Virus record (IMG/VR): IMGVR_UViG_2654588048_000003
Coordinates: 14,809-78,808 of that record
Origin: a virus
Lineage: Duplodnaviria; Caudoviricetes
Direction: 5' to 3' (one strand)
DNA length: 64,000 nucleotides
Part shown: positions 1 through 64,000 of the stretch, piece after piece
How the letters are laid out: every line of letters starts with the position of its first letter
Numbering within the stretch: the first letter of the stretch is position 1
Translations under genes and position numbers: made by a program
Notes under the pieces: generated by a model
Told to the model about the DNA's origin: nothing
Seen by the model: the letters and a program-made list of their open reading frames with translations, nothing else
Database searches by the model: none

Positions 1-215
1 ATGGGTTCATCCATTCGGTGCTGCCAGAGCAGCGCAGGCAGGCCACCTTTTTCACCCCATTGCTTCAGCGTATTGGCAAACGCACCGGGTAAAACGATGT
101 CATCAGCGCTGTCTTTGAGTCCGAACACTGAGCCGTAACCCTCAAACTCACCGGAATCGCTGACCGATTTGATTCTCAGGGGCATATCAAGCCGTTGCTT
201 GGTTATCATCGGCAT
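1..215 (-). CDS. HK97-family prohead protease (N-terminal part, truncated by window edge)
   Basis: Hand translation MPMITKQRLDMPLRIKSVSDSGEFEGYGSVFG...ALLWQH; follows portal. Confidence 0.9.
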   Translation of the reverse strand, partial: MPMITKQRLDMPLRIKSVSDSGEFEGYGSVFGLKDSADDIVLPGAFANTLKQWGEKGGLPALLWQHRMDEP

Positions 216-1407
216 GGGATTCTTCCTCTTTTGTCGGGGCTTGTTCGGGTTTCGTGGTCATGTTCATCGGCGTGAGATAAATATCACCGCCCTCGCGGGG
301 ATTGAGTTCTTCCAGCTCCCGGCATTCGTTCGGTGCATAAATGCCCCAGTTAATGCCGGTGGCATAGGCTTCAAAGCGGGATTTCATGTCCCCGCGTAGC
401 AAAGCCCCGGTGTTGAACTTGGCATAAAACCGCCCCTGTTTAGTAGTTTTAACCAGCCCGGCATTGATACGCTGTTCAATGCGGGTGAGGTAAGGTACCA
501 GCGAGTAATTAATAAACCCGATCCCCAGATTTTCGATGTTGTTAAAGGTGGCGCGGTCGGTGTTCTGCACCATATGCAACGGTACCCGGAAGATGCGGCA
601 GATTTCCTCAAGCTGAAACTTGCGGGTTTCCAGAAACTGCGCATCCTCAGCCGATAAACTGATTTGATGCCATTTCAGCCCCATTTCCAGGATCATCGGC
701 TTATGGGCGTTGACCAGCCCCTGATGACGGGCTTCAAAATCTGTCTTCAGTCGGCTATACGCCTCGTCTTTCAGTGCCTGATCCGTTTGCAGGACGCCAC
801 TGGTGACTGCCCCGTTACCAAACAACCGTGAACCATGCTCTTCGAGCCCAATCGCTTGCCGGGCGTAGGTGATGGGGCTTAACCCGGTCAGGCCATCCAG
901 CGTAAAAATGCGCACATGCCAGAGTTCATCCTGCGTCAGTGTCCGGTTTTCTCCGTTCGGAAAGGTCACCTGATATTCCGGCTGCCAGCCATTATTGAGT
1001 TTTGAGGTGACGCTGCCCGGATCGAGGGGCAGTAACTCCACCACTTCCCCAAGTACTTTTATTTTGTAAGCGTAGAAATTTCCCCGCAGACACAGACAGG
1101 CAATCAGCAGTTCCCAGAACTCCTGCGGAGTCATGTAGTTATTGGGGTTTACCGACAGCAGCTTATGCAGCCGTTCACGGGTTGCCCGTTTATTGCCGCG
1201 ATCCAGTTGCTCATACAGCGAACAGGGCAGCATGCCGACCGATTCCGCCAACACCCGCACACAACTGAACACGGCGGTTAGCTGCATGGCTAACTGCGGA
1301 CTGACCCGCCGTCCACTGTAAGAGTCATAAGACAGGCCGATCAGCTCACTTAAGTCACGGGAGGTCATGGAGTCGGCGGATTTGCGAAATAATCCGGGGA
1401 AAAACAT
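187..1407 (-). CDS. HK97-family portal protein
   Basis: 406 aa; AVFSCVRVLAESVG, QFLETRKFQLEEICRIFRVP motifs. Confidence 0.95.
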   Translation of the reverse strand: MFFPGLFRKSADSMTSRDLSELIGLSYDSYSGRRVSPQLAMQLTAVFSCVRVLAESVGMLPCSLYEQLDRGNKRATRERLHKLLSVNPNNYMTPQEFWELLIACLCLRGNFYAYKIKVLGEVVELLPLDPGSVTSKLNNGWQPEYQVTFPNGENRTLTQDELWHVRIFTLDGLTGLSPITYARQAIGLEEHGSRLFGNGAVTSGVLQTDQALKDEAYSRLKTDFEARHQGLVNAHKPMILEMGLKWHQISLSAEDAQFLETRKFQLEEICRIFRVPLHMVQNTDRATFNNIENLGIGFINYSLVPYLTRIEQRINAGLVKTTKQGRFYAKFNTGALLRGDMKSRFEAYATGINWGIYAPNECRELEELNPREGGDIYLTPMNMTTKPEQAPTKEEESHADDNQATA

Positions 1408-1583
1408 CAGGTCTCCTTATCGGGTTTCTGGCTCAACATACGTGAGACCAGATACGACCAGCCGAGGCACAGGCTGCCGGCAACCATAAATCCTGCGGCC
1501 GATAGCAGCAGCCATGCACCGTAAGACAGCAAAGTGCCGCCTGCCAGCCCAACCAACAGGGCAGCAATCATTAATCTTTTCAT
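1407..1583 (-). CDS. Small hydrophobic protein (58 aa) between terL and portal; not in ORF track
   Basis: MKRLMIAALLVGLAGGTLLSYGAWLLLSAAGFMVAGSLCLGWSYLVSRMLSQKPDKET; TGA overlaps portal ATG. Confidence 0.75.
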   Translation of the reverse strand: MKRLMIAALLVGLAGGTLLSYGAWLLLSAAGFMVAGSLCLGWSYLVSRMLSQKPDKET

Positions 1584-1592
1584 GAAAAAACC

Positions 1593-3323
1593 TCAGAGTG
1601 AGCGAACACCGTGGGAGATCAAATGATCTGAGAGACTGGGTTCTTCGTGCAAAATAGCCCGCCCCATCGCCATAATCAGCGCTACCACGCCATCAATTTT
1701 GCTGTCTTTATGCTCTTTGATGGGGCGCACAATGTCATCATTTCCACCCATCGTTTTCCCGACGACATTGCCGATACACCAGGACATAATCGGATTACCG
1801 TCATGATGGAAACGACCGGACTGGATGGCGGCCTCCAGCTCTTTCATCGGATCGCTCATGTGAGTGAAATTCTGGGTAATGATGATGGGGTTAATACCCT
1901 CATCCGCCAGTGAGTGAGATAAGCCAGTTGCCCCAAAGGGATCAATCGGGGCTTCATTGACTGGGTTCAGGTGACAGGCGAGTTTGGCTTCTTCAAGGAT
2001 GTAGCGGTAATCCACTTCAGCACCTTCCGTCACGGTCAGCAGATCCATTTCCACCCATTTCTGAAAACGCTCAGCACTGCGCCGATTTTCGTTCTGTTCC
2101 ACACTGTAGACCGTGTCATACGGCACCCAGAAACGTGGGGCGATACTGTAGAAATGGCGTTTGCCGTCAATCTCACGGACAAAAAGCCGTGCCATGCTGT
2201 TCATATCCAGCTTGCGGGCGAGATCAAAGGCTAGAAAACAAGGCTGGCCCTCGAACTGTTCCAGCGTCAGTGAAGTATCTTCGCACTGTTTCCAGTTCAC
2301 CATATTGAAGTAAGCCTCCCGCGCAGAAACCCAAATATTCAGGTGTTTGGTCTTAAATACGCTGGCTAAACGCGGGTTATTCAGGGCGCGTTGTTGCTGA
2401 CTCAGCAGGAAATCGGCATACACCGAGACGCCCATATTGGGATTGGCTTTGCGTAATACCTCCGGTGAGGTCCAGTCATCGCCTTCATCCACGGTATAGA
2501 TCACACCAAACAATTCCTCGTTAGGCACATTGCCGGACAGCATTTCAATCACTTCGCGCCGCTTGTCATAACACGGGCCTTCAATGTTGTAACCTGCCGT
2601 GGTGATCGCCCACATCAGCGGCTGTCGCCGTGCTCCCATTCCCGTGAGCATGGTGGTGTAGAGATCATCGGTATCGTGTTCATGATACTCATCCACAATC
2701 GCACAACTGGGTGACTGGCCATCTCCGGGATTGCCGATCAGCGGCTCAAACCGGGCACCGTCTGCCGAACGATTCATATTGGAAGCATTCACTTCAATGC
2801 CGAATGCCTCAAGTAGCAGCGGGGTACGCTTGCACATCAATCGCGCGGGGCGGAACACTTCCCACGCCTGTTTCTCCGTGGTCGCGCCGGAATACACTTC
2901 CGCGCCGAATTCGTTATCACAGGTAAAGCAATAGAGTGCCACGCCCGCTGAAATCGCGGACTTGCCATTTTTACGCGGAATTTCGGTATAGACTTCCCGA
3001 AAACGGCGTAACCGGCTGCCCTTATGTACCCAGCCAAAGGCCAAACAGATAATAAATAGTTGCCACGGTTCCAGCGTGATCGGCATGCGCTTAAACGCCC
3101 ATTCACCTTTGGTATGCGGCAGTAGCTGGATAAATTTCGCGGCGCGTTCGGCCAAATCTTTATCAAACCGATACTTGAACTGCTTGCTCTTTTCCTTATT
3201 CAGATTATCCACATGCCGCTGACAGGCTTCCCTGGCATAGCGACCGACTTCAATTTTGCCGCGCACGACATCACGGACATATTGGTTCGCCGCATTGACA
3301 TTCAGATAAGATTTGCGGCTCAT
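1593..3323 (-). CDS. terL: Terminase large subunit
   Basis: PRKNGKS Walker A, IVDEYHEH Walker [12 protein letters not shown]. Confidence 0.96.
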
Positions 3324-3814
3324 GATGAGATCATCCTCATAAATGGATTGTCCGTTTTGGCCTGACCCGCCGCCCCAATCAGTCGCTGACGGCTGCTTGG
3401 ATCTAAACCTAGCATGGAACCAGTGGTATCCATTTCAGACTGTTGCTCTTTTTTGGCGGTCAGCTCTGGGTTTTTAATCGGGCCGCCAGTTGCTCCGGTC
3501 ACGGTATTGCCCTGCTGGGCAATATTCACCACAGCGTTGCGCCAGAATTGGTAAGCCACACACCAGCGTTCGAGCACCGCGAGGTCAGTCACGCACAGTA
3601 ACCCCTGTGCGCATAACTCCTTGCTGGTTAGCTCCCACATCACCCCAGCCAGCGACATTTTACTCTCAGCAAACCAGTCCGGCGGTGAAACACTTATCAA
3701 CGGGGTAAAAGTCGGTTCATCCCGGTTCAGCTTGCGTTTGCCCGGATTGCCTGCCAGTGCTTTGCGTGCCGTCGGCTTGGGGCGACGACCTGACTTGCCC
3801 GCCGTTCCGGCCAT
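3320..3814 (-). CDS. terS: Terminase small subunit, P27 family
   Basis: GRRPKPT...GNPGKR...LGLDPSSR motifs. Confidence 0.92.
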
Positions 3815-3879
3815 ACACAGCACCTCCCGTGCTCAAAAACAGTGAAAGAGGGATAAAAGCATCCGATTTAAATTTCATT

Positions 3880-3957
3880 TTTCGCGGGTATGAAAAAAGA
3901 CCCAAGGTGGCGGTCCTTGGGAGCAAGAGAGGTAGGGATTTGACCCGCCCCTCCCCC
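3880..3957 (-). other. Probable cos/packaging region
   Basis: Between HNH and terS; G-rich tract and ACCGCCACC motif resembling HK97-type cos regions; cut site not determinable. Confidence 0.5.
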
Positions 3958-4011
3958 GATAACGATAACATCTACAATGATTGCCATTAGAAATTAATAT
4001 TCACTCAACCT

Positions 4012-4362
4012 TTAGCGTAATCGCTCTGTCGCGGTCTTCTGTCGATGGCAGGATTCACACAATAACTGTAAGTTGCTTAACGCATCAGTGCCGCCGTGGG
4101 CTTTGGGTTGGATATGGTCAACCGTGGAGCCGGTGACCTCTCGCCCCCGCCGTAAGCAGTGCTGGCACAGGTGGTTATCCCGCTGTTTGACTCGTATCTT
4201 TAGCTTATCCCATTTGTTGCCGTAGCCACGGGCATGTCGGCTCTTACCCTGTTGGTGATATTGCCAGCCTATGTGCAGATGTTCAGTACAGTAACCACTG
4301 CGATCGGTAGTGGTTTTGGGGCAACCTGACTTGCGGCAGGCGCGAGGGATGCGGGGTGGCAT
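4012..4362 (-). CDS. Terminase-associated HNH endonuclease (HK97 gp74-like)
   Basis: RGYG..W, CQHC, VDHIQP, NLQLLCESCH. Confidence 0.92.
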   Translation of the reverse strand: MPPRIPRACRKSGCPKTTTDRSGYCTEHLHIGWQYHQQGKSRHARGYGNKWDKLKIRVKQRDNHLCQHCLRRGREVTGSTVDHIQPKAHGGTDALSNLQLLCESCHRQKTATERLR

Positions 4363-4402
4363 ATTCTGGCCTCCACATAGCAAAAAACCACCCGAAGGTG
4401 GT

Positions 4403-4900
4403 TTACTTGAATTCTATTAAACCTTTAGTCAGTTCTGGTAATACATCTAATAATACATCCCTTTCCATGCTTCCACGGATATAAGAGTAATGAAAAGGCA
4501 TAAAGTTATTAAACTTATCCTTATATTTAGTTTCAAACTTGTTGGTTCCAGTTTTGCTAACCATTAATGCTATTTTTAATGATGCAAATTGGGTAAGCAA
4601 TAAATCATAAGTACCATCAAGTTTGCTTAATTCAGTTGAGTATTGCATTCTTTCGTCACTTGTTATTATATCAGGGCATTTTTCAAGACAAGAGATATAT
4701 TGCATCAGTGCAGTAGCCCATAGTTGTTCTTCCTTCACTATCAATTGATTTTTCCAAGCAGACGCGTTAAACAAAGCTACTAATACAGCGAAAAAAGTTG
4801 CAATTCCCGCAAACCAAGTACCAAACATTGCCCAATATGCCCATTTGGCTGATTGCTGTGCCGCTATCATGGCTTCAAAACTAATCAAATCTGTATCCAT
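4403..4900 (-). CDS. AT-rich moron, membrane-anchored hypothetical protein
   Basis: N-terminal hydrophobic helix; own terminator at ~4383-4403. Confidence 0.75.
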   Translation of the reverse strand: MDTDLISFEAMIAAQQSAKWAYWAMFGTWFAGIATFFAVLVALFNASAWKNQLIVKEEQLWATALMQYISCLEKCPDIITSDERMQYSTELSKLDGTYDLLLTQFASLKIALMVSKTGTNKFETKYKDKFNNFMPFHYSYIRGSMERDVLLDVLPELTKGLIEFK

Positions 4901-5051
4901 AAAGAACCTCATTAAGTGATCGTGAGGTTATTATCCTTGAAAAAAATTGGAACTTTCAATATGTTTTGTGACCTTGAGTTTTAACCTATTCAGAATAAAT
5001 AACTACCTCGGTTTATATAATCCCCCACTGTTCAATATGGTGGGATAGCTA

Positions 5052-5504
5052 TTAGTACAAACACTCCGTTTTGATGTAATCTTGTAAGTACTTGGTCTGC
5101 TGCACGTTCTCCACCATCATTCGGAGGAGATCGTAATAATTTTGTTTAGCTGACTCTGTAAGTTGTGGGGGCCCTGCATCGCCCACGCTGCCGGAGGAAG
5201 TGGTTTCTGACACAGGACAGGTGGCTTGGATGAGCAGTTTACGACGGCCAGCGGCAACATCAGCCCGAAGAGTGTCAATTTCAGTCTTGGCATTGGCAAG
5301 TTCCTGAGTGTGGCGGGTATCCAGTTCATGCAGTATTTCAATATGCGTGTTCTGGTAGTTAATAGTGTCAGTCAGTTGCTGGATTTCAGTTATCTGGCCG
5401 CTATTAATACCGAGCTGTTTTTTATATCCAGAGCGGTATAAGAAAGCTGCGGCTGATGCAATAATCAATGCAATAACAACTCCGGAGGTGAAATTAAGCT
5501 TCAT
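5052..5504 (-). CDS. Rz: Rz-like i-spanin
   Basis: N-terminal TM, coiled coil, LRADVAAGRRKL, YLQDYIKTECL. Confidence 0.9.
   Translation of the reverse strand: MKLNFTSGVVIALIIASAAAFLYRSGYKKQLGINSGQITEIQQLTDTINYQNTHIEILHELDTRHTQELANAKTEIDTLRADVAAGRRKLLIQATCPVSETTSSGSVGDAGPPQLTESAKQNYYDLLRMMVENVQQTKYLQDYIKTECLY
5117..5293 (-). CDS. Rz1: Embedded Rz1-like o-spanin
   Basis: MPRLKLTLFGLMLPLAVVNC signal, Pro-rich, nested in Rz. Confidence 0.7.
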   Translation of the reverse strand: MPRLKLTLFGLMLPLAVVNCSSKPPVLCQKPLPPAAWAMQGPHNLQSQLNKIITISSE

Positions 5505-5515
5505 GATAAAAACAT

Positions 5516-5935
5516 CTAGCGCTCAGATGTCCTGCGATTATCCAGCCCACGCATAACCTTGCCTGCTGCTTTATTCCATCGGGAAAACTCTGCCGCTGCG
5601 CCGGTGTAATCACTTTGATTGAGTTTCTTCAATAAAGTGGAACCCGAAAAGTTCCCGCTGCCACAATTGAAGATAAACGAGCACAAGGCATCGAACTGGC
5701 TTTGACTCAAAGGAACTTTAACCAATCTTCTTAAGGTGGTGTATATAGGTTGGAGATCATCATGTAGGAATGCTTCGGCTTGCTGCTCTGTAATCACGTC
5801 CCCTTTTTTAACTCCTTTTGTATGACCATAACCAATGGTCCACGGCATACCGCCGGTTGCGGGATCAGGGTAGGCTTTTCGTTTCAGACCTTCGTACCGT
5901 TTGATACACTCAAGACCTTTATTGCTGATTTCCAT
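5516..5935 (-). CDS. GH24 lysozyme, with apparent premature TAG 5 codons before the natural end
   Basis: EG..KAYPDP..WTIGYGHT; reading past TAG gives MFLS-TGA overlapping the Rz ATG. Confidence 0.9.
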   Translation of the reverse strand: MEISNKGLECIKRYEGLKRKAYPDPATGGMPWTIGYGHTKGVKKGDVITEQQAEAFLHDDLQPIYTTLRRLVKVPLSQSQFDALCSFIFNCGSGNFSGSTLLKKLNQSDYTGAAAEFSRWNKAAGKVMRGLDNRRTSER

Positions 5936-6257
5936 CAGAAGAAGCTCCTGCTCTTTTCTTTGCCGCCTTACGCAACAATTGGCCGATAAAGTCCGTACCC
6001 AAATAACCTATTACCACACTGCCGATATAAGCTAAATCAGGATTCAAACCAAATAGATTTAATACATCACGAATGAACCAGGCAAACATGGCACACATAA
6101 AGGCATCGCTTGAGACTTTTAGCCAGCCGCTGCCATTATATCTGCCTCGGAGAAATGCCATTGTTCCGGCAAGGGTTGCACCAATACCTTGCTCTTTTAT
6201 CGAAGCAAGAAAGTCACCGATGTGTACCCAAATATCAGGATTTTCTTTCATCTTCAT
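5919..6257 (-). CDS. Lambda-family holin with dual-start MKM
   Basis: MKMKENP, MAFLRGRY, IGYLGTD, basic C-terminus. Confidence 0.9.
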   Translation of the reverse strand: MKMKENPDIWVHIGDFLASIKEQGIGATLAGTMAFLRGRYNGSGWLKVSSDAFMCAMFAWFIRDVLNLFGLNPDLAYIGSVVIGYLGTDFIGQLLRKAAKKRAGASSDGNQQ

Positions 6258-6436
6258 ATTTCCCTTACATTAGATAATGAGTGTTTGTCGAGTGAATGAG
6301 TTCACCCTTGTGAGTTGTAGTTTGTGGGAATTTATCTAATGTGATTCAGATCGGGGTATAAACAAAGAATTTTCACAACAAAAATATAAAGGCTACGCTG
6401 ATGGTTCGTAGCCTTAAACATATAAAAAAAGATTAA

Positions 6437-7660
6437 TTATTTATTGAGCCATGTTAAGAGGAGCCGCTTTGTTTCTCCTGTTTTTTTTAATACTCCACCT
6501 AAATTTAATAACTCTGAATCATCATATATATTATAAAAAATGCTGAATTTATTAGCAGGTCCACTTGCATCACCAGATGAAGGAATACCCAGCTTATAAA
6601 GCTTATCATCAACTGTTATATAAAGATTTTTCTCGAATAGCTCTGCTATTCTCTGAGCATTAAAGCGATCATAGGGAACATTAATGAAAAAAGTACCTCC
6701 ATTATAATAGAAAGCCAATACATCAGGAATCTTCGTATTATTTTTTATTATATTCAAGGTGCCAAAAACACCAAGTTTTTCACCATTTCCATCGACTCCA
6801 TCATGACCCGAATATCCATAATTTAAATACCCAGCCCCATAAGAATTACTACCAAACTTGATATCAAATTCCAATATATTATTTAAGTCAGGGCTAGGTA
6901 TATCATTCCAATTTAGGTAATACCGTTTAGAATGTTCGGATTGGCTCATTATTTTATAGAGTTTATCTATATCAGATGGATAATCATGTTCATAACTAAC
7001 TTTATAGGTTTTTTCTTCTTTGTTATCATCTGGAGAAAATACGCCATAGTGACCAATGTTATAGGTTGTGTCATCTATTGTAATATAAAGTTTTTTCTTG
7101 AGTAAATTCTCAAGGGTCTGATGGTTAGCTATATCATAAGATATCTTAAAAGAGAGATACCCTACAGGCATATCATTAAACGATCCCATTGCGGATTTAA
7201 AGAATAAAATTTCTTTAAAACCAACTTTATTCTGAATAATGTTTAAAGTGCCATACTGATTATCCACATATCCAACATATCCACTTTCGTTTCCTGATTT
7301 AAGGTCAAAAACCAGCATACTATCTTCTGGACATACCGCAGCCAACAAATTCCAGTCACAAGCCAACAAATCCTCCTGGGTTGGTGTCCAACGTGACCAA
7401 TAGCCGTCTTTATCGCTCTTCTCGATATAAGCAGCCCCATCATCCGCACTACCAGCTTCCGATTTATGGGCAAGACGCATATGCTCTATAGGAGCATTCC
7501 AACCACTGCGGTGTACCTGTTTACCTAAAAATATTTGGCTCAGCGCCCATGCGGAAGAGCCTACTGGTACAGCTATCTTCTCATTATCAGTATGATATTG
7601 ATTTGGATCGAATGGGCACTTAAGGGCAGCATTATTCTCTGGCTTATTAACTTTAGACAT
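6437..7660 (-). CDS. DUF2829/Tad2-like domain fused to two tandem unknown domains
   Basis: GKQVHRSGWN...WTPTQEDLLACDW; duplicated GTLNII.N...LYIT.DD..Y..G...KR..L.W. Confidence 0.8.
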   Translation of the reverse strand: MSKVNKPENNAALKCPFDPNQYHTDNEKIAVPVGSSAWALSQIFLGKQVHRSGWNAPIEHMRLAHKSEAGSADDGAAYIEKSDKDGYWSRWTPTQEDLLACDWNLLAAVCPEDSMLVFDLKSGNESGYVGYVDNQYGTLNIIQNKVGFKEILFFKSAMGSFNDMPVGYLSFKISYDIANHQTLENLLKKKLYITIDDTTYNIGHYGVFSPDDNKEEKTYKVSYEHDYPSDIDKLYKIMSQSEHSKRYYLNWNDIPSPDLNNILEFDIKFGSNSYGAGYLNYGYSGHDGVDGNGEKLGVFGTLNIIKNNTKIPDVLAFYYNGGTFFINVPYDRFNAQRIAELFEKNLYITVDDKLYKLGIPSSGDASGPANKFSIFYNIYDDSELLNLGGVLKKTGETKRLLLTWLNK

Positions 7661-8338
7661 AAACACCTCACTTAATTATTTATTAATAAAGGTAATTTCA
7701 TCCTGCGGTTAACACACCTGAAACCTTACTTAGGCCAAATTTTTATCTCAATCGGATTACGACTATAGTAAGCCTTATAATTTGAAAGGTGATAGATGAT
7801 TTATTGATCTACAAACTCAAATTTGCTATTTCTTGTTCCGTCTGCTTAAACCGTTCTTCTTCCAGCTCAACCCCCAACACGCGGCGATTAAATTTCAACG
7901 CCGCTTTCAATGTCGCCCCTGAGCCCATAAAGAAATCTGCCACCAAATCCCCTTCCCGGCTGCTGGATTGGATAATATGCGCCATTAAATCAGCCGGCTT
8001 TTCGCAAGGATGTTTGCCCGGATAATACTGCACTGGCGCAAAATGCCAGACATCGGTATAAGGCACTTCTGCCGTCACCATGAACGAGCGGCGCATTAAA
8101 CCGTATTCCTGCCGTAATTCGTCATACTGACGCGACAGGGTTAAATGAGAGTCCACCAGCTCAGAATACGGGGTGTTCAGTTCGCCACGCTGGCGCTTTT
8201 CTTTGGCGATACGCTCAAACAGTACCTGCAACTTTTGATAATCAACTTCACTAGGTAACTGCCACTGGCTATCACTGAACCAATGACTCGCCATCTGTTT
8301 CCCAGTGGCGGCGTGAATTTCTTTTGCCGTGACACCTA

Positions 8339-9181
8339 GATGGTGTCGTCATAAGACATTTAACCAAAGAGCAAGACAGCGGATCTGAACAGTAGCAAGA
8401 AATGAGGCACTATTTTTGGCATAACGGGTCGCTATACCCCGCCAGCGTTTAAGATGAAGAAAAGCATTTTCAACTAAATGCCTGAGTCGATAGAGTTCCC
8501 GATCATATTCTCGTTTCACTTTGCGATTTTTTCGGCCGGGAATTTGCGCTGCCATGCCTTGTTTTTCTGCTTGTTCAACAACGGTATTACTGTCATAGCC
8601 CCGATCCGCTAATAAATGTTCTGCATCTATTCCGTCAATCAAGGCCTCAGCTTGTGAGCAATCCGCTGTGGGACCGCTTGTAATAAGCGCTCTGATCGGC
8701 ATACCATGCGCATCCACGGCCAGATGTATCTTTGTATTGAGCCCCCTTTTGTGCGCCCCATATCCTGATTGCCTCCTGCCGCCCCTGCGGCGTGGGGATG
8801 AACCTTAATATGACTGGCGTCAATCATCAGCCATTCGAAATCGGGTTCAAAGATGAGTTCTTCAAGCAGTTCTTCCCATACGCCTTTGTCCCGCCACCGA
8901 CAAAAACGGCGATGCGTATTTTTCCAGTCGCCATAATCGGGCGGTAAATCTCGCCAGGGTGCGCCTGTCCGTAAAATCCAGAACACGGCATTAATAAATA
9001 ATCGATTATCATAAGCAACACGCCCCCAGGCTCCCTTACGTCCCGGCAGGTGAGGTTCAAGCAAACTCCAAATATGATCGGAAATATCGTGACGGCGGTG
9101 TACGGGTGTGCTCATGGTTAAGTCATCCATTCATGTAATATAGGGTTATTATTACATGAATTTATTTATGACGACACCATC
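8339..9181 (-). mobile_element. IS5-family (IS427-like) insertion sequence, 843 bp
   Basis: Perfect 16-bp TIR GATGGTGTCGTCATAA (8339-8354, 9166-9181); TA duplication at 8337-8338 and 9182-9183. Confidence 0.95.
8349..9130 (-). CDS. IS5-family transposase, orfA/orfB joined by probable -1 frameshift
   Basis: orfA LRTGAPWRDLP, IDAS; orfB ADRGYD, LYRLRHLVENAF; AAAAGGGGG slippery run at 8742-8750. Confidence 0.9.
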
Positions 9182-9788
9182 TAACGTTTTCCGGGCATCA
9201 CGAAAATAATCGACCAGCGGTTTAAATACCGACTGCTTGAGTTCCCGGCACTGCTTGAAATAGCCATCGCCTTTCGGGTGGTATGGCCCTTGGTAATGTT
9301 CGGCAAAAATAATACGTTCAGTGGCCGGAAAATACATACGCAGGCTTTCTTTATTCTGCCTGCGCCACGGGCCTGACGGTTTCGCCCAGATAATATGGTT
9401 CAGCACGTTAAACCGTTCCCGCACCAGCAGCTCAGTATCAGAGGCCAGACGCGAACCGCAGAACATATACAGGCTGCCGTTCGGTTTCAGTACCCGCCAG
9501 AACTCAGCCAGCAGTTCATCCAGCCATGCAAGGTAGGCCGTGACATCTGCCCACTGGTTATCCCAGCTGCAATCTTTCACGCGAAAGTACGGCGGGTCAG
9601 TGGCGATTAAGTCGATGCAGTTATCCGGCAGGGTTTTGATAAATTTCAGGGAGTCGTCGTTGACTAATGTGACAGGGCGTAAATCCATCCACTTTTTTCC
9701 TCTCGACGCTGGCTGTTCTCAGGAAAGCCACAACACGAAAGGCCGGCATTAACCGGCCTGCTATTTCACGTCCTGGGAAATAGCCCCA

Positions 9789-9989
9789 TCAGGGATAACG
9801 TTTGAAAAACGTGTCATCATCCCGGCTTTCCATTAAACCCGCCAGACGAAATTGCGTTAACAGTAATTGGCAACGGGGTTCAGGCAGCCCCATTAATTTA
9901 GAAACTTCAGAAACAGAAAACCACGTATACAAAGGAACGGCGTCTAAAACACAGGCGGCTGTTATTGTCATATCTTCATGTTTTAGCAT
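9789..9989 (-). CDS. Small winged-HTH-like phage protein
   Basis: 66 aa; SVSEVSKLMGLPEPRC; lies between pR' and MTase. Confidence 0.6.
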   Translation of the reverse strand: MLKHEDMTITAACVLDAVPLYTWFSVSEVSKLMGLPEPRCQLLLTQFRLAGLMESRDDDTFFKRYP

Positions 9990-10081
9990 GATAAATTTAA
10001 TCCTATGGTCAGTTTTTGTGCATAAACACACATGTAACTCTGACCCATCACAACAGCAAGTCTTATGTTTATTTCAGGCGT

Positions 10082-10108
10082 AAAAAAACCTTGCACGGGG
10101 CAAGGTTT
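10082..10108 (-). terminator. tR'-like intrinsic terminator
   Basis: AACCTTGC-N5-GCAAGGTT stem with U-tract on minus strand. Confidence 0.7.
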
Positions 10109-10156
10109 AACATGTCTGGTATTAATAAGCCTGGTGACTTTACAATCACGCTTATC

Positions 10157-10184
10157 ACAATAGCACCGCTTTTACGATCGTAAA
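10157..10184 (-). promoter_or_regulatory. Late promoter pR' with qut-like palindrome
   Basis: TTTACG-16-TATTGT right after Q; TTTACGATCGTAAA palindrome at 10171-10184. Confidence 0.6.
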
Positions 10185-10193
10185 GATTTATTT

Positions 10194-10598
10194 TTACAAG
10201 CAGCCACATAATGGGTGTTGTGCTAACGGGATGTCTTTATCCATTTCCAGTGAGATATCCAGCATCATTAACATCCCTTCAATAACGCCTTCGGCCTTTT
10301 GTAATCGCTTCCCGATATACGTATCAGAACAATGATGATCACGAGATAATTGCATAAATGTTTTACCAAAGACGTAATAATCAAAGAGCAGGTCATGGGC
10401 ATCACTATGCTTCTGATTCAGTTTTGCCATGCAACTGGCGATAATCATGGCGTCATCATCACAACATTGTACGCGGGATTTCACTCTGTTCGGGATTAAT
10501 CCTTTGAAGCCCACCGCAATGGATGACCAGTAAACCCCATCGCGATTATCAGCCGCCCATGCCCCCCAGCGTTCCATGACTAATTGAATATCACGCAT
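10194..10598 (-). CDS. Q: Antitermination protein Q
   Basis: [15 protein letters not shown]...CCDDDA...LQKAEG.IEGML. Confidence 0.92.
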
Positions 10599-10616
10599 TC
10601 GCACACTCCCTTGTGA

Positions 10617-11978
10617 TTAAAGTGCCCTGTCAGCATAGCGGCGTTCTTTTTGCTTGGTTTGTCGTTGCATCCGGCAAACTTCAGCAGCCGATATTTGATC
10701 AGTCGGCAGGTAATGTCCGTGCCTAAATTCCTGATAAACCGTGCCAGTTTGTCCGTGACGGTTTTTATCCAGAATAATTTCCGCGTACTGTTTGGCGGGG
10801 CTGAGTGGGTTATACACCACATCCCGATAAGTAAAGAGAATGCGATCAGCGTCCTGCTCCAGCGAACCGGAATCACGTAAGTCTGCCGCCACCGGACGAC
10901 GCTGATGTAAGGGCCGTTTATCCACATCCCTTGATAGCTGGCTCAATGCCGTGACTGGCATGTGCAGTCGTTTAGCCAATCCTTTCAGTGCTTTCGATAT
11001 TTCTGCGACAGCCAGATCGTGGCGGTCAGCCCGGGGTTTTCTAATCAACCCGAGGTAGTCTACGAAAATGCCCTTTAAGTTCGGATGGCGACGCTTATGT
11101 GTTTCACTGATGGCGCAGATTTGTTCGACGCTCAGGTCGCTGGCATCCAGCACATGAATATCCCGGTCGATGAGTGAACCCAGTGCATTTCCAATGCGCC
11201 CCCAGTCTTCATCATGCAGTTCACAGTTTCTGAGTTTAGAAACGGGCATCGTAGCCGAACCTGCCACCATGCGTTCTGCAATTTGTTGGGCAGCCATTTC
11301 CATGGAAAACAACAAAGCACCGCCGCCGTCGCGGGTCATACCGTCAATCATGCACAGGGCCAGTTCCGTTTTTCCCATGCCCGGACGTCCGCCCAGCAAA
11401 ATCAGATCAGTCGGGTTAAATCCACCTGTCAGTTCGTCCAGCGGCTCAATTCCTGTTCGGATCATACCTGTCTTGCCCTGATTACGTGCTTCCAGTGTGT
11501 CGACATACCCATCCAGCAATGTGCCTATGACCACGGGCTGTAAGCTACTATCACTCGGGGATAATCCATTAAACTGGGATGCAAAAGCCTCGATCAGTTC
11601 TTCAGCTTGCTTATGATTGCCGCAGACCTGAATCTCTTTCTGGTAACGGTTAATCAGATCAGTAACCTGACGTACACGCCAGTAACGCATGACTTTTTCA
11701 GCATAACCTTTTAAATTGGCCTGCCAGACCGGGGTCTTGGCCAGTTCCAGCAGGTTAGCCAGAATGCCGCGTTCTTCGCCCATCGCATCCGCAATGAAAA
11801 AGGGATCGATAATGGCGCTGCTCAGGGCCTGCTTTTTAATTTCCCCATACACTCGCCGCAGGTGAACAGAACTGAACGCGTTATCCGGCAAAATCGCCAA
11901 TACGTCGTAGGCGTCCGGTGTCGCCCCGCCGGATAACAAGCCACTGATGACGGCCATTTCCAAATCATATACATTCAT
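10617..11978 (-). CDS. dnaB: Phage DnaB-like replicative helicase
   Basis: GRPGMGKT, FSMEM, VDYLGL, LSQLSR, DLRDSGSLEQDAD. Confidence 0.96.
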   Translation of the reverse strand: MNVYDLEMAVISGLLSGGATPDAYDVLAILPDNAFSSVHLRRVYGEIKKQALSSAIIDPFFIADAMGEERGILANLLELAKTPVWQANLKGYAEKVMRYWRVRQVTDLINRYQKEIQVCGNHKQAEELIEAFASQFNGLSPSDSSLQPVVIGTLLDGYVDTLEARNQGKTGMIRTGIEPLDELTGGFNPTDLILLGGRPGMGKTELALCMIDGMTRDGGGALLFSMEMAAQQIAERMVAGSATMPVSKLRNCELHDEDWGRIGNALGSLIDRDIHVLDASDLSVEQICAISETHKRRHPNLKGIFVDYLGLIRKPRADRHDLAVAEISKALKGLAKRLHMPVTALSQLSRDVDKRPLHQRRPVAADLRDSGSLEQDADRILFTYRDVVYNPLSPAKQYAEIILDKNRHGQTGTVYQEFRHGHYLPTDQISAAEVCRMQRQTKQKERRYADRAL

Positions 11979-12559
11979 GCGATTTCCCTTCTGTAGCTTT
12001 CCCAGTCAAAGGCCAATACCGTGACGCCCTGAAGCACTCTGTCCAGCGTCCGGTCACCCAAAAAATGAGCCAGCTCAGTCACAGGCAAATTACTGATCAG
12101 GATGGTGGGCAGCAGGTCTTCATAGCGATTATTCAGCACCTCAAACAGAATATTGCGTTCAGACTCCGTGCCGTACTGCACGCCGATTTCGTCAATCACC
12201 AGTAAATCCAGCTCACTGTAAAATTTCAGGGTGTCAAATTCGCTCATCTCCCCTTCGCTATTCCACGAACGACGAAACGCCCGGATGATGCGTGACGCGG
12301 TGGTGATAAAAACAGCTTCATCACCCCCTGTGGCAATCTCGCGGCAGAGGGCGACGGCAAGGTGTGTTTTTCCTGTTCCCTGACGCCCGCACAGAATCAT
12401 GCCTTCCCCTGCCCGCTTACGTTCCTCCCACGTCTGGACGTAGCCCTGACAGGTTTTCAGATTGGTTTCTGCCATCAGGCTCTGCGGTTGGTAAGTAGCA
12501 AAGCTGGCCTGCGCAAAGCGGGGAACAATTTTCAATATGCCCAGATCGATTGTTTCCAT
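11975..12559 (-). CDS. DnaC/IstB-like helicase loader, N-terminus short
   Basis: GRQGTGKTHLA, LLVIDEIG, TILISNL. Confidence 0.88.
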   Translation of the reverse strand: METIDLGILKIVPRFAQASFATYQPQSLMAETNLKTCQGYVQTWEERKRAGEGMILCGRQGTGKTHLAVALCREIATGGDEAVFITTASRIIRAFRRSWNSEGEMSEFDTLKFYSELDLLVIDEIGVQYGTESERNILFEVLNNRYEDLLPTILISNLPVTELAHFLGDRTLDRVLQGVTVLAFDWESYRREIA

Positions 12560-12577
12560 CGCGTCTTCTGCTGCTCC

Positions 12578-13336
12578 TTAAAGATTTTTTGTCCAATTCG
12601 CGCCGTGTGATTCATAACGCTTGTGCTTAAATCCAGTATGGGTGTTGGTTTGTGGTGGACGCCCGGATCTCGGTTTGTCAGGAAATAACCCTTGCCAGCT
12701 GTTAGCAATGGAGGTGAAAATCACCTCATCAGGATTGGTACATCCTGCCAATTGCTTGGCCTGCTGGCGGCAACTGGTTTCCGTCAGGGGTTTCCTGATT
12801 TCCTGCCTGAACTTCACCCAATCCGCCCACGTTTCGGCACTGACGTTTTCCGGTTTGGCAGTCAGGGGATCGAATTGCCCGGCCCCTTTGGGTTTTATAG
12901 GTTCTTTGACTGGTTCCTTGACGGGTTCAAAAGAGTGACTGGTTCTGGTGCCATCTGGTGGCATAGGGGGGATGTCATCTGGCGGCATAGGGGTGCCAGC
13001 AGATGACACAGAGCTGCCAGCAGGTGGCATAGGGGGTATGCTTTTGGGTGACACAGGGTCAGCGGATAAATTCAGATAATAGACATTCGAGGCATTCCCT
13101 TTCCCGTTGTGATTACCGAGCCGATTTTCCTTGATAAGCAAGCCCATCTTAATCAGGGCATCAATATGGCTTCGCACTGCGCTTTTGCTGCATTCACAGT
13201 GATCTGCAATATGCTGATATGAGGGCCAGCACTCCCCTTTGTCGTTTGCATTGTCGGCTAATTTGATAAGCACCAGTTTTCTCAGGGGATTACCCACCCG
13301 GATACTCATTGCCTTTACCATCAGACTCATACTCAT
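12578..13336 (-). CDS. Replication initiator (HTH, O-like)
   Basis: KLVLIKLADNANDKGECWPSY; internal repeats. Confidence 0.9.
   Translation of the reverse strand: MSMSLMVKAMSIRVGNPLRKLVLIKLADNANDKGECWPSYQHIADHCECSKSAVRSHIDALIKMGLLIKENRLGNHNGKGNASNVYYLNLSADPVSPKSIPPMPPAGSSVSSAGTPMPPDDIPPMPPDGTRTSHSFEPVKEPVKEPIKPKGAGQFDPLTAKPENVSAETWADWVKFRQEIRKPLTETSCRQQAKQLAGCTNPDEVIFTSIANSWQGLFPDKPRSGRPPQTNTHTGFKHKRYESHGANWTKNL
12949..13058. repeat. Origin iterons, about five 21-24 bp copies
   Basis: GCCAnCnGGTGGCATAGGGG-like repeats inside rep. Confidence 0.75.
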
Positions 13337-13409
13337 GCTGTTTCTCCCTGTTACCGTACATTAAACCCCATCCCCATGTTCATCCCGGACGCACCTCAAA
13401 CACCCGGCA

Positions 13410-13670
13410 TCATCCGCCACCAGTGGTAATTGGAAATTTATTTAGGGGTTTTTCAGGTGGCGGGAAAACGGTAGGCAGATCAGGACGCAATTCATGAGCC
13501 TGAACCGCCCCGTTTGAAAAAACCACAATATCGGGGACCCGTGATACCGAAACCCGTTTTTTTCCGTACAACCATACACTGATGAGCGATTGCGCACACC
13601 CCAGAACCTGAGCCAATTTGGCCTGACTGCCTGCGATATCTATCACTTTTTTTATCACACTGTTTTTCAT
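13410..13670 (-). CDS. cro: Cro/YdaS-like HTH
   Basis: AGSQAKLA...ISVW...HELRPDL; divergent from cI. Confidence 0.88.
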   Translation of the reverse strand: MKNSVIKKVIDIAGSQAKLAQVLGCAQSLISVWLYGKKRVSVSRVPDIVVFSNGAVQAHELRPDLPTVFPPPEKPLNKFPITTGGG

Positions 13671-13699
13671 TAGTTCCTTTCTCCAACACCACGGCAATA

Positions 13700-13770
13700 A
13701 CAATATCACTAACAGTCAATATAAATCACTATTGGAGTGCTTGTAAAGATATCACTCTAGAGATAGAATA
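13700..13770. promoter_or_regulatory. oR operators of prophage 1
   Basis: Three ATCACT half-sites; the same motif recurs at ~14645-14720. Confidence 0.55.
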
Positions 13771-13852
13771 AGAAAAAAACGTTCCAAGACAGCGGTTCTT
13801 GGGTTTATCCCCTGTATTCCACGTAAATGCGGGAACCACTCATGAGGCACTT

Positions 13853-14464
13853 ATGACTCTTGCTGATAGATTAAAAGAAGCCATGGCAGATAAGGGGCTG
13901 ACCCAATCTGCTCTGGCAAAAAAAGCCGGCATGGCACAATCCATGATATGGAAATTACTTTCCGGGAACGCCGTCAAAACAGGCCGGCTCGTTGATTTGG
14001 CCAAGGCGCTTGACGTGCGCCCGGAATGGCTCAGTGATGGCAGTGGTCATAAATCGCAGTCTGGTGATACTGATTTTTCTGTCAGACATAACAACCGTTA
14101 TGTACCGGTAAAAATTTATGAAGCAGAACAAGAAACCCCGGAGTTCTTCATGGTGCCGGCATTTTTTGAACAGCAGGCCCCTATTGAATCCTGCCGGGCT
14201 TATCGCATCACCCAAAATACCGGCTGCGCTGAAGCGCCGGAAGGGACGGTGATTGTAGTGGATACACAGGAAGATATCGCCAATGATGATTTAGTCTATG
14301 CACGCATCGGAGAGCACTATTCAGTTTATCGTTATAAACAAGGCGGGGCTGTCAGCTATCTGTCTGTTGACGATACACGTATCCCCTTGATACCTCTCTC
14401 TCCTGACATGGAAATCGTCGGTGTGATTGTTTATTTATTCCGTAACATGAAGCGAAAACGATAA
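13853..14464 (+). CDS. cI: CI-like repressor
   Basis: MTLADRLKEAM...TQSALAKKAG HTH; C-terminal S24-like fold appears degenerate. Confidence 0.88.
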   Translation: MTLADRLKEAMADKGLTQSALAKKAGMAQSMIWKLLSGNAVKTGRLVDLAKALDVRPEWLSDGSGHKSQSGDTDFSVRHNNRYVPVKIYEAEQETPEFFMVPAFFEQQAPIESCRAYRITQNTGCAEAPEGTVIVVDTQEDIANDDLVYARIGEHYSVYRYKQGGAVSYLSVDDTRIPLIPLSPDMEIVGVIVYLFRNMKRKR

Positions 14465-14740
14465 CATTCCTCTCCCTACTCTAAACACCGCCAAACCCTG
14501 CCTCTATTTGCAACAAGATACTGTTTTTAATGCAGTATCTTTAGTTTCATTGAAATTATTATCACCCCCAAGATCCAAAATCATTCAGATGATATCAAAT
14601 TAAAATTATTTTATATCAATAAGATAATTAAAAAAATTGATTTATATCACTATAGGTATGGATTTGATGAAATTTAAGTGATAATGTTAGTCGCATCAAA
14701 GTGATAGGAATAATCACTACAATAGTAAGCGAGAGGATTT

Positions 14741-15139
14741 ATGCGTACCTTTATTTCTGCCATCATCAAGAAACCAGCAAAAAAACAAAAAAATGCTATC
14801 AACATTAATGGCATTGTTGCCAATATCGCACAAAAAAACAGCCTGCATACAGGAACAACACATATCACCTTTTTGGCAGACCAATATCATCAGGGCAAAA
14901 ACCAGAATCACGGCATGGGCATAAAAAATAAAGATGAATTTAAACATCATATATTAACGACGTATCGGGTCAGACCAAAACATACAGAGCCTGTTCCTTG
15001 CTATAATTTAGAACCGATTGTCGATTACGGTTATGCGCTCTATAAGCGGAGAGGACGATATATGCATTTAATTGATATCATTCCTCTGATTAAAGCAGGC
15101 AAGAAAACACTGTCAGTAATAAAAATAGCCACACAATAA
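14741..15139 (+). CDS. Hypothetical early-left protein
   Basis: 132 aa ORF with GAGG RBS. Confidence 0.55.
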   Translation: MRTFISAIIKKPAKKQKNAININGIVANIAQKNSLHTGTTHITFLADQYHQGKNQNHGMGIKNKDEFKHHILTTYRVRPKHTEPVPCYNLEPIVDYGYALYKRRGRYMHLIDIIPLIKAGKKTLSVIKIATQ

Positions 15140-15465
15140 ACAAATATAAATAAAATCTATAAATTTCAATAATATTAAAACTTAATGACAGCGCCTGCGC
15201 TGGGGAATGTTTCAATCTAAATTCAGAATGATCACGCACAAGCAGAGAACACGAAAGAAGTCTGTTATATGGAGACTGCAAATAAAGTGACTCAAATGGA
15301 GCCAGAAAAATATCATCTTACATCTTTATATTGGGAACAAACAAAATACGGAGCAATGCATATCAGTAATCAAAACAACAAGAGATACGCCCTGCTGGTA
15401 CTACCGATAGCCCGATCACAAGCAAGGGAGTATTGAAAAATGGCTATCAGAGAGGGAGGCAAGTC

Positions 15466-15645
15466 ATGGCGATAAGATACATTAAGCGTGAAGAGATGCA
15501 ACGACTCACAGGAAAAAGCAAAACAACCCTTTGGAGAATGTACGCAAAAAGAAATGAGTTTCCTAAACCAGATAAGACTGCTGGTGGAACATTTCTAGGA
15601 TGGCCTGAAGAGGTCTATGAGGCTTGGGTGAGAGAGAAGAAGTAG
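15466..15645 (+). CDS. AlpA-family excisionase
   Basis: EMQRLTGKSKTTLWRM...FPKP...GW; adjacent to att. Confidence 0.85.
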   Translation: MAIRYIKREEMQRLTGKSKTTLWRMYAKRNEFPKPDKTAGGTFLGWPEEVYEAWVREKK

Positions 15646-15653
15646 CGATAACT

Positions 15654-15715
15654 TGACCCGTTGCCTGACCCGTTGTTATGGCGGGTTTTTCATTTTTTAT
15701 CGTAACTTATTGATT
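15654..15715. promoter_or_regulatory. Prophage 1 att arm: arm-type repeats and IHF site
   Basis: TGACCCGTTG twice (15654, 15666); AATCAATAAGTTA on minus strand at 15703-15715. Confidence 0.7.
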
Positions 15716-15718
15716 TTA

Positions 15719-15763
15719 TGGTACGCCCTACAGGATTCGAACCTGTGACCTACGGCTTAGAAG
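15719..15763 (-). other. att core: 3' fragment of tRNA-Arg(UCU), argU-like
   Basis: CTTCTAAGCCGTAGGTCACAGGTTCGAATCCTGTAGGGCGTACCA; 5' half of the tRNA absent. Confidence 0.9.
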
Positions 15764-15782
15764 TGAGTAGAGTCACTATCTA

Positions 15783-15888
15783 AATCAACCAATTACCGCA
15801 TTTATCGGCGCTCACACGTCCCACCTTACCCAAACTTACCCCTTGTTACTTCTGCTTGCTTTTCAATGCCTGTCCCAGATCCGTCCCA
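15783..15888. promoter_or_regulatory. Prophage 2 att arm
   Basis: IHF AATCAACCAATTA at 15783; GTCCCAGATCCGTCCCA (15872-15888) matches GTCCCAAATCCGTCCCA (63956-63972). Confidence 0.75.
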
Positions 15889-15980
15889 ATCAATTCATCC
15901 AGACAACCCCACCCCACTACCCGCTAATCTCCCCTATTGGCTATTTATTGAATGAAGTAAGGGGCACGTAGCCCCTGTAT

Positions 15981-16499
15981 TTACTTCGGCTGTTCCGGCC
16001 ATTTGACATCGGGCGCGGTAGTACAATCCACCCGATTGAGCAGCACCCGGTATTTACGCCATTCGGTTAATGCAGATTTCTCTGCGTCGGTGGCGATATT
16101 CAAATCAACGGCGTCCTGCAATGGCGCAATTTTTTCTCTGGCAATATCCATCAATTGCCGTTTTCGTTCCTCCGCCTTTTTCTGTAGTTCGGCAGGGGTA
16201 TAAATCCGCCTAATGATTTTTTCACCGTTATATTGCCACTCGCCATGGACATCGAGACCATCAGGGGCGTGGCGGTTGTCCATTTCAATCACGCTAAATC
16301 CGTTCGGATAGAGCATTGAGGCATCCGTATTGTAATTGATAATCACACCCGTCGAGTCATACACGATTTTTAATGTTTCCGGTGCAAACAGTTTTTGAGC
16401 ATCGTACCAGTCGATACCTTCATCAGACTGAATGTAGGAGCAATCCCCGAATTTAGGATTATCAGGTTGATAAGATTTGAAGTTTTTTAAATTACGCAT
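15981..16499 (-). CDS. tfa: Tail fibre assembly protein
   Basis: [13 protein letters not shown]...[14 protein letters not shown]...WPEQP. Confidence 0.93.
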
Positions 16500-17526
16500 T
16501 TTTCGCTGTCACCCATTGATTATCGATCAGACATTGCAGGAAACTCAACCTCGCATTTCTCGCTTCGAAATACGCATCGTTGACACTGCCGCGTACCATT
16601 GTCATCACCTCACCGTCCAGCAACTCAGGATAGCGCCCTTTTGTTAGTTCAATCTCCCGCGAGTGCAGCCATCTGAACTTTGAGGCATAGCGCGCCTCCA
16701 TAGCCGGTTCTGTCGCGACTTTATTCCCGTTAACATAAATGGCAGAATCCCGAATAGATAAAATTGTTTTCCCTGCGATATTTTCAATTTTCAGCTCCGA
16801 ATTGCTGTGCATACAGCCAAGACGATATCTGACATTTCCTACTGAATCAGTCGCCTCTATATAATTTGCAGCCCCGGTTGTCTGATTCTGCAATGATAAA
16901 AATTTATCATCCGTTTTGATCTGCCCGCCCGATTTATCAAATTTCCCATTCAGGAAATTAGTCACCGTATTTTGACTCATCACATGATCAGCTGAATTGC
17001 CTGAGTGTTGTGTGATGGCTGATTTTGGAACCGCATTTTTCGCTAAATCTACCGTTCCCGTTAAACCGAGGTTGTCGACAAACTTCGGCTTGTTCGGAAT
17101 ATCTGCGCCGTTCTTTGATTTCTCCAGCCGAGTATTGGCGTTATCGGTGACGGCGTTCAGGGCATCGGCAATAGATTTTGCGATACCAATAGCATCTGCA
17201 AATAACATCCATTCATTTTGTGATTGATCGGGTCGCTGTCCGTTCGTTTGTTTTTTGGCGGTGTAGAATTTACCTGCGTACTGCACAACAGCATATTGCG
17301 GATAATCGATGGCAGCGTCCCATTCAGACAATCCGCGCTGAGATAAATACATCATCCATTCATCGGTGCGTTTACCTAGGGCGTTAAACCACTCCATCGG
17401 CGGTTTTCCGGCTGTGCGGTCTACGGTTACTCCCCATCCGCGCAGGAGATCGGGAAATGTTTCCAGCTCACCTGTTTTTGCATCGTTGGCAAATATTTTA
17501 TAGTCAGGTTTATTGATGATTGACAT
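16492..17526 (-). CDS. Tail fibre protein
   Basis: [28 protein letters not shown] repeat; precedes tfa. Confidence 0.88.
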
Positions 17527-18163
17527 TGATAATCCTCGTAAATTTACCATCCCCAAAACCGAATGAGCGTGTATCACTCGCCCAGCCAAACGGACGGTCA
17601 CTGTTAACAACAACGAACTGGTATTTAACGCCGACAGGTCTGCTCAAAATATCGAGTTTCAGAATGGCGTGTAATCGAAATGGGGTCATGTAATCAGCAG
17701 GGACAATCACATTCATAGTCATGTCGTAGTTATCGATGACAAATGAATATTCCCCTAATAAGTGTTGTAATGAATGAGTAATTCCCTCGATAGTGGGTTT
17801 CTGAAAGTTCTTGATGATTTTTGCTCTGATAAAGAACCTGAAATCGGAATCATCCAGTTTGACGGATTTTTGCAGCGAGTCGCCGTATCGATAAAACAGG
17901 CCGTCATTAAATCCTAACGCCCCGCTGATACCTAGCCAGCCGAAATAGTCTTTTGGTACAAATGACTTCATTGTCCGGCCAATACCAATGTGTCGGCCTA
18001 TCAAATCCAGTCCGTAGCCAACTGATTTATCAATGTCGAGTATTTCGGGAAGCTGCAATACCGTCTCAAATATTGTTTTGGTCTCAGAAAGCAAAAGCCC
18101 AACGGTTTGCTGGGCTTTAGGTTTTCCTCTGTATTGCCAAATCAAAAAATTTTCTCTACTCAA
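17510..18163 (-). CDS. DUF2612 baseplate protein
   Basis: LIWQYRGKPKA, GYGLDLIG, DNYDMTM. Confidence 0.85.
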   Translation of the reverse strand: MSRENFLIWQYRGKPKAQQTVGLLLSETKTIFETVLQLPEILDIDKSVGYGLDLIGRHIGIGRTMKSFVPKDYFGWLGISGALGFNDGLFYRYGDSLQKSVKLDDSDFRFFIRAKIIKNFQKPTIEGITHSLQHLLGEYSFVIDNYDMTMNVIVPADYMTPFRLHAILKLDILSRPVGVKYQFVVVNSDRPFGWASDTRSFGFGDGKFTRIINVNHQ

Positions 18164-19286
18164 TCAGCACCTCCACATTTTCAGGTTTGATTTGAGCACA
18201 TTGGCGAACACCCATTGAGGCTGAGTCAGAACCATTGACGGTGATGGATTTGATATAGAATCCTGAGATTGTGTTAACTCGACACGTTAACCGCATGGCA
18301 TACACGGATTCACCAATAGCAAATTCAGTAGCGGCCAATGCGGATTTAATGCCATCTGTGTCGATATCATGAAAGCCGTTGATACGATCAATGATGATTT
18401 TCACCTTGATATTCACCATCTCGGCACGGTCAAATCCCACTGTTCGCTCTGCACCTGAATATTCACAAGAGCGAGAGATATTCCCCATCAGTCCACAACC
18501 ACCCACCTTTTTTCTCAGAATGGTTAGTGCAATATCTTCATCTCGGCCACCGATAACAACTGCATTCATCGAGTGAGGCGGGATACCTCTAACATCGGTC
18601 TGGTTAGTGAAGTTCTCATAAACACGCGCCTGTTTTGCATCGGGTAAATTCAGCAACGCAGCCTCAATCCCTTGCCTGTCATCATGATTATTGATGGAAT
18701 GTGAGCGCATAAACCGCAGTAAAAAGTTACCGTCCGTTTCTTCTTCACCACCAGCCTTGGCTTCTTTTGTGGTTATAGTCTTTTCAATGCCGACTATCAC
18801 CGTTTCCATTTTCAGCTCTTTGTTGGGCTGCAATGTAAATGAGCCAAGTTCCTGACTGCGCAATTTGACCTGAGCGGAGCCGTTATTATTGAGCATGGCA
18901 TCAGTCAGTGTTATCCATTTGACCCGATTATCATCTGTCAGTACTGTGCCGGCTGGCACTGTCACACCCGCGTTCCCTGTGATTATCACATCATCCAGAT
19001 AGCTGAACTCAGCACCTCGGCGAACCAGCCCCGCATACATTGCCCGCTGTTCTAACCATGCACCTGTTGCATTGTAGGGATCTAACATCTGTACAATAAC
19101 CGCAATGACCTGATTGATATTGGCAAGTTCCTGCGAGAACAATCCGACGATTTGGCCATCGGGTGAATCAGCATCAAGATTGATATCCTCGCCATAGATA
19201 CGCCGGAATCCGGCCTCTAGTCGTTGGTGAATAACAGAAAGTTGCTCAATAACAATTCCGGTATCAGTAATCTGGAGCATCTGCAT
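18156..19286 (-). CDS. Baseplate J/gp47 protein
   Basis: DSPDGQ, GGEEETD, IPPHS. Confidence 0.9.
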   Translation of the reverse strand: MQMLQITDTGIVIEQLSVIHQRLEAGFRRIYGEDINLDADSPDGQIVGLFSQELANINQVIAVIVQMLDPYNATGAWLEQRAMYAGLVRRGAEFSYLDDVIITGNAGVTVPAGTVLTDDNRVKWITLTDAMLNNNGSAQVKLRSQELGSFTLQPNKELKMETVIVGIEKTITTKEAKAGGEEETDGNFLLRFMRSHSINNHDDRQGIEAALLNLPDAKQARVYENFTNQTDVRGIPPHSMNAVVIGGRDEDIALTILRKKVGGCGLMGNISRSCEYSGAERTVGFDRAEMVNIKVKIIIDRINGFHDIDTDGIKSALAATEFAIGESVYAMRLTCRVNTISGFYIKSITVNGSDSASMGVRQCAQIKPENVEVLIE

Positions 19287-19623
19287 TAACCTCGTTTTTA
19301 TTGCCGTAACTATCTATATATTCAACAATCACAATTGATTTCCGGTTCTCATTGAGCTGGATATCAAATCGGGTAATTTCCGTAACGCCATCTGTATTCA
19401 GAACGGTCGTCTTTAACTCTGACTCCATCATCATCAGATTGGGATTTTTGCGCAGGTAATCGAACCATCTCACACCATGATCGGGGTCGAGGAACCAATC
19501 ATTGAACAGAGACAGGAGTCGCGTTTTCACAGACTGCGCTATAGCCTCTGATTGGGTTGCGTAATCACTGCGACCACAGCCAAATGTCCAGTCATGATTG
19601 TCATCTAATCGCCGTACTCTCAT
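19264..19623 (-). CDS. Baseplate wedge/sheath initiator
   Basis: RRLD...DWTFG, Q.VKTRL, WFLD..HG. Confidence 0.8.
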   Translation of the reverse strand: MRVRRLDDNHDWTFGCGRSDYATQSEAIAQSVKTRLLSLFNDWFLDPDHGVRWFDYLRKNPNLMMMESELKTTVLNTDGVTEITRFDIQLNENRKSIVIVEYIDSYGNKNEVNADAPDY

Positions 19624-20285
19624 TTGTTCGGCCTCCCTGTATTGCCACCGTGTGAGTCTGGGTGGGTATGATTTTCAACATCCACGCCGCCGCCGATCAC
19701 TTTAGCCGCTCTGATTGTGCCGCCTGATTCGCTGTTGCCGCTGGTCTGGTTCCAGTTTCCGGCCTGTTGATGGTTTCCGGTCTGTTTGCTGTTACCCTCA
19801 TGCAAAACTTCCCCTTTGATGTGTATCTTTCCTTTTGACAGCCGGATGAACGTTGAACCGTCATCGGTTTGCATGGATGCGCCGCCATTGAAGAAGTCGG
19901 GGATTTTTTTAGGCTGGCTACAAATACCTGGAATAAATGACGCATCGGAATAATCATGCAATCGCGCATCCAGTGGTACGGATTTGTTACCGGTTGCATA
20001 CCAGCCATCAATGCAGCGTTCGGAGAATATTGCGACCCCCTCATCACCCGCAGAGACAGGAACTGTGAAACAGAATCCTCCCGCGCGCGGAAATTGGACG
20101 ATGACATCTACCAATGGCGGCAATTCAACAACCGAGCCATTACTCAATATTTGGGTGATCATCAGTTCTATTGTGGCGGTGTGACCGTTAAATGAAACAA
20201 CTCTGGCAGGCAGGGCGGTGTGAATATCAAGGCGCTCGTTCTCGGCTTTGCTGCTCAGGACATCAAGTAGTGTTGGGTTTTTCAC
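19620..20285 (-). CDS. Gp138-like baseplate spike
   Basis: LPPLVDV..FPRAGG, FSERCID.W, C-terminal HTH..SHG; GTG start inferred. Confidence 0.85.
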   Translation of the reverse strand: MKNPTLLDVLSSKAENERLDIHTALPARVVSFNGHTATIELMITQILSNGSVVELPPLVDVIVQFPRAGGFCFTVPVSAGDEGVAIFSERCIDGWYATGNKSVPLDARLHDYSDASFIPGICSQPKKIPDFFNGGASMQTDDGSTFIRLSKGKIHIKGEVLHEGNSKQTGNHQQAGNWNQTSGNSESGGTIRAAKVIGGGVDVENHTHPDSHGGNTGRPNK

Positions 20286-21111
20286 TCTGTTTCTCCACCT
20301 TCTGATATTTTCCGCCAATGCAGGTTATTTTAGTTGTCCAACCATCACTCATGAAATCGCCGGAATGCTCCAGTTCTGTGATTTTGTAATCACCGTTATA
20401 TTCAGAAATAATGGACTGAACCCGCACCAGCCCACCTATCCGCATGAACGGATTGAGCAAGCAACTCAGTGATAAACCGTCGTCGGTTTTCTCTGGGCTA
20501 TCGATCATTCCGGTTTCCTGAGACAGTACGAATCCCTCGTTATCAGCTAAGACCTTGCTTTTAGGTAATACGGTGATGTTGCCGTCTTGTACTGACCAGT
20601 CAGCCCCATTGTTACGGGCGATCTTGTGCATGATGTCGCGAGCGTTCCCGGTCAGAACTTTGCCACGCGGTAATGCTCTGTCTTTCGGTAAATCCACCAC
20701 ACCACCGCCAACCTTCATCGATTTGGTGGCCTCGGCTAGAATGCTGGTATCAGTCGCCCCCGCTGCCAGCGTCTTATTCACCAATGCGCCTGTGTACGCC
20801 TCGTAGCCATCACCGCACGTCAACTGGATAACGAAGTCCAGCCCGTCCCGTAGTGTTATCGCCTCAATAATGTCACCCATATAAATCACGCGCAGTTCTT
20901 CATAGCCGACTGCCAGGCTGACGCGGTTATACGTTTTACTGGTGATTAGGTTCCTGTGCGATTGGTTGAGGTTATAGATTTGGATTGTGGCTAGATTGGG
21001 TTCGCTGGTAATGGTTTTGGAGATATCAAATGCGATTCTGAGGTTAGTGATTTCGATAGATTCTTTTGTGTTGCCGATGCTTAATTTAATCTGTCGTCCG
21101 AATTGCCTCAT
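20263..21111 (-). CDS. Baseplate hub protein
   Basis: IQIYNLN, LPRGKVL, TGMIDSP. Confidence 0.8.
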   Translation of the reverse strand: MRQFGRQIKLSIGNTKESIEITNLRIAFDISKTITSEPNLATIQIYNLNQSHRNLITSKTYNRVSLAVGYEELRVIYMGDIIEAITLRDGLDFVIQLTCGDGYEAYTGALVNKTLAAGATDTSILAEATKSMKVGGGVVDLPKDRALPRGKVLTGNARDIMHKIARNNGADWSVQDGNITVLPKSKVLADNEGFVLSQETGMIDSPEKTDDGLSLSCLLNPFMRIGGLVRVQSIISEYNGDYKITELEHSGDFMSDGWTTKITCIGGKYQKVEKQSEKPNTT

Positions 21112-21424
21112 GCCATGCCTCTTTATCGACAAAGTAGACCTTTAACCGGTTCCCCAATTCACTACGCTGAACTGAATTAATCCCCAATCCAGAGCCATCA
21201 CTCATTAATATGATGAACGGGAGATTTTTAGTGAATAACGCAGGACTGTTTACTGTCAGGCCATACAGTTGAGCAATATATTCATCTGTATTGGTATCCA
21301 GTAAATCAAACTGCCAGCCGTTAGAAGTGGGATTGAAATAGAGCGTAAATCTCAAGTTCATATCGAACAGCGTAAAAGACTGCTCCTGAACTTCTTCGGT
21401 TGATACGGGTATTTCGTATATCAT
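21086..21424 (-). CDS. Baseplate/tail protein
   Basis: Synteny; EIP...QSF..W.FDL. Confidence 0.7.
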   Translation of the reverse strand: MIYEIPVSTEEVQEQSFTLFDMNLRFTLYFNPTSNGWQFDLLDTNTDEYIAQLYGLTVNSPALFTKNLPFIILMSDGSGLGINSVQRSELGNRLKVYFVDKEAWHEAIRTTD

Positions 21425-22176
21425 TTGCTATCTCCGAAAAGCCAATCAAGCAGCGATTTTTTACCGTCATTCTTGACTAATTTAGGCTGAGTCTTCCCCA
21501 TGTTTTTCTTTTTAGGGGATGACTTTTTAATATTGGGATGCAACCCCTGAGCCGTTTGCGTCTCAACAATAAATATCTCACGCAATGTCAAACTGAACTC
21601 AGCCGATCCCTCATTCATCTGGGTAACACTGATACTCACGAGCATCATGTTTTTATACTGTTTCAGGCCAGTCATGACGGTAATAGGTTCGCCGCTCTTC
21701 TGTAAGTTAAGCAGGTCATTATAGGCTTTACCGACCCTATCCAGTGTCTGAGAGCTATCCTCTGCCAAACCGTTACGATTGGGCAACCACGGCGCTAAGG
21801 GGCGGTTGTAGCCTATTTGCTCCAGCATGGATTCACCCATCGATATATAGCGATTCACCATAGATTCAGCTTGCTTTGTCATGGCTCGGATTTCGATAGG
21901 AAGCGGGTATTTATCCATCGCGGCAGAAAGGTCGCCGCCAATCAACTTATTGAAATGTTGCGGAGGCTGATAGCCAACCATTATCCCTGCAATCGTAATC
22001 TCTTTCGGCTCCAGAACGGCATGGTCTGCAATTGCCGCCCCCGACTCGATAGGGTTTTCAGTAATGCGTAGATTTGAACTGTGATTCTCGATAACCACAC
22101 AGTCAAATTGAAACTCACCAATAGAGCGCGTTATTACCGAGGCGCTCATGGTGTTAAAACCGCTTAGTAAGTCCAT
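21421..22176 (-). CDS. Dit-like/tail tube initiator protein
   Basis: ITENPIESGAAIADHA, TGLKQYKNM. Confidence 0.8.
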   Translation of the reverse strand: MDLLSGFNTMSASVITRSIGEFQFDCVVIENHSSNLRITENPIESGAAIADHAVLEPKEITIAGIMVGYQPPQHFNKLIGGDLSAAMDKYPLPIEIRAMTKQAESMVNRYISMGESMLEQIGYNRPLAPWLPNRNGLAEDSSQTLDRVGKAYNDLLNLQKSGEPITVMTGLKQYKNMMLVSISVTQMNEGSAEFSLTLREIFIVETQTAQGLHPNIKKSSPKKKNMGKTQPKLVKNDGKKSLLDWLFGDSK

Positions 22177-22277
22177 AGTCAGATCCAATAAAAAAAGGCC
22201 GCATTTGCGACCTTAGATGTGAAAAACCTGCTCGGGGTGGGCTATATTCAAGTTGATTCTGTTCTGTCAAAGAGATG

Positions 22278-22559
22278 CTATAAGCCAAGCTCTGAGTGAG
22301 AACCAAGGCGGACAAGGCGTAATATGTCAGCGTCTGGCTTCTGATAAATCAATATCAAGTCAGGTTTAATGTGGCAGTCTCGAAAATCCTTCCAATCACC
22401 AGAAAGGGCATGATCACAATATTTCGGTTCTAGCAAGCTATCAGAGGCCAATAATTCAGTCACCGTCATAAGTGCGTCATCCAGAGTTTCACGATGACGA
22501 CCTTTCTTTTCTCTCTTGTAATCTCGCTTAAACTGGCTTGTATAATCAGTCGTCCGCAT
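22278..22559 (-). CDS. yafQ: YafQ-family mRNA interferase toxin
   Basis: FKRDYK, DHALSGDWKDFRDCHIKPDLILIY, RLGSHSEL. Confidence 0.93.
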   Translation of the reverse strand: MRTTDYTSQFKRDYKREKKGRHRETLDDALMTVTELLASDSLLEPKYCDHALSGDWKDFRDCHIKPDLILIYQKPDADILRLVRLGSHSELGL

Positions 22560-22809
22560 TGAGATCAGCCATTAAATCTTTAACTGAGGAAAATGATTTA
22601 CCGCCACCTTTGCGAGCTTCTTTCATTGCGGCTATTGTTGTCTCATTCGGTATCAGAGGCTCAAACGGCAATATCTTATCTCTTGCCACTCGCGTTAACA
22701 TCATGCGGACGGCATCTGATACAGTCAGTCCCATCGCAGCCAAAACAGCAGCCGCTTCTGCTTTAATCTCACCGTCAATACGGGTTTGTATTAGCTGGTT
22801 TGTAGCCAT
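22546..22809 (-). CDS. dinJ: DinJ/RelB antitoxin
   Basis: RID.EIKAEA..VL..MGLTVSDAVRM, PNETTIAAM. Confidence 0.92.
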   Translation of the reverse strand: MATNQLIQTRIDGEIKAEAAAVLAAMGLTVSDAVRMMLTRVARDKILPFEPLIPNETTIAAMKEARKGGGKSFSSVKDLMADLNADD

Positions 22810-22833
22810 AATAAAATCTCTCATTGAATGACG

Positions 22834-22855
22834 TTGTAATTCAATTGTAATTCAA
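22834..22855. promoter_or_regulatory. Probable dinJ-yafQ operator
   Basis: TTGTAATTCAA twice, forming an imperfect palindrome upstream of dinJ. Confidence 0.5.
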
Positions 22856-22927
22856 TGAATACCTATTATCAACTTTGATGGGTAAAAAATAACCTCTTTC
22901 GAGCTTCAAGCCATCCGTGGCTTGGGG

Positions 22928-23491
22928 TTAGAACACATGAATTGATAGAGAAAACATATCTTCTATGTGATATCCATATCGCCTGGCCACTCCGTTGATA
23001 ATTCCTTCGGGCGTTTCCGTTCCACCTTTGAAAACTTCTGTCTTGTTGAGATGCTTATCGTAGACTTCCATCTTAATGATGTATCTGAAATTTGGTGGCT
23101 GCTTTACCGGAGCTTTCGCCTTAACTTCACCAGTAGTCCAGTATTCATAAAGAACATCGTCGCACTCATCTTGATACCGGATAACTTTATCCCTGATCGA
23201 TGCTTTAACTTTATTGGGGCTGATAGTTGCTAACCAGCCAGCAAGTTTGCGAAGGGCTAGGCAAACCATGTCTTGATTTCCTGTTTTGGTAGGTATTTCG
23301 ATTTCCGAAACACCTTTGCTAAAGCGCTGTTTTAATTTAACAAACTGAGCGCCCCAAGCTAAACCCATACCTTCAACAATAGGCTTCATTGGCACATATG
23401 GCTCGCCGTTATAATTAACGACATATAGATCTGAGCCATGAAATGGGACGTTAATAGTTTTACTTGGTTCATTAACTGGTATACTTAACAT
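22928..23491 (-). CDS. Antirepressor with P22AR N-terminal domain
   Basis: VPFHG..L...EPYVPMKPIVEGMGLAW..Q, LRKLAGWL, YQDECD.VLYEYW. Confidence 0.9.
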   Translation of the reverse strand: MLSIPVNEPSKTINVPFHGSDLYVVNYNGEPYVPMKPIVEGMGLAWGAQFVKLKQRFSKGVSEIEIPTKTGNQDMVCLALRKLAGWLATISPNKVKASIRDKVIRYQDECDDVLYEYWTTGEVKAKAPVKQPPNFRYIIKMEVYDKHLNKTEVFKGGTETPEGIINGVARRYGYHIEDMFSLSIHVF

Positions 23492-23738
23492 GTTTACTTC
23501 CTATGGCTAGGGTAGACGATTTATTGAAGCCCCTGACTACTGGTAATAGTTGGGGGCTTCACCGTTTTACAGTGATAAAGCGACACTATTTATCGCGTGA
23601 TTGTCACTTTTTGTAAAGATAACCTTTGTGAATTTGGGAAGTGCTTCGTAAATCAAATTTATAGCGAGTTAATCGATTGCATTAATAACGTAATGTGATA
23701 ATTTAACTATCCCTCAGCCATCCTTGGCCTCCAAATCC

Positions 23739-24497
23739 TTACGCTACTTCTACACCGTGAATCAGATGTCTGAGTGCTTTGATACCATTCTCGTTGTAAC
23801 GGAAAGCTTCGACCTGCTTATCAGAGTGAGCGGACTTATCCAGAAAGAACTTCCCGTACTGCTCATTCTTGAGGTTGTTCTTGTTGGCAATACGTCCAAT
23901 CTTGTTCGCTGACACTTCCAGCATTCCGCCTACTTCTCCAGCCGTGTAGTATTTTTCTTCCAGAGCGGGGAGAGGTACGGCTTCAAAGCCGACTATTGGG
24001 TTAACAATGTTGGCTGCTGCACACTGTTTTGCCTCACTACTCAGGTTTGGCATCAGGTCAAACAGATTGGAGATCGCATCAACCGACATCTTCAACGTTC
24101 TGGCACGACGATATTCGGGCAATCCAGATTGACTCTGTTTGATTGAATAGCTTCCTGTCTCCATAATGGATGGAAGCACGGATTCAAACACCCAATCTTG
24201 AAAACGTTCGGCAGAAGGCAAATTACTACGCATAATCAGACGGAACATGTCAGACTGACCCACAAGAATGATACCTTTCGGCTTAAACCCTAACCCTAAT
24301 TGTTCTGTATCAGCACAATTAAGTTTAATCAAAGACTTACAATGATCATTCAAAGCCTTAGCGGGCTGTACATAGCCCAAAGCCTGAGCCAATTCCACGG
24401 CAAAGAACACAGGCTTGCCTTTATATTTCAGCCCAGAGATGGTTACTAATTGGTCATTACTTGACTTGAACTCAAAATGTTTGATAATTGACTTCAT
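23739..24497 (-). CDS. Bro-N domain antirepressor-like protein
   Basis: P.FFA.ELA.ALGY, LIMRSNLPSAERFQDWVFESVLPSI. Confidence 0.9.
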   Translation of the reverse strand: MKSIIKHFEFKSSNDQLVTISGLKYKGKPVFFAVELAQALGYVQPAKALNDHCKSLIKLNCADTEQLGLGFKPKGIILVGQSDMFRLIMRSNLPSAERFQDWVFESVLPSIMETGSYSIKQSQSGLPEYRRARTLKMSVDAISNLFDLMPNLSSEAKQCAAANIVNPIVGFEAVPLPALEEKYYTAGEVGGMLEVSANKIGRIANKNNLKNEQYGKFFLDKSAHSDKQVEAFRYNENGIKALRHLIHGVEVA

Positions 24498-24685
24498 ATA
24501 TCTCTCCAGTGATATACCTATGAACACCAGCAACAGCAAACTGCTGGTTTTCTGTTTTCAGAACACTTGCAGGTGCTCTGGAAATTTGATTTGTCATTCG
24601 TTACAATGGTTAAGTTGTTTGTCTCACACGATAAATAACACTCAGGAGCCCTAGTCTGTTCGCGCAGCTAGGGCTTCGCTGCTTT

Positions 24686-24856
24686 CTATGCTGCATTCTT
24701 CCTTTGCCCTATTACTCTATTCATTCTGTCCTTCAAAATTTTCACAATCTCGGCATTTAGAGAGCGCCCGCTCTCGTTGGACTCTTCTTCATACCACTCT
24801 CTTAACTCAGGCGGCATTCTTAATGGATACGGGGGTATCCTTTGCTTGTGACTCAT
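24686..24856 (-). CDS. arc: Arc-like ribbon-helix-helix repressor (56 aa, not in ORF track)
   Basis: MSHKQRIPPYPLRMPPELREWYEEESNESGRSLNAEIVKILKDRMNRVIGQRKNAA. Confidence 0.88.
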   Translation of the reverse strand: MSHKQRIPPYPLRMPPELREWYEEESNESGRSLNAEIVKILKDRMNRVIGQRKNAA

Positions 24857-24979
24857 AATGATTCCTTTTTATCTTTCAAACCATCTTAATATAGTCAAAT
24901 GGTGGATCATAATGATTCATTTGTCAAACAGATATTTGATACCTATACTGCCAATTAGTGAGTCTAAAGGAGTCAAATA

Positions 24980-25420
24980 ATGTCACGTATAGCGCCATAC
25001 CCTTTACGAATGCCGCCTGAGTTAAGGGAAGCGTTAGAAGAGAGAGCTACAAAATCAAAGAGAAGCCTCCAGCAAGAGGTCATTTATCACATAGATATGT
25101 CGCTACAACTCGAAAAGCTTCTCGCGTCAGCGCCGCCATCATCAGACGATACCTATAAGCGAATAGCAAAGGCATTGAGACTAGAAAATGAAGTCAAAAA
25201 GAAAGATAAAAAAATTGAAGAGCTAAAGATGCAAGTCAGTCTGTTGGCTGAATCAACAAAAAACTCAGATACAGACAAATTTCGGGATATTGAAACTCAA
25301 GCAAGGTTTGCCCAAGAAGCATTAGAAAAGTTAATAAAAAATATCCCTCTAAGATATGAGGAGTTAGGTGAGAAGCTTACGCTCGCTAGAAGCATTTTTC
25401 CCAACAAAAAAGCCAAGTAG
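24980..25420 (+). CDS. Mnt-like RHH repressor with coiled-coil C-terminus
   Basis: YPLRMPPELRE.LE.RA....RSL..E; divergent from arc as in P22 immI. Confidence 0.85.
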   Translation: MSRIAPYPLRMPPELREALEERATKSKRSLQQEVIYHIDMSLQLEKLLASAPPSSDDTYKRIAKALRLENEVKKKDKKIEELKMQVSLLAESTKNSDTDKFRDIETQARFAQEALEKLIKNIPLRYEELGEKLTLARSIFPNKKAK

Positions 25421-25442
25421 GTATTATCAATTGGTTATCCAG

Positions 25443-25763
25443 CTACCGACAAATTTGGCGGTAGGGCTAAGCGGGAATTCCCACTTAGATCTGAATGAAC
25501 CGCATTGATTACTTTCAGACCAGACTGCATATTTGCAGTCTGAATATTTTTCAATGAGTTATCTATCTATTCACCCTAAGCCCTATTTCGGGCTTAGGTC
25601 AATATAACCTAAGCAGGAATTCTTGCTTAGCTCAAGTTAACTACCGTGATCTCGGTAGTTTCTACCAAGCTGCAAATATGCAGCTTGATTATTTTTCAAT
25701 GGATTATATTAAATTACTGACCTAAAAAATTTCGTAATCACTTCTCCTCAAATTGGGGAAAAG
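25443..25763. repeat. Array of sequence-diverse 22-23 bp near-perfect palindromes with IHF-like sites
   Basis: Units at 25443-25464, 25467-25488, 25521-25542, 25576-25597, 25609-25630, 25639-25660, 25666-25687, 25741-25763. Confidence 0.9.
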
Positions 25764-25797
25764 CCCACTGTAGGCCGCCCGGTGGCATATCATCAAC

Positions 25798-25819
25798 AAA
25801 AAAGCCCCGTGATGGGGCT
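25798..25819 (-). terminator. Intrinsic terminator of the TA-like operon
   Basis: AGCCCC stem with U6 on minus strand. Confidence 0.75.
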
Positions 25820-25843
25820 GTTTGTATTCTTTCTGCTATTGAG

Positions 25844-26197
25844 TTAAGCCGCTTTGTGACGTTTATTAGGCGGCTTTCTTTTTTCATTCTTCATCGCCCT
25901 ACTGTGAGCTTCGGCAAGTATCCGTTTTTTCTCACTATTGGCAAAGCGATTTAAAACTTGCCTGATTAATGGCTGATAGCCTAAACCACTAAGGTCGGCT
26001 ATCATTTTCAAATCTTCTATCAGAGATTTATTTAATCTGATTGAAATTGGCTGTAAGTCCAACGCTTCATTAATCAGATCTTCTGTTATGTCATCAGATA
26101 CTTTAACGTGAGCTTCACTGCATCCAAGCTCACCGTTATCCCACGCGTCATTAGTGGAAGCTATCAGGTGTGTTCGCTTATCAGTTTGTTTGCTCAT
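25844..26197 (-). CDS. CopG/BrnA-like antitoxin
   Basis: AWDNGELG; LQPISIRL...L..IA...GLGYQPLIRQVL RHH. Confidence 0.7.
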   Translation of the reverse strand: MSKQTDKRTHLIASTNDAWDNGELGCSEAHVKVSDDITEDLINEALDLQPISIRLNKSLIEDLKMIADLSGLGYQPLIRQVLNRFANSEKKRILAEAHSRAMKNEKRKPPNKRHKAA

Positions 26198-26496
26198 TTC
26201 TCTGTTCCTAGGCCGTATTTTTTGTAAATTCTTAATTCATCTTCGTTAGGTGCATAAGCCGTCCTTATAGCAACCCCTTTTTCTGGGTAATAAATAAAGA
26301 CTATCTTTAACTTAACACCATAATCAGTTTCAGATATAAACCACTTAGTCGGCGGGTCAGTTCTGTTATCTTCCCTTGTGTCTTCAAGGAAGTATCCAAC
26401 CCGATTCGAAAAACACTGGAGTATATCTTCTTCATTAACAGGCGGGTTTTTGTCTGCCAACTTCAATCTGATGTTTGATGAAATCAAGAGCTTCAT
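26194..26496 (-). CDS. BrnT/DUF4258-like putative toxin
   Basis: EDTRE..RTDPPT.WFI.ET..G..LK.VF...IRTAY; ATGA-coupled to the RHH gene. Confidence 0.6.
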   Translation of the reverse strand: MKLLISSNIRLKLADKNPPVNEEDILQCFSNRVGYFLEDTREDNRTDPPTKWFISETDYGVKLKIVFIYYPEKGVAIRTAYAPNEDELRIYKKYGLGTEK

Positions 26497-26764
26497 GTAT
26501 CGGCGTCTTTAACCTATGGTTAATCTGTATATACAGAGTACACCACGAAACAGATCCAAACAACTCAAAAAGACTCATAAGTATCTATGAGTTTTGTATC
26601 ATCAATAGATAAAATGCATTACATGATTATTAAATCTGTATATACAAAAATTTAGATAATTAAAGTCATCTGTGGATTGGCTGCTATCACTTCTTCATAC
26701 TCACCAATCTGCGCTTGCCGCTCACTTACAAGCATCTCCAATAAAAGCCCCTCGCGGGGCTAAT

Positions 26765-27052
26765 TTACTTCTTCTCATCCATAGCGATGATTTCTTTGGC
26801 GGTTTTGCCTCCGATCATCTTGTTGATTGCTTTTACCTTATCTTCTTCGTTGTCTGTTACTAAGCGAGCAGCCAACCCAACATTAAGAACAGCCGCTTTG
26901 AATTTTGCTGCCTCATCTTTATCAAGTGATTTATAAATAGCTTGCGTAGAAGTCTTTAAAACCTCAGGGTTTGATGCATCTATCTTTAACTCTTTTTCGC
27001 CGCATCCAGCTAAAAAAACAGCCAAGATAATTGGTAATAACAATTTTTTCAT
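26765..27052 (-). CDS. Small lipoprotein moron
   Basis: MKKLLLPIILAVFLAGC lipobox; own terminator at ~26743-26761. Confidence 0.85.
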   Translation of the reverse strand: MKKLLLPIILAVFLAGCGEKELKIDASNPEVLKTSTQAIYKSLDKDEAAKFKAAVLNVGLAARLVTDNEEDKVKAINKMIGGKTAKEIIAMDEKK

Positions 27053-27119
27053 AATGATTCTCTCAAAAAAAGATTGATGATTAATTAAACCACTAAGAAA
27101 CTGCAATCGGAAGCAAACT

Positions 27120-29048
27120 TTACCCAGCTCCGTTAGTTAACTGGTTTTTTGTATTGTAGCCAGCAGCTTTTAATGCTTTACTGAATCCATCAATAGACCG
27201 CTGAGCTACAGCCTCAGAAGACCCGCCTGTTACTGATTGATGTATAGTGACATTTCCGTATTGGGTACCCTGTACAGCGCTATTAGTGGTATTGCTAGCA
27301 TTAGCAACAGCACTACCGATAAATCCCCCTGAGCCAGCCATAACAGAAGATTGAATATTTTTAAGATCATCATCACTAAAACCAAAGGTGGGTTCATCTG
27401 GTTTTGTATTTCCAGTAAAAAAGTCACTTACAGCCTTAATCTTAGCAGCCACTTTGTTGTAGTACTCCATTACCCAATCCAGCGCATCCTTAAATGGCTT
27501 CTTAATCAGTTCCTTCACCTCAGAGAATCGCTTACCGATACCATCAACAAACTTACTTACGTCATTTTCGTTCAGCCCGAATAGGCTCAGAACGAACTTG
27601 AACGCCTCTTTAAATGGGGTAGTCAGTAAGTCAAGGATCAGGTCAAAGATCTTACCGAGTTTCTTTGTCCATGTTGTCGAGTCATCGGTGAAGATGCTAT
27701 ATAGGCCTTTGACGAACTTGAATGCGGCTACGAATGGGTAGGTAATCCAGTACCAGATAAAGCTAAATCCTTCTCCTAGTTTATCAACGAACCGATTAGC
27801 ATCCTGCTCATTCATGCCGAACTGTTTCAGGATGTATTTAAAGCCGTCACGGAATATCCGCTTAATCTCCTGCCACGTCTTGGCAATCATCTTCCAGAAG
27901 CCACCGAATGCCGATTCTCCTGTGGTTATCCATTGGTACAGGTCATACAGGACATAGGCCAGCCCCGCAATTAACGCTATCACTAATCCGATGGGGTTCA
28001 TCATTAGCGCACGACCCAGCCAGATAAAGGCTTTGCCCGCTGTCATGACCAGCGTTATTACCCGGGAGATAGGGGAGAAGATGAGTTTCAGTGCACTAGC
28101 AAATCCACCCACGCCTTTTGTTACCGCCAGAAATACATTGGAGCCAAACATTATCGCTAACATGCCGCCGATGAGCTTTATCGTGGTCTGCATCTCACCG
28201 GATAAGTTATTCCACCACGCCTTAACATCCTTTATCCATTTGATGCACGCTCCCCAGAAATCACCGAATAGGGAGTCTCCACCGTCAAGGTAGACCATCA
28301 GGTCATCCAGTAGCAGCATCAGTCCGGCTATGGCGGCAATGACCCAGAAAACGGGGTTGGCAATGAACGTCATGATCATCCCGCGTTTAACTATTGCCAG
28401 TACGCCCGCCAGTATCAATAGTGCGTTTTTCCAGCCAATCGTCCCGCCAATGGCTTTATCAACGGCTTTCACTGAGTTCATGACAACCTGAATGACTTTG
28501 CCGCCTGCCTGGATAACTTTAGTTAATCCTTTGGTGATTAAATCTTTATTGGCAGTTATCCAGTCATTGAACTTCTTCACGATAGCCGTCAGGGAGGGGA
28601 CGAGATTTAAGGCGATTTTAGTCTTAACTGACTGGATCGCCAGCCCCGTCTTTTGCATCGCCTCCTGATACTCGTCAGCCTGTGCCAGTTCCTGCTTTGA
28701 AATGTCGTACAACAAGCCTTTCTGTTCAGCCAGTTCTTTAGCACCTGCCAGTGATTCGTTAATGAATCCCATGACTTTAGCTGTGGCCATGCCAACGACA
28801 GCAGTTACACCGACTGCCAGTAGCTTTAGCTTGTTCAGGGAGCCTTGTGCTTCCTCCGCTTTCTGCCCGGCTTCGTCCAGATTGTCAGAGGTGTTATCGC
28901 CGATATCATCCATATTCTGGTTGATCTTGTTGGCCTCATTCGCAATCTGTACCGCAGCAGCAGCGAGGGCAACAATGACATCATTGATTTTGGCTGCCTG
29001 TGTTGTGTCCACGCCAATGCTGACGAGCAGCTCATCGATTTGCATCAT
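27120..29048 (-). CDS. Tape measure protein
   Basis: Long helical protein with W/F periodicity, after tail chaperones. Confidence 0.9.
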   Translation of the reverse strand: MMQIDELLVSIGVDTTQAAKINDVIVALAAAAVQIANEANKINQNMDDIGDNTSDNLDEAGQKAEEAQGSLNKLKLLAVGVTAVVGMATAKVMGFINESLAGAKELAEQKGLLYDISKQELAQADEYQEAMQKTGLAIQSVKTKIALNLVPSLTAIVKKFNDWITANKDLITKGLTKVIQAGGKVIQVVMNSVKAVDKAIGGTIGWKNALLILAGVLAIVKRGMIMTFIANPVFWVIAAIAGLMLLLDDLMVYLDGGDSLFGDFWGACIKWIKDVKAWWNNLSGEMQTTIKLIGGMLAIMFGSNVFLAVTKGVGGFASALKLIFSPISRVITLVMTAGKAFIWLGRALMMNPIGLVIALIAGLAYVLYDLYQWITTGESAFGGFWKMIAKTWQEIKRIFRDGFKYILKQFGMNEQDANRFVDKLGEGFSFIWYWITYPFVAAFKFVKGLYSIFTDDSTTWTKKLGKIFDLILDLLTTPFKEAFKFVLSLFGLNENDVSKFVDGIGKRFSEVKELIKKPFKDALDWVMEYYNKVAAKIKAVSDFFTGNTKPDEPTFGFSDDDLKNIQSSVMAGSGGFIGSAVANASNTTNSAVQGTQYGNVTIHQSVTGGSSEAVAQRSIDGFSKALKAAGYNTKNQLTNGAG

Positions 29049-29612
29049 TCGCCCTCTGTTTTGCCAGCAACTCTTCGACGTGCGCCTCATGGAAATCAAG
29101 CACATCAGAAAGGGTTGCTGTGGTTCTCAGGTCATGGCCTGTGTATTTTCCGCGTAGGATTGGAGTCATTTTCAACCAGTCCACATCGGAGGAGGAGGAA
29201 CTTACTTGCCGAGGATCGCCGAGAGATTGATATTTTTCGCAGATGCGACCCCAGCGGGCAAAAAATCCGCGAAATGGAATATCACCCCGTCATAAATCAC
29301 CTGAAAATAATGTGAACGGTGAGCGTTCCAGTGGCTATTGGCGGTATCCGGTCTCTGCAACAGGACAGTTTCACCTGACTCATCCGTGGCCGTGATATAT
29401 TTCAGAATGAATTGTTCAACGCCGGCCATTTCGGGCGAGCCAATATTGGATAAAATCGCCCCTAAATCCACGTCAACGAGGGGTTTTCCAGTCTCAGAGA
29501 CTCCGGAAGTTTTGATGCAGCCTTTCAGTAGGCCAATCAATTTCATTGCGTGATTTTTGGCATCCATGAAATTCGCCTGGCGGTGTTCGTAAGTGATGTT
29601 ATCGATAATCAT
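29032..29612 (-). CDS. Tail assembly chaperone (29202-29612) plus -1 frameshift extension ending at 29032
   Basis: T TTT TTG at 29259-29265; -1 frame open to ...VDWLKMTPILRGK...RANDANR-stop. Confidence 0.75.
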
Positions 29613-30046
29613 GAGTTATAAATTCCTTTCTTGAGCTTCATGGTCGAGGTTGTGGATTTCAGTGTCCACGATGTACCGTTATGTGTCGTACCACGGGTAG
29701 CTGTTGGCGGCGTGGTAAAGAAGCAGCTTTCCAAAAGAATCTCATCGCCGTTAATCGTATCTTTGTAATAGATATGCAGCGGTGAAAACGCCTTCGGTGT
29801 ATTTATTTGAATGTTGCGCAGATTGTTGAGGAATTCATTATCAGCGCAGTGTTGCAACAATTTGAGGGTGAGTATCATTCCCTTATTGCAGGTAGCAACG
29901 AATACCCCATTGCCGTTCACACCATAGGTAATGTCGCCATCATCACCCACGGGCGCTATATTCAGCGCATCGCCTGTATTCTCGTAGCCTGTAATCTCAT
30001 AACCAGAGATAGTCAGTATGGATTGAGCGTGATTATATTGAGCCAT
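29609..30046 (-). CDS. Tail tube protein (DUF3277-like)
   Basis: Follows sheath; TLKLLQ..ADN..L. Confidence 0.8.
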   Translation of the reverse strand: MAQYNHAQSILTISGYEITGYENTGDALNIAPVGDDGDITYGVNGNGVFVATCNKGMILTLKLLQHCADNEFLNNLRNIQINTPKAFSPLHIYYKDTINGDEILLESCFFTTPPTATRGTTHNGTSWTLKSTTSTMKLKKGIYNS

Positions 30047-30055
30047 GTTTACCCC

Positions 30056-31567
30056 TTAGCGGTTAAATTGGATTAGCAGATCAACGGAGTGGATAGCCCC
30101 CGCCAGTTTGATTGCACACATGATAGGCATGGCTTTACGTTCTTCACGAACAGCCTCTGATTGCAGGTCATAACTGTCTGAGTAGAAGTAAAACCCCTCG
30201 TCCAGTCTGTCACCGTAATTCAGTTCGCCTATCTCGTTCCCGCGCCAGAGTCCACCCGCCAGAAACCCATTGCGCACGAACTCATTACCGATGACGGTCA
30301 GAGCGCCGATCAACATCGCCTGACCTTTATCAGATTGTGAAATTTTGGTGGGGTTAGCCTGTAGGGTCGTGAACGCCTGTTTCTGGCAAGCATCCAAGAA
30401 AGCATCAAGGCCAACGGTTTCATCAATGAACACACCGCCTAACATGACACCCTCAGCCAGCATTGAGACGCTGTCATAGTCGGTATAGAAGTTCACGCCT
30501 AAGCGCCTACACTTCTCAGCATCGGATAAAGTTATCCGGTCATCAGAACGCACGGACGTTTGCTGTTTGAACTTGACGGTCTTGGCCGAGTTCTGCGCGT
30601 TCCAATTGGTAGATAATGCAATCCCCAGCAGAGAAACGGCGGCGTGGTCATCACCTGTTTTGTTGTACTGCACCATCAGGCGACCTGATTTTTTGTCGTA
30701 CAGCTTTTTCAGGATATTGTTATTGTCCCAGTCAAGCAGCTCATCACGCAGAGCCGTGTATGCCGCGACTTTCATCTCAGCAGATGCCACCCATGTATGC
30801 ACATCATCCAATTGCTCATCAGTGATAGCGTCAGCAAAATACACGCCGTACCAGTCCTGATACACGTTCTGGAGTTTATGCAGTGCTTCGGACGGCAATT
30901 CCTGTTCAACCGTGACCGCCGCTTTGCCAACGACAATCGAAGCTTGTCCGTCTTCCAGTTTCAGCATATTGCCGACATAGGTTCCCACATTTGACTGAGT
31001 GACATAGCCGAGTTTGGTCGCTGGATTGGCTCCGGCTGCCTGTGCCTGAATGATGACTCGATGCCCTGTGGCATCCCAGATAACAGACAGATTACTGTTT
31101 TCAGGTAGACCTTTTTGTATAACGCCCGCGACATCAGAAAAATCAATCGCCTTGCTGAAATTCAGGGTGGAGAGGGAAGTATCTTTACCGCCGACATTCA
31201 GTGTCATTGATCCGTCAGTAATGGCCTTAAATGCGTTGATACCCACTGATATTGTCGAACCTCTCAGTGCGTTAGCTGTGGCGGGGATTTCCTGCTTCGC
31301 CTTCGCCCATCGACCGATTAAGGCGCGCTTTGGAGTAGGGCGCACAGAAAACAACGATTGTGCCGCTTTATATGCCTCCGATTTCGTGCCGAATAGGTTA
31401 GCGGCATCCTGCGCACTGGACACAATAACGTAACGTGTCGTGTCATCCGTGAACGCACTCCCGATTTCAGGTGTGAAAATGGCGACCATGCTCAAATCAC
31501 GGCGCTGTGCCGCCATTGCCTGTGGCATGATCTGAGCATTGACCACCTCTTTAATAGATAAGCTCAT
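30056..31567 (-). CDS. Tail sheath protein (DUF3383)
   Basis: FG..SEAYKAA..LFS, KFKQ, KLAGAIHSVD. Confidence 0.9.
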   Translation of the reverse strand: MSLSIKEVVNAQIMPQAMAAQRRDLSMVAIFTPEIGSAFTDDTTRYVIVSSAQDAANLFGTKSEAYKAAQSLFSVRPTPKRALIGRWAKAKQEIPATANALRGSTISVGINAFKAITDGSMTLNVGGKDTSLSTLNFSKAIDFSDVAGVIQKGLPENSNLSVIWDATGHRVIIQAQAAGANPATKLGYVTQSNVGTYVGNMLKLEDGQASIVVGKAAVTVEQELPSEALHKLQNVYQDWYGVYFADAITDEQLDDVHTWVASAEMKVAAYTALRDELLDWDNNNILKKLYDKKSGRLMVQYNKTGDDHAAVSLLGIALSTNWNAQNSAKTVKFKQQTSVRSDDRITLSDAEKCRRLGVNFYTDYDSVSMLAEGVMLGGVFIDETVGLDAFLDACQKQAFTTLQANPTKISQSDKGQAMLIGALTVIGNEFVRNGFLAGGLWRGNEIGELNYGDRLDEGFYFYSDSYDLQSEAVREERKAMPIMCAIKLAGAIHSVDLLIQFNR

Positions 31568-31569
31568 TG

Positions 31570-32067
31570 CTAATCCTCATAAACAGTAATATCGACCGTT
31601 CTCGCCTGATTCATTGGCGTTTCTATTCGGTGGATATGAGAGAGAGTTAAATCGATTTGGGCGCGCTGTTCTTTACCGCCAGCAATGGCGGTAGGCAGGT
31701 TTCGAATCTGGGATTTCCTGACCAGTCCAGCCCCGATACGGGTCAGTAGCGATTGTGCGTAGCTGGTTCTGAGAACAGTGGCGAGTTTTTCAATAATGAG
31801 ATATGAGTTTTTGCCGAAAGCATTGACAGAGATAAGGGTTTCGCGGGTGACGGTGATGATTTCGACTTCCCTGTCTGCATCGAACTTGTATTCCTCGCCT
31901 ATCAGTTCCGATGTCACCCGATTGACCGTAATAAAATGGTTCATATCAGAGACATCAGTTTCACCGTCACCATCCAGTACTGGCAATTCCTTACGTGATT
32001 TCAAAACCGTCGCTATCGTCTGTCTGACTGCCCTCATATCGAGTTGCGAGAGAGTCGTAGTATCCAT
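31570..32067 (-). CDS. Tail terminator/neck protein
   Basis: Synteny; EQRAQIDL. Confidence 0.7.
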   Translation of the reverse strand: MDTTTLSQLDMRAVRQTIATVLKSRKELPVLDGDGETDVSDMNHFITVNRVTSELIGEEYKFDADREVEIITVTRETLISVNAFGKNSYLIIEKLATVLRTSYAQSLLTRIGAGLVRKSQIRNLPTAIAGGKEQRAQIDLTLSHIHRIETPMNQARTVDITVYED

Positions 32068-32326
32068 AGTCATTCCAACGTGCATTACTGACGATGCGCC
32101 AGCGGTAGCCATTCCAGAAGAGTAAATCTTTCACTTTCACTTCTTCCTGAGTCAGTACTTTGACAGTTGGGTTATAGCGATCCCCCTCCGGTAGAATTTT
32201 CAGGTCATCCTCTCCGGCTGGGAAAACGATACAGACCAATGTTCGGCTATTCCCATCAGGAGAAGTGAATTCATGTTCTTGCCGGAAGAAATCGTCATCA
32301 AAGATATCGTCAACAAAGTTATCCAT
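31991..32326 (-). CDS. Head-closure/adaptor protein
   Basis: LKILPEG.R, W.DYGY. Confidence 0.7.
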   Translation of the reverse strand: MDNFVDDIFDDDFFRQEHEFTSPDGNSRTLVCIVFPAGEDDLKILPEGDRYNPTVKVLTQEEVKVKDLLFWNGYRWRIVSNARWNDYGYYDSLATRYEGSQTDDSDGFEIT

Positions 32327-32789
32327 CTTCGCGTACCTCGTAAGTAATGGATTGGAGTAACTGCCCTGTGTCGATAAGAGGCTTGGATGACCCCTTGCGC
32401 TTGATGGTTTTCGGGTCTAGCGGGGGAACTATGCCAGCCTGAATTTTCCGTTTAACTTCTCCCGCCATTTTCTCACCAAGCAGGGCAAATGGTGTTTCTT
32501 TATCCCCATCGGTTAACAAGGCTTCCCGGATATTCTTGGCAAGAAATTTTGCCGCTTTCTCTTTGTTTTCGTTTACCGTTGAACGCAAAAAAGAACGCTC
32601 AGGAATATGACCAGGCACACCAAATTCATGAGCAGCCGCGACAACTGCATTGCTAATACCTGTTTCATCGTTCCTTTGATTTTTCGATGCTGGCACTCCA
32701 ACATAAACACGTAATTTTTCCATCTCACGTAGTTTTGCCGCCAACGCCTTGAGTCCATCCCCTTGAAAATTGCCAGAGTTTCTAATCAT
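32319..32789 (-). CDS. Neck/tail completion protein
   Basis: HEFG..IPERSFLR, KGSSKPLIDTGQL. Confidence 0.85.
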   Translation of the reverse strand: MIRNSGNFQGDGLKALAAKLREMEKLRVYVGVPASKNQRNDETGISNAVVAAAHEFGVPGHIPERSFLRSTVNENKEKAAKFLAKNIREALLTDGDKETPFALLGEKMAGEVKRKIQAGIVPPLDPKTIKRKGSSKPLIDTGQLLQSITYEVREDG

Positions 32790-33148
32790 CGCACCACCAA
32801 CATATGTCGAGAGACCAACTTACGCAGACTCAAATACGTCTGCCCGTAGGAACTGGACGCATAGCCCTCATGGTTAGCCCCGAACCCCGCATCAGGCGCA
32901 GAGTAGCCGGTGGACAATCCACCCGCTGATTTACTCATGGCTATTTGTACGGGTTTTCCGTTGCTGTTACCGCGTCGGGTTAATGCGCCAGAGACATAGA
33001 GGAAGTGAGCAGCAAGCGCCTGTCGCCCCTGTTCATAGAGCTTATTCCATACTTTGCTGCTCATTTGGTTAGCAGCATCCTGTAGCGCTATCTCGATGCG
33101 ATTTTCGTCAACTTTGGCAAATTCGGGGTAACGGGTGAGAAAATCCAT
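32786..33148 (-). CDS. DUF4054 head-tail adaptor
   Basis: F..RYPEF, AAH.L, SSYGQ.Y. Confidence 0.85.
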   Translation of the reverse strand: MDFLTRYPEFAKVDENRIEIALQDAANQMSSKVWNKLYEQGRQALAAHFLYVSGALTRRGNSNGKPVQIAMSKSAGGLSTGYSAPDAGFGANHEGYASSSYGQTYLSLRKLVSRHMLVVR

Positions 33149-33162
33149 GTTACCCCCTGTGG

Positions 33163-34122
33163 TTATGAGCTTTTGTAATCTACATACACGGCAGACTGTG
33201 GCTGCTTCCACATTGCACCACCGAACGCGGAGCGATAGCCACACTCGAAAGTCAGCAGGTCACGAGCACGAACAGGCAGCAGTTCAGGCATGTGAACTTT
33301 CATTTCGATATATGCATCATTGTACGTGTAGATCGCTAAGCGGGTTTTGCCTTTAACAATACCCTTCGCAAAGTTAGACGGAATCTTCACGAACGTGATG
33401 CTGAATGAGTTATCGTTTGATGCCTTACGCAGTGCCGCCATAATGCGATCCATTGCTGATACTGGCAGAAGGTCAACACCAACAATCACGCTGTTAGTAT
33501 CAAATTTCTGCATTGCCAGCATGAAATCACGCGCATCCATCGCAACGTGTGTCGGCTGAATGCGATAACCCGATTTAGCCCATGCCACGTTATAGGCATC
33601 AAGAACCATGTTGATGAATTCTTCTGCCTTCATATCCTTGATAGACTTACCCGTTACTTCGGTGATTAGCTGAACTTTCCCACCTGTCAGCAAGCCTTCC
33701 TGTCCTTTCACATCTTCATGACCAACGTACCCAGCATACTGAATGGTTGCCATTGCGTTGGCGTACAGGTCATCTTGCTTTTGTGTTTGCAGGTTAATGT
33801 TAAGGCGGGCGATCTTTTCCAGTTCTTGCTGAGTCCAAGTCGCCGCTTTAGCCCACTGACCCACAGGTGCTTTGTGCCATTCGATATCGCTATCGATAGT
33901 TTTCAGTGAGTTGGTTTTGTTACCGATGATGCCGTCTTTCAGTGAACCCATAACATCAGTCACACCAAAATTAACGTACTCAAGGGAGAAATCCAGCCCT
34001 TCCGCAATCGGCAGTGCTTCACCGATATTCAGTTCAGGGAGTTCCTTTTCTTGCAACTCCATATCGCGCTCAGTCAGCGCCTCTTGCAATACTTCTTCAA
34101 AGTATGCGGTTTCCATAGCCAT
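33163..34122 (-). CDS. Major capsid protein (DUF2184-like)
   Basis: 319 aa after decoration gene; synteny and size. Confidence 0.85.
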   Translation of the reverse strand: MAMETAYFEEVLQEALTERDMELQEKELPELNIGEALPIAEGLDFSLEYVNFGVTDVMGSLKDGIIGNKTNSLKTIDSDIEWHKAPVGQWAKAATWTQQELEKIARLNINLQTQKQDDLYANAMATIQYAGYVGHEDVKGQEGLLTGGKVQLITEVTGKSIKDMKAEEFINMVLDAYNVAWAKSGYRIQPTHVAMDARDFMLAMQKFDTNSVIVGVDLLPVSAMDRIMAALRKASNDNSFSITFVKIPSNFAKGIVKGKTRLAIYTYNDAYIEMKVHMPELLPVRARDLLTFECGYRSAFGGAMWKQPQSAVYVDYKSS

Positions 34123-34125
34123 CTA

Positions 34126-34605
34126 TTACTCTCCTACTTTTTGAGTGTAACCAAGGGTGATAGCCACGCAGTGATTACCGGCGCTAACTTCTTCAACCCA
34201 ATAACCTAAATCGATGTTGCCTTTTGCCGTGATAGTCACTTTCCCTGCGTTCTTGCCAGTTGCAACAACATACGCCTTACTACCACGAGTAAACTCATCG
34301 CCTTCTACTGCTAACGCGCCTACGCAGTCACCGTGAGAAAAATGACCAATGTTTACCTGTTTTTTGTGCGGTGCTTTATCACCGTAGATATCACGAACGA
34401 CAATACCGTGGATCACATCCGTCAGAGATGAGAGGGTCTTCACTCCACCTTCTGGATTTACTGCAACAAAAGTACCGTATGGCAAATCTGTTTCAGTGCG
34501 GTTTTCTTCACCCCAAATCTTGTCGTTTGAGCTGGAAGCCCGCTTGATAGAACCGGGCTTAATCGTGCCTCTCTCGGCATCCCAATCTGTAAATCCAAAT
34601 GTCAT
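34126..34605 (-). CDS. Capsid decoration/cement protein
   Basis: LPYG.FV, GIVVR; precedes capsid. Confidence 0.75.
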   Translation of the reverse strand: MTFGFTDWDAERGTIKPGSIKRASSSNDKIWGEENRTETDLPYGTFVAVNPEGGVKTLSSLTDVIHGIVVRDIYGDKAPHKKQVNIGHFSHGDCVGALAVEGDEFTRGSKAYVVATGKNAGKVTITAKGNIDLGYWVEEVSAGNHCVAITLGYTQKVGE

Positions 34606-34607
34606 GA

Positions 34608-35765
34608 TTATTTACCTCCGAAACGTTGAGACGCTGACTTTTTCGCTGCTTGCGCTGAGTCAGTGAGAATATGCGTACCGATATTGCTGCGTGGTTTTGA
34701 TGTCGCCTGAACAGCCGCATATGCTGCACGAATTTCATCGTCAGACATCGCCTTGACCTGAGCGTCGTTAAACACTTTGGTGCTTAACAGAACTGCCGCA
34801 CGGACATCACGCGAGGATTTGGCATCGTTGAAATTCACTTTCGGGAATCTCACTTTGGCATCGTTCAATGTAGAACTGGTGTCGCTCTCACCTTTCAGCT
34901 TTTCCAGTTCCTCTTTGAGCGAGGCGTTTTCTGTTTTCAACTGTTCGTTTTCAGCTTCCAGTGCTGCTATGCGTGCGTCTTTGTCATCCGTACCACCAGC
35001 AGCCGGATCGTCATCATTTGGCTTGGGTGGAGGTGCTGCGCCTTTTGATGCTTCCAATTGAGCTTTTAGCTCCGCCAGTTGAGCCACGATTTCCTGCGCT
35101 TTCGCTGTGGTCTCTGGTGCTGCATTGCCTTCCAGTTCTTGCAGTGTTTTTTCCAGTGCATCAATCATGCCGATCAGCTCTTCCTCGGTCAGAGGTTGCC
35201 CCTCGGCATCTTTAGTGCGCTTACCCTTGAGTAATGCAATGGCATCTTTCAATGTCTTAATCATTGGTCTACCTTTCTTGTCGTTTAATCTACAGGTGTC
35301 GCCTAAGCGCCCCTCAGCTACTACGGCAACATGATTGCCGCGAATATTGATTTGATGTAATCCACCGTTTTTCTCAATTAACTCAGCAGGCTCATAGCCC
35401 ACAGAGAGTTCCCGTATCCCTTTTTCCTCCAATACCTGAATGGCCTTGGCATCTTTCAGATAAGCGTCACAGACGATGTAATCACCGTCAGCCCTAACGT
35501 TCTGAATGTGACCAATAGTCTTATCCTTCCACTCGTCAGCGTTAACCTCACCGCTATCTGGATGCGTTAGCGTCAGTGTTAATCCGTCAAATGATTTTAG
35601 GGTTTCAGGCTTGGAGAGTTCTTCGATGGTGCGGTGAATGGTGATCTTCTTATTGATGTCTTTTCCGGTTAACCCGACTTCGTGTCCGTAATACTCCACT
35701 GGGCCAGCACGAGTTATCCGCGCAGAGGTTTCAACGTAACCCTGCGGTGTTCGTTTCCACGTCAT
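34608..35765 (-). CDS. DUF2213 prohead protease/scaffold
   Basis: TPQGY, THP, ELSVGY, NHVAVV..GR. Confidence 0.9.
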   Translation of the reverse strand: MTWKRTPQGYVETSARITRAGPVEYYGHEVGLTGKDINKKITIHRTIEELSKPETLKSFDGLTLTLTHPDSGEVNADEWKDKTIGHIQNVRADGDYIVCDAYLKDAKAIQVLEEKGIRELSVGYEPAELIEKNGGLHQINIRGNHVAVVAEGRLGDTCRLNDKKGRPMIKTLKDAIALLKGKRTKDAEGQPLTEEELIGMIDALEKTLQELEGNAAPETTAKAQEIVAQLAELKAQLEASKGAAPPPKPNDDDPAAGGTDDKDARIAALEAENEQLKTENASLKEELEKLKGESDTSSTLNDAKVRFPKVNFNDAKSSRDVRAAVLLSTKVFNDAQVKAMSDDEIRAAYAAVQATSKPRSNIGTHILTDSAQAAKKSASQRFGGK

Positions 35766-35768
35766 GAA

Positions 35769-36635
35769 TTAATCCCATGAGACTTTTGGAAGAGCCACAC
35801 AACGACACTGATAGTCTGTGCCGGGTGCGCCTTCATACCCTTTGATACTTGAGCGTTTCTTCCACGTTTTACCGCCATCGTCTGAATAGACGGTGGGATC
35901 TGAGTATTTGCAGGTTTTGCCATTCAGAGCGACATGGGTTACCCGTTCTCGCTCATCACCCGCGCCACCCCATTCGTACAGGTCAAGTCCAAGCGCTTTC
36001 TGCCTTGTCTCGGTCAGGGCGGCATTGAGTTTCGCGGTCTGGTCACGGGCAATGAGTTTTGCTCGGCTTTGTGTGACCTGACCACGCTCACGAATGAGAG
36101 AGACTAAATTCTCGTGTCGCCCGCCTTTGGTTAGATTGGTGAAAACTTTTTCCCCGATATCGTTGATGAAATCCGTCTGTATCGATTTGATTAAATTAAC
36201 ATTCTCTTTTAACGCGCCGTCGAGTTGACTCTTTACTGCGCCATCACCCAACATACCTGTCAAATCAATCCCAAATACAGACTGGTAGGTCTTTTGCGTC
36301 TGCGACTTATTTTGCTCATTGGCGCGTTTGACCATACCGAATGACAACCGCCGTGCCATATCGAGAATGGACATATTCGCCAGTTTCTGGATTGCTCGTG
36401 AGAGTCGCGCGGTAATTGAGAGGGGAGGTGAATCTGGTGCGTCGTTCAGTATTGGGCGTTGCAGGTCTTCTATCACGACATCCTGCATCATCCTGATAAA
36501 TTCAATGAGCTTGTCACGATACCAAACCTCTGTCCTTTTACTGGGAGTAGGCGGACGCATTAGCCGATTGCGGGATTTGAGTCGCCCCTGCTTGCGCTCC
36601 AGCATCTCTTTCAGGCTGATTGCTCCATTGCTCAT
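35769..36635 (-). CDS. Mu gpF-like head morphogenesis protein
   Basis: RAKLIARDQTAKLN, DERER.TH, PG.DYQCRC. Confidence 0.92.
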   Translation of the reverse strand: MSNGAISLKEMLERKQGRLKSRNRLMRPPTPSKRTEVWYRDKLIEFIRMMQDVVIEDLQRPILNDAPDSPPLSITARLSRAIQKLANMSILDMARRLSFGMVKRANEQNKSQTQKTYQSVFGIDLTGMLGDGAVKSQLDGALKENVNLIKSIQTDFINDIGEKVFTNLTKGGRHENLVSLIRERGQVTQSRAKLIARDQTAKLNAALTETRQKALGLDLYEWGGAGDERERVTHVALNGKTCKYSDPTVYSDDGGKTWKKRSSIKGYEGAPGTDYQCRCVALPKVSWD

Positions 36636-37941
36636 TATTTACTCCTGCCAATGAACTAATATCCTCTTCTGTAACCGTGGTCAGAACGCCGCGAGCAACC
36701 ATCTCACGCAATGCTATGTCTTCGGGAAGAAAGCCCGCCTGAACCATTGCTGTGAATCCCGTTGCATACTGTCCAAATCGGTTCGCCTGTTCTGCTTCGT
36801 TGACGCTGTAGATAGAGGGGTAGGTGTAACTGATTTCAACATCAATCGTTAGCTTGTCGAGAATGAACTGATCAACGAAATCCTGCATGGGACGCAATCT
36901 GGACTCCTGCAAGCCGTTGATGGTCTCGTAGTACGCCTTGTTATCTTCTTCCCCAGAGGCAAACCCGCTAGCAGATTGACCAAACAGAATAGTGATTGGT
37001 CTGTCCAGCGCTCCCGCCAGCACGTTAATCATTCGGGTTATCACATCGGAGAGACCATTAAATTGCGCGTTTTTCTGTTCATAGCGGCTCTGCATCGCGC
37101 TATCACCAGCATCTATCAGCATCATCCCCGTTGACGACTTGGTCTGTTTCATCACTCGGGCATACTCGACTACCTGTGCTTCTTGCCCTGAGTCAATCTG
37201 GCGATTTAAGTCCGGCAGAAAAATAACATCAACGTTTGCCTCTTGGATTGTGTCACCCGTGCTCACAATGGTTGCATCGAAGATTTTGATAGCTTCATAG
37301 GGCGCTTGAATATCTGATGTGCCGTGTTTGGCGATATCTTTCAGGCTGCGTTGACCCAGCTTTGTACGGTGACAACGTGAATGGTGAAACTTAAGTTGCT
37401 GACTGCCGATACTGAGCTGATAGGTCTGAGGATGCCCAAAATATGGTGAGGCAATATCAGAGATGACTTTATCAGAGGGTGAGTATTCCCCCTTTCTCAG
37501 AACCAGAAACTTGATGATATCCTCTGACTGGAGATTTAGCGGTTCACTAATCATTTCATCAGGACAATCAGTCACCGCCACTATCAGCGAATCCCCCAGC
37601 AATGATGCCCAAGTCAGAGCATCACGATAGATCCCATACACATCTAACTCGCGCTCAATGTCTTCTATCCGTGTTTTCAACTCTTCATCAATATCGCCAG
37701 ATAGCTCACGGGGAAGTTTCAACATGTCATCGGCGGTTTTGTTGATAAACTTCTTCACCACCCATGAGTTTTTGTACATTGAGAGCAACTCTTTATCTTG
37801 TACATCTGCCTTATTGCCCGTGTACTTGATTGCCGCTACCCGTTCGCCAATTGAAGTGTGTGTACTGACCAGACCATCACTAAGGCGTGGGGCAGTCCTG
37901 TACGGAGTTTTAGCCTTCCGGCTATTTTTTCTTTTGCTCAT
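36538..37941 (-). CDS. Portal protein (DUF1073)
   Basis: Y..SW, HHSR, P.TILFGQS.SG..SGEED...YY. Confidence 0.9.
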   Translation of the reverse strand: MSKRKNSRKAKTPYRTAPRLSDGLVSTHTSIGERVAAIKYTGNKADVQDKELLSMYKNSWVVKKFINKTADDMLKLPRELSGDIDEELKTRIEDIERELDVYGIYRDALTWASLLGDSLIVAVTDCPDEMISEPLNLQSEDIIKFLVLRKGEYSPSDKVISDIASPYFGHPQTYQLSIGSQQLKFHHSRCHRTKLGQRSLKDIAKHGTSDIQAPYEAIKIFDATIVSTGDTIQEANVDVIFLPDLNRQIDSGQEAQVVEYARVMKQTKSSTGMMLIDAGDSAMQSRYEQKNAQFNGLSDVITRMINVLAGALDRPITILFGQSASGFASGEEDNKAYYETINGLQESRLRPMQDFVDQFILDKLTIDVEISYTYPSIYSVNEAEQANRFGQYATGFTAMVQAGFLPEDIALREMVARGVLTTVTEEDISSLAGVNNEQWSNQPERDAGAQAGATQIPQSANASAYSQ

Positions 37942-39164
37942 TACATGATGTCCCAAACTGTTGTCCTGCCTTTGATATACCCATCCAGCCCATAACGAGC
38001 AGCATCCCAACAATGGTTGTGCTTATCCTCAATCGTGGGGAGAACGTCGCCCGTGATACGATCTGTCTTGTATGAGTAGAGACGGGCTTCTTTTGCTGTT
38101 TCTTTGCAGCGTGGATGGATGATGATTTTCGTGAAGCCGCGCAGGTAGGAAATGCCATCTTCTACGCTGCCTTGCCACTTCTTGGCGGCTGAGATATTGA
38201 ATCCCTGCCGCTTGAGATAGCTGATTGTCTCCGGTCTGGCAGAGTCAGCTTTTATCGGCCACTTACGCACCTCGGGTATTTTGTCGTAAAATGCTGGCAT
38301 GTGGTCGAGTTCCACCCCTATACCGTAGGCTTCATATTCGATATGCAGAATGTTATCCAGAATGAACATACGGAGAAGAGTACTGGGATCCCGAGCAAAG
38401 CCGAAATCCCCACCAAACAGTAGCCTGTCCGCTTTCTGCCATAGGTCATCAGGGAATGATTCGATTTTGTACTTACCAGCTAGAACTTGCTTATCGGAGT
38501 TTTCGAGATAAGCCCCTTCCCATATCCAAGCGTAGGTGTTCGGGTCAAGACGTGATTGGTCACTCAGCCGCTCTTCTTCCAGCACAGACGGAAACCACGG
38601 ATTGTCGTTGTAGTTCATCTCGACAATTATCGAGTTTTCCGGTGGGTTCTCTCTGAATCGTTTATCGGTGGCGCTTCCGTCTCTTTCTGGGTTCCACGTC
38701 ACCCAAATTTCAGAACCTGGTTCACGAACTGTTGGTGTGAGTTTTGTCCATGCGGTTTCTGATACGGATTCAGCCTCATCAACCCACGCAATTAATATTC
38801 GTGCTTTAGACTTGATACTGTCGAGGTTGTGACGCAACCCAGCGAATACATAGCTTACTGACTTACATTTTGTTCGAATGTACTTCTCGCCAATCTCGTA
38901 GAAGTTAGCCAGCCACGGAACAGAGCGTATTGCTTGTTTCACTTCCTCCATTGATGATTCTTCAAGGGAGTTCATGTACTCACGAGCGCAGAGTATCACG
39001 CCCGATTGTCCGTTCTGTGCTGCCATGTAGCCACGAATAGCCGTCATTAATGCAAATGAACGAGTCTTAGCTGATCCACGCCCACCGTATGAACCGCGAT
39101 AACGATAGTCACCACTGAATACCGGAATGAGTTTGGGCGGGAGTTCAATTCTCGCTATTGTCAT
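37941..39164 (-). CDS. terL: Terminase large subunit, PBSX type
   Basis: GGRGSAKT, WVDEAE, DFGF, NHCWDAARY. Confidence 0.95.
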   Translation of the reverse strand: MTIARIELPPKLIPVFSGDYRYRGSYGGRGSAKTRSFALMTAIRGYMAAQNGQSGVILCAREYMNSLEESSMEEVKQAIRSVPWLANFYEIGEKYIRTKCKSVSYVFAGLRHNLDSIKSKARILIAWVDEAESVSETAWTKLTPTVREPGSEIWVTWNPERDGSATDKRFRENPPENSIIVEMNYNDNPWFPSVLEEERLSDQSRLDPNTYAWIWEGAYLENSDKQVLAGKYKIESFPDDLWQKADRLLFGGDFGFARDPSTLLRMFILDNILHIEYEAYGIGVELDHMPAFYDKIPEVRKWPIKADSARPETISYLKRQGFNISAAKKWQGSVEDGISYLRGFTKIIIHPRCKETAKEARLYSYKTDRITGDVLPTIEDKHNHCWDAARYGLDGYIKGRTTVWDIM

Positions 39165-39561
39165 TCTGACCTCCGGCAACCAGAATCACCTTGGTGGGTT
39201 GCGGGGACATTGAGCCATCAGGGGAACGGTGATCGATTTCCTGCTTATCAGAGTAACCGTGATTAGCCAGCATCAGCTTAGTAATAGTCGCGTTGAAATC
39301 ACCTGACAGGCCTTTATTAATCAGCCTACTTTCCTGTAGCGCCAAAATCCCTTCTAACGTGTCCGAAAACTCTTCTGATTGCTTCGCATATTCATAAACA
39401 GTTGAACGCGCTATAGCGAGATAACAGGCCAGTCCTGCAACGCTTGGAATGACCGCTTCTTCTTCATCTTTGTAACCGCCATACAGATATTCTTTTGCCT
39501 TAGCGATTAGCTCGCCAGTCAGCTTGCTAGGGCAACCAACCTGATTTGTTTGTTGTCCCAT
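39145..39561 (-). CDS. terS: Terminase small subunit
   Basis: IPSVAGLA, GL.GDFNATITKL.L.NHG. Confidence 0.85.
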   Translation of the reverse strand: MGQQTNQVGCPSKLTGELIAKAKEYLYGGYKDEEEAVIPSVAGLACYLAIARSTVYEYAKQSEEFSDTLEGILALQESRLINKGLSGDFNATITKLMLANHGYSDKQEIDHRSPDGSMSPQPTKVILVAGGQNDNSEN

Positions 39562-39704
39562 GTTCCATTTCCCCATAAATTAGAATAAATAACTGGTTCG
39601 GTTTATATAACCCGCTATTCGGACGATACCACCGAAGCCCAAAACCTATACAAACCTCTATCAAGCACCCGAATGTGGATGCTTTGCAGAATTTTGTGAA
39701 AGGG

Positions 39705-39890
39705 TCACTTAGATTTATATAACGCAAGCATTCCACTCACGGCCTCGTCTAATTTTTCTCGATACCATCGGGGTTCATCAGTCGGAACACGCCTTCTTTC
39801 TGATAAAACATCTCGTTGCGTCTTCGTATAGTCATGCGCCACCCTGAGAACTTCGGCCTGAACCACGGGATCTAAATCTGATAGTTTCAT
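39705..39890 (-). CDS. Hypothetical protein
   Basis: 61 aa, ATGA-coupled. Confidence 0.6.
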   Translation of the reverse strand: MKLSDLDPVVQAEVLRVAHDYTKTQRDVLSERRRVPTDEPRWYREKLDEAVSGMLALYKSK

Positions 39891-40297
39891 ACTCTTACCT
39901 TTTTCAGATTCATTTCTTCGTCAGTCGGCAGGCGGTAAAATCCGCTTGTCTCTCTGATACCAATGTCCATTAGCATTATCCCGAACTCATGCAGGAAAGC
40001 ATTCATGTAACGCTTACCGCGTTTACTAAGCTCTGGTGCAACACCACCTATAAAGACGACGCGCTCACTGGGCTTTTTCTCATATGGCTCAAGTAGCCTA
40101 TCGTAAAACAATGCCTGACTACTGGAACTGAGCTTTTCATTTAGCCTGCCATCAAGCAGGCCAGCAATGAAATGCTGGTTGACCTGTATGTCCCCAAACA
40201 GATGTCGATACACTAGGCTCTGATTGATTTTCATTAGGTGATAACAGTAGGCTTCGGCAACACGCCAGCATAAAAACTCATGGGTTGGCATTCTCAT
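39887..40297 (-). CDS. Hypothetical protein
   Basis: 136 aa, coupled to KilA-N gene. Confidence 0.65.
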   Translation of the reverse strand: MRMPTHEFLCWRVAEAYCYHLMKINQSLVYRHLFGDIQVNQHFIAGLLDGRLNEKLSSSSQALFYDRLLEPYEKKPSERVVFIGGVAPELSKRGKRYMNAFLHEFGIMLMDIGIRETSGFYRLPTDEEMNLKKVRV

Positions 40298-40833
40298 GAT
40301 TTCACTTCCTCCAGACCGGGAATGGAAAATTGTATTTCTTTAGCCAGCAATTCTCTGTCTGATTCAATCCTCTGCTTCTCGCCACCAACGCCCCAGCTAT
40401 TCATTATTCTGGCGGCCGTACTAACCCTTCGTTTCTTGCTTTGATACTCAAGTTCAAGTCGATTGGCTTGGGCAAATTTGCTTAAGTGACCAAGAATAAA
40501 AGCACGGAATGTTTGGTAAACTTTCACCTCGAACGCTGGAGAGAGCCAAGCAGCATAACGAAGAGCAATTAACTCATGTGCCCATGTGCCGCGATAAGCG
40601 CCCCCACGAATAACATCAAGTATTTGATTTTGCTCCAAAGTGTTTTTTAGCACTTTGGAAACTTCATCTATAAATGCTTGAATTCCATCGGAAGAAAGAA
40701 ACTGACTAGGCACCTGCCACTTTTGCGCTAAGCCTCCCGCTATTGCTGCCTTGTGCAGGTCGTTAAGGTTATAAGTTCCGTGCTCATTACTACGGACTTG
40801 AATGTTTTCAATTACGATAGTTGGGTAATTCAT
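40294..40833 (-). CDS. KilA-N domain protein
   Basis: YNLNDLHKA, GTWAH..IAL.YAAWLSPAFEVKV. Confidence 0.92.
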   Translation of the reverse strand: MNYPTIVIENIQVRSNEHGTYNLNDLHKAAIAGGLAQKWQVPSQFLSSDGIQAFIDEVSKVLKNTLEQNQILDVIRGGAYRGTWAHELIALRYAAWLSPAFEVKVYQTFRAFILGHLSKFAQANRLELEYQSKKRRVSTAARIMNSWGVGGEKQRIESDRELLAKEIQFSIPGLEEVKS

Positions 40834-41131
40834 GATGCTTATCCTTGCTTAGGTAATGAACCTTTGCCGCATAGGAAATCAGCCCCACCGAGGCAGCATC
40901 AGCCATAAAGCTGATTCCTCAAAGGCTCATTCCTAAGGAAGGTTCGGTGTAATCAAGATGCGCTGCGGTGCGCGGAACTCAGATACAAAAATGCCACCAG
41001 CGTTAACTGATGGCAGTAAATGTTATGCAGATCACTTTTTAACCATTTCGATTGGATATAATCGCGAAGCGATTACAGAGAGAAACTATTTCACTGACAC
41101 TGACTCCTAACATACTCCTGTAACCCCAGTA

Positions 41132-41407
41132 TCATTGGCTCTGCGGTGCTATAGCCTCATAGGTCAACTCGAAGATCTCGGGCTTGCACGGGTATAACTC
41201 TCCTTTTATCCCTTGGATAATCCAATCCCCAATGTCAGCACGATGATTACCTTCCAATGTGCGAATGATTATGTGGTCAGGCTCAGCCTTTATTTCACTA
41301 TTTAGAACGGCATCAACAAACCACTCTGGTATCTCTGGGTTTAGATTACTTTCACCTTTGAACAGGAACGCATCAATAACTACTGGTTTTTTTCGAAACT
41401 TAGCCAT
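41132..41407 (-). CDS. Conserved phage protein, candidate nucleotide-signal sponge
   Basis: KFRKKPVVIDA, TLEG, GDWII.G.KGE.YPCKP.IF..TYE. Confidence 0.7.
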   Translation of the reverse strand: MAKFRKKPVVIDAFLFKGESNLNPEIPEWFVDAVLNSEIKAEPDHIIIRTLEGNHRADIGDWIIQGIKGELYPCKPEIFELTYEAIAPQSQ

Positions 41408-41876
41408 TATTCTTTCTCCCACACTCGGTATTCACATAATCCTGCAAATATCTCAGTTTTGCTCTGTCGTTGATGATGTCTTCTCGGATATCGAGAACAG
41501 TTGATCCAGTTTCTCCAGTGAGTTCGACGGTGGTTGCATCGACCATGCCGCGGGAGGAAGTGGTTTCACGCACGGGGCAGACGGCTTTGATCCGCAGCTT
41601 GCGACGGCCAGCGGCAACATCAGACCGAAGAGTGTCAATTTCAGATTTGGCATTGTCGAGTTCCCGAATGTGTTTGGCATCCAGTTCTGCGAGATGCCGG
41701 ATGTGCTCTTGCCGGGTGGCGTTGATGGCGACCTGTTCTGAGAGAGACTTATTCAGCGTCTCAATATCCTGAGTTAACCGTCCGTTTTCTGCATACACTG
41801 AGTAGATGGAATGGACTGCTGCCCCAATCAGCGCGAGAGCCACAATCACTGCACCGATTTTGAATTGCCACTTCAT
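41400..41876 (-). CDS. Rz: Rz-like i-spanin
   Basis: N-terminal TM, LRSDVAAGRRKL, YLQDYV.TEC. Confidence 0.9.
   Translation of the reverse strand: MKWQFKIGAVIVALALIGAAVHSIYSVYAENGRLTQDIETLNKSLSEQVAINATRQEHIRHLAELDAKHIRELDNAKSEIDTLRSDVAAGRRKLRIKAVCPVRETTSSRGMVDATTVELTGETGSTVLDIREDIINDRAKLRYLQDYVNTECGRKNNG
41453..41653 (-). CDS. Rz1: Embedded Rz1 o-spanin lipoprotein
   Basis: LPLAVASC lipobox, PLPPAAW. Confidence 0.8.
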   Translation of the reverse strand: MPNLKLTLFGLMLPLAVASCGSKPSAPCVKPLPPAAWSMQPPSNSLEKLDQLFSISEKTSSTTEQN

Positions 41877-42274
41877 AGCAATTCAAATGCCCGTGTGAAA
41901 ATGTCATCGGAATACGGTTGCTTGCCGTTCTCGTGCCGGACGATGGACTTGGCTAATGCAATCAATGTGACCTTATCGACACTAATCACCTGATGAGGAT
42001 CGACACCTAATGCCTTGGCCACACCCTTGATATAAGCCGAAGTGTTGTTTTCCACATTTGGTGCCCATCGGTCTATCATCTTCGCGACTGTCTGATAGCC
42101 TTTTTTGTGGTAATTACACAGCAACTTCATCAGCGCCCGAATCCCATACTCTGGTGACTCAAACCGACAGAACCGCTTTTCTATACTCGGGTCGTGGGGC
42201 AATTGACCCTGCCACTTATTCGCTGAGTGGTGGTCAATGTTGCCTGGATTGTTGTTGCGAATGCCTCTGCTCAT
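41873..42274 (-). CDS. Endolysin (RGIRNNNPGNI family)
   Basis: Between holin and Rz; RWAP..ENNT..Y, I.RHENG. Confidence 0.82.
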   Translation of the reverse strand: MSRGIRNNNPGNIDHHSANKWQGQLPHDPSIEKRFCRFESPEYGIRALMKLLCNYHKKGYQTVAKMIDRWAPNVENNTSAYIKGVAKALGVDPHQVISVDKVTLIALAKSIVRHENGKQPYSDDIFTRAFELL

Positions 42275-42573
42275 CTTTGTTCACCTGTCAGTCTGTTCCA
42301 GAAATAGGTTAGGGCGATGCTCCCCATTGCGCCGGACACGCCAGCACTAACGAACATCAGGTATAAACTCAGCCCCGCTTCGAGACTGATAAATCCGCCT
42401 ATCAGTCCGGTAAATCCCGAAACGACTATTTGGGCAAATGCCCCAATCCAGCTCCAGCGGGCGTTGCTGGTTTTTATATCGATGATGTAGCGGACTATTC
42501 CGCCCCATGCAGAAAGCAGCAGAAGTATCAGCCACTGGTAGAGTTCAATCGGATCTTTGTTTGGCATACGCAT
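42271..42573 (-). CDS. Holin
   Basis: Three hydrophobic segments; WGGIVRY, SGFTG, AG.SG.MG. Confidence 0.88.
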   Translation of the reverse strand: MRMPNKDPIELYQWLILLLLSAWGGIVRYIIDIKTSNARWSWIGAFAQIVVSGFTGLIGGFISLEAGLSLYLMFVSAGVSGAMGSIALTYFWNRLTGEQR

Positions 42574-42740
42574 ATTCCACCCCATTTGAACAATGGGCGT
42601 CCGTGGGGTGAGCTATGGTCGCCCCTGTGAGTTAGTTAAAAGGAAATTGAAAGTACTAAAGAAGTGGTGGGCGCAACTCCACCTTTAAGCGCAATACTTT
42701 GCCAAGCTTCTGCATGAGGCTATTAATGACAAAGCAAACT

Positions 42741-42875
42741 TTAACCACAAACTGTACGCCAATAGGCCTTGAATCTGGAACGGGTCACAAAGTAATGAAA
42801 TGCCCAAGACAGTGCGAGTTGCTCTTTGGTTTTACCGGAAACCTTTATACAGAGATCGATACATAAATTTTTCAT
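42741..42875 (-). CDS. Small 44-aa protein, not in ORF track
   Basis: GGAG RBS; MKNLCIDLCIKVSGKTKEQLALSWAFHYFVTRSRFKAYWRTVCG. Confidence 0.5.
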   Translation of the reverse strand: MKNLCIDLCIKVSGKTKEQLALSWAFHYFVTRSRFKAYWRTVCG

Positions 42876-42931
42876 GATTTTCTCCAACAAAAAAGGCCGC
42901 ACCATGCAGCCTTTATTTAGTCAGTCGGAGA

Positions 42932-43255
42932 CTATGAAATTAGATCTCCGATGAATTTTGCTTGTGTTTCAATTTTCAGTTCTGGCATTCCTTCAACAAC
43001 ACCATTCAGTGAATAGCCAATACTTGTCTCCTGAACTGATAAAAGAAGATTGAATTTAGATATATTCCCAAAAACAGAGGTGCCTTCTTTATTATGCTGC
43101 TCTACAGTCAGAATGATGCTATTGTGAGTTAGCCTTCCTCTGTATGTGCACACATAATCGCCACCATTTATAACATTATTTCTTACTACAACAGCTCCGT
43201 TCCCGAAATCCTGAACATTACTTCGGAAAGAAACAAAGTAAATTCCATCCTTCAT
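42932..43255 (-). CDS. GrlR-family beta-barrel protein
   Basis: MKDGIY.V.F.SN..DFG.G.VVV....INGGD, SVFG. Confidence 0.75.
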   Translation of the reverse strand: MKDGIYFVSFRSNVQDFGNGAVVVRNNVINGGDYVCTYRGRLTHNSIILTVEQHNKEGTSVFGNISKFNLLLSVQETSIGYSLNGVVEGMPELKIETQAKFIGDLIS

Positions 43256-43438
43256 GTTAACCTCATGCAGTAGTATTAAGCTGAAAATCAGCCGGTCAAT
43301 ACTACTGAAAAAAGTTAACCATCTCTAATCTGTTAGCACAAAAAGACAACAAAAAAATGCAGAATCACTGTGAGTGATTGGCGGCAAAATTTGGTAATAA
43401 TCAATATCGAGCGCCCAGATATAGACGCTCTGTATTGA

Positions 43439-43693
43439 TCATGCGGCCTGACTTACTGATCGACCTCGACAGACCGTGCGAACAGTGTCACCCGCCAGAG
43501 TGGTAATGTAGGCTTGGTCTGTTTTTTTGATGTCATGATTAATCAGATTACCGTTATGGCTATGCTCGACACGGGCAATAACATTATCAGCGACATCTTT
43601 CGGGCAAAACTCCAGGCGGTACATGTCCCCCAAGATCCATGACTCTTCTACTGAACGACCGTTTCTTTCTGTGATTAGCTTTAATGCGTACAT
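43439..43693 (-). CDS. Conserved phage hypothetical protein
   Basis: MYALKLITER, LG.MY.LEF, AYITT..G.TV. Confidence 0.7.
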   Translation of the reverse strand: MYALKLITERNGRSVEESWILGDMYRLEFCPKDVADNVIARVEHSHNGNLINHDIKKTDQAYITTLAGDTVRTVCRGRSVSQAA

Positions 43694-43752
43694 GGTTAAT
43701 TTCCTCATTGCGTAGGTAATAAAAAAGGCCGCCTTAGCGACCTTCGATAATT

Positions 43753-43828
43753 TGGTGGAACCTCTCGGAATCGAACCGAGTCCTAATGCTCTTCAGGCAT
43801 CCGCGCGAACCCTCTACGCCAAAGTTCC
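43753..43828 (-). tRNA. tRNA-Phe(GAA), phage-encoded, CCA encoded
   Basis: 76-nt cloverleaf: acceptor GGAACTT/AGGTTCC, anticodon arm GATGC-CTGAAGA-GCATT, T-arm CTCGG-TTCGATT-CCGAG. Confidence 0.88.
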
Positions 43829-43948
43829 AGATATGAAAAAGGCCACACCGAAGTGCAGCCTTGAAATATTCATCTAAATATCCCGCAAGTCTGGGATTTC
43901 GAACTACGAGATATCTTTTCGTAGTTGGATTTACAACGGGTAGAAATG

Positions 43949-43977
43949 AAAAAGCCCCACTTGATTTAGTGAGGCTT
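43949..43977 (-). terminator. tR'; further late-leader terminators at ~43836-43862, 43721-43744, 42889-42914
   Basis: GC stems followed by U-tracts on minus strand. Confidence 0.7.
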
Positions 43978-44014
43978 AACTGCTTTTCGGTTTTACCACC
44001 CGAGCATAACACAA

Positions 44015-44042
44015 AATATACACTTAAATTTCCCAAAATCAA
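44015..44042 (-). promoter_or_regulatory. Late promoter pR'
   Basis: TTGATT-16-TATATT just after the Q-position gene. Confidence 0.6.
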
Positions 44043-44065
44043 GTTAATTTAGAAAATATTTATAC

Positions 44066-44680
44066 TCAATGATATGTTTCATGGCTTTCTTTTCTAATCT
44101 CTCGCTTGATAGCGTAATACATTTCCTCTTCGAGTAATTCTTCTGACCATGTGGCACGTTTTCTAGCCCATTGAACATCACAACCAGTCAGACCAGACAA
44201 CTCGCGAGCAATCTTTTGCGGGTATTTGCGTTCACAATATCGTTTAATGGCGACATCACGAATAGGATTACCCAGCTTAAATGTCTTATTCAGAACCGTT
44301 TCAACGAATGCGGCATCATCTGATTCTTTGGCGAGAGCGATGATGTCACTTAGTGATTGCTTGGGGTTCAAGATTTCATGAGCCTTCTGGAATAGACCTT
44401 CACCTTCGTAGCCTAACTTATGCAGGTCTTTAACCACTTTAACGATCCGTTCACCTTCGGCATCAGTCCAATCTTCACGAGTCATTAATCGGCCTATGAC
44501 GCTACATTCTCCACCGAGATATTCATTCCCTCCGTATTGTCTCCCCCAAATCATCATTAAATACCTGACCCAAACGCGCTGACTGGGTGTAATGGTTTTC
44601 CAGCCTTTACCCCATACTCGGCGCAGATCTTTCTTGTTGGCTACATAGGCCAGCAATGGGAATGATTCCTTGCCCCTCAT
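44066..44680 (-). CDS. Probable late antiterminator Q
   Basis: Last nin-region gene before pR' and terminators; C-terminal HTH-like segment. Confidence 0.65.
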   Translation of the reverse strand: MRGKESFPLLAYVANKKDLRRVWGKGWKTITPSQRVWVRYLMMIWGRQYGGNEYLGGECSVIGRLMTREDWTDAEGERIVKVVKDLHKLGYEGEGLFQKAHEILNPKQSLSDIIALAKESDDAAFVETVLNKTFKLGNPIRDVAIKRYCERKYPQKIARELSGLTGCDVQWARKRATWSEELLEEEMYYAIKREIRKESHETYH

Positions 44681-45030
44681 CTCACCTCCGGCAATACTGT
44701 GTGTTGTTGTTTTACTCTGGTTATTAGTCGCCGTATCGCTCCGCGTGTAACATCAAATTTATTGGCTACAGTTCCCTGTGATAGACCAGAGGCCAATAAA
44801 CCGATGATGAGCGGGGTATCGGACGGCTCTAATTTAACGACTGGGTATGGTTTTACGCCGTAATGCTCAAATCGCAGATCATCCAGTGTTGACCATGTAG
44901 GACGTTTACAGTGTGATAACCTAGTAACATAGAGATGATTGCTACGTTGCCGAACCGCAAAGTGTTTCCTCTCATCCCGTCGCCGTCTTCTGGCATAGGA
45001 AATTGCCTCGCTGAAATTGTCGAATGTCAT
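44677..45030 (-). CDS. Hypothetical protein with C-terminal HTH
   Basis: [18 protein letters not shown]. Confidence 0.65.
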
Positions 45031-45623
45031 GCCGCCTCCTGTCTCAACTCCCTGAGCTTCTGCCGGTACTCATCCCTGATGGCCTTACATTCCTCAATCG
45101 TCCAGCGATGGCGATCATGATTCGATTCGATAGCCTCAACCGGTTCCAGACCAATACACCGGATTAGCTCCACCCTGTACGGAACGATATTTCCTGATTT
45201 GTGCTGGTTGCAGACAATGCACTGACGATGAATATTGCGTTCATCAAATCGGAGTTGGGATGCTGCTATCGTTGTCCGGTAATGACCTGCATCCCATTGA
45301 GACGACGTGTACGTGCCACAGGAGACACACGGCAGGTCTCTGTCTCGTTCTCTGATGTAGGCGTTTACTGCTCGTTGGGCTTGTTGAATCCAATAACTGC
45401 GGGGTTTTACTGCTAGGCGTCTGGTTTTGAGTTTGTCTCGGGCTTCTACTTCTTTTTGTCGTCGCTCTCGTTCTAACTTCTGTCTGGCTTTTTCGTATTT
45501 CTTATCTTGCCGTCGCATTCCTAATTCTGCGCCATGTTCCGGGCTACACCACCATACATGGTCATATTTTGGATGGAACCACACCCGACAGATTTCACAT
45601 TTTCGCCGTACCTGTTTTTTCAT
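45027..45623 (-). CDS. ninG: NinG/Rap resolvase
   Basis: [32 protein letters not shown]. Confidence 0.93.
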
Positions 45624-46065
45624 TACCTACATTCTCCGTGTATGTTTCGAACCAGAACACTATCGGCGCGGTATCTAATTTCAATATGCCGAGCCGCTGG
45701 CCTGTTCTCAGGCATTGCGTTCTGTTAATTGAATTTTGTAATTGTCTGGTGATCATTCGTCTGAATGTTTCAATATCTGCACTGTGTTTATAAATATTGC
45801 AGCTACGACAGGCGGGCATCATATTTTCAATGGTGTCATTCTCTGGATTCATCATTTCTCCAGTAGGAAAGAATTTTCCACCGCGCTCATTCTCATTTTT
45901 GACAAATTTAGATAACCTGAACACGGGCTCTCCGTGGTCAGCGTGCCAGCCTGTCGCGGGTAATTCGTGTCCACAATATGCACAGCGACCCCCGAATTTT
46001 TCCCGGATAACCGCTCGCTGCTTTTTGGTTAATTTCAGTGGTGGTTTCTTGGGTTGCTCATTCAC
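45595..46065 (-). CDS. HNH endonuclease
   Basis: [22 protein letters not shown]. Confidence 0.88.
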
Positions 46066-46505
46066 TGTTCCTGCCTCCGCTTGAGTTTCATGTATTCGCT
46101 GTCATCGGGTATTGTCACAAAATAACCCATACCAGCAGCCCATTGCTCAACCTGTTCCATGAATCGAAACATCTCGCCAGTGTCCAATTTGGAGGTCTGG
46201 CGCAGTGTCCTGACACGCTCTGGTTCCTGAGTTCTGGCATCAACCCGCTCTACAACCTCATAGCCGAGAAACGTGTGTTTCATCATCTCTTTAACTTCAT
46301 CTGGTGAAAATTTCGCCCCGTTAGATTTCAGAAAACGACTAATCTCGCCAAACCACATATGGGCGGTAGCGTTCTGAGATAGTGATCGGGTATTTTTCCA
46401 CGGTTTGATGATGATACGGTGAGGTTGGTTTGTTGCCAGAACTTCTTTGAGCTGTTGCCATGCAGATTGTTTCGTTGATTCATGGAAGAGAAAGTCTACT
46501 TCCAT
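46062..46505 (-). CDS. YbcN/NinB-family protein
   Basis: RSLSQNA..HMW, TSKLDTGEM. Confidence 0.88.
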   Translation of the reverse strand: MEVDFLFHESTKQSAWQQLKEVLATNQPHRIIIKPWKNTRSLSQNATAHMWFGEISRFLKSNGAKFSPDEVKEMMKHTFLGYEVVERVDARTQEPERVRTLRQTSKLDTGEMFRFMEQVEQWAAGMGYFVTIPDDSEYMKLKRRQEQ

Positions 46506-46507
46506 TC

Positions 46508-46678
46508 CTAACCTCCGTCATTTGCCCTCTGGTTCCATGCTGATATGGCTAATTCCATATTTTTCTCTGTAATGAAATACAGACACTTGTGGCATTCAAC
46601 AAAAGATCGATTCTTAAAACCAACAATACCCAAATCTGCACCACCACATTCAGGACACGACTTGAGTTCGTCTGTCAT
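46508..46678 (-). CDS. Lar-family restriction-alleviation zinc finger (56 aa, not in ORF track)
   Basis: MTDELKSCPECG...VECHKC...AISAWNQRA. Confidence 0.7.
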   Translation of the reverse strand: MTDELKSCPECGGADLGIVGFKNRSFVECHKCLYFITEKNMELAISAWNQRANDGG

Positions 46679-47067
46679 ACCCCCTCCACCAGCTCATCAG
46701 GGATGTCAATCTCGTCGCCTAACTGTGCAGCGACTACAGCGCGGCAAAACGCAATTTGCAGAGTGTCCCCAGATGCCAGTCTCATTGTGTCCTGCCCGTT
46801 CCGCGGCGTACCATAGGCAAACGCACGCCATGTTTCATTGGCTCTACGCTGAACCATGCCGAACGATTTGCAGTATTTATCCATTAACTCCCCACACTGA
46901 TCCCAATCGGTTGAGGGAGTGAAGTTACCTTTGCCGTTACTGAGCAAGTAATAATCGCGATTAGGCGCTTGAACTTCCGTATTATCCTTGTTAGCCGCTC
47001 CACCAATTGCCAGACATACAGCCCAGTCCAACGCCCGGCCTGTCAGTTCACTCGTTTTGATTTTCAT
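46675..47067 (-). CDS. DUF2591/NinX-family protein
   Basis: ELTGRALDWAV, PSTDW.QCG.L, IA.CRAVV. Confidence 0.85.
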   Translation of the reverse strand: MKIKTSELTGRALDWAVCLAIGGAANKDNTEVQAPNRDYYLLSNGKGNFTPSTDWDQCGELMDKYCKSFGMVQRRANETWRAFAYGTPRNGQDTMRLASGDTLQIAFCRAVVAAQLGDEIDIPDELVEGV

Positions 47068-47441
47068 TTCTTGAAATTCCTCAACCAGTAAACAATGTGA
47101 TTATTCACATCGTCGGGTAGACCATTACGATATTTTTCTCTGGTACTTTTGTGGTAATTCATTTGGATGATGGCGAAAAGCCAGAATGATGTTGGATATA
47201 AAACTATCAGCAATAAGAATCCAATTAATTTTGCTATAAATTCAGGCAGCTCCCTGATTTGATAATCCAAAAAATCATCCCATCCATCTCTACTGAACAC
47301 ATATTTTATTGTTCCCAGAAAGGCATTAACCTGAAAGCAGATGACATCACCGAACGTGTAATCATACCCAGCAATTACAGCCCATACCGGATTATCTAAA
47401 TAATGTTCTAGTGTCACGGGATATTGTTTGTAATATTTCAT
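47064..47441 (-). CDS. Hypothetical membrane protein
   Basis: Hydrophobic segment; coupled ORF. Confidence 0.6.
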   Translation of the reverse strand: MKYYKQYPVTLEHYLDNPVWAVIAGYDYTFGDVICFQVNAFLGTIKYVFSRDGWDDFLDYQIRELPEFIAKLIGFLLLIVLYPTSFWLFAIIQMNYHKSTREKYRNGLPDDVNNHIVYWLRNFKK

Positions 47442-47463
47442 CTCAAAAGTCCTTCTGGTGGGG

Positions 47464-47706
47464 TTAAACCAATGCCCGTAACTTCTCGGCCGGATAATCA
47501 CTCGAATTATATTTACTGGCCCTGTATTCCAAACTCTCCAGTTTGCTATACGCCCGCCCTCTGGGATAGCACTTCCTGATTTTACGGTCTAGATGGCACT
47601 CATCGGCAAAGCAAAACATCTTGTTTTTGCTGGCCATTAGATGCTGTTGCTGTTCTATATTGGGGCCTTGAAACCAATAGGTATCTTTGTGAAAAATAAT
47701 TGCCAT
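47464..47706 (-). CDS. Hypothetical protein
   Basis: 80 aa with RBS. Confidence 0.55.
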   Translation of the reverse strand: MAIIFHKDTYWFQGPNIEQQQHLMASKNKMFCFADECHLDRKIRKCYPRGRAYSKLESLEYRASKYNSSDYPAEKLRALV

Positions 47707-47723
47707 ATCTGATTCCTTTGTAT

Positions 47724-48449
47724 TTATTTAACTTGTCTGCGATAACTATCCCACGTGAAACCAATAGCGATCGGCGCACCCATTCGCAGTCGGTCAATCA
47801 CCCGTTCGCCTAATACCTTTGCCAGTTGTTGCTGCGCTAGATTAGTTAACACGCCAACCGGTTTTTTGTTTGCCAAACGGCGATCTACCACCTGAAATAT
47901 AATTAAATCTTCATTCAGGTTCTCGCGCTGCACACCAACATCATCGAGCACCAGCAAATCGACATTACACAAATCGTTAATCAATGCTGACTCACTGACC
48001 TTCGCGTCTTTCTGGTAGGTTTCGCGTACCTTCATCATCAAGTCAGGCAGGGTAGCGATCAGGATGCTCCGTCCGTTCTGCATCAGGTGATTGCCGATAG
48101 CGGCGGCGAGATGATTTTTCCCTGTGCCAGGATTCCCGCTGAAAATAAACCCGCCGAATGAGTGACCAAAACTCTCAGCGTACCGACGCGATTTTGCCAA
48201 CGCCTGTTGCTGTTCAGGGGTAGTAGCGACGTAGTTATCAAACGTGCAATTCTGGTGTAACGGGCTGATACCAGAACGCCCCATGATCTTATTCAGTCGG
48301 TTGACTCGGTTTTCTTCGGCAATGCGTTTTGAATCAATCTCCCCCTGCTCACGCTGCCATGCCATCAACTCCTCGGCATTCGTGAATTTGGGCTTGATAT
48401 GCTCCGGCATCATCCGGCGAAAACGAGCCAGCGTTTCAGCTATGTTCAT
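47724..48449 (-). CDS. DnaC-like helicase loader
   Basis: SGI..LH.NCTFDNY, GNPGTGKNHLA, LLVLDDVG. Confidence 0.93.
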   Translation of the reverse strand: MNIAETLARFRRMMPEHIKPKFTNAEELMAWQREQGEIDSKRIAEENRVNRLNKIMGRSGISPLHQNCTFDNYVATTPEQQQALAKSRRYAESFGHSFGGFIFSGNPGTGKNHLAAAIGNHLMQNGRSILIATLPDLMMKVRETYQKDAKVSESALINDLCNVDLLVLDDVGVQRENLNEDLIIFQVVDRRLANKKPVGVLTNLAQQQLAKVLGERVIDRLRMGAPIAIGFTWDSYRRQVK

Positions 48450-49189
48450 TAGAAATTCTCCGAAATGAATTGTTCAGAACGTATTGGCTGAGTAATACGA
48501 GTACCAACACGGTGTTGATAGCGATCAGCTTGCTGGCTGTTCTGATAATTCAGCTTATGACTAGCAGTCACAAACCAGTTTTTGGGCTTTTCGGCTTGAA
48601 ACTCGATATCCAGCCGTTGCAGTTGAGTATCCAGATCGATGTGAGGGAAAATCCTTTTCCAGTTGTCATAGTTCTTTTGATTCAGTTTTATAACCTCTCC
48701 CTTGAACGCATATTTATTTTCCACACGAGGAGCTTTAGCGACTTTCGCTATTGTTTTAATAGGTTCATTGACTGGTTCAAAAGAGTGACTGGTTCTGGGT
48801 GTAATTTTTACACTAGGGGGTGGTGTAACGGTTACACTAGGTGGTGTAATTTCTTCACTAGGGTGGTGTAATTCTTTCACCACCTCTGGTGTAGTTTTTA
48901 CACTAGGGGGTATAATTTTTACACCATCAAGATTTAACCTATAAATGTTTGAAGAATTCCCCTTTTCCCCGCTTCTGTATATTTTTCTTACCAGCCCCAT
49001 CTCACACAGGACATTAATATGGTTAATAGCTGTTGTTCGAGTCATCTCGCACTGATCAGCTATGTGCTGGTAAGAAGGAAAGCATTCTCCTTTGTCATTG
49101 GCGTTATCAGCTAACTTGAGCAGTACCATCTTTCTTGCCGTACTGCCCACTTTTATTTGCATGGCCTTAGCCATCAGAATCATGCTCAT
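48449..49189 (-). CDS. Replication initiator (HTH, O-like)
   Basis: KLADNANDKGECFPSY; internal iterons. Confidence 0.9.
   Translation of the reverse strand: MSMILMAKAMQIKVGSTARKMVLLKLADNANDKGECFPSYQHIADQCEMTRTTAINHINVLCEMGLVRKIYRSGEKGNSSNIYRLNLDGVKIIPPSVKTTPEVVKELHHPSEEITPPSVTVTPPPSVKITPRTSHSFEPVNEPIKTIAKVAKAPRVENKYAFKGEVIKLNQKNYDNWKRIFPHIDLDTQLQRLDIEFQAEKPKNWFVTASHKLNYQNSQQADRYQHRVGTRITQPIRSEQFISENF
48798..48925. repeat. Origin iterons, six copies of GGTGTAAnnnTTACAC
   Basis: Copies at 48798, 48822, 48843, 48865, 48888, 48909. Confidence 0.85.
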
Positions 49190-49319
49190 TTTCTTATTCC
49201 TTGGTTGGATCTTTCACCAAAGTTTTATGCACAGCGCTGTGATTAAATTTCGTTTTCATGTATAATTAACCTCGTTGAAATGGTGTTTTGAGAGGGACTT
49301 GCATACTTCCTCTCAGTCA

Positions 49320-49682
49320 TTAAATCGATAGTTCGAATTGCATTTCAGAAGCCTCAACTGCTACAACAGTTGGGGTTTTTCTTTTTATCTTTCCCTTACA
49401 TTCCAGAGCCTGAATCAATCGTTCAGCGTGTTCGCCTTCAATAACGACCATCTGCTTATGATCTGGCATTTCAATCGCCCATTCAGGAATGCCGTATTTA
49501 GCAACCAATCTGCTAGCCAGTTTTACTATCCGGCTCTTTTCCCGACTCAATCCCGTTGGGTGAATCCCCATGTCTCTAGCTAACGGGCTGTTCCCAGTTT
49601 CCGCGGCTGATTTGAACCAAAATGTTTCCAGCTCTTGAGGCTTACACGTAACGCGAGTATTGCGAGTTTTTGCGACGACCAT
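49320..49682 (-). CDS. CII-like activator
   Basis: Between cro and rep; LARDMGIH.T.LSR.K; Q.ELS tail. Confidence 0.7.
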   Translation of the reverse strand: MVVAKTRNTRVTCKPQELETFWFKSAAETGNSPLARDMGIHPTGLSREKSRIVKLASRLVAKYGIPEWAIEMPDHKQMVVIEGEHAERLIQALECKGKIKRKTPTVVAVEASEMQFELSI

Positions 49683-49849
49683 CTGCTACAGTTCCTATAG
49701 TTAAGTTTTGTTTAATTAATAAACGATAGATATCGTCTATCCTGAGATAGATGATGGATATAGGGGTAATATTGCCCACAGAATATTGGGCGGACTAATC
49801 CTCTTTAAGAGGGGTAGTTATGGTTTAGCCTACCAACAAGGGGGGTTGA

Positions 49850-49891
49850 TAGGGACTCTCCACACGGGCGGAGCATTCATTGTAAAAAGCG
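49850..49891 (-). promoter_or_regulatory. nutR-like site
   Basis: boxA-like CGCTTTTTACA plus 35-bp element identical to 52372-52406. Confidence 0.75.
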
Positions 49892-49897
49892 TTCGAA

Positions 49898-50086
49898 TTA
49901 AAGGTTTTTACTTTTGACTAATTTATCTAATGGTATTCCCAGTTTTTCATGGATTTGGGCATATCTTGCAGGAGGTATACACCCCTTTTTAATCCACTGG
50001 CGGACTGCTTGATCCTTAATACTTAACATTCTGGCCAACGCTGGTACTCCACCAGCTTTTTCTATTGTTACATCCAGTATGCTCAT
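49898..50086 (-). CDS. cro: Cro repressor
   Basis: AGGVPALARML.I..QAV.QW..KG.IP. Confidence 0.88.
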   Translation of the reverse strand: MSILDVTIEKAGGVPALARMLSIKDQAVRQWIKKGCIPPARYAQIHEKLGIPLDKLVKSKNL

Positions 50087-50123
50087 AAGATTTTCCTTTT
50101 TTACTATCAACAACAAATAAAAT

Positions 50124-50187
50124 ACAAGAGATACTTTAAAAAGTAAAGTTTTGCTTGCTACTAAATTAAAAGTCTTGCTTGTATATT
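50124..50187. promoter_or_regulatory. oR operators and PRM (cI probably leaderless)
   Basis: 15-bp ACAAG-N5-CTTGT-like sites at 50124, 50144, 50168; TATATT 6 bp before cI ATG. Confidence 0.65.
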
Positions 50188-50193
50188 TGAGGT

Positions 50194-50904
50194 ATGAAAA
50201 CCATGCACGAACGAATCAAGCAAGCCAGACTTGCAAAAAAAATAACTCAAGCTGAATTGGCAGATATGCTTGGTGTTACCCCACAGTCTGTACAACAGTG
50301 GGAGTCAAGTACAGAGCCAAGGAAATCAAGACTAACAGCATTGGCTTCTATCCTTAAAGCTGATGTTAATTGGCTTTTGTTTGGTGAGACTACTAATCCA
50401 CTCAAGAAGGATGCTGGGCAACTCCCACCTGAAAACGAATGGACAACTATTTCGCCGTGGGACAGTAAAACCCCATTAGATAGCGACGAGGTGGAAGTGC
50501 CATTCTTGAAGGATATTGAATTTGCATGTGGCAGCGGTAGATGTATTGACGTGGACTACAACGGCTTTAAGTTGAGATTTTCTAAAGCGACGTTACGGAG
50601 AATCGGTGTTCCGACAGATGGATCAACAATTCTATGTTTCCCTGCAAAGGGAGATAGCATGGAACCAGTTATTCCAGATGGGACAGCAATAGCAATAGAT
50701 ATTTCTAATAAGAAAATTATTGATGGAAAAGTATATGCGATTGAACAGGATGGGTTAAAACGCCTTAAATGTCTTTACAGGCGCCCAAAAGGGAAGCTAC
50801 TTATCAGAAGTTATAACCGTGATGAATACGAAGATGAGGTTGCAGATGAAGATCAAGTAAGCATCATCGGGAAAATGTTCTGGTATTCCGTTTTAGATTA
50901 CTAA
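50194..50904 (+). CDS. cI: CI repressor (HTH + S24 peptidase)
   Basis: TQAELADMLGVTPQSVQQWE, ACGSG, GDSMEP, LKCL. Confidence 0.95.
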   Translation: MKTMHERIKQARLAKKITQAELADMLGVTPQSVQQWESSTEPRKSRLTALASILKADVNWLLFGETTNPLKKDAGQLPPENEWTTISPWDSKTPLDSDEVEVPFLKDIEFACGSGRCIDVDYNGFKLRFSKATLRRIGVPTDGSTILCFPAKGDSMEPVIPDGTAIAIDISNKKIIDGKVYAIEQDGLKRLKCLYRRPKGKLLIRSYNRDEYEDEVADEDQVSIIGKMFWYSVLDY

Positions 50905-50913
50905 GGTTATGGA

Positions 50914-52065
50914 ATGGAAAATTTTAAGATAAAAATAAAACATCATGTTGACCACATTAATAATGCAGGTCAACACTGCACCACCGAAGAAACGACTAAG
51001 CAGGCATTAATATTGCCTTTTTTAGATATTCTTGGGTTCAGCCCATATGACCCTCAAAAAGTCAAAGCCGAGTATGGAGCAGATTTCCCAGGAGTAAAAG
51101 CAAATGAGCGGGTGGATTATGCCTTGTTCTGTCAAGGCGTTCCAGTCATGTTTATTGAGGCAAAAGGGTACAACGAAAAGCTGGATAACCATTGCCCTCA
51201 GTTATCTAGATATTTTAACTCCACCCCAGAAGTTACTATTTCGGCAATTACAAATGGTTTAGAGTGGCGTTTCTTTACCGACTTGAAGCAAAAAAACGTA
51301 ATGGATCCTACCCCATTCTTGCGCATTAAAATGGATGAGGTTAGCGATGCAGACGTAGGACAACTCTATCGATTTAGACACGATAAATTCAAACCAGAAG
51401 CACTAAGAACACTTGCAGAAGAAAGTGTTTACTTATCTGCATTTACTAAAACTATTAGCACCAGCTTGAGAGATATTGATAGTGAATTTGTAAGATATGT
51501 TGCCAGTAGATCTAATGTAGAACGCCAATTAAATCAACGTTTTATTGAATCAATTACCCCGCTAGTAAAGCAAGCTGTTGAGAAATCAGTCAGTGCAATG
51601 GTCGTTTCCGGTCTTTCAAATAAACACGTTCCAATTGAAGGTATTCAAGACGAAGTCGAACCTCAAGAAAACCTGAAAGAATCAGATGATATAGTCGATC
51701 CAAACAATCCTAATATTGTTACTACCAAAAACGAATTATCTCTATATGAAAAAGCAAAATCAATAATCGGGGATTCTATTGATTTGCAATACAAGGATAC
51801 AGAGTCTTATTTTAGTATTCTTTATCAAGGAAAATCAAATAGATGGATAATAAGATATTTTGACAAGAAGAATAAACCTTACATTCAAATACCTATTGAG
51901 CTAACTGACATATTAGTCAATGAAGTTAATAGGGCTGGTTTATCTGCCAATAACTCAAGAATATTTATAGAAACTCCAGAAGATATATTGAGGATAACAG
52001 GCATTATACTTGATGCTTTTGAGTTCGTTAAGAACGATGATAACTTTAGAAAGAAAGTGCAGTAA
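50914..52065 (+). CDS. HsdR_N-like PD-(D/E)xK nuclease domain protein in the cI operon
   Basis: EETTKQALILPFL..LG, VDYAL, IEAK, QLSRYF, ITNG..WRF. Confidence 0.85.
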   Translation: MENFKIKIKHHVDHINNAGQHCTTEETTKQALILPFLDILGFSPYDPQKVKAEYGADFPGVKANERVDYALFCQGVPVMFIEAKGYNEKLDNHCPQLSRYFNSTPEVTISAITNGLEWRFFTDLKQKNVMDPTPFLRIKMDEVSDADVGQLYRFRHDKFKPEALRTLAEESVYLSAFTKTISTSLRDIDSEFVRYVASRSNVERQLNQRFIESITPLVKQAVEKSVSAMVVSGLSNKHVPIEGIQDEVEPQENLKESDDIVDPNNPNIVTTKNELSLYEKAKSIIGDSIDLQYKDTESYFSILYQGKSNRWIIRYFDKKNKPYIQIPIELTDILVNEVNRAGLSANNSRIFIETPEDILRITGIILDAFEFVKNDDNFRKKVQ

Positions 52066-52074
52066 TTGTAACCA

Positions 52075-52097
52075 GCCACCACCACTCGGTGGCTTTT
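52075..52097 (+). terminator. Terminator of cI operon
   Basis: AGCCACC stem followed by T-tract. Confidence 0.7.
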
Positions 52098-52226
52098 CTA
52101 CCCTATACCCTTCACTATCTCACCTAAAAATGCCTAATTGGTCACATTTACAACAATCAATAAAAATAAATCCACTTTAAAAACAAGTAAATATAAATTT
52201 TTACGAGCATATCTACATTTATAAAG

Positions 52227-52261
52227 ACAAGTAATACTTGTTTTTATAAAGTAATGCTTGT
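52227..52261. promoter_or_regulatory. oL operators/pL
   Basis: ACAAGTAATACTTGT (52227-52241) and TAAAGTAATGCTTGT (52247-52261). Confidence 0.7.
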
Positions 52262-52371
52262 ATATTCTAACCATCGAACAGGCAGGATGCCCACGAAGTA
52301 GCCGCCAGTGGCGTAAGAAGAACTGGATGATTCGATAAGAAGCACCAAAAGAATCAAGTTAAAGCAGTACC

Positions 52372-52406
52372 TACAATGAATGCTCCGCCCGTGTGGAGAG
52401 TCCCTA
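52372..52406 (+). promoter_or_regulatory. nutL-like site
   Basis: Identical to the reverse complement of 49850-49884. Confidence 0.75.
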
Positions 52407-52559
52407 CCCAAAGTGATTTTTGGGGCGTGGTTAGCAGAGTCTAAGGATAGACACAGAGTCACTGTAAAGTTTGCGCATATCTTTTAGCTACGCGCAAATT
52501 GCAAACAGTCTCTCAGTTCATTAACTGCGCCCCAAAACTTACTAATTGAGGGTAACCAA

Positions 52560-52940
52560 ATGGAAAGTATCACTATTCTACCTAAAGGCGGTCGGTTGAG
52601 TTCCAAAATGTGCCGCTATCTGGAACGTGGCGATCTAGTGACTCATCACCGTTTAGAAGAACACATTCGCCAGTCTGAAATAAAAGCATTGGAAAATATC
52701 ATTGATGAGGCATTCGGAGTGGAAACCGAACCGCGCAAGGTATTAACCATTCAGCGCAAGCCACAAAATGATGGCGTTAATGTAATAGCCAATCTGATTG
52801 TTCAGGCTAAGGGGCTTTCTAATGAGCCACAAGAAGACAGCTTCAATAACTGCTGCTTACCACATGTAGCTCTTTACTCAACTAAGCAAAGAGCTAGCAA
52901 TCGGATACTGGAGTCAGGCGGGGTTACGGCGAGGGGTTAG
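52560..52940 (+). CDS. Probable N-like early antiterminator
   Basis: First pL gene after nut and a long leader hairpin; arginine-rich motif weak. Confidence 0.55.
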   Translation: MESITILPKGGRLSSKMCRYLERGDLVTHHRLEEHIRQSEIKALENIIDEAFGVETEPRKVLTIQRKPQNDGVNVIANLIVQAKGLSNEPQEDSFNNCCLPHVALYSTKQRASNRILESGGVTARG

Positions 52941-53440
52941 AATGTACTTTTTGCCAATTCAGAGAGAACTTGTGTTACGGAACCTGCGTTAGCGAATAAA
53001 GTATCAACGCACTTACCCACAACAGATTCGGCACCCTTTTCTTTCACCAATTGCAAAAGGGTTTTCTTTTCTGACTCAGGCAAATTAGCAGACAGGATAA
53101 TTGTTTCAATCTGCTCAAGGGTATTTTGGTGAATCTTGATAGTTACCGTATTGATTTTATTTCCGATGGTGTCCATGTTGGCACAGTCAACACCCGCAGC
53201 AGTTAATGCCATCTTGTTAAGATTAAATGAATAAGGCTCATCATCGGTAGTGCCAATCTCAACCGCACCTAATTGAACTAATCCAATAGATTGTAGGTAA
53301 CTCAGATCTTTCGCTAATTTTTCCTCACCAAGTTCATCAATAAGAGACTGAAATTTTTCAGTGCTTATCGGACTCATTAAATACTCTCTGTCATTCATTG
53401 CGCGGATAATCATATCTTGCCTCTCTGATGGCGTAGTCAT
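52937..53440 (-). CDS. Counter-oriented accessory protein at the sieB-like position
   Basis: 167 aa, opposite to the pL operon; winged-helix-like pattern. Confidence 0.7.
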   Translation of the reverse strand: MTTPSERQDMIIRAMNDREYLMSPISTEKFQSLIDELGEEKLAKDLSYLQSIGLVQLGAVEIGTTDDEPYSFNLNKMALTAAGVDCANMDTIGNKINTVTIKIHQNTLEQIETIILSANLPESEKKTLLQLVKEKGAESVVGKCVDTLFANAGSVTQVLSELAKSTF

Positions 53441-53577
53441 TATTTGTCCTTTTTGTTTGCTGGGGAGATTGAATTATAACCGATTTTGTTGCTGGGGAGT
53501 AGCAGAACCACTGCCGCCTGAGGTGGTTAAATATGCAGGTACATCAAATCAACAACAGTAACAGCGAGGGTGTGAAG

Positions 53578-53889
53578 ATGGCATTAGACCACGGAATTTT
53601 AAATATTCCACTGCACAAACGTGGAAATATCGACAGGGACATTGATAAATGGAAAGCGGAACAGACCAAGGAAAAGAGCAAGCGGCTGGATGAAATTAAC
53701 TATCAACGCGAACAGGAACGGAAAGAAGCTGAGCGGTTATTTAAATTGGTTGATAGAAAGCTGATGTGGGCGGAGGCTAAACGAATTGGCATGAGCCTGC
53801 CCGATTTTCGTCTGGAATTAAAATTAATGGTTTTTAACAGGCCAAAACAGGCAGAAAAAATATTACCGCGATTGATTAAACAAGATTAA
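53578..53889 (+). CDS. Hypothetical protein
   Basis: ORF with GAGG RBS. Confidence 0.65.
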   Translation: MALDHGILNIPLHKRGNIDRDIDKWKAEQTKEKSKRLDEINYQREQERKEAERLFKLVDRKLMWAEAKRIGMSLPDFRLELKLMVFNRPKQAEKILPRLIKQD

Positions 53890-53939
53890 CTAACTCCAGC
53901 TAATTCCAAGTAAATAATATTAATTCTGAGGGTATAAAT

Positions 53940-54308
53940 ATGACTACATTAACAAGCACTTCTGAATTATTAGCGGCTGAATGTAGAAAAGATTATGTTC
54001 ATTACCGTCATTTGGCTAACCTATTTTCTCCTCGTTCTCAAGACCGTAATTTTTTCAATAAAAAGGCTTGGTTGCAGCGTAAAAAATTTCGTGATTGGTC
54101 TGCTGTTTTAGTCAAACAAAGTAAATTTATTTCTACTTGTAAAAACTATGGTTTTGATGTGATTGAAGTCGGAGATACTAAGTACGATATTTTCAAAGGT
54201 AATAAATTTATTGCTACTGCTTTCTATGACAAACACACTAATAGAGTGTGGGATAGTTATAATTGTGTTCATCATTTAAATGATTATGTAAGTAAGATTC
54301 ATTCTTAA
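53940..54308 (+). CDS. AT-rich hypothetical protein
   Basis: ORF with RBS. Confidence 0.65.
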   Translation: MTTLTSTSELLAAECRKDYVHYRHLANLFSPRSQDRNFFNKKAWLQRKKFRDWSAVLVKQSKFISTCKNYGFDVIEVGDTKYDIFKGNKFIATAFYDKHTNRVWDSYNCVHHLNDYVSKIHS

Positions 54309-54371
54309 TATAATTAACTCCAGCCCATTCCGAGTGGGCTGTGGTGAGTTAATCATTAACACGAGGTAGAT

Positions 54372-55208
54372 ATGGAAACTAAATTTTTATCAGATGGCCG
54401 CAAAGTTGCAGTTCTGGGAAAGTTAAATGCTCAGGAAAGCATAGTTCAGGAAATATTTGTTACTGAATCAGGCGTTGAAATACCAAGCGGCGAGAATTTT
54501 ACCACCAAAAACCTGCACGATGAGCCAGTGAAAAGTTATCAAGCTAAACAGCTAGAAGTCCATGAGGCTGGGATTGAAAAGGCGAAGCAAGAGCGTAATC
54601 GGATTGACAGTCAAATAAAGGATATCAAAAACAAACTTTCTGCTTACCGTGACATTTTAAAAAGCGTGACGATGTTATCTGAAAATATTAATGAACATGA
54701 TTTCTCTCATTTTCTAGATGTCATTACGGGTAATGTTAAATATGCTGTACAGGTTAATAGTTACAGTATGCCAAAAATAGAACCCGCTATAGAATATATG
54801 ACTATTATTGAACATGATTACGGTAATAGAAAATATAAAGGTTTGCGATTATTGAGTGTGCTGGGTAATTCAAACGGGAATTTAGCCTATAAAATTAATC
54901 GATGGGGTGATGGCAGTGGTGGCTATGATGATGTCGTATTTTTCAATGATATTCAGCCAGCGAGGGAATACGTTAAAAATATTGCATTAAATAGAATTAA
55001 TTCCCTGAATTTATCATCTGTTCGTAATCTGCAATCTATGGGAATTAAATTTACACAAAATGAATTGGAAATGATTAAAAAATCCATTCAAGAGGCCGAA
55101 ATCAAAAACTTCGATAATTCAAAGCAAGAACATCTGAAACGAAAAATGGCTCACGAAGAGAATATAAAATCCATCGATGCTGTTATCGAAAAGTTACTAT
55201 CTCAATAG
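54372..55208 (+). CDS. Conserved phage hypothetical protein
   Basis: DGRKV.V.GKLN.QE.IVQEIFV, EIPSGENF. Confidence 0.75.
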   Translation: METKFLSDGRKVAVLGKLNAQESIVQEIFVTESGVEIPSGENFTTKNLHDEPVKSYQAKQLEVHEAGIEKAKQERNRIDSQIKDIKNKLSAYRDILKSVTMLSENINEHDFSHFLDVITGNVKYAVQVNSYSMPKIEPAIEYMTIIEHDYGNRKYKGLRLLSVLGNSNGNLAYKINRWGDGSGGYDDVVFFNDIQPAREYVKNIALNRINSLNLSSVRNLQSMGIKFTQNELEMIKKSIQEAEIKNFDNSKQEHLKRKMAHEENIKSIDAVIEKLLSQ

Positions 55209-55250
55209 CCTCGCCAATGCGAGGTTTTTTATTACCTGAATAATAGGAGA

Positions 55251-55661
55251 ATGATGATGCTGAGTGATAAAAAACAGCAACTCGTTTCTGAATCATCCAG
55301 GCAGCTCAATGCACTGGGCATTAATCACACCACTGATATCTGTGGAACTATAACGGTACAAACCAAACAAGGAAAAGTTATTTACTATCCAACAAAAAAC
55401 AAAATCCAATACAAAGGAACTGTTACCGCAGGAGGATTAAATAACGTTAAAAATTTGGTTGAGTCATTAGGGTTATCTGGCGATAAAACTCCACAAAAGA
55501 ATAAACCGGATGAGATGACACTGAGGGATTATTTTGCAGGATTAGCCATTACCGGATCCGCTAATTGGCCTATTAATCAAGACCAACTCGAATTATATGC
55601 TAAAGGGGCTTATCAAATAGCTGATGCAATGTTAGAAGCACGGGAGAATAACAATGGCTAA
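55251..55661 (+). CDS. Hypothetical protein with MTLRDYFA domain
   Basis: MTLRDYFA..A, AY.IADAML.AR. Confidence 0.75.
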   Translation: MMMLSDKKQQLVSESSRQLNALGINHTTDICGTITVQTKQGKVIYYPTKNKIQYKGTVTAGGLNNVKNLVESLGLSGDKTPQKNKPDEMTLRDYFAGLAITGSANWPINQDQLELYAKGAYQIADAMLEARENNNG

Positions 55662-56058
55662 ACCACATGTACACGCTGATTTAATGATGAAAGCAGCGGA
55701 AATTGCGCAGACTGATGCTGAATGGTGGAAACATTTTCAAGCAAAAAATGACGATAAAATTGGATGGAGAAATTTAGGAGGAGAAATTGCGTTTATAGAA
55801 GGTACTGGTTTCGAATACCGCCTAAAACCCAGAACTGTAAAAATAGGCTCGGTCGATGTGCCGGAACCCGTGAGGGAGCCGTTGGAAGAAGGACAGGACT
55901 ATTATTTTCTGGATTTGGGTGGTGAAAGTTATTATGACGAAACCTTTTGGTTGGGGGATCTGGATGATGTCGATAGGTTAAATCGCTGCCTAATCCATCT
56001 CGACCGCGAATCAGCTGTAATGCACGCCAAAGCACTCCTCAGTCTGACGGCAAAATGA
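55654..56058 (+). CDS. Hypothetical phage protein
   Basis: HVHADLM, EYR.KP, VPEP. Confidence 0.75.
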   Translation: MAKPHVHADLMMKAAEIAQTDAEWWKHFQAKNDDKIGWRNLGGEIAFIEGTGFEYRLKPRTVKIGSVDVPEPVREPLEEGQDYYFLDLGGESYYDETFWLGDLDDVDRLNRCLIHLDRESAVMHAKALLSLTAK

Positions 56059-56132
56059 TTCCCGATAGTTTCTATTATTATTCTCTCACAATTCTAGCCG
56101 TCATATTCACTCTACTCATCACCAGATAAATC

Positions 56133-56273
56133 ATGCAAATCAACAAACGTCTTCTATGTCAGGCGCAAGAACTGGCATTGGAAGCTGTTCGCCTGCGCTC
56201 TGGAGACGTTTTGCGTTCCAGCGTCGTTTGGCGGTCGGCTATGGAAATACTCAAACGCAGTTATGGGAGGTAA
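56133..56273 (+). CDS. Kil-like small protein (46 aa, not in ORF track)
   Basis: MQINKRLLCQAQELALEAVRLRSG...W..AMEILKR; upstream of recombination genes. Confidence 0.45.
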   Translation: MQINKRLLCQAQELALEAVRLRSGDVLRSSVVWRSAMEILKRSYGR

Positions 56274-56275
56274 GC

Positions 56276-56479
56276 GTGTTAAAAATCAAACTCAATAGCA
56301 ACTGGTTAAAGATAGAGCCTGATGGACGCGGAGGATCAGTGCTAATCATTGAAGATGGCGTTAAATGGCAATTGGAAGGCAACGGCAAGGAAATCATGTG
56401 CAATACCACTGGCTTAGAGCGCGAGGATATTATTTCGATTCTCAATGACCATTATCAGGATGAACGGGAGGTCGCATGA
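56276..56479 (+). CDS. Hypothetical protein
   Basis: GGAGG RBS, GTG start. Confidence 0.55.
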   Translation: MLKIKLNSNWLKIEPDGRGGSVLIIEDGVKWQLEGNGKEIMCNTTGLEREDIISILNDHYQDEREVA

Positions 56480-56640
56480 GATACGACTACACCCTCTATG
56501 GCGCTCAGGATGAGCAACATAAACGGAAATACACGGATGAACAAATAGCCGAGCACGAGGAACTGGCATACAAGCGGGAGGTGTTGGGTATGGAGGGATT
56601 GTCCGTCAGTGCTCAGGATTTCGCAGGAGATTTCACATGA
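56476..56640 (+). CDS. Small hypothetical protein (54 aa)
   Basis: GGAGG RBS; ATGA-coupled at both ends. Confidence 0.6.
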   Translation: MRYDYTLYGAQDEQHKRKYTDEQIAEHEELAYKREVLGMEGLSVSAQDFAGDFT

Positions 56641-56978
56641 CCAGCAATCACTGGCGCTCATATGGCTGTTTCGTGCCGAAAGACCCGATAGAGCAGCAGC
56701 GATACCTCAAGGAATTGGTCTTCGCAACAATGATAAATAACACCCCGCACCCCGCAAGTAAAAAATTGTCGGAACGAGTTCGTGAAGAGCGGGCGGGACA
56801 AGCCAACCACGAAGCCGCATTAAATCATCCCCCGCTACCCCAGCACATGGCACAGCAACGCACTGAACAGGAACGTCAGGCGTGGCGGGATTATTACGCA
56901 ACTCATCACATAGAATATGACCATTATAAGGGTCATTCACCGACCCGCCGTCATGGTGGTATCTGGACAGGAGACTAG
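56637..56978 (+). CDS. Hypothetical protein
   Basis: Coupled ORF ending GGIWTGD. Confidence 0.65.
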   Translation: MTSNHWRSYGCFVPKDPIEQQRYLKELVFATMINNTPHPASKKLSERVREERAGQANHEAALNHPPLPQHMAQQRTEQERQAWRDYYATHHIEYDHYKGHSPTRRHGGIWTGD

Positions 56979-56980
56979 TT

Positions 56981-57652
56981 TTGACGACATACAGAGTAGT
57001 AGATACAGAAACCTGTGACATGGACAGTGGGATTGTTGAGATAGCAAGTATCGACATGGTAGACAGTGAAATTTATTACAACCTTCAGCGGTCACACTTT
57101 GTAAACCCACATAAATCAATCTCAATAAACGCAATGGCTATTCATCACATCACTGATGAAATGGTGGCTGACTCTCCGCTTATTGATGAAGTTATCAGTA
57201 ATTACAAAGGCGCTGATTATCTGGTTGCGCATAACGCAGAGTTCGATAAGCGAATGATGCCGGAAATGGATGCGCCATTTATCTGTACATTAAAACTAGC
57301 AAGGCGTTTATGGCCTGAGTTAGAGAGTCACAGTAATCAATATCTACGCTACGCACTGAAACTGGATGTTCATGTGCCAGAGGGATTGCATGCTCACAGG
57401 GCGTTGTATGACTGTATTGTCACAGCCGCGTTATTTAAACGTATCAAGGATGAATCAGGTTGGTCTGACGAGGAAATGCTGGAAATCAGTAATCAACCCT
57501 CATTATTGCATAAGTTCAAGTTTGGCAAACATAAGGGAATGACATTCGAAGAGGTTGCGCAAACTAACCCCAGCTATTTCACATGGTTATTGAAGCAACC
57601 TGACCTTGATCCTGATGTTGAGTTCACAATCAATTATTGGTTAGCGAGGTAG
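56981..57652 (+). CDS. ExoX-like DEDDh exonuclease
   Basis: VDTET, VAHNAEFD, AHRALYD, FGKHKG. Confidence 0.92.
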   Translation: MTTYRVVDTETCDMDSGIVEIASIDMVDSEIYYNLQRSHFVNPHKSISINAMAIHHITDEMVADSPLIDEVISNYKGADYLVAHNAEFDKRMMPEMDAPFICTLKLARRLWPELESHSNQYLRYALKLDVHVPEGLHAHRALYDCIVTAALFKRIKDESGWSDEEMLEISNQPSLLHKFKFGKHKGMTFEEVAQTNPSYFTWLLKQPDLDPDVEFTINYWLAR

Positions 57653-57657
57653 TCAAT

Positions 57658-58335
57658 ATGGGAACCGCAACACTCATACTCGGTGAATCTGGTACAGGGA
57701 AGAGTGCCAGTCTACGCAACCTCAATCCAGAAGAGACATTGTTAATCCAGACGGTCAGGAAGCCATTACCGTTTCGCTCCGCAGTATGGAAGCCCTTTAA
57801 TAAAGAAAACCCCGCTGGCGCTATTTGCTCCACGGATAATTGGCAGCAAGTCATAGCCGTGATTAAGGCGGCTCCCAAGCATGGCAAGACAACTATCATC
57901 GTTGATGACTTTCAATACCTGATGGCTAATGAATTTATGCGCCGTTCGGAAGAAAAGTCCTTCGATAAATTCACTGAAATAGGCTCTCACGCATGGAACG
58001 TGATTGATAACGCCATCAGACAAACGCCAGACAACTTACGGATCTACTTCCTCTCTCACACGGAAGAATCCCAGCAGGGAAAAGTGAAGATGAAGACCAT
58101 CGGTAAGATGCTGGATGAGAAAATCACAGTGGAAGGGATGTTCACTATCGTACTGAAAACACTGGTCAAGGATGGACGCTATCTGTTCACTACCCAAAAC
58201 AACGGGTTCGATACCGTCAAATCCCCAATGGGACTGTTTGACTCATTCGAAATTGAAAACGACCTGAAAACCGTAGATGACGCTATTTGTGAGTATTACG
58301 ACCTAGAAACCCACACAGAGGAAACAACTATATGA
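57658..58335 (+). CDS. Sak4-like AAA_24 recombinase
   Basis: GESGTGKS, IVDDFQY, KTIGKMLDEK, KSPMG. Confidence 0.88.
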   Translation: MGTATLILGESGTGKSASLRNLNPEETLLIQTVRKPLPFRSAVWKPFNKENPAGAICSTDNWQQVIAVIKAAPKHGKTTIIVDDFQYLMANEFMRRSEEKSFDKFTEIGSHAWNVIDNAIRQTPDNLRIYFLSHTEESQQGKVKMKTIGKMLDEKITVEGMFTIVLKTLVKDGRYLFTTQNNGFDTVKSPMGLFDSFEIENDLKTVDDAICEYYDLETHTEETTI

Positions 58336-58937
58336 ACAATGTTCTTTTTACCTACGACCAAGAATCAGCCATGAGTGCCGGACAAGGCGGTTTTATAAAT
58401 GAAAGCGGCGCATATGTTATCACCATTAACGAAGCAAAACTGACCACCGCCCAATCTGGCGCTGAGTTCATTGAGTTCTCTGGTGAGACGGATGACGGTC
58501 GCAAAGTCAGTTATCTCAGTATTTGTTGCAAGAAAAAAGATGGTTCAGTCAATGCATTCGGTCACAGCATGATACAGGCCATCATCGGATGTTGCGGTCT
58601 TCGTCAGATAACTAGCCATATGGTTTCTGTTAATAACCTGATTGCACCAGAATTCACGGGTAAACGTGTTGGTCTGGTGCTGCAAAAGATACTGAGAACA
58701 AAGACGAATGGATCTGATACCTACGGAATGGATATCCGCATCCCGTTCTATGCCGACACGCGTCAGACTATTGCTGAGAAAGTTGAAGGGAAGCCAGCAA
58801 CTACAGTAGATAAAGTCATAGCAAATCTGAAAGACAAGGATAACCGAAAATCAGTTAATTCTAACTCACCATCGCAATATTACGCCCAACAGGATACACC
58901 ACCCGCAGATTGGGATGATCAGGGTATTCCGTTCTAA
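58332..58937 (+). CDS. SSB-like protein
   Basis: Follows Sak4; acidic tail DDQGIPF. Confidence 0.75.
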   Translation: MNNVLFTYDQESAMSAGQGGFINESGAYVITINEAKLTTAQSGAEFIEFSGETDDGRKVSYLSICCKKKDGSVNAFGHSMIQAIIGCCGLRQITSHMVSVNNLIAPEFTGKRVGLVLQKILRTKTNGSDTYGMDIRIPFYADTRQTIAEKVEGKPATTVDKVIANLKDKDNRKSVNSNSPSQYYAQQDTPPADWDDQGIPF

Positions 58938-59013
58938 CGCCATTCGGCAATCCAAATAGAAACATCTAACCCCAACCATTAACTAACCCCACCTCAGTGG
59001 CGGGAGGAATTAC

Positions 59014-59607
59014 ATGTCTAAAACTGTTATGTACGACTCACCAGAGGCTGCCAGTATTAAAACCGTCACTGGCTGGGTCTCTCGCAATGGTCAATTTTGG
59101 GGTGATGATGAGCGGATGGCCCGTTACTGTGGGGCCACTCATCGTCAGTGTGAAAATAACCCTAACCACCCAATTATAGCAATGCGTGACTATTGTGAAC
59201 TCTGTCATACAGAAGAACGCCACAACCGATTTAACGCAATGGAACGCCAGCAATGGGACAGAGAAACCCCGCTAGTCATTTTTGATACTGATCAGTATTT
59301 CATGGACGAGGATGACCTCGACGACTATTGCGATGAGCATCAGATTAAACCATCAGAATTACAGTTGGTTATCTGCGAACCCAATCACCCATCTGAAATA
59401 GATGGCGAGGATTATTTTCATGACGTTCTGCCACCGGATGGCGAATTGCCATATGAATTACAGCAGGCGTTTAATGCGTTAAATGCCGTTATTCGCAATA
59501 GCCCGCCGTTATCGTGGTCGCAGGGTAAATATGCGGCAATAGTTTCTGACGATGTTAAATCGAGGGAGGCTCATCATGCAGTTCACCCCATGGAACCCCA
59601 ATCCTAA
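59014..59607 (+). CDS. Conserved phage hypothetical protein
   Basis: TVTGWVSR.G.FWG.DE..ARY.G.TH..C. Confidence 0.75.
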   Translation: MSKTVMYDSPEAASIKTVTGWVSRNGQFWGDDERMARYCGATHRQCENNPNHPIIAMRDYCELCHTEERHNRFNAMERQQWDRETPLVIFDTDQYFMDEDDLDDYCDEHQIKPSELQLVICEPNHPSEIDGEDYFHDVLPPDGELPYELQQAFNALNAVIRNSPPLSWSQGKYAAIVSDDVKSREAHHAVHPMEPQS

Positions 59608-60007
59608 AGCAGCGCAGCGAGTCAATGACCCGCTCCCCGTTCCCACTCAATGCCGACATTGCCGCAGTCACGTAAAGATAGCCCATCACACGGAGGTGTT
59701 TGGGAAGACCCGGCATGACGACAAATGGCCGTGGTTCTATGTCTGCTGGTCATGTGATGCGCGCGTAGGAATGCACCCGGAAACAAACATACCACTGGGC
59801 TATCTGGCAGATAAACCGACACGGGAGGCGAGACGGAATGGCAAACAGGAATTTGAGGATATGCGAAAGAGAGGGAATTTTGAACGCACGGAGGCGTACA
59901 GATGGCTGGCATGGAGGCTGGGAATTAGTTTCAGGAAATGTCATTTCGGCTGGTTCAGTGCCGAAGTGTGTGAGAAGGCAGCGAATATATGCAGGGGGTT
60001 TAAATAA
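59576..60007 (+). CDS. DUF3268-like zinc-finger protein
   Basis: C..C, C..CDA.VG.H, PLG.LA, CH.G.F. Confidence 0.8.
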   Translation: MQFTPWNPNPKAAQRVNDPLPVPTQCRHCRSHVKIAHHTEVFGKTRHDDKWPWFYVCWSCDARVGMHPETNIPLGYLADKPTREARRNGKQEFEDMRKRGNFERTEAYRWLAWRLGISFRKCHFGWFSAEVCEKAANICRGFK

Positions 60008-60168
60008 TGAGAAATAAACGTCGTTTTAATTGTGGCAATGGATTTGGTTGCAGGTCTGGAATTTATCAGAATGGAGCAGAATAGGTTTAGGCCGTTTTGC
60101 TTCGTGGGTATTTCATCAAATGATTGGATGCAATTATCCAGTTAAGAAAATTAAATCAGGTGATAATA

Positions 60169-60393
60169 ATGGCTAAAATAATTTATGGGGGTGCATTCGG
60201 CATTAAATATAATCACCTGCCAAATTCTCAAAACAGCGATTACGTTACCTTGTGTGGCATTTCGCATGAATACATTCCGGATGGAAAATTAAAAACCGGA
60301 CGGGTGGATTGCCCTTTTTGCATTGAAATAGCCAGAGTTGTTTTTGAATCATGCTCCCGTGATGAATTAGAGGATAGCAAAAATGAACAATGA
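60169..60393 (+). CDS. Small Cys-containing protein
   Basis: TLCG, VDCPFC. Confidence 0.6.
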   Translation: MAKIIYGGAFGIKYNHLPNSQNSDYVTLCGISHEYIPDGKLKTGRVDCPFCIEIARVVFESCSRDELEDSKNEQ

Positions 60394-60676
60394 TGTTATG
60401 ACTAATTCAGATGTATACCAATCAACTGCAATGAAAACCACTAGTGATGTATATTTCTTTTATGTAACAAGAAACGGAAATACCAATAAAATAAAAATCA
60501 ATGGCTATCATTTTGATAATGAGATGTCAGTTGAGAAATTTGCTCCAATAACCATTCCTGAGAAATGCATACGCATTCTGCGTTGTAGATGTGGCTCTAA
60601 TGATTGGGGGGAGGATGGACGTCATATTAACGAATATTGCTGCAACGATTGTGGTCAATATATCACTGTTTATTAA
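60383..60676 (+). CDS. Small zinc-ribbon protein
   Basis: CRCG...CNDCG. Confidence 0.6.
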   Translation: MNNDVMTNSDVYQSTAMKTTSDVYFFYVTRNGNTNKIKINGYHFDNEMSVEKFAPITIPEKCIRILRCRCGSNDWGEDGRHINEYCCNDCGQYITVY

Positions 60677-60688
60677 AGGAGAACCATC

Positions 60689-60874
60689 ATGGATATTATC
60701 GACACAGCTAACGATGCCGTTGAGTTGACGGTATCCCATGCGCTCCAGAACCGGAAACCACCATTAACCAGCATCAACGGGATGTGCCGATGGTGTGAGA
60801 CTGAGCCAGCAACACACGGTGCATTCTGTAGTCGGGAGTGCGGGGAGGATTATGAGCGACTTCGGAGGAAGTAA
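60689..60874 (+). CDS. TraR/DksA-like C4 zinc-finger protein
   Basis: DIID.AN, C..C, FCS.EC..DYE. Confidence 0.75.
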   Translation: MDIIDTANDAVELTVSHALQNRKPPLTSINGMCRWCETEPATHGAFCSRECGEDYERLRRK

Positions 60875-61388
60875 CACCCCAAAAGAACTACGCGACCTCT
60901 GGCAAACTCCACTCCCGTTATTTCTGGCACTCGATTTAGAATTCAAATTCAAACTAGATGCCGCTGCCGATGCTCAAAATACCCTGTGCACCCACTATCT
61001 CACGGAACGAGATAACGCACTGGAATGCGACTGGGAGAGTTACGGCTCTATTTTCTGTAATCCACCCTATTCCAAGATTACGCCGTGGATAAAGAAAGCA
61101 ACCATCGAATGTAGGAAGCAATGCCAGTCTATTGTGATGCTCGTCCCCAATGATACCTCAGTAGGCTGGTTTAAATTGGCAATGGAGAGTGTAGATGAGA
61201 CTAGATTAATAACGGGTGGCAGGATTCAGTTTGTGCCAGCAGGAGTGAGAGGAAAGAATAGCAGCAATCCGAAAGGCTCCATGCTTTTAATTTGGCGGCC
61301 ATTTATTACCCCACGCAAAACAATAACCACGGTAGATAAAGAATATCTATTCGATATTGGCAATGAAAAATTGAGGAAAATAGCATGA
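60852..61388 (+). CDS. Phage N6-adenine methyltransferase
   Basis: D.WQTP, LDAAA, FCNPPYS. Confidence 0.92.
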   Translation: MSDFGGSNTPKELRDLWQTPLPLFLALDLEFKFKLDAAADAQNTLCTHYLTERDNALECDWESYGSIFCNPPYSKITPWIKKATIECRKQCQSIVMLVPNDTSVGWFKLAMESVDETRLITGGRIQFVPAGVRGKNSSNPKGSMLLIWRPFITPRKTITTVDKEYLFDIGNEKLRKIA

Positions 61389-61609
61389 AGAATAAATTGG
61401 AAGATTTGAATAACCATTTGTTCGCTCAATTAGAGCGACTATCTGACGAAAATATTCTGAATGAACAATTGGAAAAAGAATTTCGCCGTGCAAAATCTAT
61501 TTCAGACATTGCCATCCAGATAGTTAACAATGGGAAACTGGCACTTGATGTTAAAAAAGCCATCGGTAATCAAGACGTAGATTCTCTACCTAAATTTCTA
61601 GGTGGGTAA
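61385..61609 (+). CDS. Conserved protein upstream of HNH
   Basis: MKN.L.DLNNHLFAQLERL. Confidence 0.8.
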   Translation: MKNKLEDLNNHLFAQLERLSDENILNEQLEKEFRRAKSISDIAIQIVNNGKLALDVKKAIGNQDVDSLPKFLGG

Positions 61610-61611
61610 AA

Positions 61612-62193
61612 ATGGCTCAGTTTAAATACACTGATAAAATGAAAAATTGGATGAGGATTTATTACGGTTTACCAGTGCAAGAACTGACTGCTAAATTCAA
61701 TGAGCATTTCTCTGTTAATTACTCCAGTAAATCAATTCACGGATTCAGAAGGCGATTAGGGTTACGCACCGGGCGAACGGGACAATATCCAAAAGGGCAT
61801 ATTTCTCATAATGCGGGAACTAAAGGGTTAATGAAGCGTAACTCAGGCTCATTCAAATCAGGAAGTTCACCCCATAATATGTGCCCAATAGGAACTGAGA
61901 GAATTAGCAAGGATGGCTATGTTTATATAAAAGTGGACAGACCTAATATATGGAGATTGAAACACCGTATGATATGGGAAGAGCATCACGGTAAATTACC
62001 AGCAGGCGCTATTGTTATTTTCAAAGATGGTAATCAGAAAAATTATCAGATTGATAATCTACTTATGGTTACCCGCCGGGAAAATGTAATTTTAAATAAA
62101 TTTTACCCCAACACACCTGCTGAGTATAAACAAACCACTACGTATTTAGCGCGTATAATGATAGCAATTAATAATAAAGAGAGAGTGATATGA
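61612..62193 (+). CDS. HNH endonuclease (HNH_3-like)
   Basis: P.GTER..KDGY, HR.IWE.H.G, FKDGN..N..IDNL. Confidence 0.85.
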   Translation: MAQFKYTDKMKNWMRIYYGLPVQELTAKFNEHFSVNYSSKSIHGFRRRLGLRTGRTGQYPKGHISHNAGTKGLMKRNSGSFKSGSSPHNMCPIGTERISKDGYVYIKVDRPNIWRLKHRMIWEEHHGKLPAGAIVIFKDGNQKNYQIDNLLMVTRRENVILNKFYPNTPAEYKQTTTYLARIMIAINNKERVI

Positions 62194-62375
62194 AAGTCAC
62201 AATCGAAGTACCGAACAAGAAAGACCTTGATATGGCATTTGGATTAGTCACAGATTTCTTGAAGCAAAAAGATAGGAAAGTAAATGAATCTGCGTTCTTT
62301 ACTATTAACAATGAACGCTCGGGACGAATCAGGGAATCACATAAAGGCAATATCACGTGTCGCATCCATGACTAA
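62190..62375 (+). CDS. Hypothetical protein
   Basis: Coupled 61-aa ORF. Confidence 0.6.
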   Translation: MKVTIEVPNKKDLDMAFGLVTDFLKQKDRKVNESAFFTINNERSGRIRESHKGNITCRIHD

Positions 62376-62589
62376 CGAATTCGAGAACGGACGACGGCAG
62401 GTGGCAAGGGAGTGCTTGAAAGAACTTAAGCATCACAAAAAAAGAACAGACCAGCAAACCGCAACAATACTCACTCAGTACCTACCCCGATTTGAAACCG
62501 CTATGTCGCCACATCAAAAGAGCAAATTCTTGCCTGTGATGTGGCTGCGATACTACGTAGATATGATTGATAAGGAGATGAAGCAATGA
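62368..62589 (+). CDS. Hypothetical protein
   Basis: Coupled ORF MTNEFENGRRQVAREC. Confidence 0.65.
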   Translation: MTNEFENGRRQVARECLKELKHHKKRTDQQTATILTQYLPRFETAMSPHQKSKFLPVMWLRYYVDMIDKEMKQ

Positions 62590-62987
62590 GGCTCATCACT
62601 GATAATAATGAGATAGAAAGCATAACTTTATCCAGAAAGAAAGCGGCAGCGCTCATAGGGATTGATGTGGACACATTATCCCTATGGTGTCAGATAGGTA
62701 AAATAGCCTACACCAAGAAGAACCCCACCAAGCCAAACTCACCTTATTTATTTACACGCGCCGCATGTATTGCAGCAATCAACAATCCGATCCAAACTGT
62801 GCTTGTGAGCGCGGTAGATGCGACAGAGAAAGGAGATAAACAATGTCAATCTTCCGTAGAGGAAATACGTGGTATGGGAACTACACGACGCCAAGCGGCA
62901 AAAGAATTAAGGAATCTCTTGGGACAACGGACAAAAAACAAGCTCAGGAGTTGCACGACCGAAGAAAGGCCGAGTTATGGCGCATAG
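62586..62987 (+). CDS. xis: Excisionase-like HTH
   Basis: [11 protein letters not shown]; overlaps int 5' end. Confidence 0.75.
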
Positions 62988-64000
62988 AAAGGTTGGGTGA
63001 TTTCCCTGATGTGACCTTTGATGAGGCGTGCTTGCGATGGATCGAGGAAAAAGCTGATAAGAAATCACTGGATGATGATAAAGGCCGCATGGCGTTCTGG
63101 TTGGAATATTTCGAAGGAGTAAGACTAAAGGATATCACCGAAGCCAGAATTTATACGGCAATCAGCAAGATGAGGAACCGCAAGACCAAACAGCGCTGGG
63201 AAAGTCGAGTTAAAGCCGCCCAGAAAAAAGGAAAAGAAGTCCCTGCATATACAGAAGTTTCCGTCTCGGTAGCGACCAAAGCAAAGCACTTAGCATTGAT
63301 GAAGTCTCTGCTAAGGGCAGCCGAACGAGATTGGAAATGGTTAGAGAAAGCACCCGTGATCAAGGTTCCAGCCGTCAGAGATAAACGTGTCAGATGGTTA
63401 GAGTCTCATGAAGCCCAAAGATTAGTTGATGAATGCCCCGAACCTTTACAGTCAATCGTCAAATTTGCACTGGCAACAGGATTAAGGCGCTCAAACATTA
63501 TCAATCTTGAATGGTCTCAAATTGATATGCAGAGGCAAGTAGCATGGATACACCCAGACCAAAGTAAATCGGATAGGGCTATAGGGGTATCCCTAAACGA
63601 AACTGCTTGCAGGGTGTTACGTGCCCAGATAGGAAATCATAATAAGTGGGTGTTCGTCCATACCAAACCATCAACTAATCCCGATGGAATGGTAATGCCT
63701 AATATCAGAAAGATGCGTGTTGATGATAACACAGCATGGAATTCAGCATTAAGGCGAGCTGGAATAGAAGATTTCCGATTCCATGATCTGAGACATACTT
63801 GGGCTAGCTGGCTGATTCAATCCGGTGTTCCATTATCCGCACTGCAAGAAATGGGGGGCTGGGAGTCAATTGAAATGGTCAGGCGATATGCTCATTTAGC
63901 GCCTAATCACTTAAGCGAGCACGCACGTAAAATTGATGAGCTTTTTGGAAATCTAGTCCCAAATCCGTCCCATTCGGGAAAAATTGTAGTTGCAAAGTAG
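62843..64000 (+). CDS. int: Tyrosine integrase
   Basis: [26 protein letters not shown]; TAG at 63998-64000. Confidence 0.97.

What the first reader, a model, noticed from the sequence alone, without database searches (positions are those of the whole stretch)
23292..40657. Three unrelated antirepressor-type genes each hide a 22-23 bp palindrome in coding sequence
Seen: P22AR-N gene GGTATTTCGATTTCCGAAACACC (23292-23314, encodes GVSEIEIP). Bro-N gene AATTGTTCTGTATCAGCACAATT (24298-24320, NCADTEQL). KilA-N gene CAAAGTGTTTTTTAGCACTTTG (40636-40657, KVLKNTL; extends to 26 bp). Each lies inside the N-terminal DNA-binding domain and matches the array's unit size. From my recollection of these families, these peptides fall in segments that vary between homologues. 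Inference: the DNA symmetry, not the peptide, is selected; it could be a self-binding site (like iterons within lambda O) or a hypervariable switchable element.
Basis: partly seen in the sequence, partly recalled or inferred. Interest (0 to 1): 0.85.

Follow-up and report, generated by a model that had tools for sequence, protein, structure and literature searches.

The report
Conserved palindromes inside phage antirepressor genes
Three phage regulator genes each carry a short DNA palindrome inside their coding sequence, and relatives from very different phages keep a palindrome at the same spot while changing its letters in matched pairs, which points to an undescribed signal written on top of the protein code.

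Summary
The three palindromes exist where stated but are imperfect: 8/11, 9/11 and 8/11 pairs. Alone they are unremarkable. The window holds 226 comparable 22/23-bp windows against about 172 in shuffles.

In all three families (P22_AR_N, Bro-N, KilA-N) an inverted repeat sits at the same protein-aligned position, with unrelated stem sequences.
- It is the top-scoring helix of the whole CDS in 18 of 27 genes examined; 1.4 expected.
- These include P22 ant, 933W ant, P1 kilA, 80alpha, and Gordonia and Synechococcus phages.
- Pairs covary: P22AR is 89% paired against 28-41% with slid partners, and third-codon positions show all four Watson-Crick pairs.
- One arm is read in two different frames in P22 and 933W.
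- Synonymous variation at the palindrome codons is about a third of that in the rest of the domain, in all three families.

So nucleotide symmetry, not the peptide, is selected. The function is not shown. My best guess is a DNA-level cis site, possibly bound by the gene's own DNA-binding domain. An mRNA stem-loop and template-switch homogenisation remain rivals. The link to the 22-bp array is not supported.

The parts
23291..23315 (.). Inverted repeat inside the P22_AR_N gene. On the coding (-) strand it reads AGGTGTTTCGGAAATCGAAATACCT, CDS nt 177-201, codons 59-67. The centre lies on the third base of codon 63.
   Evidence: It is the best helix of the CDS. In 40 distinct homologue segments the 12-pair helix is 89.4% paired, and 9 pairs change on both sides.
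22928..23491 (-). Antirepressor-type gene, 187 aa, with a P22_AR_N domain at residues 14-123.
   Evidence: Pfam E 1.2e-41. 364 relatives were found in IMG/VR.
24291..24327 (.). Inverted repeat inside the Bro-N gene. On the coding strand it reads TAAACTTAATTGTGCTGATACAGAACAATTAGGGTTA, CDS nt 213-249, codons 71-83.
   Evidence: It is the best helix of the CDS. In 15 distinct homologue segments the 18 pairs are 81.9% paired, against 27-51% with slid partners.
23739..24539 (-). Antirepressor-type gene, 266 aa from a TTG start, with a Bro-N domain at residues 37-123. The conserved Met15 may be the real start. It is the 'ant' position of a P22 immI-like module.
   Evidence: Pfam E 2.9e-17; alignment A1. 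Arc-domain genes lie at 24686-24856(-) and 24980-25420(+).
40634..40659 (.). Inverted repeat inside the KilA-N gene. On the coding strand it reads TCCAAAGTGCTAAAAAACACTTTGGA, CDS nt 175-200, codons 59-67: 9-bp arms and an A-rich 8-nt loop.
   Evidence: It is the best helix of the CDS. The 10-pair helix is 87.5% paired in 8 segments. Among 42 distinct top helices from 80 further loci, 18 lie at this site.
40294..40833 (-). KilA-N domain gene, 179 aa, domain at residues 8-112, with a weak ORF11CD3 C-terminal match.
   Evidence: Pfam E 1.1e-18. AlphaFold2 model pLDDT 80. The nearest PDB fold is the Mbp1 DNA-binding domain 1bm8.

Best explanation
Shown: each of the three genes carries, in the least constrained stretch of its N-terminal DNA-binding domain, an inverted repeat that is kept by selection on the nucleotides. 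Homologues in phages of Proteobacteria, Firmicutes, Actinobacteria and Cyanobacteria have an inverted repeat at the same protein position. The stem letters are different, the two arms change together, and synonymous sites there are unusually conserved.

Inferred: the element acts at the DNA level as a single cis site, a dyad-symmetric duplex or an extruded hairpin/cruciform. The most economical partner is the DNA-binding domain that the gene itself encodes. These genes are mobile 'morons' that move between unrelated phages and hosts, so the one factor that always travels with the palindrome is its own product. Binding there would give autogenous control of a toxic regulator, or a mark of 'self'.

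This would work like three precedents: lambda O protein binding iterons inside gene O, the aba DNA element inside bstA (a KilA-N-like gene), and, from recall, HK022 Roi binding inside roi.

I put about 0.85 on 'a selected nucleic-acid element' and about 0.4 on the DNA-level cis-site mechanism. The confidence given here is for the mechanism.
For: Conservation of position
- The helix at the aligned site is the top helix of the whole CDS in 18 of 27 genes (6/9 per family); 1.42 expected; Poisson-binomial P about 2e-17, treating genes as independent.
- Among 80 further KilA-N loci there are 42 distinct top helices, of which 18 lie at query residues 60-64.

Covariation
- P22AR, 40 distinct segments: 89.4% paired, against 72.6% in shuffles (0/500) and 28-41% with slid partners. 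9 of 12 pairs change on both sides.
- The third-codon pair 61.3-65.3 reads UA 12, AU 9, CG 7, GC 6.
- Bro-N: 81.9% paired against 27-51% slid; 6 of 18 pairs change on both sides.
- KilA-N: 87.5% against 25-42% slid. One double change is synonymous on both sides, and the other pairs a Lys-to-Arg change with a synonymous Leu codon change.

Not the peptide
- The arm CAACTAT is read as F-N-Y in P22 and S-T-I in 933W, while the other arm keeps its frame.
- Synonymous shuffles that keep each protein reach the site helix in 0-3 of 300 for the window gene, P22, 933W, PfDIW6 and Gordonia.

Purifying selection on silent sites (site against the rest of the domain)
- P22AR 0.166 against 0.442; Bro-N 0.162 against 0.487; KilA-N 0.129 against 0.387.
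- P = 0.0018, 2.6e-5 and 0.0024.

DNA rather than sense RNA
- Over 24 independent helices, sense-strand G.T/T.G mismatches number 25 and A.C/C.A 24. The sense RNA fold is the more stable in 11 and the antisense in 11.
- 7 of 24 helices pair to within 2 nt of the centre, which a hairpin cannot use.

Plausibility of DNA binding
- The KilA-N model is nearest to the Mbp1 DNA-binding domain.
- A cognate DNA element inside the locus of a KilA-N-like protein is experimentally known: aba (passages of bioRxiv 10.1101/2020.07.13.199331).
Against: - No binding was or could be tested here.
- Stems differ between close relatives whose proteins are otherwise about 75-90% identical. A sequence-specific self-site would then need its specificity set by the few residues the palindrome itself encodes. 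Otherwise the recognition would have to be structure-specific.
- No second copy of any of the three palindromes exists in the window at up to 3 mismatches (two weak KilA-N-like hits at 34757 and 42037). The P22 ant palindrome has no second copy in the P22 genome. So this is not an operator family.
- All 9 KilA-N helices have loops of 4 nt or more, which is ordinary hairpin geometry.
- The strand-bias test is confounded by coding constraints; for example Leu TTG/CTG changes create A.C mismatches.
- Some family members lack the element: Mycobacterium phage Maddy2, Edwardsiella phage Edno5 and phiC2.
- HK022 roi, whose self-binding I only recall, has a pRha N domain and no strong palindrome there.
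Confidence: 0.4

Rival explanations
1. It is an mRNA stem-loop. The inverted repeat folds in the sense transcript and tunes expression of a potentially toxic regulator, by ribosome pausing, mRNA decay or RNase III-type processing, or by protecting the message. Universal host machinery would explain its presence across host phyla.
For: - The stems are free to vary as long as pairing is kept, which is the classic signature of an RNA helix.
- KilA-N loops are 4-8 nt and A-rich.
- G.U cells are common in the P22AR helix: columns 13-29 GU 12, 17-25 UG 6, 19-23 GU 38.
- The element sits 135-260 nt into the CDS in all three families.
- P22 ant is already known to be regulated at the RNA level by sar (annotation).
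Against: - There is no sense-strand preference: G.T 25 against A.C 24, and sense more stable in 11 against antisense in 11.
- 7 of 24 helices pair to within 2 nt of the centre.
- No Rfam family matches at gathering threshold in the window apart from the tRNA.
- No terminator-like tail or promoter overlaps the sites.
- No raw RNA reads were available to look for ends.
Confidence: 0.3
2. There is no function. The arms are kept alike by a mutational process, namely template switching at quasi-palindromes (concerted evolution of the two arms), in a protein loop that tolerates any sequence.
For: - Template switching can create perfect stems and copy a change from one arm to the other in a single event (title, abstract and search listing of PMC8794818).
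- The sites lie in variable, indel-rich protein segments.
- Several elements are perfect through the centre.
- Contigs of relatives show the P22AR and Bro-N palindromes inside short, locally diverged patches: 23269-23354 and 24301-24372.
Against: - Synonymous variation is suppressed about three-fold at the palindrome codons in all three families. That indicates purifying selection rather than a hotspot.
- The position is kept across phages of four bacterial phyla although the stems share no sequence. A neutral element would have to be regenerated at the same codon in every lineage.
- Across all candidate helices in the same gene alignments, the P22AR site scores 0.387 against a next-best of 0.074 among 2827.
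Confidence: 0.12
3. It is chance, or a by-product of the peptide. The palindromes are the ordinary background of a 64-kb sequence, or they follow automatically from a beta-strand-like amino-acid pattern.
For: - Single-sequence statistics are unremarkable.
- Some base pairs come free with conserved residues, for example Ile/Val ATN/GTN opposite Ile ATN, and Gly GG opposite Pro CC (reading).
Against: -: 18 of 27 against 1.4 expected.
- Third-codon positions covary.
- One arm is read in two frames.
- Protein-preserving codon shuffles rarely reach the observed helix.
- Synonymous variation is suppressed.
Confidence: 0.03
4. It is a hypervariable switch: a site for inversion or programmed diversification of the domain.
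For: - The inner stems of the P22AR element differ among close relatives.
- Locally diverged patches appear in the contigs of relatives.
Against: - No strand-changing joints appear in the four runs laid. These were contigs only, so rare variants are invisible.
- Nucleotide diversity at the Bro-N and KilA-N sites is the lowest in the domain.
- Inverting a near-perfect palindrome would change almost nothing.
Confidence: 0.02

Closest known systems
Lambda-type origin iterons inside the initiator gene (gene O). This window has its own example: 21-22-bp tandem repeats at 48798-48924 inside the HTH_36/DnaD_N replication gene 48449-49189(-).
   Same: Both are cis-acting DNA sites written into the coding sequence of a DNA-binding protein, in a segment where the protein tolerates change.
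   Different: Iterons are several direct copies next to an AT-rich region and they fire replication. Here there is one inverted repeat per gene with no second copy. It lies inside the DNA-binding domain itself, and the genes are not replication initiators.
BstA / anti-BstA (aba) self-immunity element of prophage BTP1 (passages of bioRxiv 10.1101/2020.07.13.199331; also listed as PMC8585504).
   Same: The protein has a KilA-N-like N-terminal domain. A short element inside its own locus acts as DNA and is cognate to each homologue.
   Different: aba is 63 bp, spans 29 bp upstream plus the first 34 bp of the gene, and depends on terminal direct repeats. The elements here are inverted repeats of 22-37 nt in mid-domain. 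Whether the window's KilA-N gene belongs to the BstA family was not tested.
HK022 Roi binding a site within its own gene, and parS inside spo0J/parB (both recalled; the Roi paper PMC178163 is not held).
   Same: These are phage or bacterial DNA-binding proteins whose palindromic or specific site lies in their own coding sequence.
   Different: Roi's N domain is pRha-like, and I found no strong palindrome in it. Neither case is known to me to show covarying stems across families.
Covarying RNA stem-loops within coding regions, and the sar/ant antisense control of P22.
   Same: Pairing is conserved while the sequence changes. The sites are in the same class of genes (ant).
   Different: sar acts at the ribosome-binding site of ant (annotation), not at codons 60-68. 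The element here shows no sense-strand bias.
Quasi-palindrome template-switch mutation (PMC8794818; seen as title, abstract and search listing only).
   Same: Both explain paired changes in the two arms and perfect stems.
   Different: It is a mutational mechanism, not a function. It does not predict the suppressed synonymous variation or the fixed position across phyla.
Rickettsia palindromic elements inserted in frame in protein genes (recalled).
   Same: Palindromic DNA is tolerated in surface segments of proteins.
   Different: Those are multi-copy mobile repeats with a shared sequence. Here every gene lineage has its own unique stem.

Membership tests
Origin iterons within an initiator gene (lambda O type) | Several direct repeats of one unit, bound by the encoded protein | tested here: not met
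   Each gene has a single inverted repeat. No further copy exists in the window at up to 3 mismatches, nor of the P22 element in the P22 genome.
Origin iterons within an initiator gene (lambda O type) | The host gene is a replication initiator | tested here: not met
   The genes are P22_AR_N, Bro-N and KilA-N. The window's initiator-like gene is elsewhere, at 48449-49189.
BstA-aba self-immunity | The protein has a KilA-N(-like) N-terminal domain | tested here: met
   This holds for 40294-40833 only. BstA family membership itself was not tested.
BstA-aba self-immunity | The element overlaps the gene start and has terminal direct repeats | tested here: not met
   The elements are inverted repeats at codons 59-83, in mid-domain.
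BstA-aba self-immunity | The element acts as DNA and is cognate to its own protein | not testable with these tools
   This needs genetics or binding assays.
Structured cis-regulatory RNA in mRNA | Base pairs are kept through compensatory changes | tested here: met
Structured cis-regulatory RNA in mRNA | G.U is tolerated on the transcribed strand far more than A.C | tested here: not met
   25 against 24 over 24 helices. The test is confounded by codon constraints.
Structured cis-regulatory RNA in mRNA | Loop of at least 3 nt | tested here: inconclusive
   17 of 24 helices have a loop of 3 nt or more; 7 of 24 pair to within 2 nt of the centre.
Structured cis-regulatory RNA in mRNA | Match to a described RNA family | tested here: not met
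   The Rfam gathering scan of the window found only the tRNA.
Intrinsic terminator | GC-rich stem followed by a T run | tested here: not met
   No terminator-like site overlaps 23291-23315, 24291-24327 or 40634-40659.
Neutral quasi-palindrome (template-switch) hotspot | No constraint on silent sites beyond arm homogenisation | tested here: not met
   Synonymous differences are 0.13-0.17 at the sites against 0.39-0.49 elsewhere in the domains.
Site-specific inversion switch | Both orientations, or strand-changing joints, present in sequence data | tested here: inconclusive
P22 immI-type module (context of the Bro-N and P22AR genes) | Divergent Arc-family repressor genes upstream of the antirepressor gene | tested here: met
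   There are Arc domains in 24686-24856(-) and 24980-25420(+).

The most novel reading that the evidence does not exclude
The palindrome is the cognate recognition site of the very domain it encodes. The nucleotides that form the dyad also encode the variable strand or loop of the DNA-binding domain, so site and reader change in the same mutational step. This would give each antirepressor-type gene a private, self-updating 'self' mark, used for autogenous control or for telling its own phage genome from competing prophages, in the manner of aba. It would be conserved from actinophages to coliphages, and possibly ancestral to a common Bro-N/KilA-N/P22_AR_N fold.
Probability: 0.12. Interest if true: 0.95.

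Novelty: new variant of a known kind. Interest (0 to 1): 0.8.

Why it matters
Bro-N, KilA-N and P22_AR_N domains are among the commonest and least understood modules of phages, satellites and large DNA viruses. P22 ant and P1 kilA are textbook genes.

A nucleotide-level element kept at one position of these domains, across phages of four bacterial phyla, would be a new layer of information in them.
- It offers a handle on what the domains bind.
- It may explain how toxic regulators on mobile 'moron' genes are kept in check, or recognised as self.
- It warns that codon-optimised or recoded versions of these genes may not behave like the natural ones.
- It is a clean natural case for separating selection on DNA/RNA structure from template-switch mutation inside coding sequence.

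My seven literature searches of the open-access library found no description of it. Older subscription papers on P22 immI could not be read.

Tried and rejected
- Near-identical DNA search of the phage collection with 22900-24600: no match.
- Whole-gene palindrome counts and codon shuffles: not significant. I first read this as 'chance' and dropped that reading after the homologue test.
- PDB sequence searches for the three proteins: nothing useful.
- Profile comparison between the three families: only E 0.05-0.26 at about 1% probability. Common ancestry is therefore not shown.
- AlphaFold2 of the P22AR protein: poor, pLDDT 50. Its placement of the palindrome in a beta strand is weak.
- Bro-N in other places of the record: one weak hit, which is the terminase nuclease domain. 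No pRha or ORF6N genes.
- HK022 roi as a test of the recalled 'binds within its own gene': its N domain is pRha-like and has no strong palindrome. The original paper is not held.
- Second copies of the palindromes: none convincing.
- Promoter and terminator scans: nothing at the sites.
- Link to the 22-bp palindrome array: rejected.
- Relatives of the 80alpha gene: all 80 loci were 99-100% identical, so useless for covariation.
- Sequencing runs: only assembled contigs, with no raw reads. RNA ends, expression and rare variants could not be examined. Parts without cover mean nothing.
- In the first helix scan the Bro-N site ranked only 6th of 5145. The later tests on Bro-N are stronger, but that result stands.
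- Rows dropped before counts:
  - Homologues with gaps in the site segment were left out of alignments A4-A6. L099 (P22AR), L131 (Bro-N) and L112 (KilA-N), all 30-43% identical, were also left out.
  - Maddy2, Edno5 and phiC2 were left out of the strand and loop counts because they have no helix.
  - In one search the site windows for P1 kilA and Stx2-1717 were too narrow, so they count as misses there, although one search shows helices scoring 9.0.
- Supplementary files of papers were not opened. The supplements of the BstA paper may hold aba sequences that bear on the comparison.

Full report
**What is at the coordinates**

They are imperfect palindromes.
- 23292-23314 has 8 of 11 pairs.
- 24298-24320 has 9 of 11.
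- 40636-40657 has 8 of 11, or 10 of 13 in the 26-bp form.

The host ORFs are all on the minus strand.
- 22928..23491: P22_AR_N, E 1.2e-41.
- 23739..24539: Bro-N, E 2.9e-17.
- 40294..40833: KilA-N, E 1.1e-18.

The window is the last 64 kb of a 78.8-kb IMG/VR provirus record. The Bro-N and P22AR genes sit in a module laid out like P22 immI. Two Arc-domain genes lie at 24686-24856(-) and 24980-25420(+) (the P22 layout is). A cI-type repressor lies at 50194-50904, and a replication gene at 48449-49189 carries tandem 21-22-bp repeats.

**Is it more than chance in this one sequence? No**

Windows of 22 or 23 bp with at least 8 of 11 pairs occur 103+123 times in the window, against 84.9+86.7 in 100 dinucleotide shuffles. 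That is roughly one per 300 bp.

In 2000 synonymous-codon shuffles of each gene, a palindrome at least as good somewhere in the gene arises in 83%, 18.5% and 80%. On this evidence alone I would have called the finding chance.

**The homologue test reverses that**

I fetched 80, 80 and 13 related loci from IMG/VR and mapped the sites codon by codon.

- P22AR: of 29 distinct site variants, 23 keep 7-9 of 11 pairs, although the inner stem letters differ. The encoded peptide changes with them (GVSEIEIP, TVTEIVIV, GITEIVIP, GMVEITIP, GIEEISIP and others).
- The five P22AR variants with 3 or fewer pairs are distant homologues (37-59% identity). L099, L149, L155 and L160 have palindromes scoring 8.5-11 on a centre shifted by half a base; L094 scores 7.0.
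- Bro-N and KilA-N homologues show the same behaviour.
- KilA-N has two double changes in the stem. One is synonymous on both sides (AAA to AAG with ACT to ACC). The other pairs a Lys-to-Arg change with a synonymous Leu codon change.

**Formal counts on gap-free, distinct site segments**

- P22AR, 40 segments, 12 pairs:
  - 89.4% of cells are paired. Shuffles give 72.6% (0 of 500 reach the observed value), and partners slid by 1-3 columns give 28-41%.
  - 9 pairs change on both sides.
  - The covariation score is 0.473 against 0.157.
  - Two third-codon positions pair with each other (61.3 with 65.3) as UA 12, AU 9, CG 7, GC 6, other 6. A protein constraint cannot produce that.
- Bro-N, 15 segments, 18 pairs: 81.9% paired against 27-51% slid. 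6 pairs change on both sides. Covariation is 0.145 against 0.110, reached by 4 of 500 shuffles.
- KilA-N, 8 segments, 10 pairs: 87.5% paired against 25-42% slid. 2 pairs change on both sides. Covariation is 0.175 against 0.088, reached by 0 of 500.

The sequences are related, so the shuffle control is lenient. The slid control keeps relatedness and is the safer comparison.

I also scanned all candidate 8-pair helices over the whole gene alignments.
- The P22AR site is first of 2827 (score 0.387, next 0.074).
- The KilA-N site is first of 3591 (0.163, next 0.096).
- The Bro-N site is only 6th of 5145.

**Deep conservation of position**

I took eight named, distant homologues per family from GenBank phages. 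I aligned them as proteins and looked at the DNA under the aligned site.

P22AR site:
- P22 ant has CAACTATGTCGATATCGACATGGTTG.
- 933W ant has CAACTATAACGGAAATCGTTATGGTTG.
- Gordonia phage BENtherdunthat has the perfect CACGCGTAACGATGATCGTTACGCGTG.
- Pseudomonas, Pasteurella and Synechococcus phages have other stems.

Bro-N site:
- Providencia, ICP1, Liberibacter, Enterococcus, Microbacterium Min1, Lactobacillus A2 and Staphylococcus 80alpha phages each have their own inverted repeat.

KilA-N site:
- SE1Spa, APSE-2, mEp460, P1 kilA, Ralstonia Eline (CGTTCCGGGGATTCCCGGAACG), Mx9, BUCT695 and Stx2-1717 do too.

The helix at the site is the top helix of the entire CDS in 18 of 27 genes (6 of 9 in each family) and second in 4 more.
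- Three genes have none: Maddy2, Edno5 and phiC2.
- Two count as misses only because my site window was too narrow: P1 kilA and Stx2-1717.
- Uniform placement predicts 1.42 of 27, giving P about 2e-17 if the genes are treated as independent. They are not fully independent.
- Codon shuffles that keep each protein reach the observed helix at the site in 0-3 of 300 for the window P22AR gene, P22, 933W, PfDIW6 and Gordonia. For weaker cases the figure rises to 51 of 300.

A further 80 KilA-N loci gave 42 distinct top helices.
- 18 lie at query residues 60-64.
- 3 lie at residues 70-74; two of these are the same element shifted.
- 8 lie at a second recurrent helix just upstream.
- 13 are scattered.

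**It is the nucleotides, not the peptide**

Besides the third-position covariation there are two more lines of evidence.

First, in P22 the left arm CAACTAT is read C|AAC|TAT (F-N-Y). In 933W it is read CA|ACT|AT (S-T-I). The right arm ATGGTTG keeps its frame, and the one-base difference is absorbed by the loop.

Second, among sequence pairs with the same amino acid, the share that use different codons drops at the palindrome codons:
- P22AR: 0.166 at the site against 0.442 in the rest of the N domain (P 0.0018, 72 sequences).
- Bro-N: 0.162 against 0.487 (P 2.6e-5, 28 sequences).
- KilA-N: 0.129 against 0.387 (P 0.0024, 12 sequences).

Silent sites are therefore under purifying selection there. 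This also argues against a purely mutational origin.

**Where in the protein**

- KilA-N: the site is the most variable, indel-bearing stretch of an otherwise conserved domain. In an AlphaFold2 model (pLDDT 80) it is the end of helix 49-63 plus the low-confidence loop 64-71, just before a beta hairpin. The model is nearest to the Mbp1 DNA-binding domain (1bm8, E 0.029, TM 0.41/0.48), as expected for KilA-N.
- P22AR: the model is poor (pLDDT 50). It places the site in the first strand after helix 46-56.
- Between families: weak profile alignments (E 0.05-0.26) put the three sites at matching places. That hints that the three families may share a fold and an ancestral element, but it does not show it.

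**DNA or RNA?**

Over 24 independent helices:
- Sense-strand G.T/T.G mismatches (25) equal A.C/C.A mismatches (24).
- The sense RNA fold is the more stable in 11 cases and the antisense in 11.
- Seven helices (4 of 7 P22AR, 3 of 8 Bro-N, 0 of 9 KilA-N) pair to within 2 nt of the centre, which a hairpin cannot use.
- No Rfam family, promoter-like site or terminator-like site coincides with the elements.

This leans towards a strand-symmetric, DNA-level constraint. Coding constraints confound the strand test, and KilA-N loops look like ordinary hairpin loops.

No second copy of any element exists in the window, and none of the P22 element exists in the P22 genome. It is a single site per gene, not an operator family.

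**Mechanism**

Shown: a selected inverted repeat at a fixed place in three domain families.

Inferred, at about 0.4: a DNA-level cis site. The most economical binding partner is the domain the gene encodes, because these genes move between unrelated phages and hosts and their own product is the only constant companion.

Precedents:
- Lambda O iterons. The window's own replication gene shows the same design.
- The aba DNA element in the locus of the KilA-N-like BstA protein. It acts as DNA and is cognate to each homologue, but it lies at the gene start and depends on direct repeats (passages read).
- From recall only, HK022 Roi binding within roi.

Rivals: an mRNA stem-loop (0.3), neutral template-switch homogenisation (0.12; PMC8794818 seen as listing and abstract), chance or peptide by-product (0.03), and a switch (0.02).

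**What is not supported**

The link to 'the array'. The seven near-perfect 22-bp palindromes at 25443-25687 share no sequence with the gene-internal elements. They are missing from the nine related loci examined, except for one unit in L082.

**Reads**

Only assembled contigs of public runs were available. Laid on 22900-25800 they show the following:
- Relatives are alike on both sides but locally diverged across 23269-23354 (two runs) and 24301-24372 (one run). Both patches include a palindrome.
- No strand-changing joints appear.
- Contigs cannot show rare variants or RNA ends.

**Novelty**

Seven searches of the held library found no description of these elements. The passages read were in PMC10111431, PMC12111858, PMC13397905, PMC3430580 and the BstA preprint.

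I rate the finding a new variant of a known kind: a cis element embedded in the coding sequence of a DNA-binding protein. Interest is high because it touches textbook genes and is directly testable.

Noticed in passing
window 25443-25687: There is an intergenic cluster of seven near-perfect 22-bp palindromes (9-10 of 11 pairs) of three sequence types: CTACCG.., CTAAGC.. and CAGACTGCA/CAAGCTGCA. It lies just downstream of the mnt-like Arc-domain gene. Two units are followed by a shared T-rich motif. It is not conserved in nine related loci, except for one unit in L082. Its function is unknown.
   Followed up: partly
window 48798-48924, inside ORF 48449-49189(-): There are tandem 21-22-bp repeats (5.7 copies), each holding a short dyad, inside a gene with HTH_36 and DnaD_N domains. 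A DnaC/IstB-like ATPase gene follows at 47724-48449. This looks like origin iterons embedded in the replication initiator gene, as in lambda O.
   Followed up: partly
window 24646-24678 and 24555-24584: Two hairpins lie between the arc-like gene and the Bro-N gene. The first resembles the P22 sar terminator hairpin and recurs with compensatory differences in related loci (L082, L083, L085, L087, L091, L093). This suggests a sar-like antisense RNA in this module.
   Followed up: no
loci L218, L224, L228, L237, L249, L258, L260, L266 (KilA-N homologues), about query residues 50-54: A second recurrent helix lies just upstream of the main KilA-N site in one subfamily. It is the top helix of the domain-coding region in 8 of 42 distinct cases.
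   Followed up: no
window 52218-52250: This is the strongest inverted repeat of the whole window (score 15; AT-rich, 33 nt). It is intergenic, between ORFs 50914-52065(+) and 52560-52940(+), near the cI-type repressor gene.
   Followed up: no
window 22278-22559(-) and 22546-22824(-): A YafQ/ParE-type toxin gene (Pfam E 1e-30), with a small upstream ORF, lies next to the antirepressor genes. It is probably a toxin-antitoxin pair carried by the prophage.
   Followed up: no
window 43753-43828(-): A tRNA-Phe (GAA) gene lies inside the prophage region.
   Followed up: no
window 23269-23354 and 24301-24372: In contigs of related genomes these short patches around the P22AR and Bro-N palindromes are replaced by diverged sequence of nearly the same length, while the flanks stay at least 85% alike. 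This may be mosaic exchange or fast evolution of just this segment.
   Followed up: partly

Follow-up and report, generated by a model that had tools for sequence, protein, structure and literature searches.

A cassette of copied antirepressor-gene palindromes 3' of an Arc/Mnt-like repressor gene in a Xenorhabdus prophage

In the HK022 Roi/Rha family (phi80, P22 rha), Clerget and Boccard reportedly found in 1996 that Roi binds a site inside its own gene, beside an IHF site. We know of no description of an array of such Roi/Rha-type sites. The locus described here recalls this family in that one of its units comes from Rha-type genes and in that P22 rha carries a dyad with an IHF-like motif; it differs in that its units are copies lying outside genes, represent many alleles, and derive mostly from KilA-N rather than Rha genes. 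Another parallel is offered by the iterons of the lambdoid ori, which are arrays of dyad sites of about 20 bp in a tolerant, linker-coding part of the O gene. Those iterons, however, have one sequence and one protein, whereas KilA-N genes have a single palindrome and the units of the array differ from one another. IHF, according to an excerpt of PMC4936722, regulates the rha gene.

The other close neighbours are P22 sar, P1 c4, P4 CI/isrK and BTP1 STnc6030. Excerpts of the published record state that antirepressors act across prophages (PMC3121763) and that STnc6030 is a prophage antisense RNA that excludes a superinfecting phage by complementarity (PMC7067206). Our array likewise sits in an mnt/arc/ant module with antirepressor-silencing logic, but unlike these regulators it has no Rfam match, consists of multiple units in mixed orientation, and would target mid-coding sequence instead of a ribosome-binding site. 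A search of Rfam 15 (including sar, C4 and isrK) gave nothing near the gathering score in 25421-25790, and C4 and isrK had no matches in six related loci. In the open-access full-text literature we could not find any description of such arrays, or of an intragenic palindrome at a fixed site in KilA-N genes, and both appear to be previously unreported.

The array is carried by a Xenorhabdus prophage and was analysed in a 64-kb stretch (the window) of a 78.8-kb viral record. We are confident in describing it as a 379-bp cassette, inserted after the stop codon of an Arc/Mnt-like gene and ahead of its terminator, of near-exact copies of allele-specific, dyad-symmetric segments, seven from KilA-N genes and one from a Rha/Ant1-type gene. 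The ribbon-helix-helix gene upstream (mnt-like; 24980-25420, + strand) encodes 146 aa with a match to Pfam Arc, PF03869, at 24.6 bits (cut-off 20.4), and a promoter-like site with 10/12 matches lies near it at 24921-24949. Its final codons are encoded by a 13-nt word, CAACAAAAAAGCC (25402-25414, + strand), which is repeated directly at 25794-25806 on the far side of the inserted block (25415-25793). The right copy runs into a two-way intrinsic terminator (together 25794-25823, stem 25803-25819; neither this feature nor the block is assigned a strand). The insert separates the mnt-like stop codon from a terminator that in relatives directly ends that gene. It is missing from loci L005 and L006, where the 13-nt word leads directly into the terminator, and the same terminator also ends many different Xenorhabdus genes. 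A preliminary description had placed the array in a module with an Arc-type mnt, an arc, two antirepressor genes and toxin-antitoxin-like pairs on both sides, and Pfam agrees. The only KilA-N gene of the record (40294-40833, - strand) is divergent and 15 kb away from the array; its own palindrome (40635-40658) occupies the same protein position as those of other KilA-N genes, is present as a single copy in the record, and has no counterpart among the array units. A coding role for the array, in the form of short open reading frames at 25368-25508 (+) and 25435-25554 (-), was judged unlikely by eye. The units are read there in the frames of their source genes; one frame begins at a GTG within mnt, in a different frame, and the other at a TTG, and both are treated as by-products of copying.

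All eight palindromic units of the preliminary description were found in the sequence at the coordinates given. A repeat search reports those at 25443, 25467, 25521, 25575/6, 25639 and 25666, and the unit at 25609 came up in a scan for 22-nt palindromes. The leftmost two, A1 (CTACCG type, 25443-25464, +) and B1 (CTAAGC type, 25467-25488, +), are in sense orientation relative to their sources; A1 is 22/22 identical to the KilA-N core of L074 and L113, encoding ELPTNLAVG, and B1 to those of L076, L112 and L124, encoding ELSGNSHLG. In the C1 module (25503-25561, -), 59 bp of a KilA-N gene remain as a relic; the palindrome spans 25521-25542 and the IHF-like motif 25549-25561, and the module is 96.6% identical to positions 2805-2863 of L019, within a KilA-N+ANT gene. 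B2 (CTAAGC type, 25576-25597, +) is again sense; 25578-25602 is 96% identical to L075, with a core match of 20/22, encoding QSPISGLGQ. The next two units, B3 (CTAAGC type, 25609-25630, -) and A2 (ACTACCG type, 25639-25660, -), are antisense on the + strand: 25607-25634 is 100% identical to L070 (DELSKNSCLG), with a core 22/22 to L125, and 25637-25661 is 100% identical to L071 and L072 (QTTEITVVK), with a core 22/22 to L175. The C2 module (25666-25706, -), whose palindrome spans 25666-25687 and whose IHF-like motif spans 25694-25706, has matches of 33-37 bp at 88-94% identity in L066, L079, L081 and L084, in non-coding parts of P4-like elements whose long open frames we read as spurious; it also matches 32 bp at 90.6% within the KilA-N gene of L020, and its core is 18/22 identical to a KilA-N core. 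Unit 8 (25733-25782, +) derives, in sense orientation, from a Rha/Ant1-type antirepressor gene; over 49-50 bp this relic is 88-92% identical to Rha-type genes from APSE, Cronobacter, E. coli P1-like plasmids and Xenorhabdus. Its palindrome (25741-25763) is the weakest of the set: a hand count gives 9 Watson-Crick pairs, one G.T pair and a single mismatch.

In all, seven units correspond to a palindrome whose place within the KilA-N genes of other prophages is fixed (five cores at 22/22, one at 20/22, one at 18/22). The proposal that the array is a library matching palindromes in antirepressor genes holds for KilA-N (seven units) and Rha (the eighth), while no matches were found for Bro-N or P22_AR. 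Every one of the eight pieces is centred on its palindrome, six have flanks of no more than about 9 nt, and at least seven different alleles are represented; four units are sense and four antisense on the + strand with respect to their source genes. The view that sequence is not conserved between units had to be given up in part, as there are three arm families: CTACCG..CGGTAG (25443, 25640), CTAAGC..GCTTAG (25467, 25576, 25609) and CTGCA-N4-TGCAG (25521, 25666), the last with a conserved 3' flank on both units. Within the window no unit recurs at up to 5 mismatches, except for related units and a chance-level match at 2193. Elsewhere, matches to the array number up to 9 per Xenorhabdus genome and occur in 2/16 Photorhabdus genomes; the plasmid collection gave none, and the phage collection gave only chance-level matches for 25421-25740.

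The clustering of the palindromes is far from what composition would produce. When a hairpin is taken as 8 or more pairs, with one mismatch allowed and a loop no longer than 8, region 25421-25790 holds 8, against a mean of 0.376 (maximum 4) in dinucleotide-preserving shuffles, none of which reached 8 in 1000. Ordinary DNA is no closer, with a window-wide density of 1.25 hairpins per kb and all the densest 370-nt windows coinciding with the array. Of the 10 perfect stems of 8 bp in the 64 kb whose loop does not exceed 6, four lie at 25521-25687. The window has six 22-nt palindromes with no more than one mismatched pair out of 11, and all fall at 25443-25687; of the 20 that have up to 2 mismatches, 7 do so. 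Folded as RNA, the array has z-scores of -9.21 (+ strand) and -9.12 (- strand).

Several known classes of repeat come to mind. CRISPR arrays also consist of ordered, short, diverse, foreign-derived segments that are strain-variable at one end, but our array lacks direct repeats between units and its boundaries are set by the palindromes. The earlier judgement that it is not CRISPR is upheld: the direct repeats of 25200-26000 amount to just two small families, each with two copies (14 nt and 8 nt), and no cas genes are found among the annotated neighbouring genes. REP/BIME elements, some of which contain an IHF site, resemble the array as groups of short, imperfect palindromes that alternate in orientation 3' of a gene; the array units differ in being low-copy copies of gene-internal segments. 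They are not a high-copy family in five Xenorhabdus genomes, in agreement with the claim that they are not REP: CTAAG-N12-CTTAG occurs 0-3 times per genome (0-4 for a reversed-pattern control) and CTACCG-N10-CGGTAG, with 1 mismatch, 2-7 times (28-31 for the control). The companion claim, that this is no terminator cluster, is only partly right. The units at 25521-25542 and 25666-25687 score as intrinsic-terminator-like on the + strand (9 pairs, 5 G-C, T-run; the features are also seen at 25803-25819), and five other units do not, apart from a weak minus-strand terminator call on 25609-25630. Operators of the resident repressor were rejected on the grounds that the units are not repeated in the 64-kb window and that the same A1 and B1 accompany different mnt alleles. 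A LexA-box reading of the CTGCA units fails by eye, the spacing being two bases short of the box, and for integron attC sites no integrase was found next to the array among the annotated neighbouring genes.

The palindromes have a regular home. We sampled 70 distinct KilA-N genes from prophage and metagenome-derived viral contigs, and in 61 of them a palindrome with 8 or more pairs has its centre 40-72 nt ahead of the point where the GTFAH motif ends (0.045 expected). It is about 22 bp long and conserved in structure, while its sequence falls into at least 49 types; many copies are symmetric through the centre (loop 0). Identical 22-nt cores occur in genes whose flanks are 52-78% identical, and in 46/2775 gene pairs the core is at least 95% identical while the 90-nt flank is less than 75% identical, the tract of identity being the palindrome plus or minus a few nt. 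The converse, a different core with both flanks at least 90% identical, was found in 0/2775 pairs. Loop flips with unchanged flanks are seen between L019 and L020, and in the A2 type. In the protein, the segment encoded by the palindrome is a surface loop modelled with low confidence (block 61-70, 10 residues, mean pLDDT 53), and this loop is the only allele-specific part; a fold search with the KilA-N domain model yielded weak matches only, to Mbp1 and DdrC, and none that reached an E of 0.001. Sense-strand wobble-compatible mismatches number 19 A.C vs 6 G.T in the raw count, or about 14 vs 5 after related sequences were collapsed by hand, a strand bias too weak to discriminate between DNA and RNA. 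A programmed frameshift signal was also dismissed: there is by eye no slippery heptamer, and the A-run is missing in other unit types.

Rha/Ant1-type genes have their own conserved palindrome, which is also present in those of E. coli P1-like plasmids. In P22 rha a dyad near codon 81 is followed directly by a strict IHF-like motif; in HK022 roi, the position that corresponds to unit 8 shows no palindrome with 7 or more pairs. In 35 of 42 distinct CTGCA-type contexts an IHF-like motif lies within 45 nt (0.054 expected), these contexts being homologous and not independent, and the strict consensus is found in 13 (0.033 expected). The strict form occurs mainly in non-coding copies, in satellites and arrays, that are free of codon constraint. 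The motif accompanies CTGCA-type units only, and its copies in the window depart from the strict consensus at position 2.

Five versions of the array were found, all in Xenorhabdus-type loci: the window, L004, L043, L031 and a contig of run X1. The two leftmost units are common to all of them and the content differs beyond these; gain and loss of units between related loci is seen. The window and L043 have different alleles of the Arc-type mnt and the same A1 and B1 units. In the window, L004, L043 and L031, the array always lies between stop codon and terminator, inside the transcription unit. Such arrays are rare. The insert is absent from L005, L006 and most of 20 other terminator loci examined; 4/25 loci listed have at least 5 hairpins before the shared terminator; and three pattern scans for further arrays gave almost nothing but chance matches. 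One of them returned 72 stretches, of which only that on the contig of L004 is a true array; for the other two, 201 loci were checked and none has the A-B composite. Signature-type hairpins also occur 3' of a small ORF in the P4-like satellites L050, L053 and L060, of a different type in each satellite, and a similar unit lies beside an 89-aa gene. In the satellites the T-run of the units is degraded and the IHF-like motif perfect.

As to what the array does, we tentatively favour, from sequence comparison, candidate double-stranded DNA sites that would present foreign antirepressor control sites in trans. Each unit would offer the control site that a foreign antirepressor gene has in its own coding sequence, and whatever factor reads the signature in the gene of origin would be recruited as well to the region 3' of the resident mnt. 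By analogy with the reported behaviour of Roi, the factor could be the antirepressor-family DNA-binding protein itself, and CTGCA-type units with their IHF-like motif might nucleate an IHF-bent nucleoprotein complex. A prophage so equipped may soak up, or sense, the antirepressors of co-resident or incoming phages and satellites. We prefer such DNA sites to RNA hairpins because the units occur in both orientations relative to their source genes, because many of the palindromes are symmetric through the centre, a symmetry that a cis RNA hairpin does not need, because IHF-like motifs stand beside CTGCA-type contexts and the P22 rha dyad, and because the N-terminal domains of KilA-N and Rha belong to families read as DNA-binding. 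There are reasons for doubt as well. It is hard to believe that at least 49 types of loop each recognise their own coding DNA, which speaks against the KilA-N protein as the binder, and like-with-like base pairing would explain the matched specificity more simply. A decoy role is questionable because a single-copy site titrates little protein, and the DNA-site reading is weakened by the restriction of the IHF-like motif to CTGCA-type units, by the lack of a palindrome at the unit-8 position of HK022 roi, and by the position of the arrays between stop codon and terminator, which suits an RNA role at least equally.

It is worth considering the array as the 3'-UTR of the mnt-like mRNA, whose hairpins or pieces would pair with antirepressor mRNAs and block their translation or trigger their decay, a possibility we regard as real if rather unlikely. 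Antisense units would pair fully and sense units via their self-complementarity, as an anti-antirepressor in the manner of sar, c4 and STnc6030. The shared position of the four sequenced arrays and the hairpins 3' of the satellite ORFs fit this. So do C1, whose 59 nt, read on the mnt-sense strand, are antisense to a KilA-N gene, the terminator-like character of C1 and C2 on that strand, and the full palindromy, centre included, that an intermolecular duplex of like sequences would select; the minimum free energy fold of the + strand joins B1 with B3. Related immI regions have sar RNAs, with a covariance match of 48.1 bits in L019 and a weak one of 21.7 bits in the window (24613-24680), and an antisense exclusion RNA from a prophage is on record in the excerpt of PMC7067206. 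On the other hand, half of the units are sense-oriented, there is no Rfam match, and stable local hairpins disfavour pairing in trans. The IHF-like motif of the non-coding copies is a DNA feature, retained in satellites where the T-run is degraded, and the strand asymmetry of mismatches is weak.

The array may also have no function in trans, being an accumulation of recombination-prone or exonuclease-resistant gene pieces, piled up at a tolerated site by illegitimate recombination or template switching; at most they would act as unspecific hairpins at the 3' end, keeping the mnt transcript stable or ending it. We consider this unlikely. The rarity of the arrays, to which the pattern scans added none, and the variation of unit content among close relatives agree with it, as do C1 and unit 8, which are plain gene relics of 49-59 bp. 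The loop flips are a mark of template switching, and in L019 a convergent KilA-N gene lies downstream of the ribbon-helix-helix gene, where relics would be expected. One may further reason that a joint constraint from codons and pairing can freeze cores that have no specific partner. Yet ordinary decay would have left other pieces of genes, whereas here all eight are centred on a palindrome, from at least seven alleles; five cores are 22/22 to genes of other genomes, and similar units recur in satellites and beside the 89-aa gene.

A bolder idea, and a distinctly improbable one in our view, is that the array is a heritable, expandable record of foreign antirepressor signatures, captured as short hairpin-forming pieces, added beyond a conserved proximal end, and used sequence-specifically, through pairing of like sequences or through the cognate protein, to neutralise or eavesdrop on the induction switches of those phages, with the KilA-N palindrome as the address of an allele; if true, it would amount to a memory for immunity or surveillance that needs neither repeats nor Cas proteins. 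Silent donor cassettes, supplying segments for gene conversion that switches the type of the variable KilA-N loop, would account for identical cores in diverged flanks by short-patch transfer and suit a low-confidence surface loop, but are very improbable given units with almost no flanking homology to guide conversion, a single divergent KilA-N gene 15 kb away whose type is missing from the array, palindromes that are universal in KilA-N genes where arrays are rare, and the absence among the 2775 pairs of a changed core in near-identical flanks.

A nucleic-acid-level signal inside common phage switch genes would be a new layer in the control of prophage induction. In some Xenorhabdus prophages such signals, gathered from many alleles, lie beside the maintenance repressor gene, and in P4-like satellites they lie in the control region. 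The hypervariable palindrome at a fixed KilA-N site would, if true, be a universal feature that had previously gone unnoticed. Such a signal would also offer a way into the long-standing and unexplained dependence of rha and roi on IHF, and the cross-talk of co-resident phages and satellites becomes directly testable with defined 22-bp sites. For the satellites, the product of the adjacent small gene was considered as a type-specific partner of the hairpins and rejected, as near-identical ORFs in L050, L053 and L060 accompany different types of palindrome. This ORF belongs to Pfam DUF3950 and, by eye, has the look of a ribbon-helix-helix protein.

The array of eight palindromes 3' of the mnt-like gene can be described with confidence as an inserted cassette, one that gathers, beside a maintenance repressor gene, the palindromes that are signatures of KilA-N and Rha antirepressor genes in other phages; its mode of action is something we infer. 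No published description of such arrays, or of a palindrome inside KilA-N genes, was found in the open full text literature. The window belongs to a 78.8-kb provirus record, and the nearest relatives of both its genes and the array are in Xenorhabdus, where 22 of 36 genomes have matches to the array, compared with 2 of 16 in Photorhabdus. Pfam bore out the immI-like module proposed in the preliminary description: a RelB/YafQ pair (22278-22824), a P22_AR_N antirepressor (22928-23491), a Bro-N antirepressor (23739-24539), Arc (24686-24856), the 146-aa, Arc-type mnt-like gene (24980-25420) and a CopG-antitoxin-like gene (25844-26197). A weak match to the sar antisense RNA (21.7 bits against a gathering score of 43) lies between the arc and Bro-N genes, at 24613-24680 on the + strand.

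The eight units, checked in the sequence, stand where they had been placed, and the density of palindromes is far above chance: 25421-25790 contains 8 hairpins with 8 or more pairs, against a mean of 0.376 and a maximum of 4 in 1000 dinucleotide-preserving shuffles. The 64-kb window has six 22-nt palindromes in which no more than one pair is mismatched, and all six fall in 25443-25687; four of its ten perfect 8-bp stem hairpins lie at 25521-25687. The RNA of the region is predicted to fold about 9 SD better than shuffles on each strand. A repeat search of the region gave no direct repeats of note, and an Rfam search gave no family near threshold. The units had been called sequence-diverse; diverse they are, but not wholly unrelated, since they include three arm families: CTACCG (A1 at 25443, A2 at 25640), CTAAGC (B1 at 25467, B2 at 25576, B3 at 25609) and CTGCA-N4-TGCAG (C1 at 25521, C2 at 25666). 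The last two units have a common A/T-rich 3' flank, and because of it they resemble intrinsic terminators on the + strand.

On sequence comparison, each unit is a segment copied from the interior of an antirepressor gene, as the preliminary description had supposed. C1 lies in a 59-bp stretch that matches, at 96.6% identity, an internal part of a 307-aa gene in comparison locus L019 (KilA-N plus ANT by Pfam), and for A1, B1, B2, B3 and A2 other Xenorhabdus genomes hold matches of about 25 bp (96-100%) within ORFs 227-282 aa long. These KilA-N matches share one protein position, a variable stretch of the domain bounded by a helix ending ...ELIxEL and a GG..GTFAHELLA strand. Unit 8, at 25741 within 25733-25782, shares 88-92% identity with antirepressor genes of the Rha type from APSE phages, one Cronobacter phage, E. 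coli plasmids and Xenorhabdus. Homology of unit to gene takes in the palindrome and a further 1-9 nt, save in the relics C1 and unit 8 (49-59 bp), and on the + strand four units are sense and four antisense to their source genes. Against a limited catalogue of 49 KilA-N cores, five window units match at 22 of 22 positions, B2 at 20 and C2 at 18; in arrays of three other loci, 4 of 6 hairpins reach at least 19/22 (L004), 4 of 6 at least 20/22 (L043) and 2 of 5 at least 21/22 (L031), the other hairpins having no match within that catalogue. Short ORFs at 25368-25508 (+) and 25435-25554 (-) read A1 and B1 (LPTNLAVG-LSGNSHL) and, on the other strand, C1 in the frames of KilA-N genes, which we read as a by-product of copying and 24-nt spacing.

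The palindrome inside KilA-N genes is a general feature. Among 80 IMG/VR loci selected via KilA-N alignment, 61 of the 70 distinct genes scored carry a palindrome with 8 or more pairs whose centre lies 40-72 nt ahead of where the GTFAH motif ends, compared with 0.045 predicted from the background rate of those loci (1.36 per kb); nearly all the centres lie at 46, 58, 60 or 66 nt. Divergent genes, among them the record's own at 40294-40833 and L019's second KilA-N gene, also have it there. The sequences are of at least 49 kinds, and related ones differ by compensatory changes. In 46 of 2775 gene pairs the core is at least 95% identical while a 90-nt flank is below 75%, and no pair among the 2775 has both flanks at least 90% identical yet a different core. 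The residues coded by the palindrome are modelled as a helix end and the next loop, the region of lowest fold-model confidence. No second copy of a gene's own palindrome exists in the same locus or record, so an operator shared with the phage's promoters is ruled out. The record's own KilA-N gene, on the - strand, sits outside immI between the lysis cassette and terminase genes, a placement that resembles the Ant gene 3' of Rz in Cronobacter phage ENT47670. In some cores the central 4-8 nt are reverse-complemented with arms and flanks the same (L019 2823-2844 against L020 11900-11921; in A2-type cores, L071 against L175 and window 25639-25660), which changes two residues, NM to YL; this pattern marks inversion or template switching at the hairpin.

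Rha-type genes have one palindrome type across distant hosts, perfect in an E. coli P1-like copy and with one compensatory change in locus L047. Rha-type genes matching unit 8 occur in 31 of 5426 E. coli genomes, always plasmid-borne (the 10 plasmids listed are 92-129 kb), and in the one plasmid inspected the gene order is icd-Rha, as in P1 immI. On a 93-kb E. coli plasmid (L464 1173-2083), a P1-like immI region holds Ref, an icd-like gene and a Rha-family gene; the last, flagged as a pseudogene, has lost its C-terminus and kept a unit-8 type palindrome of 23 nt that is perfect.

All eight units lie inside the 379 bp that separate two window copies of a 13-nt word (25402-25414 and 25794-25806), and the array is an insert between them. 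In the relatives L005 and L006 the end of the mnt-like gene falls within the terminator, the word CAACAAAAAAGCC continuing into CCGTGATGGGGCT. This terminator ends many different genes with the tail ...NKKAP (15 of 36 Xenorhabdus genomes have it, at 23 places in all), because it and its preceding A-run have been fused to their 3' ends; it looks like a common module boundary for recombination. The unrelated genes so ended include Arc-type repressors, S24-type repressor-like proteins and others, and the fused sites are at 25794-25823 in the window and in L005, L006, L086, L089, L090, L098-L101 and L103-L105. At least 5 hairpins within 450 nt before the terminator occur at 4 of 25 terminator loci (the window and L004, L031, L043). 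Among 22 of the 23 places in Xenorhabdus, all but one in genome G019, 2 reach that number (L031 in G003, L043 in G023) and the other 20 show 0-3. Units are gained and lost across orthologous loci, as had been asked: the left end, A1 and B1, is common to all arrays, which diverge beyond it. A contig of sequencing run X1 follows the window colinearly as far as 25660, after which 108 other letters replace 25661-25797, and the same A1-B1 start stands beside two mnt alleles, of 146 aa (window) and 117 aa (L043).

As to how the array acts, we tentatively put first, at rather less than an even chance, that the units would serve as double-stranded DNA sites presented in trans, with IHF. The mixed orientation of the units and the symmetry of many cores through their centre favour this, as does an IHF-like motif adjoining the CTGCA-type palindromes: a relaxed motif lies within 45 nt in 35 of 42 distinct contexts (0.054 expected) and the strict consensus in 13 of 42 (0.033 expected; mainly non-coding copies), counts that are not independent because the contexts are homologous. 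HK022 Roi reportedly binds a site within its own gene with an IHF site adjacent; the homologous spot of HK022 roi lacks the unit-8 palindrome. In P22 rha, a dyad at about codon 81 is immediately followed by a strict IHF-like motif, and regulation of rha by IHF is described in PMC4936722.

It is less probable that the array is a 3'-UTR RNA acting on antirepressor mRNAs. All four arrays read in sequence sit between a stop codon and a terminator, the mnt-sense strand carries C1 as an antisense copy of 59 nt, and immI modules use antisense RNAs, with clear sar homologues in L019 (5005-5073, 48.1 bits; 5683-5754, 34.6 bits) overlapping the start of a KilA-N gene. Pairing of like with like would also account for matched specificity with no need for at least 49 co-evolved proteins, and a prophage RNA that excludes superinfecting phage, STnc6030, is described in PMC7067206. 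Mismatch asymmetry in the palindromes is too weak to separate the DNA from the RNA reading, and no RNA run was found to contain the stretch. That the array is debris, or a set of generic 3' hairpins, is a little more doubtful still, and a role as conversion donors is very improbable.

The units have other homes as well. A REP-like identity is ruled out, the unit copies per genome being no more numerous than matches to a reversed-pattern control. Xenorhabdus has multiple copies of the CTGCA-type module since it is present also in a non-coding region, some 0.9 kb long, of a P4-like integrative element family (L050 in genome G050, L051 in G037, L053 in G028, L060 in G040, L065 in G051 and L106 in G052), whose genes are AlpA-like, Rha-like, primase and integrase. 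This region is packed with palindromes, some beside perfect IHF-like motifs, and the long open frames across it are probably spurious. Three of these elements have their hairpins 3' of a small DUF3950 ORF, with a palindrome type that varies from one element to another. A genome can hold as many as 9 matches to the array query, of which only some lie within P4-like elements. In a third genomic context, A- and B-type units (CTACCG, CTAAG) stand directly 3' of an 89-aa gene without a known Pfam family, in L034 (about 700-1090), L054 (1500-1853) and L078 (1233-1610).
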